From the IMG/VR virus record IMGVR_UViG_3300036790_000223: a stretch of DNA of 64,000 nt. One strand, written 5' to 3'. Numbering within the stretch: position 1 is the stretch's first letter; every line of letters starts with the position of its first letter. Shown piece after piece: positions 1 through 64,000 of this stretch. The translations under genes and the position numbers were made by a program. This DNA comes from a virus (lineage: Duplodnaviria; Heunggongvirae; Uroviricota; Caudoviricetes). Under the pieces are notes generated by a model that saw only the letters and a program-made list of their open reading frames with translations, had not been told where the DNA came from and ran no database searches.

Positions 1-65
1 GAGGGACTCGAACCCCCAGCCGCCTGGTCCGTAGCCAGGTGCTCTATCCGTTGAGCTATGGGCGC
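1..65 (-). tRNA. tRNA-Arg(ACG); 3' acceptor end cut by window edge
   Basis: Revcomp reads GCGCCCATAGCTCAACGGATAGAGC..CTACGGA anticodon loop..GGTTCGAGTCC T-arm. Confidence 0.7.
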
Positions 66-130
66 TAGATTGGCCCCCGACCCCAGGCAGAACGCCGAGG
101 GGGTGAGGTCGGGGGCCTCTCAGGGATGGA

Positions 131-313
131 TCAGTAGCACTCGCGGTCACGCCGGGTGGTGCGGGAGGTGACGGCCTCGGAGACGAAGCTCTTGTCCTCG
201 TCGGTCGTGCCGGTCACCTTGGCGACCAGGGCGTCGGCCTCCTTCTGCGTGTCGAAGGAGCCCCGGACCTGGACCCGGACGTCGTAGCGTGCCTTGTTGC
301 TTCCCTCGGGCAT
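131..313 (-). CDS. hypothetical small protein (60 aa)
   Basis: ORF with non-repetitive composition; no recognisable motif. Confidence 0.3.
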   Translation of the reverse strand: MPEGSNKARYDVRVQVRGSFDTQKEADALVAKVTGTTDEDKSFVSEAVTSRTTRRDRECY

Positions 314-385
314 TTCCTGTTCCTCTTCCTGTTGGGGGTGAGTTGTTTCTCACGTGATACCCAACTATACCTGATTACGGGGCCG

Positions 386-400
386 ATGTAAACGGCTTAT
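386..400. promoter_or_regulatory. GTAAACGG-family motif copy (ATGTAAACGGCTTAT)
   Basis: 15-nt string identical to 10465-10479; intergenic, AT-rich for this genome. Confidence 0.4.
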
Positions 401-403
401 ATG

Positions 404-476
404 TGCCCCCACCTGGAGCCGAACCAGGGACCTCCACCGCGTCATGGTGGCGCTCTGACCACTGAGCTACGGGGGC
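404..476 (-). tRNA. tRNA-Val(GAC)
   Basis: Cloverleaf: GCCCCCG acceptor, GCTCAGTGGTCAGAGC D-arm, CCACC-ATGACGC-GGTGG anticodon arm, GGTTCGGCTCC T-arm. Confidence 0.7.
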
Positions 477-522
477 TAGATCCCCCGGGAGAGCAAACGG
501 GGAAGTCCCTCCCGGGGGACGC

Positions 523-786
523 TCATTTGCCCTTACGGGCCTTACGGGTTGCAGCGTTGGCCTTGCCCATCTCACGGCGGATCTTACGCTGTTCTTCACG
601 CTGGCGCTTCTGCGCGGCCTTCTGGTCTTTGGCTGCCTTGGCGGCGGCGGCCTTTTTCGCTGCTTGCTCCCGCTTGACCCGCTGGACCATCTTGTAGCGG
701 ATCACGTCTGCGTCGTGGGTGGCCTTGTTGCGTTGGTAGCGGGGGTCATTCAGCGCGGCACCTGGCGGCTTCGGCTTGCGGAACAT
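523..786 (-). CDS. highly basic Lys/Arg/Ala-rich small protein
   Basis: 87-aa ORF rich in K/R/A/Q; possible nucleic-acid binding. Confidence 0.45.
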   Translation of the reverse strand: MFRKPKPPGAALNDPRYQRNKATHDADVIRYKMVQRVKREQAAKKAAAAKAAKDQKAAQKRQREEQRKIRREMGKANAATRKARKGK

Positions 787-789
787 GGG

Positions 790-1134
790 CTAGAACCAGC
801 CCGACTTCTTCTTGCCCTGGCTCCGCATCCGCTTCTCGCGGTCCTTGGCTTCCTTGTCGCGCTTGGCCTTCTCCTTGCGCTCCTTGTCGGCCTTGACCTT
901 CTCCGCAGCCCGGGCGCGCTCATCCTTGATGGTCTGCACCCGGCGCTTGGCGACTTCCTTCTCGACCCGGCGGGCTTCCTTCATGTTCCACTTGTGCTGA
1001 TCGATCTCGCGCTGGTGCTTCTCGTCAGCCATGCGCTGCGCACGGGCAGCCGCGATGTCAGCCTTGCGGCCCTTCTGCTGCTTGGCCCGCTCCTTTTCCC
1101 AGGCGGCCTTGTTGTTCGGTCCCCACACTCCCAT
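790..1134 (-). CDS. charged K/E/R-rich coiled-coil-like protein
   Basis: 114-aa ORF, KERAK-type charged repeats; adjacent to the previous basic ORF. Confidence 0.5.
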   Translation of the reverse strand: MGVWGPNNKAAWEKERAKQQKGRKADIAAARAQRMADEKHQREIDQHKWNMKEARRVEKEVAKRRVQTIKDERARAAEKVKADKERKEKAKRDKEAKDREKRMRSQGKKKSGWF

Positions 1135-1165
1135 GGGGTTCTCCCTTCCTCTTCCTGTTCCTGCG

Positions 1166-1238
1166 CGGCCCTGACCGGACTTGAACCGGCACGCTCCACC
1201 TTGACAGGGTGGCGCACTACCAATTGTGCTACAGGGTC
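1166..1238 (-). tRNA. tRNA-Asp(GTC)
   Basis: Anticodon arm CCACC-CTGTCAA-GGTGG, T-arm GCCGGTTCAAGTCCGGT. Confidence 0.75.
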
Positions 1239-1343
1239 ATGTGCGTGAGGCGGCTGCCAGGGTAACCCCTCACGCTGTCCCGCTTGGTGCTCGCGGTGCG
1301 GGCAGACCGCAGGGCTCCTGCCCCTCATGCCCCTGACCCAGCG

Positions 1344-1414
1344 CTCCGGCGCGTGGAATCGAACCACGATAGCCAAGTTAACAGCCTGGTGTCCTGCCGT
1401 TGAACGACACCGGA
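1344..1414 (-). tRNA. tRNA-Asn(GTT)
   Basis: Anticodon loop CTGTTAA, T-arm CGTGGTTCGATTCCACG, acceptor pairs with one G-U. Confidence 0.6.
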
Positions 1415-1466
1415 ATGGTGACCCCTAGGGTCCGCACCCCCCGAGCGGTGCAGACCCTAGGGTCCG

Positions 1467-1540
1467 TAGCGAGGGCGGGATTTGAACCACGCGACCTCCG
1501 GGTTATGAGCCCGGCGAGCTACCGAACTGCTCCACCTCGC
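1467..1540 (-). tRNA. tRNA-Met(CAT), initiator-like anticodon stem
   Basis: GCGAGGTGGAGCAGTTCGGTAGCTCG..CCGGG-CTCATAA-CCCGG (three G-C pairs); T-stem pairing imperfect. Confidence 0.6.
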
Positions 1541-1557
1541 GTAACCAAGTATACCGT

Positions 1558-2130
1558 TTACTGCCTCTCAGCGGTAGCGGCTTTGAAACCAAACGTCATC
1601 AGCATCAGAGCCTCGGCAATAGTGCCCCCCGGGTCGCCGCTGGGCATCATGACGACCTCGCAGTCCCGCTCCTGCTCCACGTGGTAGAACCGGTCAGCGG
1701 TAGTGAAGGCCATGATGTGGCGGGCCTCGATGCGCTCCGGCTGCAGGTAGAGGTCATGCTCGGCTACGGCTCGCTTCAGCCGCTCAGCCACCGCTGGGTC
1801 GTCGTTTTGCTCAGCTGCGGTGATGTTCACGCCCCAGCCCTCAAACCGGAAGGCCATCCCGATCCAGCCGGGTGGCAGCTCGGGCACGGGGGGCTTCGGC
1901 ATCTCCAGGATCGAGTCGGGCAGGCTGTGGTAGTGCATCAGCCCCTCCCCCAGCCGCATCAGCAGCTGCGGTGGCGGGGCCAGATCCCACCACATGCTTG
2001 ACAAGCCCACGGTCACCAGGGCTGCACTGTTGTCACTCTCGGTCAGAAAGTACAGCTCGGGGTGCTCGTCCCATTCGGTGCGGGCGGTCAGCGTTGCGGT
2101 CAGCAGCGCCCCGATCGCTTCGTCGTTCAT
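1558..2130 (-). CDS. hypothetical protein
   Basis: ORF 1558-2181; internal ATG at 2130 (MNDEAIG) taken as start; no motif. Confidence 0.5.
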   Translation of the reverse strand: MNDEAIGALLTATLTARTEWDEHPELYFLTESDNSAALVTVGLSSMWWDLAPPPQLLMRLGEGLMHYHSLPDSILEMPKPPVPELPPGWIGMAFRFEGWGVNITAAEQNDDPAVAERLKRAVAEHDLYLQPERIEARHIMAFTTADRFYHVEQERDCEVVMMPSGDPGGTIAEALMLMTFGFKAATAERQ

Positions 2131-2203
2131 TCCTGTTCCTTTCCCTGCTGAGCCGCCAGCCTGTCCCCGTGACCACCTCACGGGGACAGGCTGGCGGGTC
2201 CCT

Positions 2204-3811
2204 TTAGCGACGCCGGGCGAGGCCGTTCTCGTCCACGACCTTGAACGGGGTGCCGACGCCCTCCAGCACGGTGCGCTGGTTGACCTGCTCCATCTCGGCC
2301 CGCACCTGGCGCCGCAGCAGGGCGTCGATGGTGGCGTCGTCGCTGCCTTCGGCGGCAGCTTCCATCATCTCCTTCTGACGGCGCAGACCCCGGGCTGCCT
2401 CCACCAGGTCAGCGGTGGTGACCTTGGAGGGGCGGCCCTGGTTCTTGGCGATGGAGTAGCGCACTGCCCGGCGGATGGCCTCCACGGCGAACGCTGGCAC
2501 GTAGCCATCGAACGCCTCAACCAGCTCGTCGGTGTACTCGATGTCCGGCCGCAGCGCTGCCGCAATGTGCGACTCCACCAGGTCCTTCAGCTTGGACGGG
2601 GCCACCGCACCCAGGTGGATGACGGCGTCGATCCGGCCTGGCCGCAGCATGCCCTTGTCGATCACGTCGGGGAAGTTGGTGGTGAAGCCCACCATCACCT
2701 CGGTGTTCTTGACGGCTGCGTTGTCCATCGCGTCCAGCACGGTGGAGATACGAGCCCGGGAGTGCTGGGCGTTGGCCAGGTTGTCAGCATCCTCGATCCA
2801 CACGACCGCCGGGGAGTACAGCTGGGCGGTCCTCAGTGCCTCCAGGGGGCTGTCTTCCGGCCGCACCAGGATGAAGGTCCACCCGGCGGCTACGGCGTGC
2901 TGAGCGGTCAGTGCACCGGCCTGGGTCTTGCCCGTGCCGTACGGACCCTCCAGCAGGAACGCCCGCTTGAGTGGCAGGTGGTTCATCCGCATCTGGTCGG
3001 AGTGGTCAATCACCGACCAGATGTTGGCGTGCAGGTCGACCAGGGTGTCGTCGTTGTAGACGCACCGGGTCGGGTCGACCGACTGCTCGTCCCAGAACCC
3101 GGGGTTGTCGCTCCCGTCGATGGCCCGGCCCCGGTAGATGGAGCGCTCCTTCAGCTCCTCCTCCATTGCCCGGAAGAACCCCTCGATGCGGGCCTGGTGC
3201 TTGCGGGGGGCGGTCACGGTGATGTGCGACAGGAAGCCCTTGTTCGGGTCCTTCGCCATCCCGATCTCGAAGTCCGCATCCAGCATCTCAAAGTGGATCT
3301 CGTCCCAGGGCACCTGCATGGACTCGTTCACGCCCACGGGGATGGAGATCAGCTGCGGCCGGTGCTCCTGGCCGAAGAAGTCGAACCAGCTCTTGCCGAT
3401 GCCTGCGGTGCCGAACACCCGCATCATGGCCCGGTTAAAGGCCGCTGCCCCGTCGAAGGGGCGGTAGGGGAACGTGCGGGAGAAGTCGATCTTCTTCTCC
3501 TGCTGCTCCTCGTACTGCCGCAGCGTCTTGCAGGCTCGCTCGATGCCACCGGGTCCCGCCAGGTGCGCGGGGAGACGGATCTTGTCGCCTGCGAACTCGA
3601 TGGAGTCATCCCCTACCGCTGCCCCGCCCAGCTCGCTGAGTACCTCCAGCAGCCGTGCGGTGTCCTTGTCGGCCTGGGTCATGACCCGGCCGGTCTTGGC
3701 GGTTGCGGTTGTCACTTCCTGTTCACCTTCCTGTTCCTTGCGGTCGTCGATGAGCTGGCGCATAAGGCTGTCTAGAGCCGCGCGTAGCTCGGTTTTCTGT
3801 GCGCCACTCAT
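2204..3811 (-). CDS. AAA+ ATPase
   Basis: Walker A LLEGPYGTGKT, Walker B VVWIEDADNL, sensor/Arg-finger-like region; 535 aa. Confidence 0.8.
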   Translation of the reverse strand: MSGAQKTELRAALDSLMRQLIDDRKEQEGEQEVTTATAKTGRVMTQADKDTARLLEVLSELGGAAVGDDSIEFAGDKIRLPAHLAGPGGIERACKTLRQYEEQQEKKIDFSRTFPYRPFDGAAAFNRAMMRVFGTAGIGKSWFDFFGQEHRPQLISIPVGVNESMQVPWDEIHFEMLDADFEIGMAKDPNKGFLSHITVTAPRKHQARIEGFFRAMEEELKERSIYRGRAIDGSDNPGFWDEQSVDPTRCVYNDDTLVDLHANIWSVIDHSDQMRMNHLPLKRAFLLEGPYGTGKTQAGALTAQHAVAAGWTFILVRPEDSPLEALRTAQLYSPAVVWIEDADNLANAQHSRARISTVLDAMDNAAVKNTEVMVGFTTNFPDVIDKGMLRPGRIDAVIHLGAVAPSKLKDLVESHIAAALRPDIEYTDELVEAFDGYVPAFAVEAIRRAVRYSIAKNQGRPSKVTTADLVEAARGLRRQKEMMEAAAEGSDDATIDALLRRQVRAEMEQVNQRTVLEGVGTPFKVVDENGLARRR

Positions 3812-3861
3812 GGGGCGGCTTTCCCTTCCTGAGTTCCTAACCTTACCTGCTGGTACCGCGT

Positions 3862-3932
3862 AGCCCCAACGGGATTTGAACCCGTGCTACTGCCTTGAAA
3901 GGGCGGCGTCCTGGACCGCTAGACGATGGGGC
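3862..3932 (-). tRNA. tRNA-Glu(TTC)
   Basis: Acceptor GCCCCAT, anticodon loop CTTTCAA, T-arm CGGGTTCAAATCCCG. Confidence 0.7.
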
Positions 3933-3982
3933 CTGGGGGGGTGGTGGAGCAGGAGACGAACAAAAACACACCCCACCACCCG

Positions 3983-4057
3983 TACCGGGTACCGGATTCG
4001 AACCGGCGTTACCAACTTGAGAGGCTGGCGTCCTGGGCCTGGCTGGACGAACCCGGC
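3983..4057 (-). tRNA. tRNA-Glu(CTC)
   Basis: Acceptor GCCGGGT/ACCCGGT, anticodon arm CCAGC-CTCTCAA-GTTGG, T-arm GCCGGTTCGAATCCGGT; long D-loop. Confidence 0.55.
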
Positions 4058-4061
4058 ATGC

Positions 4062-4199
4062 TCACTTCTTCTTGCGCTTCTTACGCGCTTCCTTCTCGGC
4101 CTTGCGCTGTTCCCGCTCAGCGCGAGTACAGCTAGCACATAGGCTACCCGCTATTGCGGAGTTCTTACGGCATTTCCAGCAGGTTCCCCATTCGGCCAT
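4062..4199 (-). CDS. small Zn-ribbon protein with basic tail
   Basis: MAEWGTCWKCRKN..CASC..KKRKKK; internal ATG of ORF 4062-4310. Confidence 0.4.
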   Translation of the reverse strand: MAEWGTCWKCRKNSAIAGSLCASCTRAEREQRKAEKEARKKRKKK

Positions 4200-4209
4200 T
4201 TCCTTTTTC

Positions 4210-4416
4210 CTATTCGTAGATCTTGCCGGTGCCCTTGCATCGTGGGCACTGCCCGGCGTCCTTCCAGCCACGGCCCGCTGGTACCCGGACCTGGATCTTG
4301 CCCCGGCCACCGCAGTTCGGGCATTTGGTCTTCCGCTGCACCTTCACCTTTATCTTCATGCGTGCCCCGCCAAGGTACTGACCCCTGTTCCATCGGGTAA
4401 AGGCCGACTGCATCAC
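4210..4416 (-). CDS. DnaJ-type CxxCxGxG zinc-finger minigene (paralog 1)
   Basis: CPNCGGRGK ... CPRCKGTGK; start may be ATG 4359 or 4413. Confidence 0.5.
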   Translation of the reverse strand: MMQSAFTRWNRGQYLGGARMKIKVKVQRKTKCPNCGGRGKIQVRVPAGRGWKDAGQCPRCKGTGKIYE

Positions 4417-4436
4417 CTTAATGCTTGCGGGGCTCG

Positions 4437-4510
4437 TAGGGCGACTGCGACTTGAACGCAGGACCGGCGGATTATGAGTCCGCTGCTCTGACCAGCTGAG
4501 CTACCGCCCC
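4437..4510 (-). tRNA. tRNA-Met(CAT) copy 2
   Basis: GGGGCGGTAGCTCAGCTGGTCAGAGC..GCGGA-CTCATAA-TCCGC..CTGCGTTCAAGTCGCAG. Confidence 0.7.
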
Positions 4511-4516
4511 GCGTCG

Positions 4517-4588
4517 TACCGAGAACGGGGAACGACCCCATGACCTCTGCGTTATGGGCGCAGCGCTCTGCCACTGAGCTACCTCGGC
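4517..4588 (-). tRNA. tRNA(CAT) copy 3, atypical (C33, non-canonical T-loop)
   Basis: GCCGAGGTAGCTCAGTGGCAGAGCG, CTGCG-CCCATAA-CGCAG; T-loop GTCGTTC unusual; may be Ile-lysidine type or a pseudogene. Confidence 0.4.
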
Positions 4589-4592
4589 GTGG

Positions 4593-4667
4593 TGGGCATG
4601 GGAGGAATTGAACCTCCGACCTTCTCCGTATCAGGAAGCTGCTCGAACCGGACTGAGCTGCATGCCC
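4593..4667 (-). tRNA. tRNA-Ile(GAT)
   Basis: Acceptor GGGCATG/CATGCCC, anticodon loop CTGATAC, T-arm GGAGGTTCAATTCCTCC. Confidence 0.6.
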
Positions 4668-4726
4668 CTGTGGATGGGCGCGAGCTGGGCAAGGGAGTGC
4701 AATACAAGCCTCAGCTCGCACCCGTG

Positions 4727-4813
4727 CGGCACCGGTACGATTTGAACGCACGGGACGCTTTCACGCCCTATCGTTTTCGAGACGATTGCCTTAGGCCACT
4801 CGGCCACGGTGCC
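4727..4813 (-). tRNA. tRNA-Ser(CGA), type II
   Basis: GGCACCGTGGCCGAGTGGCCTAAGGC, loop CTCGAAA, long variable arm, T-arm GTGCGTTCAAATCGTAC. Confidence 0.75.
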
Positions 4814-5049
4814 TTGAACCTGTTGTGTGGGGGGAAAATCCCCGTACCCGCCCTCACCGTTCCACGATACCTGATCAGCGTGATGGTAGTGCGCGGTAAT
4901 GCTGCCCTGTTCCATGAGTGCATCGTGCTGGGCTGCCTTGTTAACTGCTGATGCGGCCCGGCGCATCTCCTGGTGGCAGGGGTGCAAACCCTGAAGGGTA
5001 GAATCTCACGCTCGCCTCAGAACCGTGTACCACGGTTACCGACTTCCCC

Positions 5050-5529
5050 CTACGGCTTCAGTTCGCCCATCTCGGTGGCCCAGTTGGCGGCCTGAATGGT
5101 GTCGTCCAGCTGCCGGTACTCCCGGGCCAGCCGGTCAGCTTCGGCTCGCAGGACCGGCACGTCCAGCAGGGTCTCGTCCTTCAGCTCGGATCGAGCCCGG
5201 CGCCCGTACAGGCTGCGCTGGCTGGGGGTGGCGCAGTCGGCCAGGTCACTGATGAACCCGCGTTCGGCGTTCAGCTGGTCCCTCTTGGCTAGCAGCTGGG
5301 TGATGGTGCGGCCATCACTGACCGTGGTGGCCGCGTTGGTCATGTTGATCTCGGCGGCACGGGCACTCAGCCTGACCATCAATGCCCGGACCTGGGTAGC
5401 CAGCTCGTTCGGGTCCTCAACCGGCTGTTCGCCTTCCTGGTGGATGGCGTTGGCCTTAGCCCTGGCCCGCAGCTGGGCTACCTCCTTCTTCATGTCGGAA
5501 AACTCGCTGAGCGCTGTCGCCAGCTTCAT
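5050..5529 (-). CDS. coiled-coil protein of unknown function
   Basis: 159-aa ORF with heptad-like charged repeats. Confidence 0.55.
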   Translation of the reverse strand: MKLATALSEFSDMKKEVAQLRARAKANAIHQEGEQPVEDPNELATQVRALMVRLSARAAEINMTNAATTVSDGRTITQLLAKRDQLNAERGFISDLADCATPSQRSLYGRRARSELKDETLLDVPVLRAEADRLAREYRQLDDTIQAANWATEMGELKP

Positions 5530-5551
5530 CCTCTCTCTCCTTTCGTTAACG

Positions 5552-5640
5552 CGGAGCCTGAGCGATTCGAACGCTCGACAGGGTTGCCCCTGAACCGCCT
5601 TAGCAGGGCGGCGCCATAAACCGGACTAGGCGAAGGCTCC
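5552..5640 (-). tRNA. tRNA-Ser(GCT), type II
   Basis: GGAGCCT acceptor, CCGCC-CTGCTAA-GGCGG, long variable arm, TCGAGCGTTCGAATCGCTC. Confidence 0.75.
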
Positions 5641-5831
5641 ATATTTTGAAGGTGAGGTCTGCTAGGGGTCAACATGCCCGCCTCCTCCGCAGGCTCCCGG
5701 GTGCGCGCTTTTGGGATCGTCCCATTGCCCAGGGCTCGGTACCTCACCGGGGGCTGGCAGGTGCTCCCCCCGGGGGGTGGCCCCTTACGCGGCCTTGCAC
5801 AGGACGTATCGCCCATACCTGCCAGCCTTTG

Positions 5832-5916
5832 TACGCCGGGGGGGACTCGAACCCCCACGTCCTCTCGGACACCTGGGTCTGAGCCAGGCGCGTCTGCCAA
5901 TTCCAGCCACCAGCGC
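5832..5916 (-). tRNA. tRNA-Leu(CAG), type II
   Basis: D-arm TGGCTGGAATTGGCAGACGCG like E. coli Leu, CCTGG-CTCAGAC-CCAGG, variable hairpin GTCCGAGAGGAC, GGGGGTTCGAGTCCCCC. Confidence 0.75.
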
Positions 5917-5999
5917 AAGCAGTTGGGTCACGATCACCGGAATCGGCCGGTACCTTGGCGGCTAGCCGCTGCACCTTGGTTCGCATCGTGACCCAGCCG

Positions 6000-6072
6000 A
6001 GCGGATGACCGGGTTCGAACCGGCGACCTTCACCTTGGCAAGGTGACGCGCTGCCAACTGCGCCACATCCGC
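6000..6072 (-). tRNA. tRNA-Gly(GCC)
   Basis: GCGGATG acceptor, TCACC-TTGCCAA-GGTGA, GCCGGTTCGAACCCGGT. Confidence 0.75.
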
Positions 6073-6129
6073 ATGTGCCACCGCTCTTGGCGACGCGCTG
6101 TGCGCCGTCCAGCAGGAGCGCGGTGGCCA

Positions 6130-6474
6130 CTATCCTGCTGTTTCACCATCGGCTACATGAGCCTCAGGATACCGGCATGAGCGGCAGAGGGTCTTGATCC
6201 AGCCGTGTGCCTTGGTGGCCTGGCATACCCCTGGCTTGCCGCATTGCTCGCATGTCTCACCTGACCTGGCCTCAAACCGGCCCAGGACCCTGGCGATCTC
6301 GATTGGGGCGTGCTCCAGGTAGACCCGCAAGCACCCGAACTTCTCCTTGACCTGGACGGTCTGGTAGGCCGGGTTGATCGCTGACAGTGCTGTGTGCATC
6401 TCGTCCAGCAGACCGTGCCATCCAGGGCCAACATCGTTTTTGTAGTCGGTGACCGGCCCGCCCTGATTGAACAA
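6130..6474 (-). CDS. hypothetical protein with C-terminal Cys4 cluster
   Basis: 114-aa ORF; CEQCGKPG..CRSC. Confidence 0.5.
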   Translation of the reverse strand: MFNQGGPVTDYKNDVGPGWHGLLDEMHTALSAINPAYQTVQVKEKFGCLRVYLEHAPIEIARVLGRFEARSGETCEQCGKPGVCQATKAHGWIKTLCRSCRYPEAHVADGETAG

Positions 6475-6548
6475 CTCGCATCATTCCCTTCCTCGGGGCG
6501 ACCCCCAGGCAGCGCCATGGCCGTATGGGTAAAACCTGGAGGTCACCG

Positions 6549-6621
6549 AGCCCCCTTACGGAATCGAACCGTAGACCTTCTCCTTACCATGGAGACACTC
6601 TGGCCGCTGAGCTAAGGGGGC
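6549..6621 (-). tRNA. tRNA-Thr(GGT)
   Basis: GCCCCCT acceptor, TCTCC-ATGGTAA-GGAGA, TACGGTTCGATTCCGTA. Confidence 0.75.
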
Positions 6622-6646
6622 GTGCGGCCGGTTGCCCGGCCGGTGG

Positions 6647-7003
6647 TCAGGCGGACTCGTCAGCCCGCAGCTTCTCTAGCACGATGCGCACGTCGGCGTA
6701 CCGGGTGTCGGGGTGGTCGTTGAAGGCCGCAATGCCCAGCGGCGTGATGGGGCCGTCCTTCCGCCACCGGCGTTCTGGCCACTGGCTGTTCGCGACCCGC
6801 TGGAACGCCCTGGCGAACCGGTTCCGGTCCCGCTGGGGAATCCCGGCGGCGTCCATGGCTCCTAGCACGCAGTGCCGCTCCATGCCCCGGCCACCGTGGT
6901 AGGTGCTCTTGACCCAGAACCGGCGGCTGGGGATAGCCTCCAGCACCCGGGCTGCCATCTCGCTGGTCTTCATCATGTGCGCTCTTCCGCCATCCTTTCC
7001 CAT
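6647..7003 (-). CDS. hypothetical protein
   Basis: 118-aa ORF. Confidence 0.45.
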   Translation of the reverse strand: MGKDGGRAHMMKTSEMAARVLEAIPSRRFWVKSTYHGGRGMERHCVLGAMDAAGIPQRDRNRFARAFQRVANSQWPERRWRKDGPITPLGIAAFNDHPDTRYADVRIVLEKLRADESA

Positions 7004-7221
7004 TCGGCCACCGTCATGAACCGACGGTGGCGCCCGTCCACCAGGACCATCACCCGCTGGTTAACCCGGGTGGCCTCGTGGGCAGCTGCAACCTGTTCCT
7101 TGGTGCGGACCGGCTTGCTCCTGCTTGCGCCAGAGTTCCCGCCTGCCCTCGCCGGGTTGGAGCCCTTCGGCTTGGGTGCCCGGTACTTCAGCTTCAGGTT
7201 CTGGCCTGTCATCTCCTGCAT
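6973..7221 (-). CDS. hypothetical small protein
   Basis: 82-aa ORF overlapping previous by 31 nt. Confidence 0.4.
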   Translation of the reverse strand: MQEMTGQNLKLKYRAPKPKGSNPARAGGNSGASRSKPVRTKEQVAAAHEATRVNQRVMVLVDGRHRRFMTVAEWERMAEERT

Positions 7222-7244
7222 TGCACTCCCCTGCTTTCCCTTCC

Positions 7245-7394
7245 TTATCCGTACCGGGCTACCCAGCGGTCCAGGAATGCCTGGCCATTGCAGCGCAGAA
7301 TGCGCCGCTTCTTGTTAATCCTACGGTGGTTTTGTGTCCAGTACCGCTGCTTAGACGGCTTGTCCTTGTACTGCTTGCCTTTGTGGGCTCCCAT
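7245..7394 (-). CDS. possible small basic protein (49 aa)
   Basis: MGAHKGKQYKDKPSKQRYW...; below ORF-track cutoff. Confidence 0.25.
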   Translation of the reverse strand: MGAHKGKQYKDKPSKQRYWTQNHRRINKKRRILRCNGQAFLDRWVARYG

Positions 7395-7411
7395 GGTGTG
7401 CTCCCTTTCCG

Positions 7412-7486
7412 AGCCCCCCGCCGGTCTCGAACCGGCAACCTTCGGCTTACAAAGCCACTGCTCTAGTCCACTTGAGCTAGGGAGGC
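7412..7486 (-). tRNA. tRNA-Thr(TGT)
   Basis: GCCTCCC/GGGGGGC acceptor, GTGGC-TTTGTAA-GCCGA, GCCGGTTCGAGACCGGC. Confidence 0.75.
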
Positions 7487-7647
7487 TAGCCTGCGCCGAA
7501 ACTGTGCGCGATGGAGATCAGGCCGCTGGCGACCTCGTTAAAGAGGTCGTAGGCGGTGTGCAAAGCCCAGGCGACAAAAGACGGGGCCTTGATGAGCAGC
7601 CAGATAACGATGGCCCACCCCAGCAGCTTCTTCAAGAACTGAATCAT
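7486..7647 (-). CDS. small transmembrane protein (53 aa)
   Basis: MIQFLKKLLGWAIVIWLLIKAPSFVAWAL..; the longer track ORF runs over tRNAs, so the internal start is used. Confidence 0.4.
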   Translation of the reverse strand: MIQFLKKLLGWAIVIWLLIKAPSFVAWALHTAYDLFNEVASGLISIAHSFGAG

Positions 7648-7667
7648 TCCTTCTCCCTTCCCTAACG

Positions 7668-7742
7668 AGCCTGTGGGCCGGGTTGAACGGCCTGCCTCCG
7701 CTGTACGAGAGCGGCGCTCTGCCTTCCGTGAGCTACACAGGC
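7668..7742 (-). tRNA. tRNA-Thr(CGT)
   Basis: GCCTGTG/CACAGGC, CCGCT-CTCGTAC-AGCGG, GGCCGTTCAACCCGGCC. Confidence 0.75.
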
Positions 7743-7808
7743 ATTGTAGGTGGGCAGGGGGGAGGCGTCGCCCTGGGCTTGCAGCTAAGGGCACCCCCCT
7801 GCCACCCG

Positions 7809-7880
7809 CTCCCCGGCAAGGATTCGAACCTCAAATAACTGGTCCAGGGCCAGTCGTGTTGCCAGTTACACCACCAGGGA
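7809..7880 (-). tRNA. tRNA-Gln(CTG) (C at position 33)
   Basis: TCCCTGG acceptor, ACTGG-CCCTGGA-CCAGT, GAGGTTCGAATCCTTG. Confidence 0.5.
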
Positions 7881-7881
7881 G

Positions 7882-7954
7882 TGCGCCGCCAGGGCCTCGA
7901 ACCCTATATCCCCCGGTTAAGAGCCGGGTGCTTCACCTGTTTAGCTTGCGGCGC
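7882..7954 (-). tRNA. tRNA-Lys(CTT)
   Basis: GCGCCGC/GCGGCGC, CCCGG-CTCTTAA-CCGGG, TAGGGTTCGAGGCCCTG. Confidence 0.7.
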
Positions 7955-7978
7955 TAGCCCGGCCGGAGCCGGGGTTGG

Positions 7979-8074
7979 TCACTTGTCCTTCTTGTCGGTG
8001 CCGGGCTTCTCGTGCGCCCCACCTGCTCCGCCCTTGCCGGTGTTACGGCTGAGCGGCTTCTCGTGCTTTCCCAT
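7979..8074 (-). CDS. possible tiny protein (31 aa)
   Basis: MGKHEKPLSRNTGKGGAGGAHEKPGTDKKDK with GGAGAGGAGGGAACC RBS-like upstream. Confidence 0.25.
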   Translation of the reverse strand: MGKHEKPLSRNTGKGGAGGAHEKPGTDKKDK

Positions 8075-8095
8075 CTGGTTCCCTCCTCTCCTGCG

Positions 8096-8167
8096 AGCCG
8101 CGCCGGGGAGTCGAACCCCGCTTGCCTGCTTGGAAGGCAGGTGCACTAGCCGATGTGCTAGCGCGGC
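8096..8167 (-). tRNA. tRNA-Gly(TCC)
   Basis: GCCGCGC/GCGCGGC, CCTGC-CTTCCAA-GCAGG, CGGGGTTCGACTCCCCG. Confidence 0.75.
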
Positions 8168-8171
8168 ATGC

Positions 8172-8300
8172 TCACTTTCCCACCCAGCCCTTCGGCTTTG
8201 GGTGCTCGCCCTTCCCTTTGCAGTTGGGGCACTTCAGGTCGGGGCGGCCTATGCTGCCGGGGACCGTTCCCTTGCCGCCGCAGGTCTGGCACTTGATCAT
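8172..8300 (-). CDS. DnaJ-type CxxCxGxG zinc-finger minigene (paralog 2)
   Basis: MIKCQTCGGKGTVPGSIGRPDLKCPNCKGKGE..; 42 aa. Confidence 0.5.
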   Translation of the reverse strand: MIKCQTCGGKGTVPGSIGRPDLKCPNCKGKGEHPKPKGWVGK

Positions 8301-8321
8301 GTTGCCACCTTCCCCCGAAAG

Positions 8322-8393
8322 AGACCGTAACCAGGATCGAACTGGTGTGCTCCGCTTTGCAGGCGGACCCCTAAGCCACTCGGGCATACGGTC
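8322..8393 (-). tRNA. tRNA-Cys(GCA)
   Basis: GACCGTA/TACGGTC, TCCGC-CTGCAAA-GCGGA, ACCAGTTCGATCCTGGT. Confidence 0.7.
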
Positions 8394-8411
8394 TAGTGCA
8401 TAACTATGCAG

Positions 8412-8485
8412 TGCTCGCGTCCGGAGCCGAACCGGAGTCCTCCCGGGTTTCAACCGAGCGCTCATTCCAACTGAGCTACACGAGC
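8412..8485 (-). tRNA. tRNA-Phe(GAA)
   Basis: GCTCGTG/CGCGAGC, CTCGG-TTGAAAC-CCGGG, TCCGGTTCGGCTCCGGA. Confidence 0.75.
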
Positions 8486-8687
8486 AAGTTCATGGGGGGC
8501 TGGCCCGCAGCCCGCTTCGACGACCCTGTCGCCTCCGCAGATCCACTACTCGTCTGGCCTGTCGCATTGCCCCGTAAAGGGGGGATGCTGCGGCGCTCAC
8601 TTTCGCAGGTACGCCAGCCCTCCGTTGGCCGTAACTTGATCGTCCCCACGGACCCGGGGGCCTCTGCGGCTAGCGATAGCCAGCCAG

Positions 8688-8761
8688 TCGGGATGACAGG
8701 ATTTGAACCTGCGACCTTCGCGTCCCGAACGCGACGCGCTACCAAGCTGCGCCACATCCCG
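8688..8761 (-). tRNA. tRNA-Pro(CGG)
   Basis: CGGGATG/CATCCCG, TCGCG-TTCGGGA-CGCGA, GCAGGTTCAAATCCTGT. Confidence 0.75.
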
Positions 8762-8868
8762 ATTTGGGGCAGCTAAATCACCCACGTTGACGGATGGGTG
8801 GATGATCCTTCCCCCCGGCTCTGCCGTCTGTTTCTGTCCGGGAGCGCGCCTGCTGCCAAGGCGACTCG

Positions 8869-8942
8869 TCAGCGTGCCCAGATTTGAACTGGGGACTTCC
8901 TGCTCCCAAAGCAGGCGCGCTACCAAGCTGCGCCACACGCTG
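8869..8942 (-). tRNA. tRNA-Pro(TGG)
   Basis: CAGCGTG/CACGCTG, CCTGC-TTTGGGA-GCAGG, CCCAGTTCAAATCTGGG. Confidence 0.75.
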
Positions 8943-9116
8943 TTACCTCAGCCCCGCCCGCTCCGGCCCCCATGAACAAGTGGTACGGGCGAGGCTGGGT
9001 TTGCTGACCCACCACCAGGCTGACTAGCTCCGGTGCGGCTGTCTTACCACCGGAACCAGGCGGCCCTCAGTGGTGGTCAGCAGTAAAACGCCGGGCGTGC
9101 TTGCCACTTAACACCA

Positions 9117-9164
9117 CCGCCCCTTTCGGGGCGGACCGGAATCGAACCGGCGCTTCCCAGCTCG
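9117..9164 (-). pseudogene. tRNA 3'-half fragment (T-arm + acceptor-like hairpin) abutting tRNA-Ala
   Basis: CCGGTTCGATTCCGG T-arm followed by perfect hairpin CCGCCCC-TTTC-GGGGCGG; no room for a 5' half before 9165. Confidence 0.35.
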
Positions 9165-9237
9165 TGGACCGTCGCGGGCTCGAACCGCGCACCCCCTGCT
9201 TGCAAAGCAGGTGCTCTACCAGATGAGCTAACAGCCC
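9165..9237 (-). tRNA. tRNA-Ala(TGC) with G3:U70
   Basis: GGGCTGT/ACGGTCC, CCTGC-TTTGCAA-GCAGG, CGCGGTTCGAGCCCGCG. Confidence 0.75.
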
Positions 9238-9325
9238 TGGAGTGGGGGCGTTCCTGACAGCTTGCTTCCGTCAGGCGAGTGGGACTGCCCTCAGGGGCAT
9301 TTCTCCCCTTCTCCGACTCCCCACG

Positions 9326-9400
9326 TGGTCTGCCCTGGACTTGAACCAGAGAATCTTCCCCTCACGGGGCTGCTCTATGCCGTTGAGCTACTGACCGAGC
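9326..9400 (-). pseudogene. degenerate tRNA-like element
   Basis: Canonical D-arm (GCTCAACGGCATAGAGC) and T-arm (TCTGGTTCAAGTCCAGG) but anticodon arm replaced by CCCC-GTGA-GGGG tetraloop hairpin; acceptor does not pair. Confidence 0.35.
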
Positions 9401-9649
9401 GCCAGGTATCGGCAAGGGGGGCCACCCCTATCCCGCACCTGGCTACCCTCCTGCCCGTCAAGACGGGGGCTATCCCGCTACCCGGTGTGACCCGGGGCGG
9501 CCCGTCAAGGAGCAGGATGCTGGTGGACGGTCCCATTGACCCTCAGCCAGGCTGAGGCGGGTTCTTCCCCGCAGTTTCGCCCGTCGACCGTTCACCTAGG
9601 ATGTCTCCGGTCCCCGCTGCGGGTTTCCAGCCTTTCGGCTTCCGTCCCG

Positions 9650-9722
9650 TGGAGCTAGCGCGACTTGAACGCGCGGCCTCCGCCATGCCATGGCGGCGCT
9701 CTGCCAGCTGAGCTACAGCCCC
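9650..9722 (-). tRNA. tRNA-Ala(GGC) with G3:U70
   Basis: GGGGCTG TA GCTCAGCTGGCAGAGC, CCGCC-ATGGCAT-GGCGG, GCGCGTTCAAGTCGCGC, TAGCTCC 3' acceptor as in E. coli Ala. Confidence 0.75.
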
Positions 9723-9974
9723 TCGCGGTGCCGGTCGGGCCGTTGCAATTCGGTGACCGGTCACCTGCACACTTCTTCCCCCATGGGTTCATCGCCGCCG
9801 TGCGCTATGGCTGCTACCTGCTCTAACCCTCACAGGGGGGCCTTATCTCGCCGGGGGAGGCGGGCTGCTGGCCCTCCCTAGGAGGGCACTGGTGCCCGCC
9901 CGACCCCGGCGAACTTTGGTCTTCAGTTCCAGTTGTCTAGTTGCTAGCACGTCCACCCGCAGGTTGGTGCCGAG

Positions 9975-10046
9975 CACGGGGGCTAGGAGTCGAACCTAGT
10001 TCTCACCGGTTTTGGAGACCGATCGCCTAGCCGTTGGCTCCCCCGC
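9975..10046 (-). tRNA. tRNA-Trp(CCA)
   Basis: TCGGT-CTCCAAA-ACCGG, CTAGGTTCGACTCCTAG; overlaps the last ~17 codons of the HNH ORF. Confidence 0.65.
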
Positions 10047-10430
10047 TCGTCTGCGGTGCTTCCACTCACGGTTGTACTCACGTTTCCGCGCTCGGCACGG
10101 CTCGCAAGGGCAGTTCCGCTTTCCGGAAACCCCGCCACCGTGTTCGACCCCGATCTCTGAACTGGTCTTCTGTCGGTGGCAGAGTCTGCATAGAAGCTGG
10201 CACTTAGCCAGCTCTGCTGCTAGCTCCGCATCTCCCCGGTTCCACCGCACAGTGATCGTGAATTCCTTCAGCGCCCGACTGACGTGGTCGAACTGGAGAT
10301 CTTCAGTTGTGTTGCACTTTGCGCACTTACCACCCAGCAGGCCGATCAGCTTCCGCTTCGCTGCTTCGTAGCGATCCCGGTCGTATTCTGACCGGTCCCA
10401 CTCGGATGCCCACCAGTCCCTGGTTTCCAT
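9996..10430 (-). CDS. HNH endonuclease
   Basis: DHV...LLCRLCH HNH core, Cys-rich C-terminal half; 144 aa. Confidence 0.7.
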   Translation of the reverse strand: METRDWWASEWDRSEYDRDRYEAAKRKLIGLLGGKCAKCNTTEDLQFDHVSRALKEFTITVRWNRGDAELAAELAKCQLLCRLCHRQKTSSEIGVEHGGGVSGKRNCPCEPCRARKREYNREWKHRRRAGEPTARRSVSKTGEN

Positions 10431-10464
10431 CTGCCTGCTAGTAGCTTACCGGATGTGACGCCAT

Positions 10465-10479
10465 ATGTAAACGGCTTAT
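10465..10479. promoter_or_regulatory. GTAAACGG-family motif copy (ATGTAAACGGCTTAT), upstream of the leftward HNH/tRNA block
   Basis: Identical to 386-400; sits between an imperfect long hairpin (10487-10565) and the HNH start. Confidence 0.45.
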
Positions 10480-10611
10480 TTCGGAAGGGGCGGACCTCCG
10501 GCTCCAGCAGACCCCAGCAGGAGTTACTTACGGAAAGGAAAGCGCGGAGCCGGAGGCGGACCCGCCCCACAACCCGAAACCTACCTGACGCGGTCTGGCC
10601 CCGCTACCCGG

Positions 10612-11365
10612 TTAAACTTCCCAGGCCATCGTCTCGGTGTTCAGCAGCAGCAGGTTCCCCGCCATGGTGTCGCACGCTAGCCCGGTGGCCCGCAGCGGGC
10701 CGTAGCTCATGTTCACCGTCTTGTCGTAGCTCATGTGGTAGTGCCCGTGCATCAGGTAGCTGGGTGTCACCTCGCGCACCACCTCATCCAGCAGCTCGCG
10801 GTGTGCCTCGCAGGCAGGCAGCTGAGCCAGCCAGCTCCTGTCGCCCGGCACCGGCAGGTACAGCGGGACGCTGGCTGGGCAGTCGTGGGTCAGCATGATG
10901 TCGGCGTGGCCGCCAGCGATGGCAGCGTCTGCCTGGGCACGGGTGATGGCTGAACCAGTCGATCCCTTCCGTGCGCTCAGCCTTGTCGATGCTGTGGGCG
11001 CCGCCGAGGGCCAGCCAGGTGCGGTCATGCCAGGTCCAGCGGGTGCCCCGGGGCAGCCAGAAGATGTGGTTGCGGATGCGCACTGGCTTGCCCTGCTGAG
11101 CCATCAGAGAGAGCCGGTGGTGATCTTCGTGGTTGCCGTCCAGGAACCACAGCTGGACGCCGAACAGTGCCAGTGCTTCTTCTGCGGTGTCCAGGTAGTA
11201 CCGGCCGGATTTCTCGCCTGGCCAGTACCCAAAGTCACCCAGGTGCACGATGACCTTCTCGTCTTCATCCCCCAGGGCTGACGCGGCCACCTTGATGGAC
11301 TCGATTGCCCACCTGGTGTTGCCGTGCCAGTCACCCGCTATCGCGACCCGCTTGGGTCCTTCCAT
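10612..11365 (-). pseudogene. calcineurin-like metallophosphoesterase, split by a +1 frameshift near 10960
   Basis: N-half (GDWHGN, HLGDFGY, GNHE) in frame of ORF 10784-11617; C-half (GGHADIMLTHDCP, HGHYH) in ORF 10612-11028; frames switch around WFS/ITRAQ. Confidence 0.6.
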
Positions 11366-11447
11366 TTCCCTTTTCCCTTCCTGGTGGGCGCGACCGGGCT
11401 CCCCCCTTTGAAGGGAACCCGGTCGCCCACGTGGACACCCGCGTTGG

Positions 11448-11957
11448 TCAGGGGGTGTCGACTGGCTGCAGCCGGTAGTACCAGCCCGCATGCGGGACGG
11501 TGGTGCGAATCCAGATGTCACCGGCAACGTTGTCCCCGGCGGCTTCGTACCCGCTCCAGTGAACGCTGACCAGGGACCTGGTCCCGTCACCGTTGTCGAT
11601 GGTGGTCCACTGGTCACCGATCACCCCGGAGCAGGCCGTGATGATCAGTGTGAGCGAGTTGCCGGACGGGTTGGGCGAGAGGCAGCGGTTGTTGTCGGGC
11701 TTGTTGGAACCGCACAGCTGCAGTACGCCCGTGGTCCCGGCCTGAGGCGCGCACGTCGTGCGGCCCCCCACCGCCTCCGATACCGCGCTGGTGCCGAAGT
11801 TGAAGTTCGCTGTGTTGATGCACATGTGCTGGCCGTTGGCGGTGCAGATGTGGCCTGTGACCTGGGTGGCGCTGGCTGGAGAGGCGGTCGCCACCAGTGC
11901 GGCCAGAGCTGCCGCCGCCAAGATCGCAAACGCGATCCGTATGCGTGCTCGCACCAT
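11448..11957 (-). CDS. secreted protein, ricin-B-lectin-like (QxW-type repeats)
   Basis: Signal peptide MVRARIRIAFAILAAAALAALVATASPASA; Cys pairs and GDQW/LQLCG repeats. Confidence 0.55.
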   Translation of the reverse strand: MVRARIRIAFAILAAAALAALVATASPASATQVTGHICTANGQHMCINTANFNFGTSAVSEAVGGRTTCAPQAGTTGVLQLCGSNKPDNNRCLSPNPSGNSLTLIITACSGVIGDQWTTIDNGDGTRSLVSVHWSGYEAAGDNVAGDIWIRTTVPHAGWYYRLQPVDTP

Positions 11958-12289
11958 TCGTTTAGACCCTTTCGATTGGGTGTGGTTGGTGCGTGCATTC
12001 TTTCATACGGTAACCCTTCCCGTCCCTGCCCGGCGTTCCCTTCTTTCCCTGGTCTCCCGCCTACAGCGGGCACATAGGTGGCGTACCACTCCAGCACCGC
12101 ATCGAGCGGGAACTGCAACAGCCCGTCCACCCGTACCGGAGCGGGAAAGCCGTTGCTCCCCCGGCGCGTGTACCACGACCACACCTGTTGCCGGGTGAAG
12201 GGCTTGCCCCGGCGGCTGAGCCCATAGCGGCCCGCGAGGGCCAGGGCGACCTTAGTGAACCCGCCGTGGCCCGGAATCTGCTCGCTCAT
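11645..12289 (-). CDS. hypothetical protein; only the N-terminal ~110 aa look real
   Basis: 214-aa ORF whose low-complexity C-terminal half overlaps 11448-11957 in another frame; true 3' end unclear. Confidence 0.35.
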   Translation of the reverse strand: MSEQIPGHGGFTKVALALAGRYGLSRRGKPFTRQQVWSWYTRRGSNGFPAPVRVDGLLQFPLDAVLEWYATYVPAVGGRPGKEGNAGQGREGLPYERMHAPTTPNRKGLNEWCEHAYGSRLRSWRRQLWPHWWRPPLQPAPPRSQATSAPPTASTCASTQRTSTSAPARYRRRWGAARRARLRPGPRAYCSCAVPTSPTTTAASRPTRPATRSH

Positions 12290-12642
12290 CGTGCATGTCG
12301 CGTGCCGGGCAGGGCGTAGTCGTCAGTGGTGCATTGAGGCAGCGCACCATCCAGCCCAAGCACGCCCAGCATCAGCGCCAGGTAAGCGGCGTCGCGGCGG
12401 TGGTTGCGGTCCCAGCATCGAGCCCACGCCCGGCAGCCGTGCTGGTTGGCCATCCGGCGGGCCAGCATCGAGGCCAGCCGCCCGTTAGACAGGTCGACCG
12501 CATCAGGGTGGCCCATCGAGCCCGCCAGCAGGTGAGTATCGTGCAGGAACTCGCCGGTAGCTTTCGACGGCAGGCTCCCGGTGCTAAGCCGCGCGATGCG
12601 GTCAGCACCTACCTGTGCTGCTGTGACGCGATGGGCCACCAT
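12286..12642 (-). CDS. hypothetical protein
   Basis: 118-aa ORF. Confidence 0.4.
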   Translation of the reverse strand: MVAHRVTAAQVGADRIARLSTGSLPSKATGEFLHDTHLLAGSMGHPDAVDLSNGRLASMLARRMANQHGCRAWARCWDRNHRRDAAYLALMLGVLGLDGALPQCTTDDYALPGTRHAR

Positions 12643-12648
12643 GATCTC

Positions 12649-13977
12649 CTAGGTCCCTTCGAAGGCCAGCCGCACCCGCCGCAGCTGGACTGACAGTCGT
12701 GTGTTCTCTTCCTTCAGCCGGGCCACTTCGGTCTCCAGCTCGGCCACCCGCCCGGCATCTGCGCCGGTCAGGTTAGCCCGCAACCAGGTGATCACCTGGT
12801 CGGGGGTGGCCCCGATCATGGCGTCAGCCGGGACCACCACAGCCAGGTCTTCTGGCTCTGGCTCAGGCTCGGGTGCGGGGTGGAAGGCTTCATCCATGAT
12901 CTCCTGGTACAGGTCGTCGGAGGCGGGCAGTTCGTGTGACTTGTCCAGGTGCCGGGCCAGAGCTGCCTTGGAGTACCAGTGCATCTCATCCAGCGGGCAC
13001 CACCATTCGCGGTGCGGGCTTTCGGGATGCATGGTGTCCTCGTGGCGGCGGCGCTCCCCGGCGTCCATCGGCGGACGAGGGCAATCCGGCTCACGGCATG
13101 GGTACAGCTGTGGGCTGGGCTGCGGCTCACCACCGGGGGCGACCGGAGCAGCGGTGTCCGGCGGGACAGGCAGCCAGAACTTCCACTGCCCGCTGGGGGT
13201 CTCACGACCACCAGCCTCCCCTTCCTCCACCATCTCATGCAGGATGCGGCCGGTGTAGGCGGCTGAGCCGGGGTAGCCATGCTTGGTGGCTATGGCGTGG
13301 ATCTGCACGATGAACGCGGGCTCATTCAGCTCTTCCATCGCGGTAGCGATCCAGCTCTCCGCTGTGCAGTGGTCGTCGTAGACGTGCTTGTTCAGCCAGG
13401 ACTGGCTGCCCCGCCGCTCGCCACAGATCCCGCCAGGGCGACCGGGCGCTGCCCAGGTGCAGACAAACGGGGCCAGTGCCGTCTCCACCCGGGCGGGGGA
13501 GCGGTCTTCGCCCGCTTCGGCCTTGGTCAGCTTCTTCTCAGCTGGGCGCGGCGGAATTGGCTTAGGCGCGACAGCCGGGGGCACGTCATTGAAGTCCGCC
13601 CGGACGAACCAGGTGGACGGCGTGACCCGGTTGCCCTGGTTGGTGCACACCAGGTTTCCGCTGGCGCGCAGGTACCAGTTCAGCTCCCGCTTGAACGCCT
13701 TGATGGCCGGTTCCGGCTCATCGAGGGTGTTCCACATCGAGTCGATGATGTAGTTCACGCTGCCCCGCCAGCGGTAGCCACTGGCGTCGCTGTAGTCCAT
13801 CTCCTGAGGGGGCTCACGACGGGCAGCGTCAGCGTTGGTACCGGCCCGCTGCAACACCGCACGGTGCACGGCGGCAGCCGCGAGCGCCATCGTCTCTGGC
13901 ACGGATAGGTCTGGCAGGCCATCGCCTGCCAGATCGGCCAGATCGCGCCCTCCAACTATCACGCGAGGTTCTGACAT
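12649..13977 (-). CDS. large protein with classical C2H2 zinc-finger motif and C-terminal coiled coil
   Basis: YPCREPDCPRPPMDAGERRRHEDTMH fits C-x4-C-x12-H-x4-H; second HxxxxH segment; 442 aa. Confidence 0.6.
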   Translation of the reverse strand: MSEPRVIVGGRDLADLAGDGLPDLSVPETMALAAAAVHRAVLQRAGTNADAARREPPQEMDYSDASGYRWRGSVNYIIDSMWNTLDEPEPAIKAFKRELNWYLRASGNLVCTNQGNRVTPSTWFVRADFNDVPPAVAPKPIPPRPAEKKLTKAEAGEDRSPARVETALAPFVCTWAAPGRPGGICGERRGSQSWLNKHVYDDHCTAESWIATAMEELNEPAFIVQIHAIATKHGYPGSAAYTGRILHEMVEEGEAGGRETPSGQWKFWLPVPPDTAAPVAPGGEPQPSPQLYPCREPDCPRPPMDAGERRRHEDTMHPESPHREWWCPLDEMHWYSKAALARHLDKSHELPASDDLYQEIMDEAFHPAPEPEPEPEDLAVVVPADAMIGATPDQVITWLRANLTGADAGRVAELETEVARLKEENTRLSVQLRRVRLAFEGT

Positions 13978-14012
13978 AGTTTCCTGTTTCCTGTTCCCTA
14001 GTTACGGCTAAT

Positions 14013-14025
14013 CCCGTTTACGCAT
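14013..14025. promoter_or_regulatory. GTAAACGGG motif copy (minus orientation: ATGCGTAAACGGG)
   Basis: Intergenic, upstream of leftward gene starting at 13977. Confidence 0.4.
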
Positions 14026-14050
14026 TATACCTCATGAGCCCCCCTATGGG

Positions 14051-14662
14051 CTATAGCCATTCGACCACGTCGGTAGCGTCAGCGATGCCGTCATCCTTCT
14101 CAGCGGCCAGCTGCAGCAGACGCTGAGCTGGTGCGGACAGACGGTCCACCACTGCCGTGCCCGGCGTGGAGTGCGGGTCTTGCAGCTGGCTCATCACCTG
14201 ACGAGCATCAGCGCAAGCGTAGATGGTAAAGCGGTCTTCCTCCAGGTCTACCAGCTGCTCGGCCAGGTCACGCAGCGCTGGTGGGCGGCAGCGGTCACAG
14301 GGCTTAGCAGTCTCAGGCAGGTCGTCCGGGTGCTCGGGCAGCCCGGTGTTGCAACGGCTGTTATGCAGGTGGTACACCAGCGAGCGCCCGGTCAGGTGCA
14401 GCACGTACCCCTTAGGCCGCAATGGCTCCAGAGGGTCGGCTGCTCCGCCGTTCGCATCGCGGCGCACTTCCCAGTCCCGGTACAGTGCCATCTCAATCCA
14501 GCGACGACGGCGCCGTTCGGTGTCGGTGTTGACTTCTGCCAGCTTTTCCCCGTAGAAGGCTCGCTGGCCCAGCCCCGCCTGCAGCCGGATCTCGCGGACG
14601 TGGCTACTCACCACTAGCTCCCTTCCCTTTCCTTTTCCCTTACCCCCCCGGCACCCTAGCAC
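14051..14662 (-). CDS. hypothetical protein
   Basis: 203-aa ORF; start uncertain. Confidence 0.45.
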   Translation of the reverse strand: MLGCRGGKGKGKGRELVVSSHVREIRLQAGLGQRAFYGEKLAEVNTDTERRRRRWIEMALYRDWEVRRDANGGAADPLEPLRPKGYVLHLTGRSLVYHLHNSRCNTGLPEHPDDLPETAKPCDRCRPPALRDLAEQLVDLEEDRFTIYACADARQVMSQLQDPHSTPGTAVVDRLSAPAQRLLQLAAEKDDGIADATDVVEWL

Positions 14663-14722
14663 CTACCTTACCGCCCTGCGGCCTGCCAGCCAGCCGGGCG
14701 AGCAGCGGGTATTATTGCTGCT

Positions 14723-15259
14723 ATGAACGTAAAGGGTGGAACCGGGGCAGTTATTTCCCGTGACGATGTAGAGAAGGCCCTGTGGCAGGTGACCGGCTGG
14801 CAAGGCGACCAGGCCGCCATCGACGGGGTCATGGTGGTCATTGAAGCCTGGAACGCCAGTGCCACCGAGGCTCTGACGCGCTCCAGTGACAGCTTCCGCA
14901 ACGGCTATTACCACGCCCTGGTCACCATGGCCAGTGCCATTCTGGAAACCGGCGGCAAGATGCGCCTGGTGCCACCGGGGGCTGAGCCAGTGCTGCGCGC
15001 TGGTGACGTGGACGAGCTGGCAGAAGCCATCGTAGCCCGGCTGCGGCCTAATACCGCTGCAGTTGAGGCAGCGGAGCGCATCCGTGAGTTCTACGGCGGG
15101 CCAGCTCCACTGCCCGATGGGGTGGTCCCGGCAGAGAAGACCTGCACCGGGTGCGGGCGCTCTAAGCCGCTGGAAACCGGGTTCTATAAGGACGCCAAGG
15201 GTAAGTTTGGCCGTAAGGCCCGGTGCAAAGAGTGCGAAAAGGGCCGGGAGGCTGCATAA
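14723..15259 (+). CDS. hypothetical protein with C-terminal Zn ribbon
   Basis: CTGCGRSKP...CKECEKG at C-terminus. Confidence 0.5.
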   Translation: MNVKGGTGAVISRDDVEKALWQVTGWQGDQAAIDGVMVVIEAWNASATEALTRSSDSFRNGYYHALVTMASAILETGGKMRLVPPGAEPVLRAGDVDELAEAIVARLRPNTAAVEAAERIREFYGGPAPLPDGVVPAEKTCTGCGRSKPLETGFYKDAKGKFGRKARCKECEKGREAA

Positions 15260-15293
15260 CCTCCTGGCCAAGGCAGGAAAGGGAGCGACGGGA

Positions 15294-15827
15294 ATGATGA
15301 CACCAGCACAGCTGGGGTGGATGGCAGCGGTCATTGACCTCAAGGGCATGATGCTCCGCAAAAAGAACACCCAGAGAGCCACCCCCCAGCTGGTGCTGGT
15401 GGTGGAGAGCCGCAACCTGAACGTGATCCGCCGCCTGGCCGACATGACCGGGGGCAACCCGGAGGCTAAGCGGCTGGTGGACGTCAAGGAGTGGATGCGG
15501 CGGGGCTGCACCGTGCACTGCCCTGAGGCCCACGTGCACGTAGACGACAAGCACATGCCGGTGACCCAGCGCTGGACGGTGACCGGGGTGGCGGCCGGGA
15601 TCGTGTTGCATAACCTGGCGCCGTACCTGGTAGCCGACAAGCCATACCAGGAGTTCCTGGACATGGCGATAGAGAACTCGGCCATGTTTGGCCAGGGATC
15701 GGGGCTGGTGCGGTCAACGGTGACCCGGCTGGTCGTGCTGGGCTGGGGCCTGCCACCGAAGCTGGCCTCTGACCTGGTGGAGATTGCCCGGATAGCCGAG
15801 CAAGCCGCCAAGGCGGTGTCCGCGTGA
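15294..15827 (+). CDS. hypothetical protein, weak LAGLIDADG-like motif
   Basis: LGWMAAVIDLKG near N-terminus; ~177 aa; internal ATG of ORF 15063-15827. Confidence 0.45.
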   Translation: MMTPAQLGWMAAVIDLKGMMLRKKNTQRATPQLVLVVESRNLNVIRRLADMTGGNPEAKRLVDVKEWMRRGCTVHCPEAHVHVDDKHMPVTQRWTVTGVAAGIVLHNLAPYLVADKPYQEFLDMAIENSAMFGQGSGLVRSTVTRLVVLGWGLPPKLASDLVEIARIAEQAAKAVSA

Positions 15828-15867
15828 GCCCGGATAGCTACGCCATGCTGTTCAATGTCTGCCTCTG

Positions 15868-16899
15868 GTGCTTTGCTTGGCAGCTGATGAACGCAGGATG
15901 GTTCGACGGTTACTGGGAGCGGCAGTGGTGAATGAGCGAGGCCAGGCAGTGGAGCTAATGCTCCCGGGGGCAGACGTCGCCCGCCGGGAGGAGTGGCTGG
16001 CGGCTCGCCGCGCTGGCATCACTGCCTCAGAGATCGGCGTCATCCTTGGCTACTCGTCTTACACCTCTCCCTTCTCCCTGTACTGGGAGAAGAAGGGGCT
16101 GCTGGATGACGCATCACCCGACACCCGGATGGCCCTGGGCACCTACCTGGAGCCGTTCATCTGCGACCAGTTCGCTGAAAGGTACCCCGAGTATGCAGTG
16201 GTGCAGGTGGGGCTCTCGTGCCGCCGGGACCGCATGTGGCAGATGGCTACCTTCGACCGGGTAGCCATCCCCGCCGACCCCGCCAGCGATCCGCTGCTGT
16301 CTGATCCGGTGCCGGTGGAGGCTAAGACCTACTCCACCTACGAGGGCTGGGGACCGGAGGGCTCGCTGACCGTGCCCCCGGCCTACTGGTGCCAGGTGCA
16401 GTGGCAGATGGACGTGCTCGGGGCGAGCTACGGCTACCTGGTGTGCTTGTTTCTGCTCAACCAGGAGATCCGGGTCTACGAGCTGCCCCGTGACGACGAA
16501 GACCTGGAGGCCATGCGGAGCGCCGCGCTGGAGTTCCGCCGCCTGCTGGCGGACGACGAGTACCCGCCCATCGACGGCTCTGCCTCCACGGCGGCCACGC
16601 TGCGTGGGCTGTACGACCGCTCCGATGCGGGGGAAGCAACGCTTGGCCCGGCGCTGGTGCGCAGCTACTACGCTGCCCAGCGCAACTACCGGCTAGCTGA
16701 CCGGCGCAAAAAGCTGATCGACAACCGGGTGCGCGCTGCGCTCGGTGAGGCCAGGTTCGGCCGGGACCGCCGAGGCCGCAAGGTTGTCACCCGCAGCAGC
16801 TACAAGGTCGGATCTCACATGGTGAACGCCTTTGCGGTGGACAAGCTGCTGGCTTCTCGTGAGGCTGACCCGTACAGAAAGGAACAGGAAGATGGGTGA
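15868..16899 (+). CDS. YqaJ-like (RecE/lambda-Exo-type) recombination exonuclease
   Basis: GITASEIGVILGYSSYTSPFSLYWEKKG YqaJ signature; start may be internal (ATG ~15958). Confidence 0.8.
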   Translation: MLCLAADERRMVRRLLGAAVVNERGQAVELMLPGADVARREEWLAARRAGITASEIGVILGYSSYTSPFSLYWEKKGLLDDASPDTRMALGTYLEPFICDQFAERYPEYAVVQVGLSCRRDRMWQMATFDRVAIPADPASDPLLSDPVPVEAKTYSTYEGWGPEGSLTVPPAYWCQVQWQMDVLGASYGYLVCLFLLNQEIRVYELPRDDEDLEAMRSAALEFRRLLADDEYPPIDGSASTAATLRGLYDRSDAGEATLGPALVRSYYAAQRNYRLADRRKKLIDNRVRAALGEARFGRDRRGRKVVTRSSYKVGSHMVNAFAVDKLLASREADPYRKEQEDG

Positions 16900-18019
16900 G
16901 ATAGCCCGCCGGGTCTCTGAGAGGGCTGAGGCACCGGCTCAGCTGGTACGGCACTACGCCGGGAACTGGGTGATGCCCCGGCATGTCGGGCAGGAGATGT
17001 TCATCCAGCTGGCAGCGGGCATGCTGGACAACGATCCCCAGCTGGCGAACGCCGCGATGGCTAACCCAGCCTCGTTTCTGGCCGCACTGCGCGAGTGTGC
17101 CCGCCTTGGTCACATGCCCGGCACCGACGCCTACGCCATCGTCCCGTTCCGCAACGGCGGAGCGCCGGGTGGCTGGGAGATCGTCGGGATCGAGCAGTAC
17201 CAGGGCGAGATCGAGCGCATGTACCGGGCAGGCCAGGTCACCACGGTCAAGTGTGAGGTGGTGCGGGAGCACGACACCTTCGCCTGGAACCCGGGCACGA
17301 TGGTGGTGCCGCGTCACGAGTACGACGCCCTGGCTGACGTAGCCGACCGGGGTGAGCTGATAGCGGTCTACGCCTACGCCAAGTTCCGCAATGGTGAGTT
17401 CAGCCAGGTGATCGTGATGGCCAAGTCTGAGGTCATGCTGCACCGGGCTGAGGCAAAGACCAAGAAGATCTGGGACGGCCCGTTTGAGCCAGCCATGTGG
17501 CGTAAGACCGCCGTGCATGAGCTGGAGAAGTGGGTGCCGTCATCCAGTGAATGGCTGGTGCTCCCGCCTGGTTCGGTCATCACAGGCGAACCCGACTCCG
17601 CTGCCCCGAACGACATAGCCCAATCCGTCGCCCCTCCGACCACCCAGGCCAACGCACTGCAGCCCAACGCCGACAGCCCAAGCCTCCCCACTCCAGCCCG
17701 GCGCGACTGGAGCGCCTTTGCCTCCCCGGCGCAGCTCGGTGAGCTGAGCAACCTGCTGGAGGAGCTGGGTCACCCCACTAAGGCAGCCCGGCTGGACGTC
17801 TGTGAGCAGATAGCTGGTCGTGAGCTGACCGGTGAGCGTTACCCCGGGCGCAGCTCAGGTAACCTCAGCCGGGCCGAGGCAGCTACCCTTATAGCCACCC
17901 TGGCCAGCTGTGGTGGTGACCCGGCTAACCTCCGGGCACTGCCGGAGATGGGGGGTGACGATGAGCAGGCTGACGCTAGCGATCACGCTAGCGACGACGC
18001 CAGCGCTCAACCGCACTGA
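16892..18019 (+). CDS. recT: RecT-family ssDNA annealing protein
   Basis: RecT-like core (AYAIVPF..., KSEVMLHRAEAKTKKIWDGPFEPAMWRKTAVHEL); ATG overlaps YqaJ stop (ATGGGTGA). Confidence 0.85.
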   Translation: MGEIARRVSERAEAPAQLVRHYAGNWVMPRHVGQEMFIQLAAGMLDNDPQLANAAMANPASFLAALRECARLGHMPGTDAYAIVPFRNGGAPGGWEIVGIEQYQGEIERMYRAGQVTTVKCEVVREHDTFAWNPGTMVVPRHEYDALADVADRGELIAVYAYAKFRNGEFSQVIVMAKSEVMLHRAEAKTKKIWDGPFEPAMWRKTAVHELEKWVPSSSEWLVLPPGSVITGEPDSAAPNDIAQSVAPPTTQANALQPNADSPSLPTPARRDWSAFASPAQLGELSNLLEELGHPTKAARLDVCEQIAGRELTGERYPGRSSGNLSRAEAATLIATLASCGGDPANLRALPEMGGDDEQADASDHASDDASAQPH

Positions 18020-18242
18020 CGGCTGGTGCAAGGCAGCCGGACTGGCGGTGCTGGCGGCTTGCTGCCTCGGCAACGGGGTAGGTGCCCGGCATGGAATGCC
18101 CTGGTACACCCAGATGCTGATCATTGCCGGAGGGCTGCTGTTCCACACCATGGCAGCGGTCATCGGGGCCATGCTCACCGAGCTGGCCCGCATCAGTAAG
18201 GATATGGAATCAATTCCACAGGAAGGGAAAGCACACCAATGA
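17961..18242 (+). CDS. possible small membrane protein
   Basis: MSRLTLAITLATTPAL..hydrophobic segments; overlaps the RecT 3' end. Confidence 0.35.
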   Translation: MSRLTLAITLATTPALNRTDGWCKAAGLAVLAACCLGNGVGARHGMPWYTQMLIIAGGLLFHTMAAVIGAMLTELARISKDMESIPQEGKAHQ

Positions 18243-18970
18243 CCGACGACAACGAGCTGACCTCACCATTCTCCAGCTACTACGACAAAGCATGGCCGTT
18301 CCGCTACCGGGCCACGCTGCACCTGTTCACCATCGCGGGCGGCACCCCGTCCAACCCGGACGTGGCCTCGGCCTGGATTGCCTCCAAGATGGAGGTCAAA
18401 GACGACCGGCTGGCTGAGATGGTGGCCGAGGCTATGGACGCCCGGGGCATCACCCAGCAGCAAGCCGAAGAGGAAGTCGCCAAGCTGCGCCACCTCAACG
18501 GCTTCAAAAAGGACGACAACGGCCTGTACATCGAGGGGCGCCATGTCAAGGCAGCGCTCAAAGAGATGGCCAACGTCGCCGCTGCGAGCGGCAAGCTGCC
18601 GCTGCAAAAGTGGGGCAAGACCCAGAAGTTCATCCGCTCGTTTGTCGCTGAGCACATCATGGTGCCGGAGACGCGGATCTACCTGGGCACCGATGCCCCC
18701 GACCGGGTAGAGCAGTCGTTCCCGGAGAACAAGCGCGCCGGGGTGCGTGGCATCCAGCTCACCGAGATCGTGGAGGACGCTCAGGTGACCTTCGAGGTCA
18801 TCAGTGACTGGGAGTTCACCGAGGAGCAGTGGGCACTGCTGTGGCTGACCGGCGAGATGCAGGGGCTGGGTGCAGCCCGCAGCCAGGAGTATGGCCGCTA
18901 CAAGGTCATCGGCTGGGAGCGGGTGGCGACCACCGGCAAGACAGCGCCGAAGGCCGGAGGGCCGGAGTAG
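18239..18970 (+). CDS. hypothetical protein (243 aa) downstream of recT
   Basis: Complex composition, no motif recognised. Confidence 0.55.
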   Translation: MTDDNELTSPFSSYYDKAWPFRYRATLHLFTIAGGTPSNPDVASAWIASKMEVKDDRLAEMVAEAMDARGITQQQAEEEVAKLRHLNGFKKDDNGLYIEGRHVKAALKEMANVAAASGKLPLQKWGKTQKFIRSFVAEHIMVPETRIYLGTDAPDRVEQSFPENKRAGVRGIQLTEIVEDAQVTFEVISDWEFTEEQWALLWLTGEMQGLGAARSQEYGRYKVIGWERVATTGKTAPKAGGPE

Positions 18971-18980
18971 AAGCACCAAA

Positions 18981-19027
18981 GAGCCCGCCCGCACCCCCTA
19001 AGGCGGCGAAGGGGTGCGGGCGGGCTC
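18981..19027. terminator. bidirectional hairpin terminator, 17-bp perfect arms
   Basis: GAGCCCGCCCGCACCCC ... GGGGTGCGGGCGGGCTC between convergent genes. Confidence 0.5.
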
Positions 19028-19034
19028 GCTTGCG

Positions 19035-19541
19035 TTACGGGGTGCGACGGTGGTTGAGGTCGTCACGTCCCGCACTGGTGGTGGCCATGAGCTGGCAGTG
19101 CTCCGGGTCGCTCAGGATACGGTCCACCTGATACGACACCTGAGCCAGCTCACTGGCCAGGGACTGCGCCCCAGCCAGCCAGCTTTCGGCTCCCTGGGCG
19201 TGGGCTTCGGCTACTGCATGCGCCAGGGCGTTGCGGTAGTTGATCCCGCGCATGTCCGCCACAAACCCGCGCACCAACCGCAACAGCGGGTCGGTAGCAC
19301 CAGGCTCGGGCGGGGGCTGTGCCCGCCAGTCCACCGGGGCGGGCTCGTCGTCCCGCTTGGTGCGGCGGTTGAGAATCCGCCCCGGGTAGATGGTTTTCAG
19401 GTCCTCGCTCACCGTGGTGGAGCTGGCTACTCCCAGTGCCACGGCGATTTGCTTGATCGAGTACCCGTCCAGGTAGTACCGCAGCGCCGCCTCCCGGCGG
19501 CGCTGCAGCTGGGGAACGGTGGGGCGGGCGAACCCGGTCAC
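19035..19541 (-). CDS. HTH protein (sigma-70 region-4/LuxR-like helix-turn-helix)
   Basis: RRREAALRYYLDGYSIKQIAVALGVASSTTVSEDL; GTG start overlaps upstream stop (GTGA). Confidence 0.55.
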   Translation of the reverse strand: MTGFARPTVPQLQRRREAALRYYLDGYSIKQIAVALGVASSTTVSEDLKTIYPGRILNRRTKRDDEPAPVDWRAQPPPEPGATDPLLRLVRGFVADMRGINYRNALAHAVAEAHAQGAESWLAGAQSLASELAQVSYQVDRILSDPEHCQLMATTSAGRDDLNHRRTP

Positions 19542-20395
19542 GTCAGCCGGGCAGCACGCAGCGCCCGGTTGTAGTCGGCCCGGATGACCTCCTCCACCCC
19601 GCGCCAGGCGGGAGAAGCTGCCCGGCGGAACGCCAGCCACTGGGTGGCGGTGCGCTGGGACAGCTTGGAACCCAGGCGGTTGAGATTGATCTGCTGGTGG
19701 CCTGCGATCAGCGACGCGACCGCCGTGAGGATGGCCGAGTCAAACCGCCGCCCGGCGAACTGACCCTCCTCCGGCACCGAGTCCATGATCACATGCAGCG
19801 TCTTGCGCAGCAGGTCGGCACCTTCGGCTGGGGTCAGCTTGCGGGTGCCGGTGCCGTGGATGATGCGCATCAGCGTGCCCGCTGCAGCGATGGACTTGCC
19901 ACCTCGGCCCTCGGTCACGACCAGACCCATCTCATCCAGCACCTGCTCGGCGGCCAGCTCGTGCGGCAGCTGAGCCGTGACGCGCATGCGCCACTCCTGG
20001 ACCTTGTTGTGCTGGCGGCGGCCCCGGGCGATACCCAGTGCCGCTGCAGCCTCGTCGGCCATCCCGGTGATGTCGGTGGCCAGCACGGCCCACATCTCGA
20101 TGTCCGGGTCGATCTCCTGCAGCGCCAGCAGCCGGTGCTGGCCTTCGGTAGCGACCAGGGTGCCATCGGGGCGCCTGGTAAGCGTGAGCACCTCCGCCAG
20201 CATCCAGTCCCAGTCCCGGGTCAGCCGCTCGACCTTGCCAGGCTCGGTGTTGCGCTGGACCCGCTGGTCGACAACCACGTCGCCAACCCGGACCTTCCCG
20301 ACACTGCGGGGGTCTGACTTTCCGCCTGGACCAGAGATCCATTCGGTTCCCGTCATGGTGTTCCTTTCCTTCTCTGCTGTCACTCGGGGGGCCAT
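19538..20395 (-). CDS. ParB-like nuclease-domain protein
   Basis: DGTLVATEGQHRLLAL resembles the ParB N-terminal GxxR(H)R box; 285 aa. Confidence 0.6.
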   Translation of the reverse strand: MAPRVTAEKERNTMTGTEWISGPGGKSDPRSVGKVRVGDVVVDQRVQRNTEPGKVERLTRDWDWMLAEVLTLTRRPDGTLVATEGQHRLLALQEIDPDIEMWAVLATDITGMADEAAAALGIARGRRQHNKVQEWRMRVTAQLPHELAAEQVLDEMGLVVTEGRGGKSIAAAGTLMRIIHGTGTRKLTPAEGADLLRKTLHVIMDSVPEEGQFAGRRFDSAILTAVASLIAGHQQINLNRLGSKLSQRTATQWLAFRRAASPAWRGVEEVIRADYNRALRAARLT

Positions 20396-20556
20396 TAGTG
20401 CTGGCCCATTGCGATGTTCAGGTGCAGGTTGGGCTGCGGGTTGAGCCGGGCTGTGATGACCCGCCTTAGCCCGTTAGGCAGCAGCTCAGGCGCGGTGTTG
20501 CGTTCGGCCTGGCACTGCTGGTCGCCACAGCCTTCCTGTGGCTGGGGTGCTGCCAT
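20395..20556 (-). CDS. possible small protein (53 aa)
   Basis: MAAPQPQEGCGDQQCQAERNT...; stop overlaps ParB-like start (TAATG); GGAAGGGAAGGGAAACC upstream. Confidence 0.3.
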   Translation of the reverse strand: MAAPQPQEGCGDQQCQAERNTAPELLPNGLRRVITARLNPQPNLHLNIAMGQH

Positions 20557-20636
20557 TTGGTTTCCCTTCCCTTCCTTTAGGTGCCCGGGTTAAGAGGCAC
20601 ACTGCGCGGTAGTATATACGCTGCCAGCGTAAGGAG

Positions 20637-20645
20637 GTAAACGGG
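20637..20645. promoter_or_regulatory. GTAAACGGG copy embedded in RBS region (GGAGGTAAACGGGTATG)
   Basis: In the divergent intergenic region 20557-20646, which also has a TAGTATATAC box. Confidence 0.3.
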
Positions 20646-20646
20646 T

Positions 20647-20880
20647 ATGAATATTTCGTTCACCGGACTGTACGGGGGCAGTGTGCAGCCACGCCACACC
20701 ATCGAGGGCAACGTGGCCCTGAGTGTGTGGACACCGCTCGGGTTCATGGACACGACCCTGTCCCCGGCCGTAGCCCTGGCGCTGGCGGCCGAACTCACCC
20801 GTCTGGCGGGTAGCGGTAAGGAACCGGAATCGGACGGCGCAGGGACGCTCTCAGCGCCAGGGAAGGTGTGGAATGACTAA
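20647..20880 (+). CDS. hypothetical small protein
   Basis: 77-aa ORF. Confidence 0.45.
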   Translation: MNISFTGLYGGSVQPRHTIEGNVALSVWTPLGFMDTTLSPAVALALAAELTRLAGSGKEPESDGAGTLSAPGKVWND

Positions 20881-21196
20881 GTTCCCGGTCACCTGGACAG
20901 ACGGCGACGGCAACACCCAGCACGGCGAAGCTGAGATGGTCTTCTCCACCCTGGGCACCACGGCGCCGTACCTGGCGGCTGTCACCACCCATACCCAGAA
21001 TGTGCAGAACCTGGTGATGGCCGTCAAGAACCTGGAAGCACAGGTGAACCTGGCTGGGGGATGGTTCGCCCCGGCTAGCTCGCCAGCAGCGCCCGTCCCC
21101 AACGCAAACGGGAAGATCTCAGTGGGTGACGGGCTGCGTAAGGCCGCAGCTCACGCCCGGCAGATCGTTACTGACGAACCCACACCCGAGCCCTAG
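20873..21196 (+). CDS. hypothetical small protein
   Basis: 107-aa ORF overlapping previous by 8 nt. Confidence 0.45.
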   Translation: MTKFPVTWTDGDGNTQHGEAEMVFSTLGTTAPYLAAVTTHTQNVQNLVMAVKNLEAQVNLAGGWFAPASSPAAPVPNANGKISVGDGLRKAAAHARQIVTDEPTPEP

Positions 21197-21339
21197 CCCG
21201 GCACCCTGACCCAGGGTTACGCTAAGCGAATCTGAGCCAGGGCAGCGCTAAGGGGACCCGGCTCAGCCACCCACCGTTCGCCAGGCGAGGAGGCTGTTTT
21301 GTCCCATGCTGCCGTTTTGCCCCTCGCTCGGCGGGTCTT

Positions 21340-22155
21340 ATGGGGTGGGCACGTCTGGATGACGACTTCTTCTCCCACCCCAAGATCGGTGCCCTGCTAG
21401 ACGACGAGCGCGGTGCCGCAGCAGTGGGGCTGTGGACCTTGTGCCTGGCCTGGGCACACCGCCACACCCGCCAGCCCGGCAAGGTTCCGGGCGACATCCC
21501 GGCCTACCTCCCGCGCCAGTTCCTGGGACCAGCTGGTCCCGTGCTCGCTGGGCTGCTGGTGAAGGAGGGGCTGTGGGAAGCGCGCCGGGACGAGGGCGGC
21601 ACCCTGCTCACCGATGGCTGGCACATCCACGACTTCCACCTGTACCTGCCGTCTGAGGCCATGTCCCGGAGCCGTTCTGTCGCTGGCCGCAAGGGTGGTC
21701 AGGCCAGCGGCAAGGCCCGAAACGAAGCTAGTAGCTTGCAAAACGAAGCTAGTAGCTCACAAGTCGAAGCTACGGCGAAGCAAACGCGAAGCATGGCCCC
21801 GGGTACGGGTAAAGGTAGTAAGTCTGTTGACGTTGTAAGTGGTTCGGTTAGAGACGATGTCGAGCGCTTGTGCGCTCGACTAGCTGACAAGATCGAAGCC
21901 AACGGAAGCAAGCGGCCGACGATCACCCAGGGCTGGCGTGATTCCTGCCGCCTGCTGCTGGACAAGGACAAGCGCACCGAGGCTCAGGTGACCAAGGCCA
22001 TCGACTGGAGTACAAACGATAGTTTTTGGCGTGTAAACATACTAAGTATGCCTAAGCTACGCGAAAAGTACGACCAGCTCAGGCTGGCCGCCCAGCGTGA
22101 GAACGGCGCTGGCCGCCCAGCGATAGACCCGGCCGACGAGTGGAAGCGGCGCTAA
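21340..22155 (+). CDS. putative replication initiator/organiser-like DNA-binding protein
   Basis: N-terminal MGWARLDDDFFSHPKI domain; mid-gene 21-bp tandem repeats; 3' half AT-rich (lambda O-like ori-in-gene arrangement is inference). Confidence 0.45.
   Translation: MGWARLDDDFFSHPKIGALLDDERGAAAVGLWTLCLAWAHRHTRQPGKVPGDIPAYLPRQFLGPAGPVLAGLLVKEGLWEARRDEGGTLLTDGWHIHDFHLYLPSEAMSRSRSVAGRKGGQASGKARNEASSLQNEASSSQVEATAKQTRSMAPGTGKGSKSVDVVSGSVRDDVERLCARLADKIEANGSKRPTITQGWRDSCRLLLDKDKRTEAQVTKAIDWSTNDSFWRVNILSMPKLREKYDQLRLAAQRENGAGRPAIDPADEWKRR
21721..21783 (+). repeat. 21-bp tandem repeat x3 (AACGAAGCTAGTAGCTNNCAA) inside CDS
   Basis: Encodes NEASSLQ/NEASSSQ/VEATAKQ heptads; seen directly. Confidence 0.7.
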
Positions 22156-22276
22156 AAGGCGCGTGGCCTAAGTAGTATTCCCCGGGTTGACACCCAGTAA
22201 GGTTCCACGTCATACTTGCGCGTGTAAGTTAGACCCGTAAGTTACGTGTTGAACCTCCAGGTCGAAAGGAATCGAG

Positions 22277-23107
22277 TTGGAGATCACCGGAGTTCACCCG
22301 GCTGCGGACATGTTCCCGCGCCTGCCCCAGCACGAGCTGGAAGAACTCGCCAGCGACATCAAGGAGCACGGGCTACGGGAGCCGATCACTCTCACGTCTG
22401 ACGGGCTGATCCTGGACGGCATCAACCGGGAAGCGGCCTGCCAGCTGGCCGGGGTGAAGCCAGAAACGACTGTCTACGAGGGCGACCCGGCAGCGTTCGT
22501 CATCTCCCAGAACATCCGCCGCAGGCACCTGACGGTCGGTCAGCGGGCTGTAGTCGAAGCGAAACTAAAAGTTACGGCGGCGACCGCCGTAACTTTTAGT
22601 AACTGGATAGAAACAGCCGAGGAAAGGACTCAAGCTAAGGAAACGACCCTGAAGCAAGCTCTCTACGTTGTCCGTCACGCTTCTGACCTGGCAGATCAAG
22701 TCCTGGCGGGCCTTCTTGGCTTGGACACCGCCTACCAGGAAGCGCGTAAGCGCAAGCTAGCGGCGGAAGCCGAGGACGCCAAGCTGACGCGCCTTCAGCA
22801 AGCGGCCCCTGACCTCTACGACCGCGTTGTCGAAGACGACAGTCTGAACGTGGACGAAATGCTGGCCGCCGCCGCCGAGCGTGAGCGCAAGGCGAGGGAG
22901 GAGCGGCGCAGGACAACCCAGAGCATCACCGACCTGGTGGACACCACGGCCACGTACAGCGGTCACGAGGAATCCGTCTTCGAGCTGTACGACGAGAAGG
23001 AAGCCCCGCCGGGCCACGCACTGACGGTTGAGCAGATAGACCAGGCAATATCCGTACTCCAGCAGTGGAAAGAGCTGCTGCTGAGCAGCAAGGAAACGAC
23101 CACATGA
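22277..23107 (+). CDS. ParB-like nuclease-domain protein (TTG start)
   Basis: LREPITLTSDGLILDGINREAACQLAG ParB N-terminal box; GAAAGGA RBS. Confidence 0.7.
   Translation: MEITGVHPAADMFPRLPQHELEELASDIKEHGLREPITLTSDGLILDGINREAACQLAGVKPETTVYEGDPAAFVISQNIRRRHLTVGQRAVVEAKLKVTAATAVTFSNWIETAEERTQAKETTLKQALYVVRHASDLADQVLAGLLGLDTAYQEARKRKLAAEAEDAKLTRLQQAAPDLYDRVVEDDSLNVDEMLAAAAERERKAREERRRTTQSITDLVDTTATYSGHEESVFELYDEKEAPPGHALTVEQIDQAISVLQQWKELLLSSKETTT
22565..22598. repeat. palindrome with 16-bp perfect arms inside the ParB-like gene (candidate parS/operator)
   Basis: CTAAAAGTTACGGCGG cg ac CCGCCGTAACTTTTAG; GTAAGTTAC-like half-sites also at 22226-22250. Confidence 0.6.
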
Positions 23108-23646
23108 GTAAAGGCGGTGTCAACATGGCGCGTGTTCGGCTGCACGAAATCGTGGAGCAGGCGGCCCGTAACGTCACGGACGCGGACGGCCGGTTCCACA
23201 AGAAAGACCACATCGACCAGGTAAAGGGAATGCTGGCCACGGTTCAGCTATCCCCGGTCACGCAGGAAGAACTGAAGTATCGGGAGGCGCGGAAGCTGTG
23301 CGAGGATTTCGTCCGCACCCGTACCCCACGTGCGCGGGGTAGCCGCAACTCGGCCATCCCAACGCTCTACAGCGACGGGAGCCTTCTGGTGCTGACTAAC
23401 GGTGATCGCGTCTGGATGCAGGACGCCAACCGCGATGACCTCATCCAGTGGAACCGGTCTGCCTCAGAGCGGGTGCAGAACGCAATGGCCCGCCAGGATG
23501 ACCGCAGGCAGTACGTGGAGCAGCGGTTGCAGTTCTGGAAGGGGCGTGACGACATCAAGCACTTGGGTGAACTGGAGCGGCATTTCTTCAACTACACACC
23601 CGACGCCGGAGAAGAGGGCTTCGGCGAAGAGGAAGAAGACGAATAA
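23104..23646 (+). CDS. hypothetical protein, acidic C-terminus
   Basis: ATG overlaps upstream stop (ATGA); ends FGEEEEDE. Confidence 0.5.
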   Translation: MSKGGVNMARVRLHEIVEQAARNVTDADGRFHKKDHIDQVKGMLATVQLSPVTQEELKYREARKLCEDFVRTRTPRARGSRNSAIPTLYSDGSLLVLTNGDRVWMQDANRDDLIQWNRSASERVQNAMARQDDRRQYVEQRLQFWKGRDDIKHLGELERHFFNYTPDAGEEGFGEEEEDE

Positions 23647-23672
23647 CAAAGCCGGGGGGTAAGTTTGTTGCC

Positions 23673-23849
23673 GTGAGGGCTCACCGTGTGCGCCGCGTCC
23701 GCCGCCGCTTCATCTGCGCATTGTGCAGGCGCGACGTCACGGTGGGCGTGTACGCTGGCTTGCTCCTGGAGGACGGCTGGCGCAGGTGGGCACACACTTC
23801 CTGCATCGTAGAGCGGCAGCAGGAGAGCCAGCGTAGGGTACCGGCATGA
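23673..23849 (+). CDS. possible small Zn-finger protein (58 aa)
   Basis: FICALCRRDV...HTSCI; stop overlaps next ATG. Confidence 0.3.
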   Translation: MRAHRVRRVRRRFICALCRRDVTVGVYAGLLLEDGWRRWAHTSCIVERQQESQRRVPA

Positions 23850-24478
23850 TAAAGAAATTCCTGATCATGGGCGCCCTCTTGCTCGGCGCCCTCGCTTTTG
23901 CTATCCCCGCTCAGGCTGCCACGGCGTCGCCTGTCGTTTACGGATTCGGCACGACTGGTGCTGCCACCGGCTGGACGCACCCACTGACCCAGCCTCGCAT
24001 CCTGTACCTGGGCCAGGGTGGTGCCCCCATCGTCACCATCCGCAGCTGGCCTGCCGCGTGGAAGGCCGGATCACCTACAGCGACCAGCGCTGATGCGATC
24101 TGGCTCAACAGCTGTCGCCCGACCTGTGCCCAGGCACCGTATGTGCGTCACTCGGCCACGCTGCTGCTCTGGGGTCAGCTGCGGCACAACGGTCAGCCGT
24201 ACTACTCCCGGCTCAACATCCGCTGGGCGGGCGGTCGGATGCTGCTGGCGTTCGGTGTCCACGGCGGAACCGTTGCGGCCTGGTACACGCTGAGTGCGGT
24301 CGTCACCCCACCGCCGCCGCCGCCGGTTATGTGCCACCCCAAGACCCCGTCCGACGGCTGCTATGAGCCAGGGGAGTTCTGCTCCAAGGCTCAGCACAAC
24401 ACGACCGGCCTGGCTGGTGACGGCAAGACCATCGCCTGCAGGGACGACAACGGCACCTGGCGCTGGCTGGCCACGTAA
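23846..24478 (+). CDS. secreted protein (signal peptide, poly-Pro linker)
   Basis: MIKKFLIMGALLLGALAFAIPAQAATA; PPPPPP; 210 aa. Confidence 0.55.
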   Translation: MIKKFLIMGALLLGALAFAIPAQAATASPVVYGFGTTGAATGWTHPLTQPRILYLGQGGAPIVTIRSWPAAWKAGSPTATSADAIWLNSCRPTCAQAPYVRHSATLLLWGQLRHNGQPYYSRLNIRWAGGRMLLAFGVHGGTVAAWYTLSAVVTPPPPPPVMCHPKTPSDGCYEPGEFCSKAQHNTTGLAGDGKTIACRDDNGTWRWLAT

Positions 24479-24483
24479 CCCTC

Positions 24484-25719
24484 ATGGACCTGCCCCCCAA
24501 CGACCTCCAAGCCGAGCAGGCCACCCTGGGCTCGATGCTGCTGTCCGCCAACGCCCTGGAGACGGTGCGGCAGACCCTGTCCTCACCCGACTTCTTCCGC
24601 CCTGCCCACCAGATCGTGTTCGAACACATCACCGAGATGCACAAGCAGTCCATCCCGGTGGATGCGGTCACCCTGAACGAGCGGCTGGTGGCGTCGGCCC
24701 AGATCGCCAAGGTGGGCGGTGCCCCCTACCTGCACACCCTGCTCGCCAGCGTCCCGACTGCCGCCAACGCAGGCCACTACGCCCGGATTGTGCGGGCCAA
24801 GGCGGTGCGCCGCCGCCTGATCGAGGCTGGTACCCGCATTGCCCAGATCGGCCGGGAGGGTGAAGACGAAGCGCAGGGTGCGACCGAGCGTGCCCTGCGT
24901 GAGGTGGAAGCCGTCCGGGACTCCGGCCTGGGTGACGGGCTGACAGCGGTCACCTACCAGGAGTTCCTGGACGCAGGGTACGAAGGTGACCCCTACGACT
25001 GGGTGGTGCCGAACCTGCTGGAGCGGGGCGACCGGATGATCCTGACCGGCACCCCCGGCATCGGGAAGTCCACCTTGTTCCGGCAGATTGCGGTCTGTGC
25101 TGCGGCTGGCATCCACCCGTTCACCTACGAGGCCATCCCGGCGCAGCGGGTGTTCATCCTGGACTGCGAGAACGGCCCAGCCCACATCCGCCGTAAGCTG
25201 CGCCCCCTGGTGCATCAGGCTGCCGCCACCCAGAAGCCAGTGCCGGAGGCCAACTTGTGGATCGAGTCCCGCATGGACGGGATCGACCTGGCTCTGGACA
25301 AAGACGTCAGCTGGCTGCTGCGCCAGGTGGCCAGCCTGAACCCGGACATCCTGGCCATCGGCCCGCTGTACCGGCTGGCCCCCAGGGCGCTGAACGACGA
25401 CGACGACGTGGCCCCGATCCTGACCGTGCTCAACCTGATCCGGGCACGGGGGGCGTGCGTGCTGATGGAGGCCCACCACGGGCACACCTCCGACATGCGG
25501 CCCAGGGGCAGCTCGGCCTTGATGGGCTTCCCGGAGTTCGGGTTCGGGCTGCGCTGGCCCCGCGAAGACAACCCCGGAGCCCGGACGGCAGAGATTGTGC
25601 ACTGGCGAGGAGACCGGGATGAACGGCAATGGCCCCGGGCACTAATTGCCGGGGGCCGCTGGCCGTGGTCGGCATATAATGTACCCCAGAACCAACAAGG
25701 GAATGGATGGGGAACATGA
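24484..25719 (+). CDS. DnaB-like replicative helicase (DnaB N-domain + RecA-like P-loop core)
   Basis: DLQAEQATLGSMLL..FFRPAHQIVFEHI N-domain; ILTGTPGIGKST Walker A; FILDCENG. Confidence 0.8.
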   Translation: MDLPPNDLQAEQATLGSMLLSANALETVRQTLSSPDFFRPAHQIVFEHITEMHKQSIPVDAVTLNERLVASAQIAKVGGAPYLHTLLASVPTAANAGHYARIVRAKAVRRRLIEAGTRIAQIGREGEDEAQGATERALREVEAVRDSGLGDGLTAVTYQEFLDAGYEGDPYDWVVPNLLERGDRMILTGTPGIGKSTLFRQIAVCAAAGIHPFTYEAIPAQRVFILDCENGPAHIRRKLRPLVHQAAATQKPVPEANLWIESRMDGIDLALDKDVSWLLRQVASLNPDILAIGPLYRLAPRALNDDDDVAPILTVLNLIRARGACVLMEAHHGHTSDMRPRGSSALMGFPEFGFGLRWPREDNPGARTAEIVHWRGDRDERQWPRALIAGGRWPWSAYNVPQNQQGNGWGT

Positions 25720-26006
25720 ATGAGCAGCCAAAGATTCCGCCCAGTCCGCCTGAATACCGTTACGAGAATGCGCTGAAGTGGATCCACCTGGTCGCTGGCC
25801 TGCATTACTTTGGCGGAGCCTTCGACCCGGAGCACATGCGAACACTGGCGAATGTGGCCGCCGACGCGCTGGCCGGGTCGAAGGAGCTGCCCGACTTCGA
25901 CGAGTCGCAGGAGCGCAGCAGGCGGAAGGCCAGCGAGTGGGCTGAGGCTCTCGGGCTGAGTCTGGTGGACGAGGATGACGAGGCTGAGACGACCGCCGCA
26001 AGGTGA
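25707..26006 (+). CDS. hypothetical protein
   Basis: 99-aa ORF. Confidence 0.45.
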   Translation: MGNMNEQPKIPPSPPEYRYENALKWIHLVAGLHYFGGAFDPEHMRTLANVAADALAGSKELPDFDESQERSRRKASEWAEALGLSLVDEDDEAETTAAR

Positions 26007-26320
26007 GCGCAGCTGAGGAGGTCTCCCGTGCGGTAGCCCGGTTCCGGGCACAGAACAACGCTGAGCCTGGCCAGGTCTGGGACCCGGGCACTGGCCGCTA
26101 CCGCACGGGAACGCTGGAGGCATTCGCAGGCAGCGACGTCGGCACCAGCTACAAGAGCGGGATCAAGTGCCAGGCGGTAGCCTCAGCACCATACGTACCG
26201 AACGTGCGCGGGGACCAGCCACTGGCCCGTGAGGCGTGTGGTTGCCGCACATGCAGTGCCGAACTGGAGGACCTCAGTGAAAGGCGCAATCGCTTACCTC
26301 CGGCAGCTGATAGGGCGTAG
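26003..26320 (+). CDS. hypothetical protein
   Basis: 105-aa ORF. Confidence 0.45.
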   Translation: MSAAEEVSRAVARFRAQNNAEPGQVWDPGTGRYRTGTLEAFAGSDVGTSYKSGIKCQAVASAPYVPNVRGDQPLAREACGCRTCSAELEDLSERRNRLPPAADRA

Positions 26321-26357
26321 GCTAACGCCCAAACAGGAAAAGGAAGAGGAAAACGTG

Positions 26358-26918
26358 ATGGACAGAGAAAAGATGCGTCACCGTTATGTGCAGGGCGAGG
26401 GCCGCAATTGCTCCAAGTGCAACCTGGTGCACACCATCGTGCCCCGCAGCGAGGTGCTGGATGAGCTGGCGGCGGTGTGGAACGCCGGTACCCACTGGTT
26501 CACCCCGGCCACCGGGCAGATGCTGCTGACCGCTGCGGAGTACATGGAGAACGTGGCCGACATGCTTTACCTGGATGCACCGGAGAGCTGCCTGGTGATC
26601 AGCCCGCCGCTGATGGACTACTACGTCTGCCAGCTGCCCGAGGTGCTGCCGCCGGATCTGGCGTCGGGCATCTTCACCGTCCCGGTCACCACCCCGCGTG
26701 AGAAGATGGCCCTGGCCTTCCCGGGTCACTTCGGTGATGACGGGGAGGGTCTGGAGGCCATGCCTGAGGACGCCAAGGTCCTGGTGCCCATCGGGGAGGG
26801 GGAGACCAAGGCCGGGTTCTCGCCCCTGATGCTGGACGTGATGGCCTGGGCTGACCCAGGCATGGCGATGGAGGTGGCCGAGTGGCTGGCCGCCAACCGT
26901 GTGGAACCACCCGAGTAA
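26358..26918 (+). CDS. hypothetical protein
   Basis: ATG after AAAAGGAAGAGGAAAACGTG RBS-like stretch; 186 aa. Confidence 0.5.
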   Translation: MDREKMRHRYVQGEGRNCSKCNLVHTIVPRSEVLDELAAVWNAGTHWFTPATGQMLLTAAEYMENVADMLYLDAPESCLVISPPLMDYYVCQLPEVLPPDLASGIFTVPVTTPREKMALAFPGHFGDDGEGLEAMPEDAKVLVPIGEGETKAGFSPLMLDVMAWADPGMAMEVAEWLAANRVEPPE

Positions 26919-26927
26919 CCCGTTTAC
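26915..26927. promoter_or_regulatory. GTAAACGGGTTAC motif copy (minus orientation)
   Basis: Intergenic between 26918 and 26988. Confidence 0.4.
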
Positions 26928-26987
26928 AAAAGGGCGGTCAGCGAGTACGCTTACCGCAGGGAAGGGAACTACGGAAGGGAAACCACC

Positions 26988-27311
26988 ATGGCTGCTGAGC
27001 ACAAGATCCTCAACACCCAGCAGGTTCTGGAAATGGCAGCCGCTGCCATCGACCACGACTTCAACCGTCAGCTGCCCACCGAGGTCATGCTGAAGCTGGA
27101 CGTCGATAAGTACCACATCGCGGTGCCCCGGCTGTTTGACCACACCCGCAACCGCGAAGGCGACCCCATGCACCACCGGGTCGAGCTGTTGCTCGGGCTG
27201 AAGGACCGCCGCGAGCCCGCACGTGTCTACCTGGACATTGCTGACGAGGACTGGGCCGGGTTCCCCTCGGCGGAAGAGGTCCTGGAGCGTGTCCGCGCAG
27301 AGGGGACGTGA
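26988..27311 (+). CDS. hypothetical protein
   Basis: 107-aa ORF. Confidence 0.45.
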   Translation: MAAEHKILNTQQVLEMAAAAIDHDFNRQLPTEVMLKLDVDKYHIAVPRLFDHTRNREGDPMHHRVELLLGLKDRREPARVYLDIADEDWAGFPSAEEVLERVRAEGT

Positions 27312-27317
27312 ACCTCC

Positions 27318-27749
27318 GTGCGCTTTGATGACGACGAGTCCGGTGGGGTTAGCTTCACCGGAACTCAGGCAGGGATGACCAACCAGCAGCGGGCAAAGGT
27401 ACGCGAGCTGCTGGTCGGCCTCGACCCGATGTGGGTTCACGCAGGTGACTGCCTGGGGGCCGACGCCCAGTTCATCGAAATCGTGGAAGAGGCCCTGCCG
27501 TCTGCCCAGACGTGCGGTCACCCGCCAGACGACGGGTCCAAGCGCGCCTTCTGCCGGTATGACTTCACGCAGCCGGAGGCGCCGTACCTGGAGCGGAACT
27601 GGGACATCGCGGTTCACGGCCGGGTCCTTATCGCGACCCCCAAGGAGCCGCAGGAGGTTCTGCGCTCTGGAACGTGGTCCACGGTCCGCTACGCCCGCAA
27701 GCTGGGCAAGGAAATCTTCATCGTCCGCCCCGACGGGACGCTGGCATGA
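27318..27749 (+). CDS. hypothetical protein (possible SLOG/Rossmann-like)
   Basis: VHAGDCLGADAQFIEIVEE...; assignment weak. Confidence 0.4.
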   Translation: MRFDDDESGGVSFTGTQAGMTNQQRAKVRELLVGLDPMWVHAGDCLGADAQFIEIVEEALPSAQTCGHPPDDGSKRAFCRYDFTQPEAPYLERNWDIAVHGRVLIATPKEPQEVLRSGTWSTVRYARKLGKEIFIVRPDGTLA

Positions 27750-27940
27750 AGACCATGGGCAGTTCGGTCCCGGCCTTCTGGAAGGGATTCACCGAAGGCT
27801 GGGCTGGCCGCCTGAACCACGAGCAGGTGGCGGTCAACCGCCGCGACCTGGAGCTGGTGATGCACTCGGTGAGCGTGGCACCCTGGGAAGACCCAGCGCT
27901 GCGCGGTGCGGTCAGGCGACTGCGGGAGGCACTCAAATGA
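27746..27940 (+). CDS. hypothetical small protein
   Basis: ATGA-overlapped chain of small genes. Confidence 0.4.
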   Translation: MKTMGSSVPAFWKGFTEGWAGRLNHEQVAVNRRDLELVMHSVSVAPWEDPALRGAVRRLREALK

Positions 27941-28272
27941 GGGGCCACCTGGTTGACGTGGGAACCGTGTACGGCTCGGCGGAGGAAGACATGGCTTACG
28001 CAAGGATCGGCTGGGACTCTGATGTCTACGTCTTCTCCGATGGCAAGATGCTGGGCTGCTACGGCTGCTGCCTCCACGGGCAGGCCATCAACGGCTACTT
28101 CGTGGACCACGCTTACCCCGATGCTCCGGTGCTCATGGCAGCGCACCTGACCCACCACCGCGAACATGGCGACAAAGTGCCAGACCACACATTTGAACGA
28201 CTGAGCGAAGAGGCTCTCCACCCCAGACAGGAACAGGAACAGGAAGAATCGGACCATGCCAAACCAGACTGA
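27937..28272 (+). CDS. hypothetical protein
   Basis: 111 aa; ATGA overlap. Confidence 0.45.
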   Translation: MRGHLVDVGTVYGSAEEDMAYARIGWDSDVYVFSDGKMLGCYGCCLHGQAINGYFVDHAYPDAPVLMAAHLTHHREHGDKVPDHTFERLSEEALHPRQEQEQEESDHAKPD

Positions 28273-29437
28273 ATTCCAGTGGTTTCAGCCACGAGCCCCC
28301 GACGACGACCAGGAGACCCTGGTCCTGCCTAAGGGCTGGCTGGCCGCACCGCACCGCCGCATCGTAGCGCTGGTGCCTGCCCACAACGAGGCAGCAGACA
28401 TCGCCGCGACCATCGAGTCGCTGCTGCATCAGACCCGCAAGATCGACGACATCGTGGTGGTGTCGGACAACTCGACCGACGCCACGGTGGACATCGCCTG
28501 CATGTATGACGTGACCGTGCTGGAGACGGTGGACAACACCCGCCGTAAGTCTGGTGCGCTCAACTACGCCTGGCACACCCGTGCCCGTGAGGCCGACATC
28601 GTGGTCTGCATCGACGGCGACACCCAGCTGCCAAAGCACGCGGTGGCCGACTGGGAGCGCGAGTTCGCCATGAACCCGCAACTGGGTGGCTCATCCAGCC
28701 AGCCCATCATGACCGGGTACGGATTCCTGCCCCGGTTGCAGCGGTTCGAGTTCTCCAAGAGCGTGCAGATGTCCCTGGCTCGTGGCTGGTGCCGCGTGGT
28801 CTCCGGGACTGGCTGTGCCTACCGGGGTGCTGCGCTGGCCGAGGCAGCCCGGCGCCCGGGGCAAGTTGGCCCGTGGACGTATGAGTCGGTGGTGGAGGAC
28901 TACCACCTGACCTACCGCATGCGCCAGGCCGGGTGGCATTGCGAGATGTCACCCACCGTGTGGTGCTGGACCGGCTCGATGACCTCGATCAAGGCCCTGT
29001 GGTACCAGCGCATCAAGTGGCAAGCCGGTACCTGTGCTGACTTGCTCACCTTTGGCTTCAACCGGCTGAACTGGCGCGAGTGGATGCAGCAGGGGTTCAT
29101 GCTGCTGTGCATTGCGTTCTGGGTGGTGTGGCTGTCGCTCAACGGCACCCAGGTAGCGACCGGCGGCTTCCACTTCAACCCGTTCTGGCAGTGCATCCCG
29201 CTGATCTTCGCGGCTATGGAGGTGATCCACGTCCGCATGATGCCGGAGCGCGACTGGAAGGACTACCTGCTCGCTGGCTGCCTGGTGCAGATGACGGTGT
29301 ACGCGATCCTGTCGACGGCGTGGGGCTCGGCCAGCTGGGTCAAGGTGCTGCGGGCCAAGATGGGCGACCTGTGGGCGCCGCAGTACCGCGCTGAGGGCAT
29401 GGCGGCTGAGGACATGAAGATCGGGGTGGGAGCATGA
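28256..29437 (+). CDS. processive family-2 glycosyltransferase (membrane-embedded synthase type)
   Basis: LVPAHNEA..SLL; VVSDNSTD; VVCIDGDTQL (DxD); QRIKW (QxxRW variant); 4-5 C-terminal TM helices. Confidence 0.8.
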   Translation: MPNQTEFQWFQPRAPDDDQETLVLPKGWLAAPHRRIVALVPAHNEAADIAATIESLLHQTRKIDDIVVVSDNSTDATVDIACMYDVTVLETVDNTRRKSGALNYAWHTRAREADIVVCIDGDTQLPKHAVADWEREFAMNPQLGGSSSQPIMTGYGFLPRLQRFEFSKSVQMSLARGWCRVVSGTGCAYRGAALAEAARRPGQVGPWTYESVVEDYHLTYRMRQAGWHCEMSPTVWCWTGSMTSIKALWYQRIKWQAGTCADLLTFGFNRLNWREWMQQGFMLLCIAFWVVWLSLNGTQVATGGFHFNPFWQCIPLIFAAMEVIHVRMMPERDWKDYLLAGCLVQMTVYAILSTAWGSASWVKVLRAKMGDLWAPQYRAEGMAAEDMKIGVGA

Positions 29438-30507
29438 CCCCGAACGTGACCTTCCGGCGGCGCATGCTGATCGCTGCCATGGCGGCCTTCGCGGTGGTGA
29501 TGATCGGCGTGGCTGCGGCGGTAACGAGTGCGGTGATCTCACAGCGCCCGGCCCCGCTGCCCGCTGCGCACGCACTGGCCAGCTACTCCCGGGTGCCCAT
29601 GCACTACATCGCGCACGCTCCGGCTGACGCGGTGCCGGTGCTGGTCTACCACGAGATGAACAACGGCTGCGCTGCCACCGCACCCACCTGCAAGACCGCC
29701 AAGGACTACGAGACGGTCTCCACGGCGCAGTTCCGGGCTGAGATGGCCTGGATGTATGCCCACGGGTACCACACCGTCACCGTGAGCCAGTACCTGGCCT
29801 GGGTGGCTAACCGGGATACCCCGCTGCCCACCCGTCCGTTCCTGATCACGGTGGACAACGGGATTGCAAACTTCCTGGAGGGCGCACAGCCCATCTTGTG
29901 GCACTACCGCTACACCGCGACGGCGTTCTTGGTCACCGGGTTTGCCGATGCGGCCTCAGGCCAGTGCGCACCGCACATCATGGGCGTGAACGTCCAGCCT
30001 GGCTGCCCCGTATCCAGCAGTTACTGGGATGCAACCTGGCAGCAGCTGGAGGCCCTGAGCCCGGCGGTGTATAACTTCGGCATCGAGGCCGGGGCATCGG
30101 GCCACTACGTGCAGAACTACAACCACCACTGCCCGGCCTTCAACGCTTGCCTGCTGCCGGGTGAGACCTTCGCCCACTATGTGGCACGGGTCAAGCACGA
30201 GTATGCCGCTGGCATGGAGCAGATCCGCTCGCACCTGGGGAACCGCTTTGACCCGGGAGCCTGGGTGGTGCCGTACTCCGATCTCGGCTACCCCTGCCGC
30301 CCGGTTAGCTGCGCACTGGAAGCACACAACGACCATGGCTGGCTGATGGGGTTCGCGGCCCGGTGGTTCAAGGTCGCCTTTGTGCAGGACGCCTACCGCA
30401 ACGGCATCCGCCACGAGCGTTACCGCTACGAGGTGCATGCCACCACCACCTTGCGCGCATTCCGCGCAGCCCTTAACCGAGAAATGGGGGCCTTCAGATG
30501 GGCGTAA
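29434..30507 (+). CDS. polysaccharide deacetylase-like (CE4/NodB-type) with N-terminal TM anchor
   Basis: VLVYHEMNN, FLITVDNGIANFLE resembling TFDDG; His-rich; ATGA-coupled to the GT2. Confidence 0.6.
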   Translation: MTPNVTFRRRMLIAAMAAFAVVMIGVAAAVTSAVISQRPAPLPAAHALASYSRVPMHYIAHAPADAVPVLVYHEMNNGCAATAPTCKTAKDYETVSTAQFRAEMAWMYAHGYHTVTVSQYLAWVANRDTPLPTRPFLITVDNGIANFLEGAQPILWHYRYTATAFLVTGFADAASGQCAPHIMGVNVQPGCPVSSSYWDATWQQLEALSPAVYNFGIEAGASGHYVQNYNHHCPAFNACLLPGETFAHYVARVKHEYAAGMEQIRSHLGNRFDPGAWVVPYSDLGYPCRPVSCALEAHNDHGWLMGFAARWFKVAFVQDAYRNGIRHERYRYEVHATTTLRAFRAALNREMGAFRWA

Positions 30508-30691
30508 TCGAATGCGCACGCATCTTTCTGTACGCAACCACGATCCTGACGTTCGCCCTGGCGCTGACGACGATGCCCCGGCCGCGTGCACTCCGCAAGA
30601 GAAGTCGGTAGGGCGCCGCAAGGCCCTGGGCCTGTTGTTCGGGGCGGCGGCTAGTACACTGCTCGCGTCAGACACGAGAGGATTGGATTGC

Positions 30692-31498
30692 ATGGCAGCA
30701 CGTACCCGTACGGCGGCTGGCACCGCAGCAGCCGCAGCCACCCAGCCCGTTTGCAGCTGGGGGTCGCCCGCATCCACGCACCAGCCCCCGGCGGTCACTC
30801 CTCCGCCTGCCCCACCGTCTACCACGTTCACGTTCTTTGACGAGTTCAACGGTGCAGCCGGTTCACTGCCCGACGCCACTAAGTGGCTCTGGGATACCGG
30901 CCCCGGCCAGACCGTAGGCGGCAACAACGAGACCGAGGTCTACGTCAAGTCGGCCGCCAACTCCTACCTGGACGGCAACGGCCACCTGGTGATCGCGGCT
31001 ACGGCCTCAGGCACCACGCTCAACTCCGCCCGGATGAAGAGCAACTTCCATCAGCTGTTCGGCCACTGGGAGGCCAGCATCGCGGTCCCCAACGTGCCGG
31101 GCTGCTGGCCCGCGTTCTGGTTCCTGGGTCAGGGATCGTGGCCGGGCAGTGGCGAGATCGACGTGATGGAGAACTACGGCACCGGCTTCACCGAGGGCAC
31201 GATCTGGAACAGCACCGCCAGCGCCAGTAAGAGTGGCCGGGCGTCGAACCAGATGGACGGCGGGTTCCACACCTACCGGATGGACTGGGCGAAGGGGTCG
31301 GTGCAGTTGTTCTTCGACGGCACCCTCTACGCCTCAGCCACCTCCAGCAGCCTGACCCCGTGGCCGTTTGACACCAACGGGGGCAGCTACTGCCTGCTGA
31401 ACATCGCCACCAACGGCACCGGTACCGGCGGAGTGAGCCCGAATAAGGCTCTGCTGCCCGCGAAGATGCTGGTTGATTACGTGCACTGCTGGACGTAG
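30692..31498 (+). CDS. GH16-family beta-glucanase-like protein
   Basis: GSGEIDVMENYG catalytic motif (ExDxxE); start uncertain (ORF opens at 30380). Confidence 0.75.
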   Translation: MAARTRTAAGTAAAAATQPVCSWGSPASTHQPPAVTPPPAPPSTTFTFFDEFNGAAGSLPDATKWLWDTGPGQTVGGNNETEVYVKSAANSYLDGNGHLVIAATASGTTLNSARMKSNFHQLFGHWEASIAVPNVPGCWPAFWFLGQGSWPGSGEIDVMENYGTGFTEGTIWNSTASASKSGRASNQMDGGFHTYRMDWAKGSVQLFFDGTLYASATSSSLTPWPFDTNGGSYCLLNIATNGTGTGGVSPNKALLPAKMLVDYVHCWT

Positions 31499-31507
31499 AG
31501 AAAAGCG

Positions 31508-31553
31508 CCGCATAGCTTACCGCACTGCATCCCCTGCGCGGTAAGCTATGCGG
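31508..31553 (+). terminator. hairpin with 16-bp perfect arms after GH16 gene
   Basis: CCGCATAGCTTACCGC ... GCGGTAAGCTATGCGG. Confidence 0.45.
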
Positions 31554-31606
31554 GTAGGACCCCCGCCATAGGGGGAAGGAAGGGAATCAAGGGAAAGGAA
31601 GCAGGA

Positions 31607-32506
31607 ATGGTTTGGTTCGTTATTGCGATCATCCTCGCCGTGGTGGCTATCTGCGCCCTGATCTACGGGCTCGCTGCGGACGAGAAGGCCGGTGGCATTG
31701 CGCTGGCGGTCCTGTGTGGCGTCCTGGCGTTCGGGGTGTTCCTCATTTCCATTTCACGCGAGGTGCCTACCCGCTCTGTGGGTGTGCCGACCGCGTTTGG
31801 CAAGGTGGAGCCCCCGCTGCGTCCTGGTGTGCACTTTGGGGTGGCCCCGTGGACGAAGGTGAACATCCTGGATGAGACCATCCAGACCACCACGTTCGAG
31901 GGTAAGGACTGCCTGGACGTGCGCATCGGTGGCCAGCAGACCGCCTGCCTGGACGCAACCATTCAGTGGCGCGTGCTGGATTCAGGTGCCTCCGGCCTGT
32001 TCAACGACTACAACGGTGATGGCCCCTCGATCATGAGTGCCATCACCGACGCTGTGGTCATCCGGGAGCTGAAGCAGACCGTCAACAACGTTCTGGGGGA
32101 CTACAACCCCATCCAGGACGTAGCGGCCAACGCCACAGCAGGCAACAGCCAGTTCTCCACCTTTGGTCCTGTGGTCCTGCGCGACATGCGCACGGACCTG
32201 ACGGGCCGGGTGCAGGTGCTGAATGTGCTGATGCCATTGCTGCGCTACGACAACGCCACCCAGCAGCGGCTGAACCAGATTCAGCAGCAGTACGGGGAGA
32301 CGGCCATCGCCAAGCAGCAGATCATCACCAACGAGGCGCAGAACGAGGCCAACTCCAAGATCTCGGCCTCGCTGTCGCATGATCCGGGAGTGCTGCAGTA
32401 CCAGTGCCTGCAGATCGCCCAGACCGCCATCAAGGCTGGGGACAGTTCGGTGCAGCCGGGCTGGTGCTTCGGCTCCTCCGGTGTGATCGCCAACACCGGC
32501 AAGTAG
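31607..32506 (+). CDS. SPFH/band-7 (prohibitin/HflK-like) membrane protein
   Basis: N-terminal TM then SPFH core and coiled-coil tail; 299 aa. Confidence 0.75.
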   Translation: MVWFVIAIILAVVAICALIYGLAADEKAGGIALAVLCGVLAFGVFLISISREVPTRSVGVPTAFGKVEPPLRPGVHFGVAPWTKVNILDETIQTTTFEGKDCLDVRIGGQQTACLDATIQWRVLDSGASGLFNDYNGDGPSIMSAITDAVVIRELKQTVNNVLGDYNPIQDVAANATAGNSQFSTFGPVVLRDMRTDLTGRVQVLNVLMPLLRYDNATQQRLNQIQQQYGETAIAKQQIITNEAQNEANSKISASLSHDPGVLQYQCLQIAQTAIKAGDSSVQPGWCFGSSGVIANTGK

Positions 32507-32607
32507 GGCGCCACAAAGACCGCTCAGGGGGGTGGCTGGTGATCTGGAATAGGGGGGCGCCAGCCACCTCCATGAGCGTAGGATAAGGAAAAGGAAGGGA
32601 AATTGAG

Positions 32608-34029
32608 TTGAACGCCGCAGAGATCATCGCGGCCATGGGCGAGTTCGTCCCGCCAGGCCGCATCCAGCTGGACCCGTCGCAGCAGGCAGGCTTGCTGGCC
32701 TACACCGCTGACCTGTGTGATGCCAGCCCGAACGCCGAAAGTGAACGCCAGCGTTACCGCAGCGTGATCAGCCGCCAGATCCCCATGGACGAGGTCATGC
32801 TGCGGCACTGGCTGGCCGGTAAGACCATCCTGGTCACCGGGGGCACCGGCTGCATCGGTTCGGCGCTGGTGGGCCAGCTGACCCGCTATGGCGCCGCCCG
32901 GATCGTCAGCGTGAGCCGGGGGCTGACTAGCTGCTGGACCCGCTACAGCTCGGTGGATTACCTGAATGCCGACGTGCGTGACAGCAGCGGGTTGCTGCAG
33001 GTCTTCCGGAAGGTCCAGCCCGACATTGTGTTTCACCTGGCGGCTCAGCGTGAACCCGGTCTGGCCGAGCGTGAGGTGCACCGCACCGTGAGCACCAACG
33101 TGCTCGGTACGGCCAACGTGGCCGACCTGGCCGACTACTTTGGGGTGGCTGAGCTGATCCATGCCTCCACCGGCAAGGCGGTGCGCCCCTACTCCCGTGA
33201 GGTCTACACCGCGTCTAAGCGGGTAGCTGAGTGGGTCCTGGCGCAGACCGCAGCACGGTCGGAGGTGGCCATCGCCGCTGCCCGGTTCACCCACGTGGTA
33301 GACAACGCCGTGGTCTACCGCAACATCCAGCGCGCCGCTGCGGACAACACCACGCTGCGCATTCACGACCCGGGTATCGCCTTCTACGTGCAGTCCGCGC
33401 TGGAGAGCGCTCAGCTGCTGCTGCGGGCGGGGCTCGGGGCTATGTCCGGTGCGCTGAGCATCCTGGCCATCACCGACCTTGGCTGGCCGGTGAGCCTGCT
33501 GGATCTCACGCTCGGCACGCTGACCCACATGGGCACTGCGGCCCCGGTCTACTTCAGCGGGTACGACGCCGGGTATGAGGCGGTGCCGTTCCCGGGCCTG
33601 TATGACCCGCGCACCGCCGGAGACGTCAGTCCGCTGCTGAACTGCTTTGAGGCGCTGACCGTTGCTGAGTACGCCGGAGTGGACACCGCGCTGGCCCGCT
33701 ATGCAGCCTCATCAACGGAGGCAGGGGAGGCCGCCCTGCAGGAGCTGAGGGAGCTGTGTGCCGACACCGAAGACGGCCATGACCTGCGGGTCGGGCTCGA
33801 TATGCTGTTGTGGATAACCCTGGGGGCCACGCTGCGTGCAGCGCCGGAGCGGGCACTGCGGCGCGTGGAGGCCATCGCTGCACCGTTCAAGCAGACCATG
33901 AGCCGGGACTGCCGCCGGATTCTGTCGGCAGTGGAGTACTACGCGCAGAACGGAGAAGGGCGCGGTGCAGGGGCAGCAGGAGTTCACGTGGGCAGTTCCG
34001 TCGATGGAGCGGCTCGTCATCCCTACTGA
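32608..34029 (+). CDS. CapD-like NAD-dependent sugar epimerase/dehydratase (extended SDR)
   Basis: ILVTGGTGCIGSAL Rossmann motif; YTASK catalytic YxxxK; 473 aa. Confidence 0.75.
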   Translation: MNAAEIIAAMGEFVPPGRIQLDPSQQAGLLAYTADLCDASPNAESERQRYRSVISRQIPMDEVMLRHWLAGKTILVTGGTGCIGSALVGQLTRYGAARIVSVSRGLTSCWTRYSSVDYLNADVRDSSGLLQVFRKVQPDIVFHLAAQREPGLAEREVHRTVSTNVLGTANVADLADYFGVAELIHASTGKAVRPYSREVYTASKRVAEWVLAQTAARSEVAIAAARFTHVVDNAVVYRNIQRAAADNTTLRIHDPGIAFYVQSALESAQLLLRAGLGAMSGALSILAITDLGWPVSLLDLTLGTLTHMGTAAPVYFSGYDAGYEAVPFPGLYDPRTAGDVSPLLNCFEALTVAEYAGVDTALARYAASSTEAGEAALQELRELCADTEDGHDLRVGLDMLLWITLGATLRAAPERALRRVEAIAAPFKQTMSRDCRRILSAVEYYAQNGEGRGAGAAGVHVGSSVDGAARHPY

Positions 34030-34058
34030 CGTCCGGGAACCAGAAAGGAGGCAGGTCC

Positions 34059-34514
34059 GTGCGCATCGGTTCGGTGTCGTATTCCCGCGATGGCTACAGC
34101 CTGGAGGTCACCGAGATCCCGCTGCGGGTCCTGGTGATCCGCCGCCTGGGCGGCTGGGCACTGACGGCGACGGGGCACCTGTTCTGCTGCCATCTGCCTG
34201 AGTGGACCTACCGGGTTGGCTGGGGCTGGGACGCCGATTACGAGATCCTGGACCACAACCTGGGATCGTGGCTGTGGAACCGGATGACCAAGCTGGAGTG
34301 CTACGGCTACCGGCAGGAGAAGCAGCTGGCTGCTGTGCCTATCACCCGTGAGGTGGTGCTGGAGAACTTCCCCGAGTGGCGCAACAGCTGGCCGAACGAC
34401 GGTGAGGGCGACATGACCGATGAGGCTGCACCGGCCCTGCCCGATGAACCCACCCACGATGCCATGACCGTCAAGAAGAAGGACTACAGGGACCGGGACA
34501 GGCTGGTTCTGTAG
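34059..34514 (+). CDS. hypothetical protein
   Basis: GTG after AAAGGAGG RBS; 151 aa. Confidence 0.45.
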   Translation: MRIGSVSYSRDGYSLEVTEIPLRVLVIRRLGGWALTATGHLFCCHLPEWTYRVGWGWDADYEILDHNLGSWLWNRMTKLECYGYRQEKQLAAVPITREVVLENFPEWRNSWPNDGEGDMTDEAAPALPDEPTHDAMTVKKKDYRDRDRLVL

Positions 34515-34549
34515 CGGGAATATATCCAAGGGAAAGAGGGAACAGGAAA

Positions 34550-35146
34550 ATGCCAAAGGACAGATACACCGATTACGAGGGTGGCTACTCACCCACCCGC
34601 ACGGGCAACTCGGGCGCCACCATCACTGGCCGGGTTGAGCCCGATCCGCGCCCCCTGCCCGGTAACGTCACCATCATCAAGGGCCACCGCCGGGCCAGCG
34701 AGGTGTCGCGGCAGCGCTACATCTCCCACCTCAACACCCTGCATGCGCAGGGCCACATGAGCGAGCCGGAGTGGCATGCCCGGACCGACGCCGCACAGCA
34801 TGCTGAGGTCGAGGCTGACCTGGGTATGCTGCTGGGCGACCTGCCCCCGCTGCCCATGCCAGAGGAGCAGAAGGAAGCCAAGGCAAGCGCCAAGGCTGCA
34901 AAGAAAGCAGCGAAGGCATCCCTGCCCGGCCGCTGGAAGAGGTGGCCCATCTTGCGGGTGGCGGTCTACATCGCCACGATGGCGACCGGGTGGACCATCG
35001 CGTTCGGCCCGATGTCCTACATCCTCAACCTGAAGCACAACGTGCCGTGGGGGCCGGTTGTCATCACCCCGACGCTGCTCGGTGGCTGGGCCATAGCCAT
35101 CTTCGGGATTGTGCTGATCCTGCACGACTTTGGTGCGGACTGGTAA
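34550..35146 (+). CDS. DUF1707-like membrane protein
   Basis: N-terminal RASE..R..L..L....G.L...E region then 2 TM helices. Confidence 0.55.
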   Translation: MPKDRYTDYEGGYSPTRTGNSGATITGRVEPDPRPLPGNVTIIKGHRRASEVSRQRYISHLNTLHAQGHMSEPEWHARTDAAQHAEVEADLGMLLGDLPPLPMPEEQKEAKASAKAAKKAAKASLPGRWKRWPILRVAVYIATMATGWTIAFGPMSYILNLKHNVPWGPVVITPTLLGGWAIAIFGIVLILHDFGADW

Positions 35147-35158
35147 TACCGTGGCGGG

Positions 35159-35509
35159 GTGGACATCCCCGCAGCGGTGCGCCAGGCGGTCTATGAGCGC
35201 GACAACCGCCAGTGCGTCGGCTGCGGGGTGTCTATCTCGGGTGGCTGGTATTCCATCCAGCACCGGATGGCCCGGGGGACCGGTGGCACTAACGCCTTGT
35301 CCAACCTGGTGCTGCTGTGCGGCTCGGCCACCTCGCCGGGCTGCCACCGCCAGTGTGAAGACCGGCTGACTACCATGCGTGAGCGCGGACTATGGGTACC
35401 CAGCTGGGGCAATCCGGTGGAAACACCTATTACCGCCTGGGATGGGCGCGTAATATACCTCGCAGATGACGGCAGCTGGTCATTCACCATCAGGGAGGAA
35501 CAGGAATGA
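35159..35509 (+). CDS. HNH endonuclease
   Basis: CVGCGV...IQHRMARGTGGTNALSNLVLLC...CH. Confidence 0.7.
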   Translation: MDIPAAVRQAVYERDNRQCVGCGVSISGGWYSIQHRMARGTGGTNALSNLVLLCGSATSPGCHRQCEDRLTTMRERGLWVPSWGNPVETPITAWDGRVIYLADDGSWSFTIREEQE

Positions 35510-36162
35510 GCAAGAAGAAGGAGCCGCAGCCGGTACTGGTGGTGGCATTGCTGGACCGCACCGGATCAATGCAGAGCTGCAAGACCGATATCGAGGGTGC
35601 CTGGACCGCGCTGATCAATGACCAGCGTAAGGAGCCCGGCGAGCTGCGGGTCTCCTTGTATCAGTTTGATCACCACCTGGGCACGATGTGCCTGGACGTG
35701 GTGTATGAGGACAAAGACGTACACGAGGACGGCACTGAGCACCTGGTGCTTACCCCGCGTGGCATGACCCCGCTGTGGGATGCGGTAGGGGTCACCATCG
35801 CCCGCACCGATGCCATCGTGGCCAAGGCCAAGCCCAAGCCCAAAGTCGTACTCGTGGTGATGACGGACGGCCTCAACAACATGTCCCGCGAGTACACCCT
35901 GGCGCAGGTCCGCGCCCTGGTGGAGGCTCGGCAGGGGCAGGGCTGGACGGTGACCTTCTTGGCGGCTGGGCTGGGTGCGGCTGCGCAGGGCGCCGACATG
36001 GGCGTGGCTGGGGCAGCGGTGGTGGACTACGCCGAGGTCGGGCAGGCCGTGAACTCGGCGTCGGCCTACATCTCCCGGGGCCGGGCTGGAGGCCAGTCGG
36101 TGTGGGCGGCGGGCTATACAACCCAGGAGCGCGAAGCGGCGCAGGGAAAGGACGAGGAATGA
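35506..36162 (+). CDS. von Willebrand factor A (vWA) domain protein
   Basis: MIDAS DRTGS ... MTDG; 218 aa. Confidence 0.7.
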   Translation: MSKKKEPQPVLVVALLDRTGSMQSCKTDIEGAWTALINDQRKEPGELRVSLYQFDHHLGTMCLDVVYEDKDVHEDGTEHLVLTPRGMTPLWDAVGVTIARTDAIVAKAKPKPKVVLVVMTDGLNNMSREYTLAQVRALVEARQGQGWTVTFLAAGLGAAAQGADMGVAGAAVVDYAEVGQAVNSASAYISRGRAGGQSVWAAGYTTQEREAAQGKDEE

Positions 36163-36485
36163 GTGTGGAGGCCCGCTGGTTTGCGGGCGCGGTGATCGTG
36201 CGGGACAGTAAGGACCCCGCTGGCCCGCTGCTGGCGTTCAACCCGCAGGAGTGGGATGGCGGACGCGGAATGGCCTTTACCCCGGTGACTAACGTCCCGG
36301 CGAAGCTGGCCTCGGTATCGGCCCAGCGCCACCTGGATGCCTGGCAGCAGGCCGGTGAGCCCACCGCTCCCGGTGCCTGGTACGCCCTGGCCGACGACAA
36401 CAGCAATAAGCTTTACTTTGACCAGGGCGAGGTTGACGCCTTCCGTAAGGGGGTGGCGGAAGGGAAATTCCTCCTGGGCAAGTAA
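36159..36485 (+). CDS. hypothetical protein
   Basis: ATGA overlap with vWA gene; 108 aa. Confidence 0.45.
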   Translation: MSVEARWFAGAVIVRDSKDPAGPLLAFNPQEWDGGRGMAFTPVTNVPAKLASVSAQRHLDAWQQAGEPTAPGAWYALADDNSNKLYFDQGEVDAFRKGVAEGKFLLGK

Positions 36486-36578
36486 GACGAGGCAGCGCGC
36501 AGCGCACCGATACCCCTCGGCCCCCGCCTGCGCGCTGCCTCCCCCTTCCCTGAGGTGCGGCGAGGTATATTACCCCCC

Positions 36579-37232
36579 ATGGCAGACAGTTTCCATGCCC
36601 GGCTGGAGATAGCTGCGGCGGAGTTGGCAGAGCTGCTGCTGGAGTTGGAGACCGTGCTGCCGTACCGGCCGCGAGCCGGGTACCGACCCGCCGGAGCCTC
36701 AGGGAGCCAGGGCAAACCTGGTTCGGGCATGACCAGCTGGAACCCTATCGTCGCTATGGTGATCATGGACGTACACGCCGGAGCCCGTGAGCTGGAGCAG
36801 AACCTGCGCTACCGCAGCTCGGGTGTCCTGCGTACCCGAGGTGGCAGCGACGGCAACACCCACGCGGCCCTGGGTGCCATCGTGTCGCTGGCGGCGGGAG
36901 CCGGTGACGCCGAGCTGCGTGATGCCAGCCGCCAGGTACAGCGCTGGGTCTGGCGGGCACGGCTGGCCCTCGGTGAGCTAGAGCCCTGGGTCCACGTACC
37001 CCGCCTGCCGGGCCGTCCGGTGGCCCGCTGCCCCTACTGCAGCTATCAGACCCTGAGGATGAAGGCCATGTCTGGCCTGCTGCGGTGCATCAACCCGGGC
37101 TGCGCCGACGCCGATGGCCACCGGCCCCAGGGGCGCGTCATCGTTGGCCCGGCCTTTGGGGAGCCCATCCTCGCCTGGTCAGACGACACGATGGGCCTGG
37201 TATCAGAACAGGAAACGGAAGGAATCGCGTGA
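36579..37232 (+). CDS. hypothetical protein with Zn-ribbon (CPYC..C..C)
   Basis: 217 aa. Confidence 0.45.
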   Translation: MADSFHARLEIAAAELAELLLELETVLPYRPRAGYRPAGASGSQGKPGSGMTSWNPIVAMVIMDVHAGARELEQNLRYRSSGVLRTRGGSDGNTHAALGAIVSLAAGAGDAELRDASRQVQRWVWRARLALGELEPWVHVPRLPGRPVARCPYCSYQTLRMKAMSGLLRCINPGCADADGHRPQGRVIVGPAFGEPILAWSDDTMGLVSEQETEGIA

Positions 37233-37269
37233 GGGAGGAGGGTTGCCGCGCGGATGGTCATCAGCCAGC

Positions 37270-37509
37270 TTGCCCCTGCTAGGGGACGACAAACGGTTCT
37301 GGACAGCCGAGGAGGCAGCCGCCCTCCTAGGCCCACCCAACCTCAGCCCAGCCCAGGTGCGGCGGCTGGTGGCGATGGCAGGTCTGGAGGCTATCGGCCG
37401 CCGCCGGGTTAAGTATTCCGGGGCGGGGCGTGAGGCCCGCTGCTACAAGGCTATCGACCTGATACGCCTGTACGACGCGCTAGGGAAAGTGAGGGAGGAA
37501 GAAGAATGA
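37270..37509 (+). CDS. possible small HTH (MerR/excisionase-like) protein
   Basis: FWTAEEAAALLG...PAQVRRLV; start uncertain. Confidence 0.35.
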   Translation: MPLLGDDKRFWTAEEAAALLGPPNLSPAQVRRLVAMAGLEAIGRRRVKYSGAGREARCYKAIDLIRLYDALGKVREEEE

Positions 37510-37844
37510 CCAAAGACCAGATGGACAACATGCAGCTCGATGTGGCTAAATCGGCCATCATGCTGGACGAGAAGCTGCCCGGCTGGTATCGCCGGGTCAA
37601 GCTGACCACCCTGGAGATGACCAGCTGCATTACCTGCGTTCTGGGTCAGCTCAGCCCGGATACCATCCCGAACCCGTACACCTACATGCTCAGGCAGCTG
37701 GAACTGGACGAAAGCGGAGGTCGTGATTACGCCTTTGACCTGCCAACCGAACTGCAACTGAACACCCGTAGCTGGCACCAGCTCGGCGCCTACTGGAAGG
37801 CCGAGATCCGCCAGCGCAGGAGGTTTGACAATGAGCAAGCATGA
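37506..37844 (+). CDS. hypothetical protein
   Basis: 112-aa ORF. Confidence 0.5.
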   Translation: MTKDQMDNMQLDVAKSAIMLDEKLPGWYRRVKLTTLEMTSCITCVLGQLSPDTIPNPYTYMLRQLELDESGGRDYAFDLPTELQLNTRSWHQLGAYWKAEIRQRRRFDNEQA

Positions 37845-38193
37845 CATCGCCATCGGGCTGCTGGTCATCGCGGGCATCCTGGGGTTCTGGACCCTGACCG
37901 CCATCGCGCTCGGCAACCGGCGTCAGCGCACCGAGGCTGATAACGTGCGCAGCTACGGCCGCGAGCCCGACGAGAACTGGGCACGTGACCTGAAGACCGA
38001 GATGAACGAGTTCCCGGTGCTTCCGGAGTTCCAGCGCCGCGACACCGCGCCCCTGCCCGTCTTCCGGGACAGCGAAGATTCCGCTGACTGGGCAGAGACC
38101 CTGCTGATGGACTTCCGGCGGCAGATCGCACCGCTAGCCCATGAGATGTCTAACCTGCGGCGCGAGCTGGTCTACGCGCCCATCCCGGACTGA
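37831..38193 (+). CDS. membrane protein (single N-terminal TM)
   Basis: AGGAGG RBS 8 nt upstream of ATG; MSKHDIAIGLLVIAGILGFWTLTAIAL. Confidence 0.5.
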   Translation: MSKHDIAIGLLVIAGILGFWTLTAIALGNRRQRTEADNVRSYGREPDENWARDLKTEMNEFPVLPEFQRRDTAPLPVFRDSEDSADWAETLLMDFRRQIAPLAHEMSNLRRELVYAPIPD

Positions 38194-38195
38194 CG

Positions 38196-38498
38196 ATGAA
38201 CCTGGAATCGGTGGCGGAGCGGCTGCAGTTCTCGTCTGGACCGGCGGTCACCTTCACGGCTCGGGGTGGTTCCATGACCCCGCTGGTGACCGATGGCCAG
38301 GAGGTCAGCGTCTACCCCATGCCACGCCCGGAGTTCCTGGTGCCGGGTGATGTGGTGGTGGCTCGCGTGGAAGGTCGGGTGTACCTGCACAAGGTGCTCG
38401 CTGTCGATCAGGGGCGCCACCGGGTGCAGATCGGTAACAACCACGGCCGGGTCAACGGCTGGACCGGATTCGCCAAGGTCTACGGGGTGATGCGCTGA
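38196..38498 (+). CDS. hypothetical protein
   Basis: 100-aa ORF. Confidence 0.5.
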   Translation: MNLESVAERLQFSSGPAVTFTARGGSMTPLVTDGQEVSVYPMPRPEFLVPGDVVVARVEGRVYLHKVLAVDQGRHRVQIGNNHGRVNGWTGFAKVYGVMR

Positions 38499-38741
38499 CC
38501 ACGTTCCCCCTGTACACAGCAGGTTTTTACGGTATATAGTATTGAGACCAGGAGAAGTGTGCCCTGGCTCAGGCCCAGCGCCTCATGCGCGTGGAGCGGC
38601 TATCCCTGCTGATTACTCGCGGTAGCTTCAGCGCAGCCCAGACCCCGTTGCGCTGGTTCCACGTGCGTGCCTGCCCGAACGCTAAGCAGGAGACGGCGAC
38701 GAACAGCCCCTAGGGGCTGGCCCGAGAAAGCGACCTTCACC

Positions 38742-39491
38742 GTGCTCAAGACACGGACCATCCCTGCAGCCCTGGGTGGGCTGCTGGCAGCTACGGCGGG
38801 TGTTCTGCTTGCCTGGCCATCTTCCGCTGCCAATTCCGCAATCCCTGCCGCTGCTGCGGCATCCCGCTCGCAGATTGTTTGGCCTGCGGCTCCCCGGCGT
38901 GCTCTCCGCCGTCCTGCACGGCTGGTGGTTACCCGCGTGAGCGAGGTCCAAACCAAGGCGGGAGATTCCCTCTCAGCCCTCTCAGCGCGCTACCTGGGCA
39001 GTGCAAAGGACTGGCCTGCGCTGTACATGGCGAATGCCAAGGTGATCGGCCCCGACCCGGCCGCCTTGCCCAAGGGGATCACGCTGCGCATCCCGGTGCA
39101 CGTCGGGAGGTGGCTGGCTGCCTGGAAGGCGCATGAGGCCGCAGTGTTCAAGGCTGCGGCACCTGCCCCTGATCCGGCTCCGGCCGCTCCGGCTCCGGCT
39201 CCAGCCCCGGCGCAGCTGACTGCCCGGGTACTGAGTGCAGCCCAGATCGGGCAGCTGTGGCTCTCAGCGGGCGGATCGGCCGGTACTGAGCAGACCGCCA
39301 TCTGCATTGCGGAGCACGAGTCGAGCGGCAACACCCAGGCCGTCAGCCCGAGCGACGACTTCGGGGTGTGGCAGATCCACGCCGACCCGGCAGCGCTCAA
39401 CCCCATGGTGAACGCCAAGACGGCAGTGCAGATGTCGGACGACGGCACCAACTGGAGTGCCTGGACAACCGCAGGGGACTGCGGGGTGTAG
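38742..39491 (+). CDS. secreted LysM + Rpf-like lytic transglycosylase
   Basis: Signal peptide; LysM (KAGDSLSALSARYLG..ITLRIPV); Ala/Pro linker; transglycosylase core AICIAEHESSGN..GVWQI..WSAWTT. Confidence 0.75.
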   Translation: MLKTRTIPAALGGLLAATAGVLLAWPSSAANSAIPAAAAASRSQIVWPAAPRRALRRPARLVVTRVSEVQTKAGDSLSALSARYLGSAKDWPALYMANAKVIGPDPAALPKGITLRIPVHVGRWLAAWKAHEAAVFKAAAPAPDPAPAAPAPAPAPAQLTARVLSAAQIGQLWLSAGGSAGTEQTAICIAEHESSGNTQAVSPSDDFGVWQIHADPAALNPMVNAKTAVQMSDDGTNWSAWTTAGDCGV

Positions 39492-39556
39492 GTTTTCTAC
39501 AAGGCAGAAAGGGCCACTGGGTAACCGGTGGCCCTTTCTCATGCCCGGAGGCGGCA

Positions 39557-39865
39557 GTGTGGTTCACCCTGTTGCACTTGTTTGGCGTTGAGCCCCGCAA
39601 CACCTCCACCGCCTACAACTTCTGGTCAGGAATTGGCTCTGACCTGGGCGAGCTGGGCATCATTACTGGCCTGGTGACGGTGTACCGTAAGCACAACTGC
39701 CACGTGTACCGCTGCTGGCGGGTGGGCAAGATGGCAGTGCCCGGCACGCCGTACGTGGTGTGTCACCGTCACCACCCGGCGGTTGACGCCCCGATCACCA
39801 GCCAGGTCGTGCTGGACGCCCACGAAGTAGCAAGGGAGCAGGCCGATGGAGCAGAGTTCGCGTGA
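39557..39865 (+). CDS. hypothetical Cys/His-rich protein
   Basis: KHNCHVYRCWRVGK...VVCHRHHP. Confidence 0.4.
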   Translation: MWFTLLHLFGVEPRNTSTAYNFWSGIGSDLGELGIITGLVTVYRKHNCHVYRCWRVGKMAVPGTPYVVCHRHHPAVDAPITSQVVLDAHEVAREQADGAEFA

Positions 39866-40070
39866 TTACCTGGACGCGGATGCGACCGACCGCCGCGTGG
39901 CCCTGACCGAAGCGGTCGCCCTTGCCGATGCCGCGCTCGAAGCGCACAAGATGGCCCGGCCGGTGCTGGCTATTGCCGATGAGTTCTACTGGTGGCTGCG
40001 AGACCGTGACTCGCTGCGGGTATCGAAGCTGGTCATCACCCATGGCCCGGTCACCGAGCAAGGCTCCTAG
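39846..40070 (+). CDS. hypothetical small protein
   Basis: 74-aa ORF. Confidence 0.4.
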   Translation: MEQSSRDYLDADATDRRVALTEAVALADAALEAHKMARPVLAIADEFYWWLRDRDSLRVSKLVITHGPVTEQGS

Positions 40071-40131
40071 CTGCTAACCTGTCTCCCGTGCCCCCAGGTA
40101 CCGGGGGCACAACAGCGAAGGGAGACCCATC

Positions 40132-40458
40132 TTGACCACTCCAGCCCCGCCCGCCGCACTTCAGCTCACCGACAACCAGCAGGTCACCCTGTCGGTTGAG
40201 GCTGAAGACAGCAAGGGCAATGAGGTAGCCGACACGTTCACCTGGACGGTGGACAACGGCGACGTGATCGTGCTGACGGTGTCGGACGACACCATGAGCG
40301 CGCTGTGTGTGGCTGGTGCCGTGGGCGCCGCCAACGTCACCGTGACCGACTCCTCGGCTACGCCGCTGTCCGCTACTCAGAGCTTCACCGTGACCGCTGG
40401 CGAGGCCAGCCAGCTGGTGATCACTCCGGGTGCCATTGAGGCACAGCCGACTGCCTGA
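40132..40458 (+). CDS. Ig-like (Big_2-type) domain protein, virion-associated candidate
   Basis: TTG start; beta-rich VTLSVEAED..VTVTD..SFTVTAGEASQLVITPG. Confidence 0.6.
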   Translation: MTTPAPPAALQLTDNQQVTLSVEAEDSKGNEVADTFTWTVDNGDVIVLTVSDDTMSALCVAGAVGAANVTVTDSSATPLSATQSFTVTAGEASQLVITPGAIEAQPTA

Positions 40459-40545
40459 TCTACCCAGCACCACCAAAAGCCCAGTCCCATCCCGGGACTG
40501 GGCTTTTGTTATCAGTTGATCCCTTCACCAACCCGGGAGTAAGAC

Positions 40546-41034
40546 ATGGCCCTCGGCCGCACCTACAGCTCGACAACCGCACTGGTGGCCTACACTGCTA
40601 CGTCGGCCACCCCGATCATGTGGGGGGCAACCACCTCCAGCTCCACCATGGACATCCAGGCCATCCGCGTGGCCTCCTACGCCGGTTCTGGGGTGTCTTA
40701 CCCGTCCAACGGCACCGTGCTGGTGCAGCTCTCGCGGGTGACCGGTACCGCTGCTGGTGGCACGGCACTGACCCCGAGCCCGCACAACCCAGGCGACATC
40801 GCGGCAGTGTCCACCTGGAAGGACGCCTCCACTGCTGCGGTCACCTCCCTGACTCAGGGTGTGACGCTCTGGGAGCAGGCACTGCCGTTCACCGCAGGCG
40901 CGAACTGGGCCGAGTGGGTGACCCCGGGTGCTGAGTGGCGCGTCGGTGCGACCGGTACCATCGCGGTCTACCTGACTGCCAGCTCCGCAGGCACGGCTAC
41001 CGACTTCGAGGCGTCCATCGTGTTTGTTGAGTAA
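40546..41034 (+). CDS. probable tail-associated protein
   Basis: T/S/A/G-rich 162 aa. Confidence 0.5.
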   Translation: MALGRTYSSTTALVAYTATSATPIMWGATTSSSTMDIQAIRVASYAGSGVSYPSNGTVLVQLSRVTGTAAGGTALTPSPHNPGDIAAVSTWKDASTAAVTSLTQGVTLWEQALPFTAGANWAEWVTPGAEWRVGATGTIAVYLTASSAGTATDFEASIVFVE

Positions 41035-41727
41035 GTGGCGTCGCTCACCGTCACCGCCACCAGCGTCGGACCCAACACCCACGCGGGGATGTACCTGCTG
41101 GTGCGGGTGTTCACCGGGGCTACCGAAAGCGGAGGGGCGACCGCCTCCGGTACCCCGGTGGGCTCGACCGGCACCGTCAGCCTGACCCCCAACGGCACCA
41201 ACTCGCTGGTCTTTGCGTCGGTGTGCAGCGGGCTGGTCGCCGGTTCGTTCTCCGCCGCATCCAACAACACCACCTACTTCAACGTTAACGACGGCACCAA
41301 CACCGCCACCGCTAACTGGGCACACTTCACCGGGGCCGTCACCTCCGGTACCCCGGTTGCGGTCGGGGCTACGCTGGCGGGGTCGTCCACCATCGCCAAC
41401 GGTGCCTACGAGATCCTGTCCACTACCGGGTCTACGCCTTCGCTGGCTACGTCGCCCACCGGGGCTCAGTCCCCGTCCACCAACACCGTCACCTCAGCGT
41501 CGTTCACGGCTGTGCCCGGGGCGGTGCTGTGCGTGGGCGTGGGGTGCACGTCCCCGTCAGGCACTGGGGTGTCGTCGTTCACGGTGAGCGACAGCCTGGG
41601 TGTGGTCTGGACGTCACGGGTGTTCCAGACCGGGTCACCCGATGCCGCCGTGGGGGTCTTCACCGCCACCGTTCCGCCACCCCCGCCAGCGCCGACAACC
41701 TTGTACCAGATGCGGTCCTTCGGGTAA
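41035..41727 (+). CDS. probable minor tail protein
   Basis: T/S/G-rich 230 aa. Confidence 0.5.
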   Translation: MASLTVTATSVGPNTHAGMYLLVRVFTGATESGGATASGTPVGSTGTVSLTPNGTNSLVFASVCSGLVAGSFSAASNNTTYFNVNDGTNTATANWAHFTGAVTSGTPVAVGATLAGSSTIANGAYEILSTTGSTPSLATSPTGAQSPSTNTVTSASFTAVPGAVLCVGVGCTSPSGTGVSSFTVSDSLGVVWTSRVFQTGSPDAAVGVFTATVPPPPPAPTTLYQMRSFG

Positions 41728-41741
41728 AAAGGAGTTCCACT

Positions 41742-42386
41742 TTGACCCTTCCGGCCTTCGGCATTCAGATGCAACAGCAACCTGACTACCCCCTCACGCT
41801 GGACGGGGACGTGGTGAATGCCGCTCCCGCTTTCCAGGCTCCTGACGGTTACGGAATCTTGTGTTACACCTGGAGCGCCTTCTACGACAACGGATTCTTG
41901 CCTATGTCGCCGGGTGAAGGGCAACTCCAGTTCACTGGAGGCGCTAACCCGCCACAGGACCGGGCAGAAGGCCCCTACCCTTCCAAGCTGACCCTCAACT
42001 TCTGGGGACCCACCCCAGGTGACTTCAGCTACGGTTCACTTCGCGTGTGGCTCTACTTCGTCCCCGCTCAGGCGCTGGAAACGACGCCCTCTGTGGCTAA
42101 CTTCACTGCCGGGGCAACTAACGCCATCACTTTCGACTCCGACTCAGCTACCAACTCAGCGGCAGTCCACACCCTCGCAGACGGAAGCAACCTGACCAGC
42201 GTCACTCCGCTTCCCACGCTCAGCGTGGTCGAGACGCTGGCGTCGGGCGTCACCTTCACGGACAACGAAGACGGTACTGCCACGTTGGCCGGAGACATGC
42301 CAGCGGCGGGGAACTACTCGCTTACCATCCAGTCAATCAACAGCGTGGGCGAGGTGGATCAGGCGCTCACGCTCACCATTACCTGA
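41742..42386 (+). CDS. probable minor tail protein
   Basis: TTG after AAAAGGAG RBS; 214 aa. Confidence 0.5.
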   Translation: MTLPAFGIQMQQQPDYPLTLDGDVVNAAPAFQAPDGYGILCYTWSAFYDNGFLPMSPGEGQLQFTGGANPPQDRAEGPYPSKLTLNFWGPTPGDFSYGSLRVWLYFVPAQALETTPSVANFTAGATNAITFDSDSATNSAAVHTLADGSNLTSVTPLPTLSVVETLASGVTFTDNEDGTATLAGDMPAAGNYSLTIQSINSVGEVDQALTLTIT

Positions 42387-42433
42387 CTGACTCCCCTCTT
42401 CCGGGAGGTCCCCGGTTACAGGAGGCAGGTTAC

Positions 42434-45400
42434 GTGACCGTCTCCTCCAACGGCACCCCGACTGTCATCGCCGGTATCACTGGCTCAGCAAGCATCAGCG
42501 TCACTGGCCAGTGGCCGACCAACCCGACTGCCCCGGCCGCTGGAGACCTGCTGGTGGCGGTCATCGGCGGGTACGGCACCACTAGCTGCACCGTCCCTAC
42601 AGCTCCGTCTGGGTGGACGCTGTGGAACTGGTGCTACGGCATCACCGCCGGGACCGGCGCCAGGTCCCTGACCACCGTTACCGCCTACTACATCAAGAAC
42701 TCCACCGGGTCCGACACGGTCCCGACGTTTAGCGCCACAACGGCGGGCACTGCAGCCGACAACGGCCTGCGCTGCGTCATCTACGACCTGTCCGACTCCG
42801 GCGGTAGCACCCCGGTTCTGTGGACGGACGGCATCACCGCACTGCCGGTTGCCGGGACTGCGACCGTGTTCACTGGTCCGGTCCCCGCTGGTTCGCTCGG
42901 GATCGCCTCGGCCACGATCTCCCAGGGCACCACTGCAGCCACGAACACGTGGACCACGCCGTCCGGCTTCACCGCAGCCACCGGTAACGAAACCGCGTCG
43001 CTGCGGTCCCAGTTCGGCTCGTTCTATACCTCTTCCGCACCGACCACCGGCAACGGCATGTCTGTGGCCATCGTGCACTCCCGGACTTCCACCGAGCAGC
43101 CCGCGATTGCGCTGGTGGCGGCACCGCCGTCCTCTTCGGGGGTCAGGCGGTTTCAGGCGTCGCCGTACCAGGCACCCACCACCGCCGCTGCAGTGCTCAC
43201 CAGCCATACGTTCGCCGCACAGCCCGACGAGCTGATCGTCGCCTCGGCAGGCGTAGGCAATGGCGTTGGCACCGCGCCGACCAGCCTGGTTGCCGTCGAC
43301 AACACCAGCGCCACCCTGACGGCGCTGGTCACCGAGCTAGCTGGCGCCGACTTCGGCCTGGCGGGGGTCTTCGCCGAAGACGCAGGTGCCACCCCGGCTG
43401 TGACGTCGGTCACGGTTACCGCCGCCCCGTCCACGGTGCACGACCCGTGCCTGGTGGTATACCGGTTCGCCGGGGCGGCGGTAACTGCAGACCAGACCGG
43501 CACCACCGCCCACGGCACCACTGCCACTTTGTCGATTACCCCGGCCCAGACCGGCTCGGTGATCGTCGGTGCGTCCGGTGACGACGGCTCCACGGCACTG
43601 ACCCCGAACGCCAGCAGCCTCGGCTACACCTCCACCACTGGTGGCGCCGGGGACCGCATCAACGCCTACATGGGCCTGGCCTACACCACGGCCTCCAGTG
43701 CGGTCACGGTCGGCTGGTCTACCGCTCCTACCGCGCTCGGCAATGCAGCGGCGGAGATCATCCCCGCTCCTCCCGCAGCTAACCCGGCACCGCTGTACCC
43801 ATTGCGGAGGCCGGTCCGGGCGCAGGCTTTGCCCCGGCGGGGCGGCCGGGTCTACCGGAGCGGTCTGCCTAACCGGATTCTCACCAACAACTTTGAGGGT
43901 GGGTCCTCCGGCACCACCATCACCACCACTAACTCCAACGGGATTAGTGGCGCTGCGTTCGACGTGGTGTCCATCGGCACCAGCGCCACCCTGGCGTTCG
44001 ACAACACTGAGGCTGCGCACGGCCTGCTGTCGATGAAGGTGGCCACGGGCGGCACCTCCACCACGTCCCTGGCTGAGTGGACCTTCTCCGAAGGTCCCCA
44101 GCTGACGATCTACTTCCGGCTGTACCTGTTCCTGTCCGCCACACCGACAGCGGCCATCAGCCCGTTCATGGTCCGCTCCGGCGCGTCTGTGGCAGCCTCG
44201 CTGCTGCTGACCACGCCGGGCACCCTCCAGCTGCGCGACGGCACCAACACCACCCAGGTGACCTTCACCACCCACCCGCCAACTGGGTCCTGGTACCGGA
44301 TCGAGGGTTACGTCACTGGTGCCAGTGGCACTGGTGGCGCGATCTCGGCCAGCCTGTACTCGCCGCTGGACTCGCTGACCCCGGTTGAGACCCACACCGT
44401 CACCGGGATCAACACCACCGGGGCGATCAGCGCCTACTGGTTCGGCCAGGCCAACACCGTCGCCAGCAGTGGTCCGTTCTGGATCGACGACATCGGGATC
44501 TCCCCGGTCGGGTTCCTCGGCCCGGCGGCGTTCCCGCCCGTCACCTCCGGGCCACCGCTGACCGCACTGGACGGTCCGGTCCGCGCACCTGTCCCGGCCC
44601 GCCGTAAGGGTGGCATCGCACGGGCCATGAGCCCGCTGGCGATCTCCTACGCCGGGCCACCGCTGACCGCACTGGCCAGCCCGGTCCAGGGACGCCGCAG
44701 GCCCACCCCACGCGGCCGGGTCTATGGCATCAGCCGCCCCGCAGTCACCGTCGCGCCACCGACCCCAGCGCCGCTGTACCCACTGAGCAAGCCGGTCCGT
44801 GCGGTCATCCCAGCCCGCACCCGGGGTGGCCGGGTCTACCAGACGACAGCCCCTACGGTCCCCGCCATCCAGACCGGCGCAGCGCCGTGGTACCTGTTCC
44901 CCACGTTCCCGCAGTGGACGGTGCTGGAGTCGTCTACCGGGCTGCTGCCTGCCGTAGCCATCATGAACAACGGCAACGGCGACGTTGTCTGGGATTCGAC
45001 CTGGGGTGCTCTCGCTACTGCCCTGCATGCCAAGGGCATCAAGCTCCTCGGTTACGTCTACACGCAGTTCGGCACCCGGCCCGAGGGTGACGTTGAGACC
45101 GCCATCGGCAACTACCTCCAGCCTGGGTTCACCCCTGGCCTGGACACCGTTGACGGTATCTTCTTTGACCAGTTCAACAACCTGACCGGCAGCGAGTCCT
45201 ACTACAACGACCTCTGCATCTCGGTCAAGAGCCAGTTCGAGGCGGTCGGCTCCGGCGCGAACAGCCCTCTGATCTGGGGCAACCCGGGCACGGCTATCGC
45301 TGCGTCCTACCTGACGCTGCCCATCGACGTGTTTGTCACGTTCGAGGGTCCGATCACCGCCTACCAGAACTTCACCCCGTTCAACGTCAACGCCTCGGGG

Positions 45401-47068
45401 TTCATCTCTGGCGCTGGGCAATGGCCCCGGCAGCGGTTCGCGCACATCGTCTTCGAGGTCGTTCGCGACCAGGTGGACGGGGTCGTAGACCGGGCCTGGC
45501 TCAACTACGCCGGTTGGGTCTACACCACCAACGGACCCGGCGACACCAACCCGTACGCCTTCATCCCCGGCAACGACTACCTGAACGACCTGGTAGCCCG
45601 GGGAGCCAGCGAGCCTCCGCTGCTGCCGCAGGGCATCCCGCCCTGGATCTACCCGCAGACCTCACCGGTCAGCGCACCGAAGCAGCGCCCCGCCCGGGGT
45701 GGGCGCGTCTACAGCCGCAGCGGTTCTCACGGTGGACTCGGCCCGGCCCTCACCGCATTGCGCGGCCCGGTTGCAGCTGCCCGGCGCAAGCTGCCACCCC
45801 GGGGCAGGGTCTACTCGGCCCGGGGCACGTTCTCCGGCAGCGGACCCGTGCTCAAGGCGCTGGCCAAGCCGCTGGCTGCCGCCCTGCGCATCCTGCCGCC
45901 GCAGGGGCGGGCACTGTCTCGCCGGGGTTTGCTCAGCGGCACTGGAGCGGTTCTCAAGGCGCTAAGTGCCCCGGTCCGTGCCCGGCCTAAGCTGCCACCC
46001 CGTGGGCAGGTAACCTCCCGGGCGGGCATCCCGTTCACCGGGTTCGGCCCGCCGCTCACCCTGCTGCGCTCCCCGGTCAAAGCAGCGCCGAAGCTCCCAC
46101 CACGGGGCAGGTCCGCAGCGAACACCGGCACGTTCGGTGGTCAGGGTGCAGCGGTCTACCCGATCCACCAGCCGGTCTCGGTTCACCATCCGCTGCCGCC
46201 ACGTGGACGCGTCTACAGCAACCCCGGTGGCCCGGTTGTTGCTCCGCCGCCACCGGGGTTCGGTCCTGCGCTCACGCCGCTGCACATGCCGGTGCGTGCC
46301 AGCTGGCCTAAGCAGGTCAGTGGTGGCACTGGCCATGGACTGCGCGGTACCCGCAATGGCGTTGGCCCGGCGCTCTACCCGCTGCACCTGCCGGTCAAGG
46401 CGGCACCGAAGCTACCACCCCGGGGCCGGGTCTACCTGCTGCCGGTGCGGGCGGTGCAGAGCCCAGCGGCACCTCCGCTGCATGTTCCAGTCCGGGCGGC
46501 CTGGCCTCAGCGCATCAGCGGTGGCACTGCTCACGGCTTGCGAGGCTTCCGTGGCGGCGCAGGACCAGCACTGGTTCCGCTGCGCACCCCGGTCAAGGCT
46601 GTTCCTAAGCTGCCGCCACGTGGCCGGATCTTCCAGTTCCTGACTCGGGCGTTCCAGTCACCACCGGTTCCTCCGCTGCATGCTCCAGTGCGGGCAGCAC
46701 CGCACAAGGCACCTGCCCGGGGCCGGATCATCACCAGCGCCGTGCGGCTGGTCCCGTTCATTCCCACGTCGGGACCGGCACTCACCCCGCTGCGGATGCC
46801 AGTCCGTGCCCGGCCGAAGCTCCCGCCGCGAGGCTGGTGCTACACCACCCCGCCGTACGTGGCACCGGGTCCGCCATCGGGTCACGCCACCGGCTGGAGC
46901 GTGGGCACCCCGCAGTCTGCCTGGATCACTGGCCTGCTGCAGGGTGCCTGGGAAAGCGGCCTGCCCGCTAGCCCCATTGCCTGGAACCCGAGCGGCCCGC
47001 AGGCCGCATGGCAGAGTGGCCCGCTGACTTCTGCCTGGGAAAACGTGTCGCCAATGACCGGAGGGTGA
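42434..47068 (+). CDS. giant tail fibre / receptor-binding protein (1544 aa) with central glycosidase-like domain and C-terminal Arg-rich modular repeats
   Basis: Long T/S/G/A-rich N-part; central W/aromatic-rich domain (IDVFVTFEG, GIFFDQF); ~20 copies of P-V-R-A-x-P-K-L-P-P-R-G-R-V-Y. Confidence 0.8.
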   Translation: MTVSSNGTPTVIAGITGSASISVTGQWPTNPTAPAAGDLLVAVIGGYGTTSCTVPTAPSGWTLWNWCYGITAGTGARSLTTVTAYYIKNSTGSDTVPTFSATTAGTAADNGLRCVIYDLSDSGGSTPVLWTDGITALPVAGTATVFTGPVPAGSLGIASATISQGTTAATNTWTTPSGFTAATGNETASLRSQFGSFYTSSAPTTGNGMSVAIVHSRTSTEQPAIALVAAPPSSSGVRRFQASPYQAPTTAAAVLTSHTFAAQPDELIVASAGVGNGVGTAPTSLVAVDNTSATLTALVTELAGADFGLAGVFAEDAGATPAVTSVTVTAAPSTVHDPCLVVYRFAGAAVTADQTGTTAHGTTATLSITPAQTGSVIVGASGDDGSTALTPNASSLGYTSTTGGAGDRINAYMGLAYTTASSAVTVGWSTAPTALGNAAAEIIPAPPAANPAPLYPLRRPVRAQALPRRGGRVYRSGLPNRILTNNFEGGSSGTTITTTNSNGISGAAFDVVSIGTSATLAFDNTEAAHGLLSMKVATGGTSTTSLAEWTFSEGPQLTIYFRLYLFLSATPTAAISPFMVRSGASVAASLLLTTPGTLQLRDGTNTTQVTFTTHPPTGSWYRIEGYVTGASGTGGAISASLYSPLDSLTPVETHTVTGINTTGAISAYWFGQANTVASSGPFWIDDIGISPVGFLGPAAFPPVTSGPPLTALDGPVRAPVPARRKGGIARAMSPLAISYAGPPLTALASPVQGRRRPTPRGRVYGISRPAVTVAPPTPAPLYPLSKPVRAVIPARTRGGRVYQTTAPTVPAIQTGAAPWYLFPTFPQWTVLESSTGLLPAVAIMNNGNGDVVWDSTWGALATALHAKGIKLLGYVYTQFGTRPEGDVETAIGNYLQPGFTPGLDTVDGIFFDQFNNLTGSESYYNDLCISVKSQFEAVGSGANSPLIWGNPGTAIAASYLTLPIDVFVTFEGPITAYQNFTPFNVNASGFISGAGQWPRQRFAHIVFEVVRDQVDGVVDRAWLNYAGWVYTTNGPGDTNPYAFIPGNDYLNDLVARGASEPPLLPQGIPPWIYPQTSPVSAPKQRPARGGRVYSRSGSHGGLGPALTALRGPVAAARRKLPPRGRVYSARGTFSGSGPVLKALAKPLAAALRILPPQGRALSRRGLLSGTGAVLKALSAPVRARPKLPPRGQVTSRAGIPFTGFGPPLTLLRSPVKAAPKLPPRGRSAANTGTFGGQGAAVYPIHQPVSVHHPLPPRGRVYSNPGGPVVAPPPPGFGPALTPLHMPVRASWPKQVSGGTGHGLRGTRNGVGPALYPLHLPVKAAPKLPPRGRVYLLPVRAVQSPAAPPLHVPVRAAWPQRISGGTAHGLRGFRGGAGPALVPLRTPVKAVPKLPPRGRIFQFLTRAFQSPPVPPLHAPVRAAPHKAPARGRIITSAVRLVPFIPTSGPALTPLRMPVRARPKLPPRGWCYTTPPYVAPGPPSGHATGWSVGTPQSAWITGLLQGAWESGLPASPIAWNPSGPQAAWQSGPLTSAWENVSPMTGG
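45650..46900 (+). repeat. intragenic array of ~26-34-aa modules (GPALTxLxxPVRAxPKLPPRGRVY)
   Basis: At least 14 consecutive modules here; further copies near 43790, 44560-44830. Confidence 0.7.
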
Positions 47069-47069
47069 G

Positions 47070-47387
47070 ATGCCTGCAGACCTGACCCTGCCGTCGCTGA
47101 CCACCCAGCTGGTCCAGGTCCCCATCCAGGTCACCTTTGAAGGTGCCCCGTATGACCCCACCGCTGACGTGGTGGCCTTCGCCTTCGTGAACGGCAACGC
47201 CTACCCGGCGACCTGGTACACCGGCAGCTGGCAGACCACAGTCCAGGGCAACTACCTCGCTCAGTGCCTGATCGGGCCGGTGGGCGGGGTGGTCGCCCTG
47301 GCTCCGGCGACCTACACCGTCTGGGTCAAGATCACCGACGACCCCGAGGTGCCCGTCCTGTCCACCGGAAGCCTGCAGATCACATGA
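47070..47387 (+). CDS. hypothetical tail-associated protein
   Basis: 105-aa ORF right after fibre gene. Confidence 0.5.
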   Translation: MPADLTLPSLTTQLVQVPIQVTFEGAPYDPTADVVAFAFVNGNAYPATWYTGSWQTTVQGNYLAQCLIGPVGGVVALAPATYTVWVKITDDPEVPVLSTGSLQIT

Positions 47388-47398
47388 CGGAGACCTAG

Positions 47399-48040
47399 AT
47401 GGCGCTGCCGGTTGACCTGACCACCATCGAGGTGACGGGCTCCTTTGACGACGCCTCCGGCGCAGCGCAATCTGGTGCGGTGCTGTTCACCCCGACCACC
47501 CCGCTGGTCGACTCCACGGGCCAGGTCGTCGTGACGCAGACCGCCATGACCCGAGCCGTAACCAGCGGCACCATGGCCGCGATCACCCTGGCCACCACCG
47601 ACAACGCCAACCTGTTCCCGCAGAGCGCCGGATCGAGCTGGGCCTACACCGTCACCATTGCGGTGCCTGGTGCGATGGCTACGTTTGACACCTACCTGCC
47701 GTCTGGCTACGGCTCCACGGTGGACTTGACCCAGCTGATCCCGGCGGCTACCCCACCTGCGCTGAGCGGCCCCTACGTCCAGTCCATCAACGGCATGAGC
47801 GGCACGGTGGTGCTCGCTGGCACCATCCTCGCGTCGGGGACGGCTACCTTGATCAGCCCGGGCACCGTCATCATCACCGACATTGCCATCCCTGCCAGCG
47901 CGATCCCCTACGCCATCGCCAGCACGGTGCACGGCACGCAGGGCATCTTGTCCGCTACGGCCTCGGCTGGTTCGATCACGGTCACCTCGTCAAACTCCGG
48001 CGACACCTCCGCTATCTACTGGGCGGCTTTCGCCGCCTGA
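47399..48040 (+). CDS. hypothetical tail-associated protein
   Basis: A/T/S/G-rich 213 aa. Confidence 0.5.
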   Translation: MALPVDLTTIEVTGSFDDASGAAQSGAVLFTPTTPLVDSTGQVVVTQTAMTRAVTSGTMAAITLATTDNANLFPQSAGSSWAYTVTIAVPGAMATFDTYLPSGYGSTVDLTQLIPAATPPALSGPYVQSINGMSGTVVLAGTILASGTATLISPGTVIITDIAIPASAIPYAIASTVHGTQGILSATASAGSITVTSSNSGDTSAIYWAAFAA

Positions 48041-48052
48041 GAGGAACCACCC

Positions 48053-48331
48053 ATGCTGGCGATGTACCAGGTGGTATCCGGCACCACGGCTACGATGGTG
48101 GGCGTGGTGCCTCCGGGGGGCGCTGCGGTCTTTCAGCCACCGCCGAGCGGAAGCTCAGCGGTGGCCATCGGCGTAGGCACCCTGGTGACCACCACCAACG
48201 GGTTCCCGCTGTACGCGGGGGGTGCTCCGGTCTTCATCAACATGCCAATCACCTCCGCACCAGCGACGATCTATGCCATCTCGACATCAACCACAGCGGC
48301 CATCGGGGTGGCGTTCATCAACGGTTCGTAG
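48053..48331 (+). CDS. hypothetical protein
   Basis: 92-aa G/A/V-rich ORF. Confidence 0.45.
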   Translation: MLAMYQVVSGTTATMVGVVPPGGAAVFQPPPSGSSAVAIGVGTLVTTTNGFPLYAGGAPVFINMPITSAPATIYAISTSTTAAIGVAFINGS

Positions 48332-48399
48332 GTAGGCTGAACAAGCGAAAGGCCCCCGTGCCTGCTTGCGCCGGGGGCTGGGATGTGGTTGGGGTGATG

Positions 48400-48433
48400 C
48401 CCTGCCCCGGCGGGTTGCAGCGCCGGGGCAGGG
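48400..48433. terminator. hairpin, 13-bp perfect arms, between convergent blocks (a second hairpin lies at 48351-48379)
   Basis: CCCTGCCCCGGCG ggttgcag CGCCGGGGCAGGG. Confidence 0.45.
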
Positions 48434-48462
48434 GTGTCACCTGGTGATATCGCGCAGTTCCC

Positions 48463-49074
48463 TCACTCGCCCAGCTCCTTGAGGATGCGCTCGGCCAGTG
48501 CGACCGACTCCGACCGGACCTTCTCCAGCATCCGGTCGCTGCCACCACCCCAGTTGCGCAGGTAGGTGGTGGTGTAGCGGCCATCGGTGCAGCCCAGTGC
48601 CGCAGTCACCAGCCCGGCCGTGGACTCCGCGATCAGCTCCTCCTGCGGAGGCGTCCGGCCCATGAACGCCGCTGTCATTGCGAACATCATGGTGTCTTGC
48701 GGGGTGCGCTCGATGGCACGGATGGCGTGTGCCACCTCGTGACACATGGTCCGGAAGGTGGACGCCGGGCTCATGTTCTGGACGTGGATCTTGCGCCCGT
48801 TCGTTTCCAGCTCGATGGTTTCCTTGTTGAGGGGGGCTTCGGTCTCCCCCAGCACCATGGGCTTGTCCGGGTAGCTGGGCAGAGTGGGCATCGGGTGCAA
48901 CAGCACCGCGAAGCCCAGCCGCCCGGCCAGTGCCTGCAGTGCAGGCAGCAGGTGCGCAGCCACCGGGGTGGGGTCGTCCTTTGCCCCGTCAGCGTGATCT
49001 TCCGGCGTCTCGCTGAGGGTGCTGGCGATGGCACACATCCCCTCGTGGGCACGGGTTAGTTCCTGGGTGTCCAT
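48463..49074 (-). CDS. HExxH metallopeptidase-like protein (ImmA/ArdC-C-like)
   Basis: MCHEVAHAI motif; 203 aa. Confidence 0.55.
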   Translation of the reverse strand: MDTQELTRAHEGMCAIASTLSETPEDHADGAKDDPTPVAAHLLPALQALAGRLGFAVLLHPMPTLPSYPDKPMVLGETEAPLNKETIELETNGRKIHVQNMSPASTFRTMCHEVAHAIRAIERTPQDTMMFAMTAAFMGRTPPQEELIAESTAGLVTAALGCTDGRYTTTYLRNWGGGSDRMLEKVRSESVALAERILKELGE

Positions 49075-49157
49075 TCTTCTCCCTTTTTCCTGTTTCCCTA
49101 CGATTGGGCTGAGCAGCCCCGGCCGTCCCCAGGTGAACTGGGGACGACGGCGGCGGC

Positions 49158-50198
49158 TCAGACCGTGGCGACCTCCTGCGCCAGCTTGAACGCACGAGCC
49201 TTCTGGGCCTCAGGCGTGAGCAGGGTGCGGTTGAGGTAGGTCTCCTCGCTGCGGTAGGCCCGCACGTGGTCCAGGTACTCACCCGCGCACTGCACCAGCC
49301 CGTAGGCGGTGCCCTTCACGTGAGCGCCCGTGGGCGAGGCGAACAGCGCCTTCAGCTTGCCGCGAGCCTCGCTGACGTTGTTCATCACGCGCTCGCTGGC
49401 CATGCCAACTGGCGGCTCGGGCAGGAACTGGTCGATGAACAACTGCCGCTGCTTCGCGGTCACCTTGATCTTCATCAGTGTCTCCATCAGCTCCAGGTAG
49501 TGCGCGAACTCCTGGCGCGTCGCGGTCACCGCAGCCTTCGCGTCTTCGACCCGGTCACGCCAGTCGCCCTTGTGGACGAACCGGTAGGTCGCTCCGGTGC
49601 GGTCGCCTTCCAGCTCCGCAGCGCGGAAGGTGTTGGCGCAGACGATCCGCACGGCGGTGGCGCGAGCGGCGCACGCCGCGTAGCCATCGTGACGGTTGGT
49701 CAGGCCCAGGTAGGGCATCGTGTAGGTGCCCTTGTCACCGGGGATGGTAACCGGCTCATCGAGGCGGGCCAGTGCCCAGACCGCCCGGCCGCCTTCGAGG
49801 CTTCCGGCGGTCTCGTAACGGACACCCTTCTCCTGGTCCAGGATGGCCTCCATGATCTCGCCCATCTCGGTGTTGGTGATCAGCGAGTAGGTCCCCTGGT
49901 CCTTGTGGTACAGGGTGGTGTTGTTGTCGCTGCGGACGATGCGCCCCCAGTTGTCGTCGGGCTCGAACTGGCCCTCGATCACATGGCCGTCGCTGTCGCG
50001 CACCTTGCGGTAGCTGGCCTCGTACTCCGGGTCCCAGTCCAGGCCAGCGAGAACGCGGGCCTCTTCCCATCCACCTTCGGGATAGTCGTCCAGGACCTTG
50101 CCTTCGCGGTGCCAGGGCACCTCGCGGACGCTGAACATGTCGTCAACGTTGGCTGGCATGGGTGATGTGCCTTCCTTTCCTGTTCCTATTGGGCTCAT
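49158..50198 (-). CDS. DUF932 phage/plasmid-related protein
   Basis: Length and conserved blocks (TNRHDGYAA..., GLVQCAGEYLDH) typical of the DUF932/TIGR03299 family. Confidence 0.65.
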   Translation of the reverse strand: MSPIGTGKEGTSPMPANVDDMFSVREVPWHREGKVLDDYPEGGWEEARVLAGLDWDPEYEASYRKVRDSDGHVIEGQFEPDDNWGRIVRSDNNTTLYHKDQGTYSLITNTEMGEIMEAILDQEKGVRYETAGSLEGGRAVWALARLDEPVTIPGDKGTYTMPYLGLTNRHDGYAACAARATAVRIVCANTFRAAELEGDRTGATYRFVHKGDWRDRVEDAKAAVTATRQEFAHYLELMETLMKIKVTAKQRQLFIDQFLPEPPVGMASERVMNNVSEARGKLKALFASPTGAHVKGTAYGLVQCAGEYLDHVRAYRSEETYLNRTLLTPEAQKARAFKLAQEVATV

Positions 50199-50433
50199 CA
50201 GTGCGGGATCTGCCCGCAGACCCGGTTGCCCGGGTTTCGCCCTTTACTTCCCCATTGCCCACGGGCATGGGGGGCGGTGTGCCTCACCGGCTGGCTGGCA
50301 GATGCACCCGGTGAGCCGGGGCCGCAGGTCAAACCTGCGGTCCAGCTCTGCGTGCAGCTGGGCTTCCATCGTGAGCCACTGGGGGACGCTGATGTTCACT
50401 GGTTTCCTTTCCGTTTCCCGTCCTGTAGTAGTG

Positions 50434-50464
50434 TAAACGGGTTTACCCTGTGCTTTATTTCCCC
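50434..50464. repeat. 31-bp direct repeat copy A (GTAAACGGGTTTACCCTGTGCTTTATTTCCC); contains palindrome GTAAAC-GG-GTTTAC
   Basis: Identical to 51793-51823; intergenic. Confidence 0.8.
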
Positions 50465-50465
50465 C

Positions 50466-50825
50466 TCAGGTACCCAGAACCCGGCAGTTCGGGTGACCGC
50501 AGCGCTTGAGGCAGCTGCAGATCCTGAACTGGCCGCCACCTGAGCAGCGGGGGCAGTCCTGACGGGGCACCCGGGGGGTCTCCTCACGCCGGTTCCGGTG
50601 CACCATCAGGTCCTCCTCCACAGCGACGGTCACCTTCACGTGGCGGCCATCCCCGGTGGTCATGCGGAACACCGACTCGCCTGGTTCCACGGTGGGGGCT
50701 ACTCCGCCTTCCACCATGAACTCAGCCGCATCAAAGCCGTCCCTTTCGTAGGCCCACCCGTCCAGCGCGAGCACCATGCGCTCGGCTATCTCCCGGGCGT
50801 CGTCGTCCGTGTCGTGCATGTTCAT
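50466..50825 (-). CDS. hypothetical protein with C-terminal Cys cluster
   Basis: MNMHDTDDDAREIAER...CPRCSGGGQFRICSCLKRCGHPNC. Confidence 0.45.
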   Translation of the reverse strand: MNMHDTDDDAREIAERMVLALDGWAYERDGFDAAEFMVEGGVAPTVEPGESVFRMTTGDGRHVKVTVAVEEDLMVHRNRREETPRVPRQDCPRCSGGGQFRICSCLKRCGHPNCRVLGT

Positions 50826-51028
50826 GACTCCTCGTGTTCGATGCGATCTAGCGAGTTGGTGGCCCCGCTCTTGGCAACGAGCCGCTTGTGCTTGCGAATG
50901 ATCCGCTGAGCCCCCCAGCGCGTCCGTGCTATGCCGAGACCCTCTCCCCAGGGGGAGGGCCGCCCGTAGCTGACTGAGCGGTACCGGTCCAGCGGGTGAT
51001 AGGTCACCTGGTAGTAGGTGGGGTTCAC
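50822..51028 (-). CDS. hypothetical small protein
   Basis: 68-aa ORF, overlap-coupled. Confidence 0.4.
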   Translation of the reverse strand: MNPTYYQVTYHPLDRYRSVSYGRPSPWGEGLGIARTRWGAQRIIRKHKRLVAKSGATNSLDRIEHEES

Positions 51029-51372
51029 GGTGCCATCTCCTCTTCCAGCGCGCCCTGTGCACCATTCACCAGGGCGTGCAGCGCGGCCTCGCGGTAGACA
51101 TCCTGCAGGTGCTGCGGGACTCCAGTCCGTGCGCGGTGGTCAATCTGGCGCTTGAAGGTATCCAGCGCCATAGCTACTGCACCGTCCAGGGATTCGAGCG
51201 CCTGGGCGTCCAGCTGCTGGGGCTCTGCAGCGTCCTCGTTGTAGCCCTCCGCAAAGGCGGCAGCTAGCGGCCACTGGTCTGGCCCGTAGGTCTTCACGGT
51301 GCCGTAACCGGGGACGATGACGTGCTGCTGGCCGGTCACGGTGTTGCGGTAGACGTAGGCTCTCTTACTCAT
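51025..51372 (-). CDS. hypothetical protein
   Basis: 115-aa ORF. Confidence 0.45.
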   Translation of the reverse strand: MSKRAYVYRNTVTGQQHVIVPGYGTVKTYGPDQWPLAAAFAEGYNEDAAEPQQLDAQALESLDGAVAMALDTFKRQIDHRARTGVPQHLQDVYREAALHALVNGAQGALEEEMAP

Positions 51373-51385
51373 GCTTTTCCCTTCC

Positions 51386-51754
51386 TTAGAAATACTCGGC
51401 GTAGCGCTTGCTGCTGATGAAGGTGGTCTTGGAGCGGGTACCGGCGCGCTGCTCGTAGCGCTCCAGCTCGCGCTCCAGTTCCTGCTCGTAGGTCAGCGCA
51501 CCAATCTTCCGGGGGTGCTCCCCGGCGTCGGTGTCGCATTCCTTCCAGGTCTTGTCCCAGATCGGGGCGGTCAGGCCACCCCGGGCCTCGGCATCGGCCC
51601 AGTAGTCAAGGATTCGCTGCTGCGTCTCCTCGTCTGCCGGGAGGTACTCGATGATCCAGGTGCCGGGCTCGCCCTTGACCTTCTCGATCAGCTTGTACTG
51701 ACCGCCGTAGATGTCCGACTGAAAGTCGCTACGGTAGACGTCGCCTGCCTTCAA
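51386..51754 (-). CDS. hypothetical protein (TTG start)
   Basis: 122-aa ORF. Confidence 0.5.
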   Translation of the reverse strand: MKAGDVYRSDFQSDIYGGQYKLIEKVKGEPGTWIIEYLPADEETQQRILDYWADAEARGGLTAPIWDKTWKECDTDAGEHPRKIGALTYEQELERELERYEQRAGTRSKTTFISSKRYAEYF

Positions 51755-51792
51755 CTTCCTGTTCCTTTCCTAGTCCTTACCCTTGCACTATC

Positions 51793-51823
51793 GTAAACGG
51801 GTTTACCCTGTGCTTTATTTCCC
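51793..51823. repeat. 31-bp direct repeat copy B
   Basis: Identical to 50434-50464; in the divergent region between the 51754 (-) and 51838 (+) gene starts. Confidence 0.8.
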
Positions 51824-51837
51824 TGGGGGGAATCAAG

Positions 51838-52512
51838 TTGGAAACCGAGATGGTCGGTCTTGACCAGCTGACGTTGCACCCGGAGAACCCACGTCGCTCC
51901 AGTGTGTTTGAGCTGGAGAGCGGGATCACCCGGTGGGGTCAGTACCGGCCGGTGGTGGTGCAGCGCTCCACCGGCTACATCGCAGTCGGCAACCACATGG
52001 TCCAGGCCATGCGCAACCTGGGCTGGGCTAAGGCTGCCGTGCACTGGATGGACCTGAGCGACGACGACACCCGGCGGCTGCTGCTGTGGGACAACAAGAG
52101 CACCGACAGCTCTGCCTACGACGAGGAAGCCCTGGCGGAGCTGCTGGCTTCCATCGACGACCTCGAAGGCACCGGCTACACCCCTGACGACGTGGACGAC
52201 TTCCTCGCTGCTGGTGGTGGGCTGCCGATCCTGGACCCAGAGGACACCGGAGCGGCCTACGGGGAGAGCGCCGAGCAGACCCAGGCCCGGCGGGATTACT
52301 TTGCTGATGCTGCGCCCCGGGGCAGCGGTGGCGTGCGGGAGGCCATTCTGGTCCTGTCCCAGGAGGGCTTTGATGAGTACCAGCGTGGCATCAACGCGCT
52401 GCGCGCTGGCCGGGAGATGACCGGTGGTGAGGTGGGACTGCTGGCGGTGCAGGTGGCCCTGCGGGCACAGGCCCGCTGCAACGGCAGTGATGGGTGCGCC
52501 TGGTGCGGGTAG
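51838..52512 (+). CDS. ParB-like nuclease-domain protein (third in window), first gene of modification cluster
   Basis: LTLHPENPRR...STGYIAVGNHMVQAMRNLGW (ParB/Srx-like GxxR box); TTG start. Confidence 0.6.
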   Translation: METEMVGLDQLTLHPENPRRSSVFELESGITRWGQYRPVVVQRSTGYIAVGNHMVQAMRNLGWAKAAVHWMDLSDDDTRRLLLWDNKSTDSSAYDEEALAELLASIDDLEGTGYTPDDVDDFLAAGGGLPILDPEDTGAAYGESAEQTQARRDYFADAAPRGSGGVREAILVLSQEGFDEYQRGINALRAGREMTGGEVGLLAVQVALRAQARCNGSDGCAWCG

Positions 52513-52523
52513 GCTTACCTGGC

Positions 52524-52661
52524 ATGGCGGAAAAGGTAAAGGAAACGTGCACCCGGTGCGAGGGGATGGGCATTCTCCAGAAGCCCGGTAGCAAGAAGAT
52601 TGTCCCGTGCCCTAAGTGCAGTGGCATGGGTTACCGGTGGGTTCCCCGTCGTGGGTTGTGA
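52524..52661 (+). CDS. DnaJ-type CxxCxGxG zinc-finger minigene (paralog 3)
   Basis: MAEKVKETCTRCEGMGILQKPGSKKIVPCPKCSGMGYRWV; below ORF-track cutoff. Confidence 0.45.
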   Translation: MAEKVKETCTRCEGMGILQKPGSKKIVPCPKCSGMGYRWVPRRGL

Positions 52662-53721
52662 CTGGCGTCTGCCGGATAACCGGCGTGAGGCATTCCAGCG
52701 GGCATACTCATTCATGCTCCGGTACAGAAATGCGCCTGGCTGTGTCTACTTCGCCTTGCCTTACCTGGCGCACGAGCTGGACTGGGACACCGAGGAGCGG
52801 TACTGGGCAGCCTGGCTGAACGCCAACACCCAGAACCCAGTCACCACGATGCTGCTGATGGAGGCCGGAAGCGTTCCCGGCTACCACGAGCGCGTGGCCC
52901 GCTACCAGGAGCGCAACTGGAAAACCCTGCAGTGGGACTCCGACAGAAAGTGGCAGAAGAGCAGCGAGGTGTTTGGCCGGGCACTGCGCGGATACGCCGA
53001 ACTCATGGAGCAGGCAGGCAGCCAGAGCGCCTACTGGGCCGGTGTGGCTGACTGGGACGATGCCTGGCGCAGGATGACCGCCTTGCCCTACATGGGACGG
53101 CTGAGTGCCTGGAGCGGGCTGGAGTACATGCGGCTGCTCGGTGATCAGCCCATCCCCGACGCGGAGACCTTGCTGCTGGGTGACGCATCCGGGTCCCGCA
53201 GCCACCGTAACGGGCTGGCCCTGGTGACGGGGCACGACGACCTGCTGCAGGACCGGCAGCTGAACCCCGGTGGCTACACCACCAAGTGGGAGCCAGACTT
53301 CCTCACCGAGATGGAGACCGAGGGTTACTGGCTGCTAGCGCAGGCCCGGGAGCGCAATCCTGGCGAGCCAGACGTCGGGTACCTGACCCTGGAGTCGTGC
53401 TTGTGCAACTGGAAGAGCTGGCACAAGCGCAACCGCCGCTACCCGAACGTGTACGCCGACATGCTGCATGAGCGCATCCGCTGGGCTGAGGCACGGCATG
53501 GACTGCGGTTCGGTGTGCTGTGGGACGCCCGCAAGGCCGCCTTGCCGGATTACCTGCGGCTGGAAGACACCACCGGTGACCCGGGGCTGTGTGGCGTGAA
53601 GCAGAACCACTACAACGAGACCGGCGAGGTCATCTTGCTGGGGCACGAACCGGAATGGAAAGACATGTGGTCGGCGTTCGATACCGGCGTTGCCGACCGG
53701 AGATACGGGGTGTGCAGGTGA
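52651..53721 (+). CDS. large conserved-looking protein of unknown function; candidate base-modifying transferase (aGPT-pyrophosphorylase-like role is inference)
   Basis: ~357 aa, Trp/Tyr-rich, no P-loop or common cofactor motif recognised; sits between ParB-like gene and PLP enzyme; start may be TTG 52600 or ATG 52714. Confidence 0.5.
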   Translation: MGCDWRLPDNRREAFQRAYSFMLRYRNAPGCVYFALPYLAHELDWDTEERYWAAWLNANTQNPVTTMLLMEAGSVPGYHERVARYQERNWKTLQWDSDRKWQKSSEVFGRALRGYAELMEQAGSQSAYWAGVADWDDAWRRMTALPYMGRLSAWSGLEYMRLLGDQPIPDAETLLLGDASGSRSHRNGLALVTGHDDLLQDRQLNPGGYTTKWEPDFLTEMETEGYWLLAQARERNPGEPDVGYLTLESCLCNWKSWHKRNRRYPNVYADMLHERIRWAEARHGLRFGVLWDARKAALPDYLRLEDTTGDPGLCGVKQNHYNETGEVILLGHEPEWKDMWSAFDTGVADRRYGVCR

Positions 53722-53822
53722 AGCTGAGGGATGCGGAGTTCCGCCAGAGCCTGGCGATGGGTGCGGTCGTGGTGGCTGCGCTGGCCTTGCTGATTGTGTT
53801 GCTGGCTAAGGGGATCAAGTGA
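53712..53822 (+). CDS. possible 36-aa transmembrane peptide
   Basis: VQVKLRDAEFRQSLAMGAVVVAALALLIVLLAKGIK; GTGA-coupled to next gene. Confidence 0.25.
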   Translation: MQVKLRDAEFRQSLAMGAVVVAALALLIVLLAKGIK

Positions 53823-54280
53823 CTGACGAACGCTTCTACGCTGACCCGGTGGCTAACCGGCTAGCCCTGCACAAACGGTTCAACCCGGCAGAGCTGCGTG
53901 GCGGACATGGGCAGTGGATTGCTGGTTTGGGGTCCCTGGGTGACAAGCTGAACGACGCCGGGTACAACATGGCAGCCGGTGCCGTGGGCAGGGCAGCGCA
54001 GCATGCCAGCGCCGGGGACATGGAAGCAGCGCACCGGTCGCTGGATCACGCCCGTGATGCCGTGCGCGGCAAGCACCAGGAGATGGCCCGCAGTGCCCCC
54101 AGGGCTGGTGAGGTGCGCCCGGATGCTTACGCCCGTGATGATGCGCTGCGCTCCATCGAACAAGCACGCAGCAGCCAGCCTGACCCGGCCACCAGCCGCA
54201 CCACCTTCGGCAGTAACTTCCGTTACGGTGCCGCGATCTCACCCCAGAGCGATGTGGAGCCGAGGCGCAACACCGGATGA
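53819..54280 (+). CDS. hypothetical protein (Ala/Arg-rich, 153 aa)
   Basis: Overlap-coupled within cluster. Confidence 0.5.
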   Translation: MTDERFYADPVANRLALHKRFNPAELRGGHGQWIAGLGSLGDKLNDAGYNMAAGAVGRAAQHASAGDMEAAHRSLDHARDAVRGKHQEMARSAPRAGEVRPDAYARDDALRSIEQARSSQPDPATSRTTFGSNFRYGAAISPQSDVEPRRNTG

Positions 54281-55125
54281 GCCTGACCCCGGTTGAGCGC
54301 CACGATGGCCTCTGGCTCAAGCTGGAGGAGCGTCACCGGCTGCCCAGCGGGGTCAACGGCTCCAAGCTGCGTGCCTGTCAGTACCTGATCGGGGCAGCGA
54401 AGGCCGCCGGTAAGACCCGGGTGATCTCAGCTGCGTCGGTGCTGAGCCCGCAGAACGCCATGGCCGCGAACGTAGCAGCGGACCTGGGCATGGAGTGCAC
54501 CGTCATCCTCGGTGGCACTAAGCCATCCACTGCCGGGCGCCACCGCGCGGTGCAGATCGCCAGCGACTACGGTGCTGACTTCCGGTATATCCCGGTTGGC
54601 TACAACCCGGCCCTCCAGCGCGCCGCCCGCGCCGAAGCCACCGATCCGGCCGCTTACCACCTGCAGTACGGCATCACCACCCCGCCCGATGCCAGCGCAG
54701 TGGAGTTGCGCGCGTTCCATAACGTAGGCGCAGACCAGGTGGCCAACCTGCCTGCTGAGGTGAAGACCCTGGTGATCCCGTTCGGATCCGGCAACACTGC
54801 CGCTGGAGTACTCCTGGGGCTCAGCCAGCAGCCCCCTGAGGCCCTGGAGCGGGTCATCCTCATGGGTATCGGGCCAGACCGTCAAGAATGGCTCTGGAGC
54901 CGTCTGGCCGTCCTGGACGCTAAGGTTCCGGTGCCGGTGACCCACATCGCCTTGCACCCGGACTTTGCCACCTACGGGGACAAGATGAAGGCGTCCATCG
55001 GCCCCATCACGATGCACCCGACCTACGAGGGCAAGATCGTCCGGTGGGCAGATGAGAACCGTCCCCCCTGGTGGACCAGGAGGGACGGTTCAACGGCGAT
55101 GTGGATCGTTGGCGGGCCGATCTAG
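54277..55125 (+). CDS. PLP-dependent enzyme of the ACC-deaminase/D-cysteine-desulfhydrase (Trp-synthase-beta fold) family
   Basis: NGSKLRA matches the PLP-lysine N-K-x-R-K box; Gly-rich FGSGNTAAG loop; 282 aa. Confidence 0.65.
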   Translation: MSLTPVERHDGLWLKLEERHRLPSGVNGSKLRACQYLIGAAKAAGKTRVISAASVLSPQNAMAANVAADLGMECTVILGGTKPSTAGRHRAVQIASDYGADFRYIPVGYNPALQRAARAEATDPAAYHLQYGITTPPDASAVELRAFHNVGADQVANLPAEVKTLVIPFGSGNTAAGVLLGLSQQPPEALERVILMGIGPDRQEWLWSRLAVLDAKVPVPVTHIALHPDFATYGDKMKASIGPITMHPTYEGKIVRWADENRPPWWTRRDGSTAMWIVGGPI

Positions 55126-55643
55126 GCGGCGACCTCCCACCGCAGCTGGTAAGCGGAGGTGACCAGCAGGTGCGCCTCAGCAGCGGCGCCGCACTCAATG
55201 CGGCATTCGCCGCACTCAATGCGGCATTCGCCGCAGTCGATGACCGCATGTAGCCATGCAATTAGGCCACTGCCGGGCCAGAACCATTCCTGGCCAATGC
55301 GGTAGGGCGCGAACATCTTCTGCAGGCGCCGCTCCTGCAACTCCTCGCCGGGGACAGAGAGGATCATCTTCACCCTCAGCTCACCCCCACGCCGCCGCGT
55401 GTTGGCCGAGGTGCCGATCTTCAGATGTGCGCCCCCATCCCAGGCCACGTAAACTCGTTGACCGCTGGCTGCAGTGCGGGTGCGAACGATGGGCGCGACG
55501 CGGGGGACTAGCCTCCGCGCTTCTGTTGTAGTACCATTGTGCACAGAAGTAGTCACCGTTTCTGGTCCTCTTTCCGTTACGGTTTTTACAGATGAAGCTT
55601 GGGCAGCCACCCAAGCTTCATCGCTTTTCCCTGAGAATACCAC
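55122..55643 (-). CDS. T5orf172/GIY-YIG-like domain protein (homing-endonuclease-like), antisense insertion in cluster
   Basis: VYVAWDGGAHLKIGTSANTRRRGGEL ... RIGQEWF core; C-terminal ECGECRI repeats. Confidence 0.65.
   Translation of the reverse strand: MVFSGKSDEAWVAAQASSVKTVTERGPETVTTSVHNGTTTEARRLVPRVAPIVRTRTAASGQRVYVAWDGGAHLKIGTSANTRRRGGELRVKMILSVPGEELQERRLQKMFAPYRIGQEWFWPGSGLIAWLHAVIDCGECRIECGECRIECGAAAEAHLLVTSAYQLRWEVAA
55189..55242. repeat. 21-bp tandem repeat x2.6 (CCGCACTCAATGCGGCATTCG)
   Basis: Two perfect copies plus diverged partial; in-frame within T5orf172 gene. Confidence 0.8.
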
Positions 55644-55864
55644 CAGACGCGCCCACGATCAAGCCTGCGTGCGATGGGTACCGCCCACCCCCGTCAGGCC
55701 CTCGCGGGCCGTCACGGGCCAGCTCAGCGCCAGGTGTAGCACGCTGTAGCTTGCCCAAGCGCTAAGCAAACGGCAGCGTGGCGCAGGTTGGCGCAAATTG
55801 ATGCAGGCTGAGCTGTCGGCGCCGATGGAAAGGGCGTTAAGCCCGGCGTTTAGGCTAGGCGGTC

Positions 55865-56452
55865 ATGGACCTCATCTACATCACCGGAGCCCCGGCCACT
55901 GGCAAGTCAACCCTGATGGCGCAGATTACTAAGGGATGCGAGCGCCAGCCCCGCAGCGGTCCGCCTGCTCACGATGTACTGACCACCCACGGCGGGATCG
56001 TTGGCGCTGAGCTAGGGGTCCGACGTGAGCGTTACAGCGGGACCGACGCCCTGCCACTGAACATCCAGCCTCGCGCGCTCACCTGGCTAGCTCAGATGCC
56101 CTACCGCGTCGTGCTGGGTGAAGGCCAGCGCCTGGGCAACTACGGCTTTCTGTCCGAAGCCATGAACACTGGCTACCGCGTCACCTTGATCCACCTGGTT
56201 GCTGATGAGGTCACGCTCGATGCCCGCCGGGCGGAGCGGGGCAGTGCTCAAGATCCCCGCTGGATGAAAGGCGCGAGCACCCAAGCAGCCAACCTGGCCC
56301 GCCAGTGCAGCGGGGACGGCCGGATCACGGTGGTGGAGCTGGACGCGGCACTGCCGCTGGAGACACTGCTGGAGCAGCTGAACGTCTACCTGCCTGTGCT
56401 GGCGAAACTGGGGGATCATGAAACTTACGGCAGCAGCTCCGGTGCGGCATAA
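55865..56452 (+). CDS. small P-loop kinase (candidate DNA 5-hmU/nucleotide kinase)
   Basis: ITGAPATGKSTL Walker A; 195 aa, size of nucleoside/nucleotide kinases. Confidence 0.65.
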   Translation: MDLIYITGAPATGKSTLMAQITKGCERQPRSGPPAHDVLTTHGGIVGAELGVRRERYSGTDALPLNIQPRALTWLAQMPYRVVLGEGQRLGNYGFLSEAMNTGYRVTLIHLVADEVTLDARRAERGSAQDPRWMKGASTQAANLARQCSGDGRITVVELDAALPLETLLEQLNVYLPVLAKLGDHETYGSSSGAA

Positions 56453-56609
56453 GTGCTGGATTTGCGATGGCACCGGCAGCCGTCAAGCCTATGTCGAAGG
56501 CAACAACAAGTTCCGGATCATCCAGTGTGCGGCCTGCGTCGGGAAGGGGTGGCGCGTCTACCATGACTGGTGCGATGTGGGAATACCGCATCCGGGCAGC
56601 ACGAGCTGA
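56418..56609 (+). CDS. DnaJ-type CxxCxGxG zinc-finger minigene (paralog 4)
   Basis: CWICDGTGS ... CAACVGKGW. Confidence 0.45.
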   Translation: MKLTAAAPVRHKCWICDGTGSRQAYVEGNNKFRIIQCAACVGKGWRVYHDWCDVGIPHPGSTS

Positions 56610-57690
56610 AGCTCAGTTCCGCAACCCGGCCTGCAAGGATGAAGATCACGTAGCGTGCGGCTGCATGTGGGGCAAGAACGTCCCGCAGACCTTCCGTGGT
56701 ATCACCATCGGCCCGCAGGCCGTCAAGCTGCTGAAGCCCAGCGGCAAGCCGCTGGCGATCTACCTGCCTGGCTACATGGCACGGCACACCAGTGACGAAG
56801 CCACCTACGCCATCCTCGACGCGATGGGGCGTACCGGTAAGACCGGCAACCGGGGAGCAGCCGGAGCCACCCCGCAGCTACCCCGAGGCAAGCAGCTGCG
56901 CAGCTACGCGGTACCTATCCACTCCAACATCATGGGTGCGTTCGAGCCGAGCGGGCTGTACAAGACCTGCCGCCTGACCGTCTACACCGCAGCCCACATG
57001 GAAGACTGGAAGGCCCTGGAGCCTGCCCTGCAGGACGTCGCAGCCGCCCTGCAGGAGCACGTGCCGGATCGTTACGCTAAGCAGGCCGAGCAGGCTGCCC
57101 GTACGCTACCGGAGTGGGTGATCCCCGGTACCCCGTTCACCACCGTGACGGTGAACCACTCCTACCCCACCGGAGTCCACACCGACAAAGGTGACCTTGA
57201 TGCTGGGTTCAGCGCTATCTTCGCCGCCCGGCGTGGTCACTACACCGGAGGCGAGCTGTGCTTCCCGCAATACGGGGTGGCGGTAGACCTGCAAGACGGT
57301 GACCTGATCCTGATGGACGCCCACGACTACCACGGCAACACCGCCATGACCTGCGCGTGTGGTAACGACATCCGCAAGCCGTGCAAAGTCTGCGGAGCTG
57401 GCCGGGTCTCGGTGGTCACGTACTTCCGCACTAAGATGCCTGAATGTGGCAGTGCCGAGGCTGAAGTAGCTAAGGCCGCTGCCCGGGCAGAGCGCCGGAT
57501 GCTCACCGATGCACAGCTGCTCGCAGAGCTGAACGGAGCCCCGCTCACGGTGAACGCTATTCAGCGCACCCTGAAGCTAGGTGACCTGCGTGCCGCGCGG
57601 GTGCTGCAGCTGGCAGCGGAGACCGGCCGTGAGGTAGCACCTGAAGAACTAGCCAAGGCCCACGCCATCTGGGCTAAGAACGCGGGGTAG
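56563..57690 (+). CDS. 2OG-Fe(II) dioxygenase (candidate TET/JBP-like thymine hydroxylase) with Zn-ribbon and C-terminal winged-helix-like tail
   Basis: HTD (HxD) ... DAHDYHGN distal His ... RVSVVTYFR; CACGN..CKVCG; start could be a few codons later. Confidence 0.6.
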   Translation: MTGAMWEYRIRAARAEAQFRNPACKDEDHVACGCMWGKNVPQTFRGITIGPQAVKLLKPSGKPLAIYLPGYMARHTSDEATYAILDAMGRTGKTGNRGAAGATPQLPRGKQLRSYAVPIHSNIMGAFEPSGLYKTCRLTVYTAAHMEDWKALEPALQDVAAALQEHVPDRYAKQAEQAARTLPEWVIPGTPFTTVTVNHSYPTGVHTDKGDLDAGFSAIFAARRGHYTGGELCFPQYGVAVDLQDGDLILMDAHDYHGNTAMTCACGNDIRKPCKVCGAGRVSVVTYFRTKMPECGSAEAEVAKAAARAERRMLTDAQLLAELNGAPLTVNAIQRTLKLGDLRAARVLQLAAETGREVAPEELAKAHAIWAKNAG

Positions 57691-57694
57691 AGAA

Positions 57695-57841
57695 ATGGCC
57701 CGGACCTCCTACACCAAGCCCCGCACCTGCCCAGCGTGCAAAGGTGCAGGCCGCTACATCAGCTACAAAGACGTCCGTGGTGTCCCGAAGCGGGAGACTA
57801 AGGCGTGCAAACGCTGCAAAGGCACCGGCAAGGTAAGCTAG
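57695..57841 (+). CDS. DnaJ-type CxxCxGxG zinc-finger minigene (paralog 5)
   Basis: CPACKGAGR ... CKRCKGTGK. Confidence 0.45.
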   Translation: MARTSYTKPRTCPACKGAGRYISYKDVRGVPKRETKACKRCKGTGKVS

Positions 57842-58607
57842 GTGATCACCCAGGGTCCTGGCTACGGCTGGTTGCAGCACCGGGTCTGACTACTCCCACT
57901 ATCCCGACTTCCCGTGGTTTCGCGCTCCTTCTCCGCGCGACAATCCTGCGCTCCCCCGACATCCCAGCCCAGCGCCGCACCACGCATTGCTGACTACCCA
58001 GCCCAGCACCGCGCCAGCCGACTATCCATCCAGCTCCCGCCCGGTGCAGCCGACTATCCAGCACCCGCCCGTGCCAGACCCGACAAACCGAGCCACCGCT
58101 GGACCCGTCCGACTCACCTAGTCAGGTCTACTCGTTTGCCGACAAGCCGAGCCAGTTCACTGCTGCCCCACCGCACCGCGACATGCCATGTCGCGCCCAA
58201 GCCTGCCTGACGTGCCTATCCGCTGCCGCTCCTCCTCTGACCTAGCCGGTCCTTTCTGACACACCTGTCCGACTCCGACATGCCGACCCGGCGCGTGTTC
58301 CTGACATGCCGCTTCGTTGCGCACCCGACATGCCTCGCCGTCCCCAGTCTTTTCCGACGACCCTGCCCTGCACACCACCCGGCCCATCCGACATAGCTAA
58401 CCAGTCCCTGCTCCGACATCCCTGTCCGACCTAGCCCATGGCATGCCCTGACTAACCCATCCGGACCAGCCTCCGACTTGCCTGGCCGAGCCAAACCCGA
58501 CATCCCATGCCGCCTCATACCACCGCGACAAGTCCAGCCGTGTCTGTCCGCAGCGAATCCAAATCCGACATTCCGGGCCAGAACCTTCTTGCGCTATCCT
58601 GACCCAC
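57842..58607. repeat. C-rich, G-poor non-coding region with at least 10 same-orientation CCGACAT(G/C)C repeats and a CGACATG-C-CATGTCG palindrome
   Basis: Seen directly; ORF-track ORFs here are all short, overlapping and on the G-rich strand. Confidence 0.7.
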
Positions 58608-58859
58608 ATGACAGCCCGTACCAACGCTGAGTTCGCCATCGCACTGATCAAGGCCCGGCGTGAGCAGAACGTGAAGGCAGGACTGTGTCCACGCTGTGGC
58701 AGCGCGATGGTGGGCGGGGACTACATCCGCTTTGCCTGGCGCTGTGTAGCCTGTGAGCAGGACCGGAAGAAAGCAGAAAACGCCCGGCAGATGTTCGCTC
58801 AGCTCCAGGCCCTCGATGGAACGCACCAGCCAAACGCTGTTCGCAAGCCGGGTGCTTGA
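58608..58859 (+). CDS. small Zn-ribbon protein
   Basis: CPRCGSAMVGG...CVACEQ; 83 aa. Confidence 0.45.
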   Translation: MTARTNAEFAIALIKARREQNVKAGLCPRCGSAMVGGDYIRFAWRCVACEQDRKKAENARQMFAQLQALDGTHQPNAVRKPGA

Positions 58860-58875
58860 CAGCGGGTCACGGCGG

Positions 58876-58936
58876 GTTTAAAACTTGAACTGGCTTCAGT
58901 TAATCCTCTCACCAGGGGAAACTTAAAAAATGTGTC
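58876..58936. promoter_or_regulatory. AT-rich island (GGTTTAAAACTTGAACTGGCTTCAGTTAATCC..AAACTTAAAAAATG) upstream of terS
   Basis: Strong local GC drop with TTGAAC and TTAATC boxes. Confidence 0.35.
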
Positions 58937-58952
58937 CGGGGGGAGGGTTTAG

Positions 58953-59504
58953 GTGGTCAGTCGGAGGAGCGCAGAGACCCGAACCCGGGATGCGTACTGC
59001 TACAAGTTGCGCCAGCAGGGGTTCGGCTATCAGCAGATAGCTGACCAGATTCAGCGGGGCTTCAATGAGGCAGCCGCCCTGACCGGCGGCACTCCCCGCA
59101 CGTATTCGTCCATGGCCGCCTGGAAGGCTGTTCAGCGGCACCAGGCAGAGATGCCAGTCGAAGACCGGCAGATGCAGCGCCAGCTCGGCGCAGACCGACT
59201 CGAAGAGCTGTATCAGGCCGCCAAGCGCATCTACGTGTCCCGGCACTACGTGGTCTCCACGACCGGCCGGGTGGTCACTGGTCCTGACGGCACCACCCCG
59301 CTAGAAGACCACGGACCCAAGCTGGCAGCTGTGCGTGAGATGCGGGCACTCGAAGAGTCCCGTCGTAAGCTGTTTGCGCTGGACGCCAAGCCGTCCCTCA
59401 ACACCTTCAGCGAGGACGACGCCGATACGCTGCTGGCTGCCCTGCAGCAGGCAGATGCCACGGTCCTGGAGATAGCCGATGCCGACGAAGACGCCACCGT
59501 CTGA
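58953..59504 (+). CDS. terS: terminase small subunit (N-terminal HTH)
   Basis: RTRDAYCYKLRQQGFGYQQIADQIQRGF HTH; directly upstream of and overlapping terL. Confidence 0.6.
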   Translation: MVSRRSAETRTRDAYCYKLRQQGFGYQQIADQIQRGFNEAAALTGGTPRTYSSMAAWKAVQRHQAEMPVEDRQMQRQLGADRLEELYQAAKRIYVSRHYVVSTTGRVVTGPDGTTPLEDHGPKLAAVREMRALEESRRKLFALDAKPSLNTFSEDDADTLLAALQQADATVLEIADADEDATV

Positions 59505-61023
59505 GCTGGTTCTCGACCTCTCCCCAGCCAAGCGTGCTGCCCTCACCGCCGCTCTGCAACGGCATAAGGCCCGCCAGGCACAAGCAGCAGCGCAGCGGCT
59601 GGCTAACCGTGAGTGGCTGACCATGGCCCGGCCTAAGCAGCTGCCCCCGCACAACCCACGTCACCACTTGCCAGATGAGAACGGCAACGTCTGCGGCTGT
59701 GATGGCGTGGACACCGACTACGAAGTGTGGATGATGTGCGCCGGGCGCGGCCTGGGCAAGACCATGGCCGGAGCCAGCAACCTGGTTATTGATGCCCTGG
59801 CGGGCTGCACGGTCAACCCAGGTGGACACTGCAGGCAGTGTCCGCACACCTGGGGAGTGATCGGGCCAACCCGTGAGGCTGTCCAGGAGATTTGCTTCCA
59901 GGGCGTCAGCGGCATCCTGGCTGCGCTGGAGCCCGAGGAGATTGCCAGCTACAACAAGTCCCTGCTGATGGTGACACTGACCAACGGCAACCAGATCCGG
60001 GGCTTCTCGGCTCAGATTGGCGACCGCCAGCGTGGGCTGAACCTGTCTGGTGTGTGGGTGGACGAGCTGGCGAACTTCCAGTACGAGGACGTCTGGCACC
60101 AGATGCGGTTTGCGCTGCGGATTGGCAAGAACCCGCGCATCTACGTGACCACCACCCCGTACTCCACCCGCTTGATGCGCCAGCTGTTCAAGGATGCGGC
60201 TGAGACCGGCAAGGTGCACATCACCACCGGGCACACCTTCGAGAACAAGGCCAACCTGGGTGCCTCGGCCCTGGAGGCGCTGGAGAAGCGCTACGGCGGC
60301 ACCCGGATGGGACGCCAGGAGCTGGCCGGGGAGCTGCTGGAGGACGTTGAGGGTGCGCTGTGGTGGCGTGCGCTGTTTGACGATCACCGGGTCAAAGCAC
60401 CACCCCGGACCCTGAAGCGCTGCGTGGTGGCGGTGGACCCCGCCATGACCAGCGGCGAGAACAGCGACGAGACCGGGATCATCGTGGCTGGCGTCGGTGA
60501 CGACGACGAAGCGTACGTGCTGGCTGACTTGTCCGGCCGGTTCAGCCCTGGTGAGGGCATGGAGCGCGTGGTCAGGGCGTTCAACGACTTTGAGGCTGAC
60601 TGCATCGTCGCTGAGCAGAACAACGGTGGCGACTTTGTCCGGGACTTGGTGCATACTGTCGACCCGAACGTGCCCTACCGCCAGGTCTACGCCAGCCGGG
60701 GTAAGGCCACCCGTGCTCAGCCTGTCTCAGCGCTGTATGAACAGGGCCGCGTTCACCACGTCGGTACCTTCGCTGAGCTGGAAGACCAGTGCTGCATGTG
60801 GATGCAGGACGACCTCAACTCACCTGACCGGATGGACGCCCTGGTCTGGGCCATCATCTGGCTGCGGGACCTGTATGCCGGGTCGATCACGGGCGCCTAC
60901 GGCTACGGGCACTGCCCGCATTGCGAGTCGTTCATCCGCATGGAGGGCATGAGTTCCTGCGACAAGTGTGGCTCGCCGCTGCGGCTGAGCACCACCAACG
61001 GCAAGAACCCAGCCCTGGTCTAG
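59479..61023 (+). CDS. terL: terminase large subunit
   Basis: ATPase core (MCAGRGLGKT Walker A, VWVDELANF Walker B), RNaseH-like nuclease half (VVAVDPAM...GIIVAG), C-terminal Zn ribbon. Confidence 0.9.
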   Translation: MPTKTPPSELVLDLSPAKRAALTAALQRHKARQAQAAAQRLANREWLTMARPKQLPPHNPRHHLPDENGNVCGCDGVDTDYEVWMMCAGRGLGKTMAGASNLVIDALAGCTVNPGGHCRQCPHTWGVIGPTREAVQEICFQGVSGILAALEPEEIASYNKSLLMVTLTNGNQIRGFSAQIGDRQRGLNLSGVWVDELANFQYEDVWHQMRFALRIGKNPRIYVTTTPYSTRLMRQLFKDAAETGKVHITTGHTFENKANLGASALEALEKRYGGTRMGRQELAGELLEDVEGALWWRALFDDHRVKAPPRTLKRCVVAVDPAMTSGENSDETGIIVAGVGDDDEAYVLADLSGRFSPGEGMERVVRAFNDFEADCIVAEQNNGGDFVRDLVHTVDPNVPYRQVYASRGKATRAQPVSALYEQGRVHHVGTFAELEDQCCMWMQDDLNSPDRMDALVWAIIWLRDLYAGSITGAYGYGHCPHCESFIRMEGMSSCDKCGSPLRLSTTNGKNPALV

Positions 61024-61280
61024 ACCGCGTACTGCAGCCGGAACTGCTCATCAGAGCAGGTGAAGACCAACCCGCCGCGCACGTACAGCCAGCTGCCGTT
61101 CGGGACACCAATCAGCACCCCAGGCACCAGGGCACTGAGTTCGGCGTCGTTGGTGCCGTCGTAGCGGACCGCCGAGCAGGACCCGGCAATGGTGTTGTAG
61201 CTGGTCACCTGATTTTCCATGCCGCCATTCTGCCCTGAGTCGAGGTCCCCCATGCGCAAGATGCTGCTGCTGGTGGGCAC
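61020..61280 (-). CDS. hypothetical protein
   Basis: 86-aa ORF. Confidence 0.4.
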   Translation of the reverse strand: MPTSSSILRMGDLDSGQNGGMENQVTSYNTIAGSCSAVRYDGTNDAELSALVPGVLIGVPNGSWLYVRGGLVFTCSDEQFRLQYAV

Positions 61281-61364
61281 GGGGTTCGTGGCCGGGTGGA
61301 GCGCGAAGATCCTGGCCGAGTACGGGCTGAAGACCGCGCTGGTGCGTACTGGCGAGCGGATGGC

Positions 61365-61682
61365 TCAGGACTGCCCGGTGTGCCCGCCACCTTGAGTCCG
61401 CTGGACCTGCTCGGCGGCAGCGTCCTGCATGGAGTGCAGAAAGTCCTCCATCGGGCCGGGGAAGACAAAGTCGCCCAGGCCAGCCACGATCTGCTGCTTC
61501 ACCTCGGCGGCGCTGTGCTCCGGGTTGTCAGTGACGAACACCTTGAGGGTGCGGCCTTCGTCTTGCTTGCTCAGCATGACCGACACCCCGTACAGGGTGA
61601 GGACCTTGCCCCGTACGTTGCCGTCCTCTAGCTTCCGGTGGTCGATGACCTCAAACCGGGTGACTTTCTCCGTCCCGTCCAT
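61365..61682 (-). CDS. hypothetical protein
   Basis: 105-aa ORF. Confidence 0.45.
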   Translation of the reverse strand: MDGTEKVTRFEVIDHRKLEDGNVRGKVLTLYGVSVMLSKQDEGRTLKVFVTDNPEHSAAEVKQQIVAGLGDFVFPGPMEDFLHSMQDAAAEQVQRTQGGGHTGQS

Positions 61683-61780
61683 GGGCCAACCTTACCCTGT
61701 GTAGCCACAGGAAGATCATTCTTGCCTGATCCACCGGGCTGGTACCCGTACTCACCGGTAACCTACTACTCTGAGTAACC

Positions 61781-61966
61781 ATGCCACGAAAGCCGTCACC
61801 CCACGCAGGCCACGATGTCCACCCGCACACCCACGTGAAGGGCGACGGAGGCAAGCGGAAGCCCTGCAGCGGCCGGTACTGGTGTTGCGGTTGCGGCGAG
61901 TGGTTTGGTGCTCCGCCGTGCCACGGCACCGTGCCTGCACTGGTTAAACCTGTTGCCCGAGGGTAG
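61781..61966 (+). CDS. small Cys/His-rich protein
   Basis: CSGRYWCCGCGEWFGAPPCHG. Confidence 0.35.
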   Translation: MPRKPSPHAGHDVHPHTHVKGDGGKRKPCSGRYWCCGCGEWFGAPPCHGTVPALVKPVARG

Positions 61967-61975
61967 GTGGTCGCT

Positions 61976-62107
61976 ATGGTCCCCGCGCTGTGGGTCTTGG
62001 TTAGTGCTGCTTTCGTCCTTCTAGCGGGGTTCCTGCTCTGGCTGCTGCGAGCTACCGGAGCTGTCATGTCAGATAACCGCCGCTTTGAGCGGCGGCGCCG
62101 GAGGTGA
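61976..62107 (+). CDS. 43-aa transmembrane peptide
   Basis: MVPALWVLVSAAFVLLAGFLLWLLRA...RRRRR. Confidence 0.3.
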   Translation: MVPALWVLVSAAFVLLAGFLLWLLRATGAVMSDNRRFERRRRR

Positions 62108-62110
62108 GCC

Positions 62111-62281
62111 GTGTTCGGTGTCCTGGCTATCGTCGCGTTCATCATCGCTGAGGTCTTTCACCGGGCAGGTGGAAGCGTCACGCAGTATCAGTGGGACGCA
62201 GTATTCTTCGGCTTTATCTTCCTGGCTATCCACCTGGCCTGGCCGTGGTATCCATGGCGCGGTGCCCCTCCCCCGCCCTAA
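62111..62281 (+). CDS. 56-aa two-TM protein
   Basis: VFGVLAIVAFIIAEVF...FFGFIFLAIHLAWPWYPW. Confidence 0.3.
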   Translation: MFGVLAIVAFIIAEVFHRAGGSVTQYQWDAVFFGFIFLAIHLAWPWYPWRGAPPPP

Positions 62282-62290
62282 ACTTCTAGC

Positions 62291-62331
62291 GAATGCAGCC
62301 CCCCTGAAGTGGAAGCAGGGGGGCTGCATTC
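62291..62331 (+). terminator. hairpin with 16-bp perfect arms (GAATGCAGCCCCCCTG)
   Basis: Immediately after the small TM genes. Confidence 0.5.
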
Positions 62332-62438
62332 ATGTCGGGCCATCGTTGTGGGTAAGGATCTGTATTGCCGCATTGGGCAATGTGCTAAGTGCCCAAACCG
62401 GGGGTGCTCGTGCTGGTGCCATACGATCCGTAAGGCAC

Positions 62439-62738
62439 TCAGTGGGCCAGCCAGGCGGCGTAAGCGCGCCAGCTCCTAGCGGCTGCGTCTTCTGGAGTGG
62501 CCACCCATCCGGGTGGCAGGGCCGGGTGAGCGCGAGCCTTTTTCAGCTTCGCCCACGTTCTGGCGTTCTTGCGGGTGGTGGTGTTCTGCGGTGTGTCGTT
62601 CCACATGGCCTGCCACAGTCGCTGTTCGTCAGCGACCCATCCTGGCGGCCTCAACGCTCCCAAATGGTAGACATGGGGTCTTAGCGTAGCTGACCGCTTA
62701 GGCTGGCCAGTATGACGGTTGAGGAGATGGCCGCTCAC
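62439..62738 (-). CDS. hypothetical protein
   Basis: 99-aa ORF. Confidence 0.35.
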   Translation of the reverse strand: MSGHLLNRHTGQPKRSATLRPHVYHLGALRPPGWVADEQRLWQAMWNDTPQNTTTRKNARTWAKLKKARAHPALPPGWVATPEDAAARSWRAYAAWLAH

Positions 62739-63212
62739 CTGGTGCGGCTGAGTGCGACCAACTCAGGCTCAGGCAAGACCCTGGAGACGGTGTTCCGCGA
62801 GGAGCTGGCGGCCTGGAAGCCAGTGTTCGGGCCTCAGATCTCCTACGGCACCACGACGAGCAACAGCTGGCCGACTACCTGGACCACGAGCCCTCCGCCC
62901 GTCGTGGAGCCGCTGAGCGCTGAGGAGCGGGCAGGCTACCGAGAGCAGTTTGAGGCCAAGGCGCAGTGCATCCACTGCGGTGGGCTGCACCTGCGGGCGT
63001 GCCCCCGGGTCAAGCGGATCGTCATGCGCAACTCGGAGGAGATCTCCGAGGTGGAGTTCTGGCCGAGCTGGCCTACCGAGCACATCATTTTCCCCGAAGA
63101 CGTGTACGAGGAGGCAGCCGATGGCACGGAAGATGCGCCCGGCCGACCGGCGGGGGATGGGCAAGGACCTCACGACCGAGTGGCTGAAGAACCGCCGTCA
63201 GGGCTGGCGTGA
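62712..63212 (+). CDS. hypothetical protein with CxxC..C
   Basis: 166-aa ORF. Confidence 0.45.
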   Translation: MTVEEMAAHLVRLSATNSGSGKTLETVFREELAAWKPVFGPQISYGTTTSNSWPTTWTTSPPPVVEPLSAEERAGYREQFEAKAQCIHCGGLHLRACPRVKRIVMRNSEEISEVEFWPSWPTEHIIFPEDVYEEAADGTEDAPGRPAGDGQGPHDRVAEEPPSGLA

Positions 63213-63912
63213 TCACCACACCGCCCTAGACGAAGACAAAGCCATCCGCCAGGTTGCCTACGACAAGCACGTCCAGGCCCGGGAAGCCGAATACTCCGAC
63301 TGGCACGCGGACGAGGCGCACCGGGTTGCCATCCGGGACATGTTCCCCAGTGGGCTCGACATGGCCAAGGAGGGCCGGACTCGCGCCTCTGAAGACCGCC
63401 AGCTGCAGATGGAAGACCGTGAGCGCGGCCTGCTAGAGCACAACCAGGATCGGGGCCTGGCACTGGAAGATCGCGACCGGGCGATGAGCGAACAAGGTGA
63501 AGACCGCGATGTGGGCCAGGCGGATCACGATGAAGATCGTCAGGTAGCTCGTGAAGACCGGGCCATCGCTACCGGTGCCTACCGGGAGCAGGTTCTGGAC
63601 GAGGCATCCCACCCTAAGCGGCTGCAGAAGCCGAAGAAGGCCGACAAGGGTATGGCCTGGACCCATGAGGTCCGTGATCCGCACGGCGAGTGGAGTCCCA
63701 CCTCGCTGGGCAACTGGATGCGGGCCATCCCAGCGGACTGGGAGCGACAGCAGCGCGCCTCCGGCATTTGGGGAGGCCACACCTACGAAGAACACTCTGA
63801 TGCTGTGGCACGGCTCGACCATGACGGTCAGCAGCGCTATGTGCAGGCCACCATAGCCGGGATGTCACCCGGGGATGCACTCGCCCATGCGAAGGGAACC
63901 CCCCGTGCCTGA
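63121..63912 (+). CDS. hypothetical protein with ExDR heptad-like repeats
   Basis: MEDRERGLLEHNQDRGLALEDRDRAMSEQGEDRD...; 263 aa. Confidence 0.45.
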   Translation: MARKMRPADRRGMGKDLTTEWLKNRRQGWRDHHTALDEDKAIRQVAYDKHVQAREAEYSDWHADEAHRVAIRDMFPSGLDMAKEGRTRASEDRQLQMEDRERGLLEHNQDRGLALEDRDRAMSEQGEDRDVGQADHDEDRQVAREDRAIATGAYREQVLDEASHPKRLQKPKKADKGMAWTHEVRDPHGEWSPTSLGNWMRAIPADWERQQRASGIWGGHTYEEHSDAVARLDHDGQQRYVQATIAGMSPGDALAHAKGTPRA

Positions 63913-64000
63913 CTTCTACGCTGATGAAGTCTGCCGCAGGCTGAACAAGGAGCTAGCCGAGCAGGCGTTCAAGTGGGGCGACAGCTGGATGCACCAGCCC

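Follow-up and report, generated by a model that had tools for sequence, protein, structure and literature searches.

What are short zinc-knuckle genes doing between the tRNA genes of a phage, and again between the enzymes of its DNA-modification pathway? We analysed 64,000 nucleotides (the window) of the genome of one uncultured soil-type phage, which is roughly 117 kb long with 65% GC. A preliminary description of this DNA had singled out five open reading frames, w1 to w5, as a family of five genes with one DnaJ-type zinc centre each. Here, we ask whether the frames are genes, how large the family is, whether it belongs with the modification enzymes, and what its products may bind.

A family of at least 15 paralogs

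The five frames and the genes around them are as follows.

403..10046, minus strand: tRNA array that hosts w1 and w2, with 26 tRNA genes that are all on this strand
4210..4359, minus strand: w1, 49-aa mini-protein MKIKVKVQRKTKCPNCGGRGK...CPRCKGTGKIYE, net charge +12
8172..8300, minus strand: w2, 42-aa mini-protein flanked by tRNA-Gly (8095-8167) and tRNA-Cys (8321-8393), whose spacer it fills
51838..57690, plus strand: DNA hypermodification cluster, which hosts w3, w4 and, directly after TET, w5
51838-52512, plus strand: ParB-like gene
52524..52661, plus strand: w3, 45-aa mini-protein between the ParB-like gene and ADDT
52651-53721, plus strand: amino-acid:DNA transferase (ADDT), with homology supporting its GTG start at 52651
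54277-55125, plus strand: PLP enzyme
55865-56452, plus strand: P-loop nucleotide kinase 3
56418..56609, plus strand: w4, 63-aa mini-protein between the kinase and TET genes
56563 or 56575 to 57690, plus strand: TET/JBP
57695..57841, plus strand: w5, 48-aa mini-protein, net charge +12

All five frames translate as the preliminary description had claimed, each with exactly two CxxCxGxG motifs. A six-frame scan finds 11 such motifs in the window, ten of which make up the five pairs; a lone, unpaired motif lies at 50532-50555 on the minus strand. In 200 dinucleotide-preserving shuffles of the window, the number of motifs averaged 1.6 and reached at most 5, and no pair arose, versus the five observed. 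An HMM built from all 15 paralogs matches exactly w1-w5 in the window and no other open reading frame.

The count of five was too low. Near-identical contigs that extend the sequence on both sides carry ten further members just beyond the window, three between tRNAs in the left flank and seven in a tandem array in the right flank. The right-flank members are packed into 2.1 kb, inside a block of genes without family matches that is transcribed away from the portal operon. The family thus has at least 15 members within about 98 kb, of which five lie between tRNA genes (w1, w2 and the three left of the window) and 12 lie outside the modification cluster.

Could the frames be chance or non-expressed products of GC-rich sequence? 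Three of the five are missing from public gene calls, and w4 overlaps both of its neighbours. However, pairs are absent from the shuffles and number 0-1 in 1.2 Mb of comparable phage DNA, all eight Cys and Gly positions of the scaffold are kept in 14 of the 15 paralogs (the first knuckle of R3 is degenerate), and ribosome-binding sites are present. Chance is effectively refuted on these grounds, and we give it next to no weight. Shine-Dalgarno sequences are clear in w2, w4 and most flank members, the flank array is compactly packed, and the GC3 of w1-w5 (0.70-0.86) falls inside the range of the long genes of the phage. We conclude that the five frames are real genes and part of a larger family, with no fewer than 15 paralogs in this phage.

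Placement among tRNA and modification genes

The two minus-strand members sit between tRNAs, as had been described. The tRNA array continues beyond the left end of the window, where six further tRNAs bring the tRNA genes detected to 32 and where the three left-flank family members lie. Gene w1 lies between tRNA-Glu (3982-4057) and tRNA-Met (4436-4510). Its start is most likely the ATG at 4359, as in the JGI gene call, and the exact 49-aa product is on record there as a ‘DnaJ-class molecular chaperone’. A GTG start at 4416, which would give 68 aa, is possible but less likely. With the ATG start of w1, the window members are 42-63 aa long. The Shine-Dalgarno sequence of w2, GGAAGGTGG, begins about 7 nt past the 3' end of tRNA-Cys, and its stop codon lies 4 nt ahead of tRNA-Gly. 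The exact w2 product is on record in JGI and Logan, and a K23N variant is present in a contig of 99.76% identity.

In the modification cluster, w3 starts 12 nt past the stop of the ParB-like gene (52512), and its own stop overlaps the ADDT start by 11 nt; in the frame opening at 52600, alignments with ADDT homologues begin at residues 16-19. The ATG of w4, preceded at 3 nt by the Shine-Dalgarno sequence GGGGGA, overlaps the 3' end of the kinase gene by 35 nt. Its zinc core (56454-56549) occupies the gap between kinase and TET, and the C-terminal tail, which is not conserved, extends over the TET start by 35-47 nt, depending on which of the two starts is used; with the 56575 start, alignments of TET homologues begin at residue 1-3. 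Gene w5 starts 5 nt past the TET/JBP stop (57690). These spacings and overlaps are tight enough for the translational coupling proposed earlier, and no terminator-like sites were found between w3, w4 or w5 and the modification enzymes.

The three cluster members are missing from both the JGI and Logan gene calls, which bears out the statement that routine annotation misses three of the genes. The suggested reason, a 60-aa length cut-off, does not hold, given that the 42-aa and 49-aa members were called, as ‘DnaJ-class molecular chaperone’, and the 63-aa w4 was missed. Standard gene calling thus lost three of the five window members and misplaced the start of the neighbouring transferase gene.

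A single predicted zinc centre with variable loops

Family members are 41-63 aa long, except for one of 60-79 aa, depending on its start. All follow one layout, in which a Lys/Arg-rich N-terminal tail leads into a CxxCxGxG knuckle, a variable segment of 12-25 residues, a second CxxCxGxG knuckle (20-33 residues from the first, start to start) and a short tail. Alignment of the family recovered a paralogous scaffold common to its members, with non-motif identity averaging about 14%. Only the zinc scaffold and the basic composition are conserved across the family, and loops and tails are hypervariable. Relatives at intermediate divergence were not found; the only variants are 99.7-100% identical.

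Pfam DnaJ_CXXCXGXG and Anti-TRAP profiles match all five window members, which supports the assignment to a DnaJ-type family with a single predicted zinc centre. The DnaJ Cys-rich domain is the best sequence match (PF00684, E of 1e-7 to 3e-3; E. coli structure 1EXK in a PDB profile search, 4e-6), followed by Anti-TRAP (3LCZ, 7e-4). The strongest PF00684 matches are those of w5 (E 1.2e-7, 32.3 bits) and w1 (E 2.4e-7, 31.3 bits; family HMM E 2.9e-17), and scores span 18.1-32.3 bits, under the cut-off of 32.7. Knuckles and their spacing resemble those of DnaJ repeats 2-3: w1 and w5 align to positions of about 157-199 of TIGR02349, which we read as these repeats, at scores of at most 25.5 bits versus a cut-off of 377. 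DnaJ has four repeats and the phage proteins two, so that one zinc centre is expected rather than two. The layout corresponds to one predicted Zn(Cys)4 centre of the DnaJ Cys-rich domain, and resembles both the zinc centre II hairpin and the Anti-TRAP zinc ribbon. A low-confidence AlphaFold2 model (pLDDT 66) has three beta-strands around the knuckles and no helix, and Foldseek found no structural match to it.

Are these proteins, then, chaperones? The phage proteins are much more basic than DnaJ and lack its J domain, Gly/Phe-rich region and C-terminal substrate-binding domains. A six-frame regex for the J-domain signature gave nothing credible in the window, L085 and L208, which together make up about 85 kb of non-redundant sequence. 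A J-domain co-chaperone of the DnaJ/Hsp40 type I is ruled out by the two repeats, the sub-cut-off scores and the absence of a J domain from the sequence screened. A looser relationship might see them as mimics of DnaJ zinc centre II that engage or hijack host DnaK, or as holdases or thiol-disulfide oxidoreductases, on the model of the plastid proteins BSD2 and the ZnJ family, which have the DnaJ zinc finger only. The DnaJ domain matches and the JGI label point this way, and chloroplast proteins with a DnaJ-like zinc finger alone are described as chaperones (PMC5818400). However, the JGI name is an automatic label, every score is below its cut-off, half of the repeats and one of the two zinc centres are missing, no J-domain protein appears in the sequence screened, and 15 copies with extreme positive charge are not typical of known chaperones of this kind. 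We consider a chaperone role improbable.

Anti-TRAP (RtpA/YczA) of Bacillus subtilis (PF15777, NF058604; 2BX9, 3LCZ) is the closer parallel in architecture, being a free-standing protein of some 50 aa that has two CxxCxGxG motifs and sets a precedent for a minimal one-zinc scaffold that serves by itself as a binder and regulator. By sequence, the window members match it in size (about 53 aa) and in the number of knuckles. Anti-TRAP carries a helix at either end, the C-terminal one forming trimers and dodecamers (PMC11255114), whereas 14 of the 15 phage proteins have only 3-10 residues after the second knuckle. Pfam alignments extend over only about positions 9-44 of the 59 in the profile. The phage proteins also have a longer loop, and their context is a phage genome rather than a T-box-regulated Bacillus operon; the phage shows no sign of a TRAP context. 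Matches to PF15777 (E of 1e-5 to 6e-3, with w2 at 5e-5) reach 16.9-25.5 bits versus a cut-off of 32, and those to NF058604 (RtpA) 18.5-22.9 bits versus 65.

Each paralog could accordingly be an Anti-TRAP-like inhibitor with a host protein of its own to block or redirect, for instance a factor in defence, transcription or translation; the family would then have expanded and diverged through an arms race with the host. The shared scaffold argues for this, as do the hypervariable loops and tails on an invariant frame and the tandem array amid small genes without relatives, a setting characteristic of early or accessory regions, and acidic proteins might be targets for a basic surface. Set against it are the missing trimerisation helix (short tails and a helix-free model), scores far under the RtpA cut-off, and a uniform, extreme positive charge in all 15 members that would be unexpected for diverse protein targets. 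We regard protein-binding inhibitors as a possible but rather unlikely explanation, though the most serious competitor to the one favoured below.

Basic charge sets the family apart

All 15 members are basic, with pI values of 9.0-11.3 and net charges of +4 to +14. Lys makes up 15.0% of family residues versus 2.5% in 16 long genes of the same phage, and Asp and Glu together 4.2% versus 10.2%. Stand-alone mini-ORFs of the same size and motif occur in other phages (IMG/VR; PHROGs 3931, 6060, 8897, 8027, 9961). A pattern scan of viral contigs for CxxCxGxG gave at least 120 loci, and about 40% of the loci listed contain an ORF of up to 110 aa with two motifs. Such mini-ORFs are common in viral metagenomes, but among the matches listed 72 loci have one, 6 have two and none has three or more. 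The core charge averages +7.2 in the family versus -2.1 in 42 two-knuckle mini-ORFs from other viral contigs, of which 5% reach +5 or more. Because those mini-ORFs are neutral to acidic, the basic character is a trait of this family and not of the fold; at least 15 strongly basic copies per genome contrast with one or two per locus elsewhere.

Small zinc proteins of other kinds offer partial parallels. The class of Brz from Halobacterium salinarum comprises proteins of <100 aa in which 7-40 residues separate two Cys patterns. A genome has many members, unrelated to each other and often overlooked in annotation, and they are proposed to bind DNA or RNA and to regulate neighbouring genes (PMC2253796). 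The class is defined by Cys/His patterns, at least one of them CPxCG, CxxCG or CPxCx (PMC2253796); w1-w5 fall within this definition, with 16-22 residues between patterns, which says nothing on homology or function. Brz proteins are cellular, their patterns lack the GxG extension, and they form a motif class rather than a homologous family like that of the phage. In the DNA polymerase of HMO-2011-type marine phages, a partial DnaJ domain with two CXXCXGXG motifs is inserted (PMC9038755), so that the two-knuckle unit is internal to a nucleic-acid-handling protein of about 680 aa and not free-standing as here. Lambdoid Q antiterminators (PHROG 6060/127 ‘Q-like’; 4MO1, 7UBM) were rejected: these are proteins of 147-207 aa with an RNA polymerase-binding body and a zinc finger, the match is confined to the zinc-finger segment (PDB E of 0.1-0.3, PHROG E of 1e-5 to 1e-3), and the phage proteins are too short for the Q body.

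No conserved partnership with the modification enzymes

The position of w3, w4 and w5 had suggested zinc-ribbon chaperones or DNA-binding adaptors dedicated to ADDT, the kinase and TET/JBP. All three are embedded in the cluster, overlap or abut enzyme genes closely enough to permit translational coupling, and have no terminator-like site between them and the enzymes; a basic DNA-binding module could in principle tether the enzymes to DNA. A comparison with related clusters speaks against a dedicated role. Among 160 TET-homologue loci (about 1.2 Mb of mostly high-GC phage DNA), a single one has a paired-knuckle ORF, 2.2 kb away and on the opposite strand. In the closest cluster relative, L209 (62% identity in ADDT, 56% in TET), counterparts of w3, w4 and w5 are absent and ParB is followed directly by ADDT. 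The idea of an adaptor is left unsupported by these two results. Moreover, the 12 paralogs encoded elsewhere outnumber the cluster trio, whose mutual non-motif identity of 6-17% makes them no closer to each other than to the rest. Family members are not conserved partners of the TET, kinase and ADDT pathway; as a general partnership the adaptor role is disfavoured, and we think it has little chance of being correct.

What might the mini-proteins do?

Judged from sequence features, the family may consist of mini-proteins that are stabilised by zinc and bind polyanions; most likely, they would bind nucleic acid as regulators or to take over the host. We hold this reading tentatively, at somewhat less than even confidence. 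Zinc would clamp both knuckles into a rigid mini-hairpin, and the variable hairpin together with the basic tails would form a polyanion-binding surface. The most likely ligands would be nucleic acids, whether phage or host DNA or RNA (tRNA precursors among it), or else acidic patches on proteins that handle nucleic acids. The mini-proteins might serve as small regulators or in host takeover, and the tRNA array, the modification operons and the block of genes lacking relatives would supply them from several transcription units. The nucleocapsid proteins of retroviruses and retrotransposons, which are likewise small, highly basic and equipped with zinc knuckles, bind nucleic acids and act as their chaperones, and they provide a functional analogy for this mechanism. 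Their knuckle is of the CCHC type (CX2CX4HX4C), with a different fold, and there is no significant sequence match (2IHX, E 0.97).

Several observations sit uneasily with polyanion binding. Fifteen divergent paralogs exceed the apparent need for a non-specific nucleic-acid binder, the hypervariable loops fit diversification towards protein targets equally well, and Anti-TRAP, the best characterised protein on this exact scaffold, binds protein and not nucleic acid.

A bolder and quite doubtful extension of the polyanion-binding reading is that the virus encodes a set of nucleic-acid chaperones or coating proteins, which would organise or protect the hypermodified DNA or bind tRNA precursors or products. 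If so, inter-tRNA spacer RNAs freed by tRNA processing would serve as messages for several members, and this bacterial virus would have a functional equivalent of the retroviral nucleocapsid proteins, based on a DnaJ-type knuckle.

Regardless of the mechanism, this modest-sized phage offers a rare case of a large family of paralogous genes. The genome is distinctive in having at least 15 divergent copies, in the extreme basicity of all of them, and in the placement of five in tRNA spacers and three in a hypermodification operon. These three traits make it a good system for asking what role such mini-proteins play.

A family of at least 15 two-knuckle genes

The window is phage DNA of 65% GC, and none of 50,697 deposited phages is closely related to it at the DNA level; the large terminase shares no more than 42% identity with that of any cultured phage. 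Six-frame scanning of the window recovered 11 CxxCxGxG motifs (knuckles), 10 of which fall in five pairs, against a chance expectation of 1.6 motifs on average, 5 at most and no pairs in 200 dinucleotide-preserving shuffles. The pairs correspond to the five ORFs of the preliminary description (w1 to w5), whose coordinates translate as described to short ORFs with two motifs apiece.

Family members and associated loci (L081 and L085 are flanking contigs, in their own coordinates)
403-10046 (-), tRNA array, 26 genes
4210-4359 (-), w1
8172-8300 (-), w2
51838-57690 (+), DNA-hypermodification cluster: ParB-like protein, ADDT (PF18724), PLP-dependent enzyme, P-loop nucleotide kinase 3 (PF18751), TET/JBP dioxygenase (PF12851)
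52524-52661 (+), w3
56418-56609 (+), w4
57695-57841 (+), w5
59479-61023, large terminase
L081 ~14274-14458, 14547-14729 and 15171-15347, left-flank members Lft1-3, between tRNAs
L085 11919-12056, 12053-12196, 12511-12678, 12773-12955, 13317-13490, 13491-13667 and 13671-13835 (-), seven right-flank members

These are real genes. Third-position GC in w1 to w5 is 0.70-0.86, in line with the long genes of the phage; w2 is preceded by a strong Shine-Dalgarno sequence (GGAAGGTGG), and w4 by GGGGGA at a distance of 3 nt. The exact products of w1 and w2 are recorded from a 116,795-bp JGI contig, where they are labelled ‘DnaJ-class molecular chaperone’ (exact-sequence look-up). For w1, the ATG at 4359 (49 aa) is the likely start, because the JGI gene call uses it and it yields a basic N-terminal tail as in the other paralogs; a GTG start at 4416 (68 aa) is less likely. 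The lone unpaired motif (CPRCSGGG, 50532-50555, minus strand) falls within the Cys-rich C-terminal tail encoded by a called gene of 119 aa (50466-50825, minus strand). It has no match to the family HMM and is the only CxxCxGxG in the window outside the family.

Contigs of 99.7-100% identity extend the window on both sides and revise the supposed count of five. To the left are six further tRNAs of the array, interspersed with three two-knuckle ORFs, and then 14 kb without a family member. To the right, a compact array of seven translationally coupled members lies on the minus strand (window-equivalent ~65.1-67.0 kb); most have good ribosome-binding sites, and one (R3) has a degenerate first knuckle. 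This array is surrounded by genes without a family match and is transcribed away from the portal operon. The family thus has at least 15 members in ~98 kb, five of them in the tRNA array, and within the window an HMM built from the 15 matches w1 to w5 and nothing else.

The tRNA array is itself very large (26 genes in the window and six to the left, L081 14004-15580), lies on one strand throughout, and has spacers filled with small, mostly basic ORFs. The w2 gene occupies a whole inter-tRNA spacer, with ~7 nt between tRNA-Cys and its ribosome-binding site and 4 nt between its stop and tRNA-Gly. Directly downstream of w1 and abutting tRNA-Glu is a 45-aa zinc-ribbon ORF that does not belong to the family (4062-4199, minus strand; MAEWGTCWKC...CASC and a Lys/Arg-rich tail), with a good ribosome-binding site (GGAAAAAGGAA), no Pfam match and no counterpart in the public collection. 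Left of the window are a 24-aa ORF with a terminal (Pro-Lys) repeat (MPDPILIPTTARPKPKPKPKPKPK) and a strong ribosome-binding site (L081 14473-14547), and a very basic 58-aa ORF (MSKSHKDQRKHRRK...; L081 15057-15233) that overlaps the start of Lft3 in a different frame. Elsewhere in the window, a very long ORF (42434-47068, plus strand, ~1500 aa) has a precomputed Spherulin4 (PF12138) match and lies in a region of strongly negative GC skew with GC raised to 0.67-0.69.

A conserved scaffold with divergent, basic sequence

Alignment reveals a common layout: a basic tail, [K/R]xCxxCxGxG, 12-25 variable residues, a second [K/R]xCxxCxGxG and a short tail. With the Cys and Gly columns set aside, pairs of members share on average 14% identity and at most 32%, and neighbouring members are no closer in sequence than distant ones. 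Among the 15 genes there is no DNA-level similarity beyond short matches within knuckle codons and no common flanking repeat, which rules out a recently spreading mobile element. All 15 proteins are strongly basic, with pI values of 9.0-11.3 and net charges of +4 to +14; Lys accounts for 15.0% of residues versus 2.5% in 16 of the phage's long genes, and Asp plus Glu for 4.2% versus 10.2%.

In Pfam the matches are DnaJ_CXXCXGXG, at E 1e-7 to 3e-3, and Anti-TRAP, at 1e-5 to 6e-3, every score falling below the gathering threshold, and no ribosomal family appears even to E 10, so ribosomal zinc-ribbon proteins were dropped as candidates. NCBIfam matches to DnaJ and RtpA fall far short of the cut-offs. 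In the bacterial DnaJ profile, w1 and w5 cover positions ~157-199, which we take to be repeats 2-3 (the zinc centre II hairpin). Profile searching against PDB structures found the Cys-rich domain of DnaJ (1EXK, 4e-6) and Anti-TRAP (3LCZ, 7e-4), and Q antiterminators only marginally; PHROGs holds several small function-unassigned families with the two-knuckle unit. The AlphaFold2 model places three beta-strands around the knuckles at modest confidence (pLDDT 66), and Foldseek of this model against the PDB found nothing with E <5. The window together with loci L085 and L208 (~85 kb of distinct sequence) contains no J-domain signature. The profile matches and the absence of a J-domain signature from these ~85 kb argue for single-zinc-centre hairpins, predicted to be DnaJ-type or Anti-TRAP-like, and lead us to reject both DnaJ co-chaperones and RtpA orthologues.

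In the main rival explanation, the family comprises Anti-TRAP-like protein inhibitors diversified against host targets. Hypervariable loops would suit such a role, but the uniform charge does not, and the oligomerisation helix is missing.

A common protein type, unusually expanded

A tblastn search with two members against the 50,697 phage records found nothing significant, although short queries and the low-complexity filter limit its sensitivity. Queried with the five-member alignment, a word-indexed protein search recovered only the proteins themselves and two multi-repeat proteins, and a search for related loci with w1 alone returned only the same phage and one weak match. A 43-aa match (P0080) lies on contigs of only ~1 kb. 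Exhaustive profile searching of a representative library gave 1977 matches at E ≤1e-3, the top ones mostly long proteins with 4-11 tandem copies of the two-knuckle unit, and so added nothing about function. Public metagenome proteins of 150-1000 aa (P0006, P0010, P0013 and others) carry 4-11 tandem units, so the two-knuckle unit also exists as long repeat arrays in single polypeptides.

A degenerate DNA pattern (CPxCxGxG, 12-22 aa, CxxCxGxG) located at least 120 IMG/VR loci (1.05 Mb). Because ~40% of the pattern loci listed carry a small two-motif ORF, this mini-protein type is common. In the remaining listed loci the unit lies within larger proteins, several of ~600-730 aa. A two-knuckle insert is known from HMO-2011-type phage polymerases (PMC9038755). 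The family HMM matched 72 of the listed loci once, six twice and none three or more times, against seven members within 2.1 kb in the present phage. Core net charge averages -2.1 in 42 mini-ORFs elsewhere, only 5% of which reach +5, against +7.2 in the family, where each member has at least +4. The basicity is thus extreme and specific to the present family, and its distinctive features are expansion and basic character.

Relationship to the modification enzymes

Three members are closely packed into the hypermodification cluster. The w3 start lies 12 nt beyond the ParB-like stop. In the frame opening at 52600, alignments with about 30 ADDT homologues begin at residues 16-21, pointing to GTG 52651 as the ADDT start, which has an 11-nt overlap with the w3 stop (GTGGGTTGTGA); public ADDT calls (52714 or 52756) appear to mis-place the start and truncate the protein. 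The w4 gene shares 35 nt with the end of the kinase gene; its zinc core occupies the space between kinase and TET, and its non-conserved tail runs 35-47 nt into TET, depending on whether TET starts at 56563 or 56575. Alignments with distant TET homologues begin at residue 1-3 when the 56575 start is used. The w5 gene begins 5 nt past the TET stop. There are no terminator-like sites between these three genes and the enzymes, and no sigma-70-like promoter sites in 51.0-59.5 kb. The packing supports possible co-translation with the cluster enzymes.

Between the PLP enzyme and the kinase is a strain-variable cassette (55126-55864) with a hairpin of 13-bp stem (55591-55622); two variants 99.7% identical elsewhere (L082 and L084) have unrelated sequence and a different minus-strand ORF there. 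Most homologous clusters come from viral and metagenome contigs of high GC.

TET homologues in IMG/VR and JGI metagenomes are at most 60% identical to that of the phage, the only closer contigs being 99.7-100% identical. Eighty IMG/VR loci with TET homologues (35-56% identity, ~750 kb) contain no paired motif and no credible HMM match, and 80 further metagenome loci (461 kb) contain one paired-knuckle ORF, 2.2 kb off and on the opposite strand. In the closest relative of the cluster (L209; ADDT 62%, TET 56%), w3, w4 and w5 are all absent and ParB runs directly into ADDT. At the level of gene content these comparisons show no conserved link between the family and the modification enzymes. As L209 lacks all three and only one of the 160 TET loci has a paired-knuckle ORF, w3 to w5 were inserted into the cluster in the present lineage, which has the family throughout its genome. 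The preliminary interpretation therefore survives in part: a DnaJ-type fold and paralogy (the scaffold matches DnaJ and Anti-TRAP), tight packing against neighbouring genes (overlaps or 5-12 nt gaps) and missed annotation were correctly recognised, but the count was too low and a dedicated adaptor for the modification enzymes, with a paired-knuckle ORF in one of 160 TET loci, is wrong.

What, then, might these proteins do? We suggest that zinc would clamp the two knuckles, and that the variable hairpin and Lys/Arg tails may bind a polyanion, most likely nucleic acid, otherwise an acidic protein surface. The placement of five members in the tRNA array and seven among genes without a family match fits a polyanion-binding regulatory role. 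Haloarchaeal small CPxCG zinc-finger proteins such as Brz, of which many unrelated examples with regulatory roles occur per genome (PMC2253796), offer a useful precedent for many mini zinc fingers in one genome. We conclude that the family members are new, unusually basic and unusually numerous representatives of a known kind of phage mini-protein, with a putative function in which they may act as small regulatory or host-takeover factors.

Follow-up and report, generated by a model that had tools for sequence, protein, structure and literature searches.

The locus and its composition

The locus lies in the early region of a high-GC actinophage of ~117 kb (116.8-kb contig), and both features described here, a candidate replication origin within an initiator gene and a perfect palindrome within a ParB-like gene, are found in this region. 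The whole stretch of DNA that was analysed, 64 kb of the 116.8-kb contig, is referred to as the window, and all window counts refer to it. A similarity search at the DNA level against 50,697 phage records returned no match. The features of the locus, with positions counted from the first base of the window, are as follows.

21340–22155, plus strand: replication initiator gene, 271 aa, two-domain product
21720–21794, plus strand: candidate iterons, with CGAAGC cores at 21723, 21744, 21765, 21776 and 21787
21795–21880, plus strand: A+T-rich stretch 3′ of the repeats (GGGTACGGGTAAAGGTAGTAAGTCTGTTGACGTTGTAAGTGG...), marked by a dip in GC at the third codon position (GC3); candidate DNA-unwinding element
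22004–22060, plus strand: window-specific A/T recoding of the conserved peptide DSFWRVNILSMPKL, with the lowest-GC 40-mer inside it
22187–22216, plus strand: promoter-like site TTGACA-18-CATACT, intergenic, 5′ of the ParB-like gene, 10/12 consensus matches
22222–22247, plus strand: two adjacent operator-like 13-nt imperfect palindromes, GTGTAA-G-TTAGAC and CCGTAA-G-TTACGT
22277–23107, plus strand: orphan ParB-like gene, 276 aa, TTG start; predicted ParB N-domain, helical HTH DNA-binding domain and C-terminal helices
22564–22600, no strand assigned: perfect palindrome ACTAAAAGTTACGGCGG-CGA-CCGCCGTAACTTTTAGT, candidate cognate site at which the ParB-like protein binds or loads
24484–25719, plus strand: DnaB-like replicative helicase (identified with Pfam), conserved partner of the initiator

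A preliminary description of this DNA placed the most AT-rich stretch of the window in the 3′ half of the initiator gene and the intergenic region that follows. Base composition bears this out. The lowest-GC kilobase of the window is 21719–22718 (57.9%, against ~65%), the lowest-GC 500-bp stretch is 21804–22303, and the lowest-GC 40-mer is 22010–22049 (32.5% GC). GC3, which is ~0.8–0.9 in the confident genes of this genome, falls from 0.8–0.95 to 0.40–0.55 in three patches, located at 21670–21880, 22000–22060 and 22547–22700. GC skew is uninformative for the origin and does not mark it. The skew is dominated by gene orientation, and reaches its minimum, near 15 kb, where that orientation switches. 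Pfam and NCBIfam were likewise uninformative for the initiator and the ParB-like protein alike.

Repeats within the initiator gene

The initiator is divided into a winged-helix N-domain (aa 1 to ~125), a variable linker (~120–170) and a conserved O/DnaD-like C-domain (171–255). Among PHROG families, the protein hits those of initiators, of O-like proteins and of replisome organizers (“replisome organizer” at 1e-15); the “replication initiation O-like” families match the C-domain, and the N-terminal DNA-binding domain lies outside that similarity. Both sequence and length of the linker vary across the family, and its later part (aa 145–166) is predicted to be disordered. This is the arrangement of initiators of the lambda O and SPP1 G38P type, in which a DNA-binding N-domain is joined to a C-domain that recruits the helicase or its loader, with binding and recruitment attributed to the present protein by analogy. 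The family comprises 819 homologues from actinobacterial phages and prophages, most of which are annotated as hypothetical proteins by their sources.

Initiators with an in-gene origin are accompanied by an adjoining helicase or loader gene, and in this phage a DnaB-like gene (24484–25719; Pfam DnaB N-terminal domain at 8.5e-30 and AAA_25 at 5e-22) follows after three inserted genes. A DnaB-like relative was found by tblastn in 47 related initiator loci. Among the 25 matches listed, its start lies ~50–2000 nt, mostly ~50–200 nt, from the initiator match.

The initiator gene also contains direct repeats, which lie in the stretch coding for the variable linker. These had been described as three tandem copies of a 21-bp unit. 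The repeat is real, and Tandem Repeats Finder (TRF) reports it at 21720–21772 with a period of 21, 2.5 copies and 87% matches, yet three copies was a generous count. Two good copies (21720–21740 and 21741–21761) are 90% identical, while the third (21762–21782) is degenerate, matching at 12 of 21 bases as read by eye and retaining just the first half, CGAAGCTA. The CGAAGC cores are spaced 21, 21, 11 and 11 bp apart, so that the array consists of two 21-bp units, one degenerate unit and two 11-bp-spaced GCGAAGCA boxes. The candidate units (CGAAGC/AGCTAGTAGCT) are dyad-symmetric and contain the 13-bp dyad AAGCTAGTAGCTT. Directly 3′ of the array, at 21795–21880, GC3 is 0.40–0.50, as opposed to ~0.9 in the remainder of the initiator gene.

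A second A+T-rich patch, at 22004–22060, competes with 21795–21880 as the candidate unwinding element. The GC3 of its DSFWRVNILSMPKL motif is 0.33 in the window versus 0.80–1.00 (mean 0.92) in the 48 relative loci in which the motif was located. Unwinding may in truth take place at this patch, or the patch may have nothing to do with it.

Absence of the repeats from relatives had been named beforehand as an outcome that would count against an origin. In 48 non-redundant relatives, tandem arrays are in fact found at the equivalent place, with other sequences and with periods of ~11–12 or 21–24 bp. Counting arrays with a TRF score of at least 50, their density is 2.09 per kb in the linker and 0.109 per kb elsewhere, a 19-fold difference, and such arrays are present in 20 of the 48 relatives (~42%). 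Linker array periods in the relatives are 11–13, 21–24 or 36 bp; half of them are not multiples of 3, and the arrays are consequently repeats of DNA rather than of peptide. In the three closest relatives (55–60% amino-acid identity) the dyad core is retained, as are the 21-bp period and the A+T-rich DNA. At the same place the closest relatives carry AGCTA(G/C)TAGCT or AAGCTCAGAGCTT with a 21-bp period, and L240, L242 and L243 all preserve GGGTACGGG..GGTAGTAGTAA at the nucleotide level, each with a GC3 dip of its own. The proposal of an origin inside the initiator gene is thus well supported by the initiator family matches, the winged-helix N-domain, the linker repeats, the arrays of the relatives and the DnaB-type neighbor.

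The orphan ParB-like protein

The ParB-like gene is also called at 276 aa in a Logan assembly. Its product matches phrog_21315 at 2e-21, together with weak ParB-like PHROG families, and has no Pfam match at E ≤ 0.01. Against TIGR00180 it scores 15.1 bits, where the cutoff is 58.45, and it therefore falls outside the canonical ParB proteins defined by TIGR00180 and PF02195. An AF2 model (pLDDT 88.5, with a low-pLDDT linker) is matched by Foldseek with probability 1.0 and E 2.7e-6 to 7bnr, 7ng0, 6sdk, 1vz0 and 8qa8 over 210–220 columns. As modeled, the protein aligns with ParB-CTP, Noc, Spo0J and KorB in its N-domain as well as its DNA-binding domain, and has the predicted ParB/Srx N-fold and helical HTH of the ParB-CTPase-fold clamps. 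The P-motif of the family, DGRNR, is nearly invariant (its D, G, N and last R do not vary, and at least 90% of members keep the first R), whereas the window protein has DGINR. Given this substitution in the sequence, nucleotide binding by the window’s protein may be impaired.

Homologues of the ParB-like protein are found in phage early or recombination regions, and many relatives are fused to methyltransferases of the N6/N4 or MT-A70 kind. Its viral relatives number at least 526. A ParA or deviant Walker-A protein was not found among the 39 window proteins scanned with Pfam, a ParA-type KGGxGK[ST] motif does not occur in any reading frame of the 64-kb window and 82 related loci, and the N-terminus of the ParB-like protein, read by eye, has no LG[KR]GL ParA-binding motif.

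The window encodes two ParB-like proteins, the sequences of which are unrelated to each other. This phage also carries a thymidine-hypermodification cluster, and a Tet/JBP dioxygenase (Tet_JBP) gene is found at 56467–57690. A role for the ParB-like protein as activator of the phage Tet/JBP dioxygenase was considered and rejected, since the two genes are 34 kb apart and the model of the protein has a ParB-type DNA-binding domain.

A palindrome within the ParB-like gene and its relatives

The palindrome in the ParB-like gene had been reported with perfect 16-bp arms at 22565–22598. It is real and perfect, but slightly longer: the arms are 17 nt (22564–22580 and 22584–22600), 100% complementary and separated by a 3-nt spacer, for a total of 37 bp. 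It is unique in the window, where 0.03 chance matches are expected. It codes for aa 96–108, within the variable, low-pLDDT linker between the N-domain and the HTH. This single site is unrelated in sequence to TGTTNCACGTGAAACA (parS) and to the NBS and OB sites.

The promoter-like site at 22187 is the sole match in 20300–24600. The two operator-like palindromes lie just 3′ of its −10 box with their centers 13 bp apart, their dyad symmetry being read by eye, and GTAAGTTA occurs solely at 22224 and 22237 (0.12 expected). TAAGT occurs six times on the plus strand of 21650–22700 and 24 times on both strands of the whole window, and four of the seven AAGTTAS matches in the window lie within 22226–22595. 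The 8-mer AAGTTACG is common to 22239 and both arms of the palindrome. A match between the palindrome’s half-site and upstream half-sites, as proposed in the preliminary description, is therefore real, but it extends over 7–8 nt only and is not a family trait. In this sequence the sharing is suggestive, with p ~1e-3 as a rough estimate that is inflated by local A+T-richness. The upstream match is displayed by the window itself and by L221; family-wide, 22 palindrome half-sites were observed upstream of the gene versus 21.2 expected. In view of this lack of enrichment, autoregulation is not a general trait.

The palindrome itself, by comparison, recurs across the family. In 27 of 66 related loci, against 1.6 expected, no palindrome anywhere in the ~6.5-kb locus is stronger than the one at the equivalent spot, defined as one 145-nt interval 3′ of the RRHLxxxQRA motif. 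The homologues L001, L003 and L063 taken alone gave no clear palindrome; the pattern emerged with 80 loci and an anchored position. When the genes were synonymously recoded, the natural palindrome beat 95% of recodings in 40 of 74 loci and all 100 recodings in 22, leaving about half of the family members without a significant palindrome. High-GC relatives have a GC3 dip exactly at the palindrome position. Within ~3 kb on either side there is one palindrome site per locus, with the exception of L193, which has one extra exact 11-mer.

The sequence of the palindrome changes rapidly between related phages. L210 and L227 are 90–100% identical save around the palindrome, where the arms differ at 9 of 16 positions and every change in one arm is mirrored in the opposite arm (sequences read by eye). 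L165, L166, L167 and L168 have four different palindromes in genes that are otherwise 86–97% identical. The palindrome is a fast-evolving hallmark of this orphan phage ParB-like gene family, with its symmetry kept. No description of an in-gene site of phage ParB-like proteins was found in targeted full-text literature searches, and the terms “palindrom”, “parS-like” and “within the coding” do not appear in a 2025 survey of ParB-fold proteins (PMC12704722).

Equivalent palindromes accompany ParB-like genes in loci that do not have this initiator. Conversely, a ParB-like relative is found in few initiator-family loci, and never between the initiator and the helicase. The palindrome thus accompanies the ParB-like gene and not the origin, indicating independent modules that lie side by side in this phage. 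Because it is a trait of the whole family, the palindrome very probably acts in cis as a site belonging to the ParB-like gene.

A model of two adjoining modules

We consider it somewhat probable that the locus combines two adjoining, independent cis modules, namely an origin of the lambda-O/SPP1-G38P type and the cognate site of an orphan ParB-like protein. The origin module is defined by the protein family, fold, repeat anatomy and composition, and by the conserved position of the repeats in relatives. By analogy with the known initiators, the winged-helix N-domain would bind the dyad-symmetric direct repeats at 21720–21794 in its own linker-coding DNA, the oligomerized initiator would melt the adjoining A+T-rich DNA at 21795–21880, and the C-domain would recruit the phage DnaB-type helicase.

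The palindrome module is defined by fold, position, selection at the nucleotide level, and hypervariability with retained symmetry. We infer that a dimer of the ParB-like protein could recognize the 37-bp palindrome as double-stranded DNA through the HTH that is encoded immediately downstream, so that one gene would supply both a protein and its own parS-like docking or loading site. The palindrome would occupy the sole part of the gene whose peptide sequence can vary freely, and site and recognition region could diversify together between related phages. The specificity determinants of the P1 and P7 ParB–parS systems are a precedent for such co-diversification of site and protein. Once bound, the ParB-like protein might spread or slide, counteract silencing, or help with replication or DNA modification. 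It could also act on the related sites at 22222–22247 and in this way regulate the promoter at 22187.

A more general and more tentative proposal is that orphan phage ParB-like proteins, including ParB-HTH proteins and ParB-methyltransferase fusions, are one-gene modules in which a nucleotide-switched clamp is paired with its own hypervariable, linker-coding loading site, from which it spreads or slides over the genome. Such a clamp could deliver methylation, regulation, counter-silencing of A+T-rich DNA or help with hypermodification, and diversification of site and specificity could avoid cross-talk between co-infecting relatives. The palindrome of the window would be one example, located here beside an origin.

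Alternative explanations

The palindrome could be a nucleic-acid hairpin, with structure rather than sequence being what matters. In RNA, such a hairpin could terminate or attenuate transcription within the gene, or govern processing or stability of the transcript; in single-stranded DNA, it could signal priming or be the target of a nuclease. The window’s own palindrome has a 3-nt spacer and as RNA folds at −37 kcal/mol (z = −6.1), a terminator scan flags its GC core followed by AACTTTTAGT on both strands, and pairing-preserving compensatory change is a classic sign of selected structure; the symmetry-preserving change seen here is also expected of a structure-only hairpin or cruciform. However, 19 of the 35 strong family palindromes have no spacer and are complementary through the center, which leaves no loop, and none of 26 sense-strand mismatches is a G-U wobble, where ~4 are expected. 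These two properties favor a double-stranded DNA site over a hairpin. Furthermore, many family palindromes retain a core of GCAAATTTGC or GCAGATCTGC, an Rfam scan of 20500–24500 gave no match, and a terminator one third into the gene would abolish the conserved C-terminal two thirds. A hairpin function is therefore unlikely. The 21-bp repeats, for their part, could be low-complexity coding sequence made by slippage in a disordered linker, with the origin located elsewhere. Their period is a multiple of 3, giving the peptide repeat NEASS(L/S)Q, they lie in a linker that is variable across the family, and strong arrays are limited to under half of the relatives. Slippage is nevertheless a distinctly unlikely explanation, in that periods of 11, 13, 22 or 23 bp, which are impossible as peptide repeats, are seen in half of the family arrays, the units are dyad-symmetric, the array goes on with 11-bp spacing, and GC3 collapses locally from the level of the genome’s confident genes.

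The term “parS-like” used in the preliminary description holds insofar as the palindrome is a very probable cis site of the ParB-like gene, but not in the sense of a partition centromere. A classical parS of a ParABS system, in a phage kept as a plasmid prophage, would agree with the modeled ParB-like fold, its DNA-binding domain and its C-terminal helices. A palindrome inside parB also has a precedent, as the spo0J gene of Bacillus subtilis contains a parS site. In addition, the window covers 64 kb of the 116.8-kb contig, and a related initiator is found on the whole 104-kb contig of Actinomadura rubrisoli, which is also listed as a viral contig. Weighing against partition are the lack of a ParA in the scanned proteins, window frames and related loci, the TIGR00180 score far below its cutoff, the lack of the LG[KR]GL motif, the presence of one site only, and the location of homologues in phage early or recombination regions, some of them fused to methyltransferases; taken together, these make a centromere very unlikely. 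Fainter still is the chance that the palindrome belongs to the replication origin, either as a counterpart of the palindrome that flanks the A+T-rich DNA in ori-lambda or as a second initiator-binding region. It lies in the same low-GC kilobase as the A+T-rich stretch, an iteron-like 9-mer, AGTCGAAGC, is found immediately 5′ of it at 22552, and a 20-nt stretch is repeated at 80% between 22139 and 22552. However, ~780 bp separate the palindrome from the initiator repeats, and the distribution of the two genes among related loci, described above, associates the palindrome with the ParB-like gene.

Significance and comparison with known systems

The model of two adjoining modules provides a concrete candidate ori for the numerous initiators of this family in actinobacterial phages and prophages, and a rule for locating origins in relatives: helical-period repeats together with a GC3 dip in the linker. 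The palindrome matters more, since ParB-fold proteins are widespread in phages, the common fusions to methyltransferases among them, and it names a candidate target for dozens of these proteins. The closely related genes L165–L168, and L210 versus L227, are natural specificity-swap pairs.

The ParB-like protein resembles the proteins of ParB–parS, Noc–NBS and KorB–OB in that, in the model, its N-domain and helical DNA-binding domain align with theirs, and in having a palindromic candidate site. It differs in the lack of a ParA or ParA-binding motif, in scoring below the TIGR00180 and Pfam thresholds, in its DGINR P-motif, and in having one 37-bp site, whose place inside the gene is fixed and conserved throughout a phage family. 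With the phage ParB-fold fusions and orphans surveyed previously, it shares the status of an orphan phage ParB-fold protein, many of whose relatives are methyltransferase-fused (PMC12704722). Phage ParBs that activate T-dioxygenases (5mYOX-associated) adjoin the dioxygenase and consist of nucleotide-binding and dimerization domains, with no DNA-binding domain (PMC13229309). The present protein is likewise an orphan phage ParB-fold protein in a phage with a Tet/JBP dioxygenase, but its gene is distant from the dioxygenase gene and encodes a DNA-binding domain, and it does not belong to that group.

For the origin, the closest parallels are found in lambda and SPP1. Lambda O binds DNA through its N-terminal domain and recruits through its C-terminal one, and the origin lies mid-gene in the linker-coding part; ori-lambda consists of direct repeats with internal dyad symmetry, followed by an A+T-rich stretch. 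The domain order, the linker-coding location and the succession of dyad repeats and A+T-rich DNA are alike in the window, where the origin is a candidate identified from sequence. In contrast to lambda, with its P-type loader that hijacks host DnaB and its four 19-bp iterons, the present phage has its own DnaB-type helicase, two good 21-bp units plus 11-bp-spaced boxes, and a host group of high-GC Actinobacteria. In SPP1, the direct repeats of oriL lie inside gene 38, beside an A+T-rich element where the DNA unwinds; they are bound by gp38, whose partner is the DnaB-family helicase gp40, encoded downstream (PMC6316719). SPP1 differs in having a separate loader, gp39, and a second origin, oriR; neither a loader nor a second iteron cluster, which was sought, is seen in the window. 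The in-gene repeats, the A+T-rich stretch, the DnaB-family helicase gene and the “replisome organizer” PHROG match are all shared with SPP1, and G38P is remotely related in sequence to the window’s initiator. The origin described here thus seems to be a new member of the in-gene type already known from lambda O and SPP1 G38P.

Gene content of the source phage

The window is part of a metagenome contig of 116,795 bp and has a GC content of ~65%. Among its genes are those of the large terminase subunit, of a YqaJ/RecT recombination pair and of a DnaB-like helicase, as well as a cluster for thymidine hypermodification; this complement, together with the base composition, indicates a large actinophage. 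No nucleotide-level relative of the window was found among 50,697 deposited phage records. The initiator/ParB-like region was also present as an independent assembly in a Logan run, with identical gene calls.

Features of the window discussed in the text
21340-22155, + strand, initiator gene
22277-23107, + strand, ParB-like gene
24484-25719, + strand, DnaB-like helicase gene
52600-53721, amino acid:DNA transferase (DNA hypermodification cluster)
54277-55125, PLP-dependent enzyme (DNA hypermodification cluster)
55865-56452, P-loop nucleotide kinase 3 (DNA hypermodification cluster)
56467-57690, Tet/JBP dioxygenase (DNA hypermodification cluster)
59479-61023, large terminase subunit

The phage probably hypermodifies thymidine post-replication, as described in PMC13229309. 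A family-2 glycosyltransferase and a sugar epimerase/dehydratase are encoded upstream of the cluster (28256-29437 and 32608-34029). The ~900 bp past the Tet/JBP gene (57690-58600) are without a convincing ORF, and it is in the overlapping bin 58001-59000 that GC skew reaches its most negative value in the window (-0.18). The top-scoring tandem repeat of the window, a 21-bp unit (CGCCGCACTCAATGCGGCATT; 2.7 copies, 94% matches) at 55187-55242, lies inside an ORF predicted on the minus strand (55122-55643), in the interval separating the PLP-enzyme gene from the kinase gene. Further perfect inverted repeats, with arms of 16–17 nt and loops of 9–14 nt, are found at 18981-19027, 31508-31553 and 62291-62331; the first, directly past the stop of a plus-strand ORF (18239-18970) and just downstream of a minus-strand ORF (19035-19640), looks like an ordinary bidirectional terminator. 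Residues 818–1045 of a 1,544-aa ORF (42434-47068) form a Spherulin4 (spherulation-specific family 4) domain, and the product may belong to the tail or act on the host surface.

A likely origin inside the initiator gene

The 271-aa initiator has no match in Pfam or NCBIfam. The PHROG families that match it are DnaD-like helicase loader, replication initiation O-like, replisome organizer and replication initiation protein. Its family, of 819 or more proteins drawn largely from phages and prophages of actinobacteria, has conserved N- and C-domains joined by a linker of variable sequence and length. A relative of the DnaB-like helicase is detected by tblastn in 47 loci related to the initiator; among the 25 loci listed, it starts ~50–2000 nt from the initiator match, mostly ~50–200 nt. 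In the window, three genes intervene between the two.

Some initiator relatives reside on contigs of 100–117 kb. These are locus L006 (= L084), on Actinomadura rubrisoli NODE_2 (104,490 bp), an entire contig in the assembly of a cultured strain, also present as a viral contig, and loci L004, L005, L010 and L050, on viral contigs of 100–110 kb. Together they may form a family whose members, phages or phage-plasmids of actinobacteria, are large and similar in size to the source contig.

The features named in a preliminary description of this DNA (repeats, low GC, half-sites and a palindrome) are all present in the sequence. The 21-bp repeat, given there as three copies, amounts to 2.5 copies at 21720-21772 in Tandem Repeats Finder (TRF); two of them share 90% identity, and the third is degenerate. 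The repeats occupy codons 127–148, within the linker. The CGAAGC core recurs further at 21765, 21776 and 21787, for a core spacing of 21, 21, 11 and 11 bp, and direct reading reveals a 13-bp dyad, AAGCTA-G-TAGCTT, inside each good unit. In the three closest relatives (amino-acid identity 55–60%), the equivalent position holds AGCTAGTAGC, AGCTACTAGCT or AAGCTCAGAGCTT units repeated every 21 bp, followed by a conserved DNA stretch (GGGTACGGG...GGTAGTAGTAA) and a dip to 0.1–0.5 in GC at third codon positions (GC3). In 48 non-redundant full-length relatives (TRF score ≥ 50, period ≥ 9) array density is 2.09 per kb in the linker versus 0.109 per kb in the other 395 kb, with at least one array in 20 of the 48. 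Unit sequences vary (GAAGCAAA, GGGGGGCCACA, CGTTACTAACGG, CATGGCAAATGC and others), and periods cluster at 11–13, 21–24 and 36 bp, near multiples of the helical repeat. Because half of the periods are not multiples of three, the arrays are DNA repeats rather than peptide repeats.

The region also proved to be the most A+T-rich of the window, as had been claimed: 21719-22718 is the lowest-GC kilobase and 22010-22049 the lowest-GC 40-mer. GC3, usually 0.8–0.95, falls to 0.40–0.55 in patches at 21670-21880, 22000-22060 and 22547-22700, and such local drops in a high-GC genome point to DNA-level constraints. The lowest-GC 40-mer results from a window-specific recoding: at 22004-22060 the conserved initiator peptide DxFWRxNILSMPKLR (DSFWRVNILSMPKL) is written in nearly all A/T-ending, rare codons (GAT AGT TTT TGG CGT GTA AAC ATA CTA AGT ATG CCT AAG CTA; GC3 0.33), compared with a GC3 of 0.80–1.00 in relatives (48 loci where the motif was found). 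This segment might serve as the true site of unwinding, as a regulatory site within the gene, or as several TAAGT-type sites.

The PHROG matches, the linker repeats, the arrays of relatives and the DnaB-like neighbor all favor the lambda O-like arrangement proposed earlier, and there is a good probability that the origin lies inside the initiator gene. We infer that the initiator would bind the repeats, that the DNA would melt, and that the helicase would then be recruited.

An orphan ParB-like protein

The canonical ParB model TIGR00180 scores the 276-aa ParB-like protein at 15 bits (cutoff 58), and no ParA was found within the window or 82 related loci; identity as a partition ParB was rejected on these grounds. 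Structural alignment of the AF2 model (pLDDT 88.5) to CTP-bound ParB, Noc, Spo0J and KorB extends over ~215 columns, predicting an N-terminal ParB fold and a helical DNA-binding domain, then long C-terminal helices. The nearest homologues share only 48% identity. Relatives include DNA methyltransferase fusions, homologous genes are located in phage early regions (for example, adjoining YqaJ/RecT), and the window protein has DGINR versus DGRNR in the family. As modeled, it is an orphan ParB-fold protein with a predicted DNA-binding domain.

A second ParB-like protein of 285 aa is encoded at 19538-20395 (minus strand), matching the PHROG ‘ParB-like partition protein’ at 2.4e-4. It has no sequence relationship to the first, and its gene overlaps the end of an HTH/sigma-70-region-4-like gene (19035-19640, minus strand). 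Some phage ParBs activate neighboring T-dioxygenases (2026 paper, PMC13229309); the second protein is a possible activator of this kind for the Tet/JBP dioxygenase, though the two genes do not adjoin.

A conserved palindrome within ParB-like genes

The palindrome in the ParB-like gene is perfect, as first described, but its arms are 17 nt long (22564-22580 and 22584-22600) rather than 16 bp within 22565-22598. It is unique in the window (0.03 chance matches expected) and codes for residues 96–108, which lie in the variable linker, modeled with low confidence, that joins the GQRA helix to the DNA-binding domain. An initial look at three homologues gave little palindrome signal; a palindrome with 11–16-nt arms is found at the equivalent in-gene position in 33 of 80 viral loci. 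With positions anchored on the RRHLxxxQRA motif in 66 non-redundant loci of ~6.5 kb, the best palindrome of the entire locus falls within one 145-nt interval in 27, where 1.6 are expected. When the peptide of each locus was recoded synonymously 100 times for comparison, the native palindrome ranked in the top 5% in 40 of 74 loci and above all recodings in 22, with a mean best arm of 9.1 nt observed versus 5.9 nt recoded, and selection therefore acts on the nucleotides. High-GC relatives show a GC3 dip exactly at the palindrome position. The trait is common to stand-alone ParB-HTH proteins and ParB-methyltransferase fusions, with one copy per locus; the palindromes differ widely in sequence, many having a GCAAATTTGC or GCAGATCTGC center. 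Unexpectedly, the palindrome exemplifies an in-gene element of orphan ParB-like phage genes that is both conserved and hypervariable. We found no description of an in-gene site of phage ParB-like proteins in the literature, although coverage of subscription journals was incomplete and novelty is provisional. A 2025 survey of the ParB-CTPase fold notes phage methyltransferase fusions, and its text makes no mention of palindromes, parS-like sites or within-coding sites (PMC12704722).

Protein site or hairpin

Among 35 strong palindromes of family loci, the spacer is absent in 19 and a single central base in four more; complementarity through the center is not needed for a hairpin loop and favors a double-stranded site. 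The imperfect palindromes have 26 mismatches, none of them a potential G-U wobble in mRNA (~4 expected); this and the absence of an Rfam match for the palindrome region both count toward the double-stranded site of a dimeric protein. The window's own palindrome may act as a hairpin in this particular copy, given its spacer of 3 nt, strong RNA folding (z = -6.1) and terminator-like flag. For the family palindromes, these sequence patterns favor a double-stranded DNA site for a dimeric protein.

Natural specificity-swap sets, from ParB-like and ParB-methyltransferase genes, are found among loci of relatives (L210 versus L227/L232; L165, L166, L167 and L168). The DNA of L210 and L227 is 90–100% identical except for a block comprising the palindrome and the part coding for the DNA-binding domain (27–77%); the arms, as read, differ at 9 of 16 positions, with every change mirrored on the opposite arm and the core unchanged. 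L165–L168 have flanks 86–97% identical, a linker window 58–72% identical, and four different palindromes. In each set the palindromes differ yet stay symmetric. Such rapid change with symmetry kept, along with the adjacent recognition region, is expected of a cognate protein-site pair avoiding cross-talk; P1/P7 ParB-parS and lambdoid immunity regions diversify in the same way. The chances are even, or slightly better, that the palindrome is the cognate site of the encoded ParB-like protein. The earlier term parS-like has support in this sense and as a family trait, but not in that of a partition centromere, no ParA having been found in the window or the 82 related loci.

Upstream sites and independence of the two elements

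The only good promoter-like site in 20300-24600 is TTGACA-18-CATACT at 22187-22216. It precedes two 13-nt imperfect palindromes, GTGTAA-G-TTAGAC and CCGTAA-G-TTACGT, which have AAGTTA(C/G) in common with the palindrome arms. GTAAGTTA occurs in the window only at 22224 and 22237; AAGTTACG is common to 22239 and both palindrome arms, in agreement with the half-site match already noted; and four of the seven AAGTTAS sites in the window fall within 370 bp. In the window phage, the ParB-like protein could plausibly regulate its own gene, and ParB-like loci show no family-wide pattern of such upstream sites.

Palindrome-bearing ParB-like genes are found in loci without a window-type initiator, and a ParB-like relative occurs in few initiator-family loci only, never between initiator and helicase, compared with DnaB-like relatives in 47. 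That origin and palindrome lie side by side is therefore phage-specific and not system-defining.

Comparison with known systems

In SPP1, direct repeats within gene 38 are accompanied by an unwinding element rich in A+T, and gp40 is a helicase of the DnaB family (PMC6316719). Lambda O/ori and SPP1 G38P/oriL have the same anatomy as the window initiator, with in-gene repeats and a DnaB-like neighbor, which supports the in-gene origin as a fresh example of this already known type. The T-dioxygenase-activating ParBs (PMC13229309) are without a DNA-binding domain and adjoin the enzyme; the ParB-like gene at 22277 differs from them on both points.
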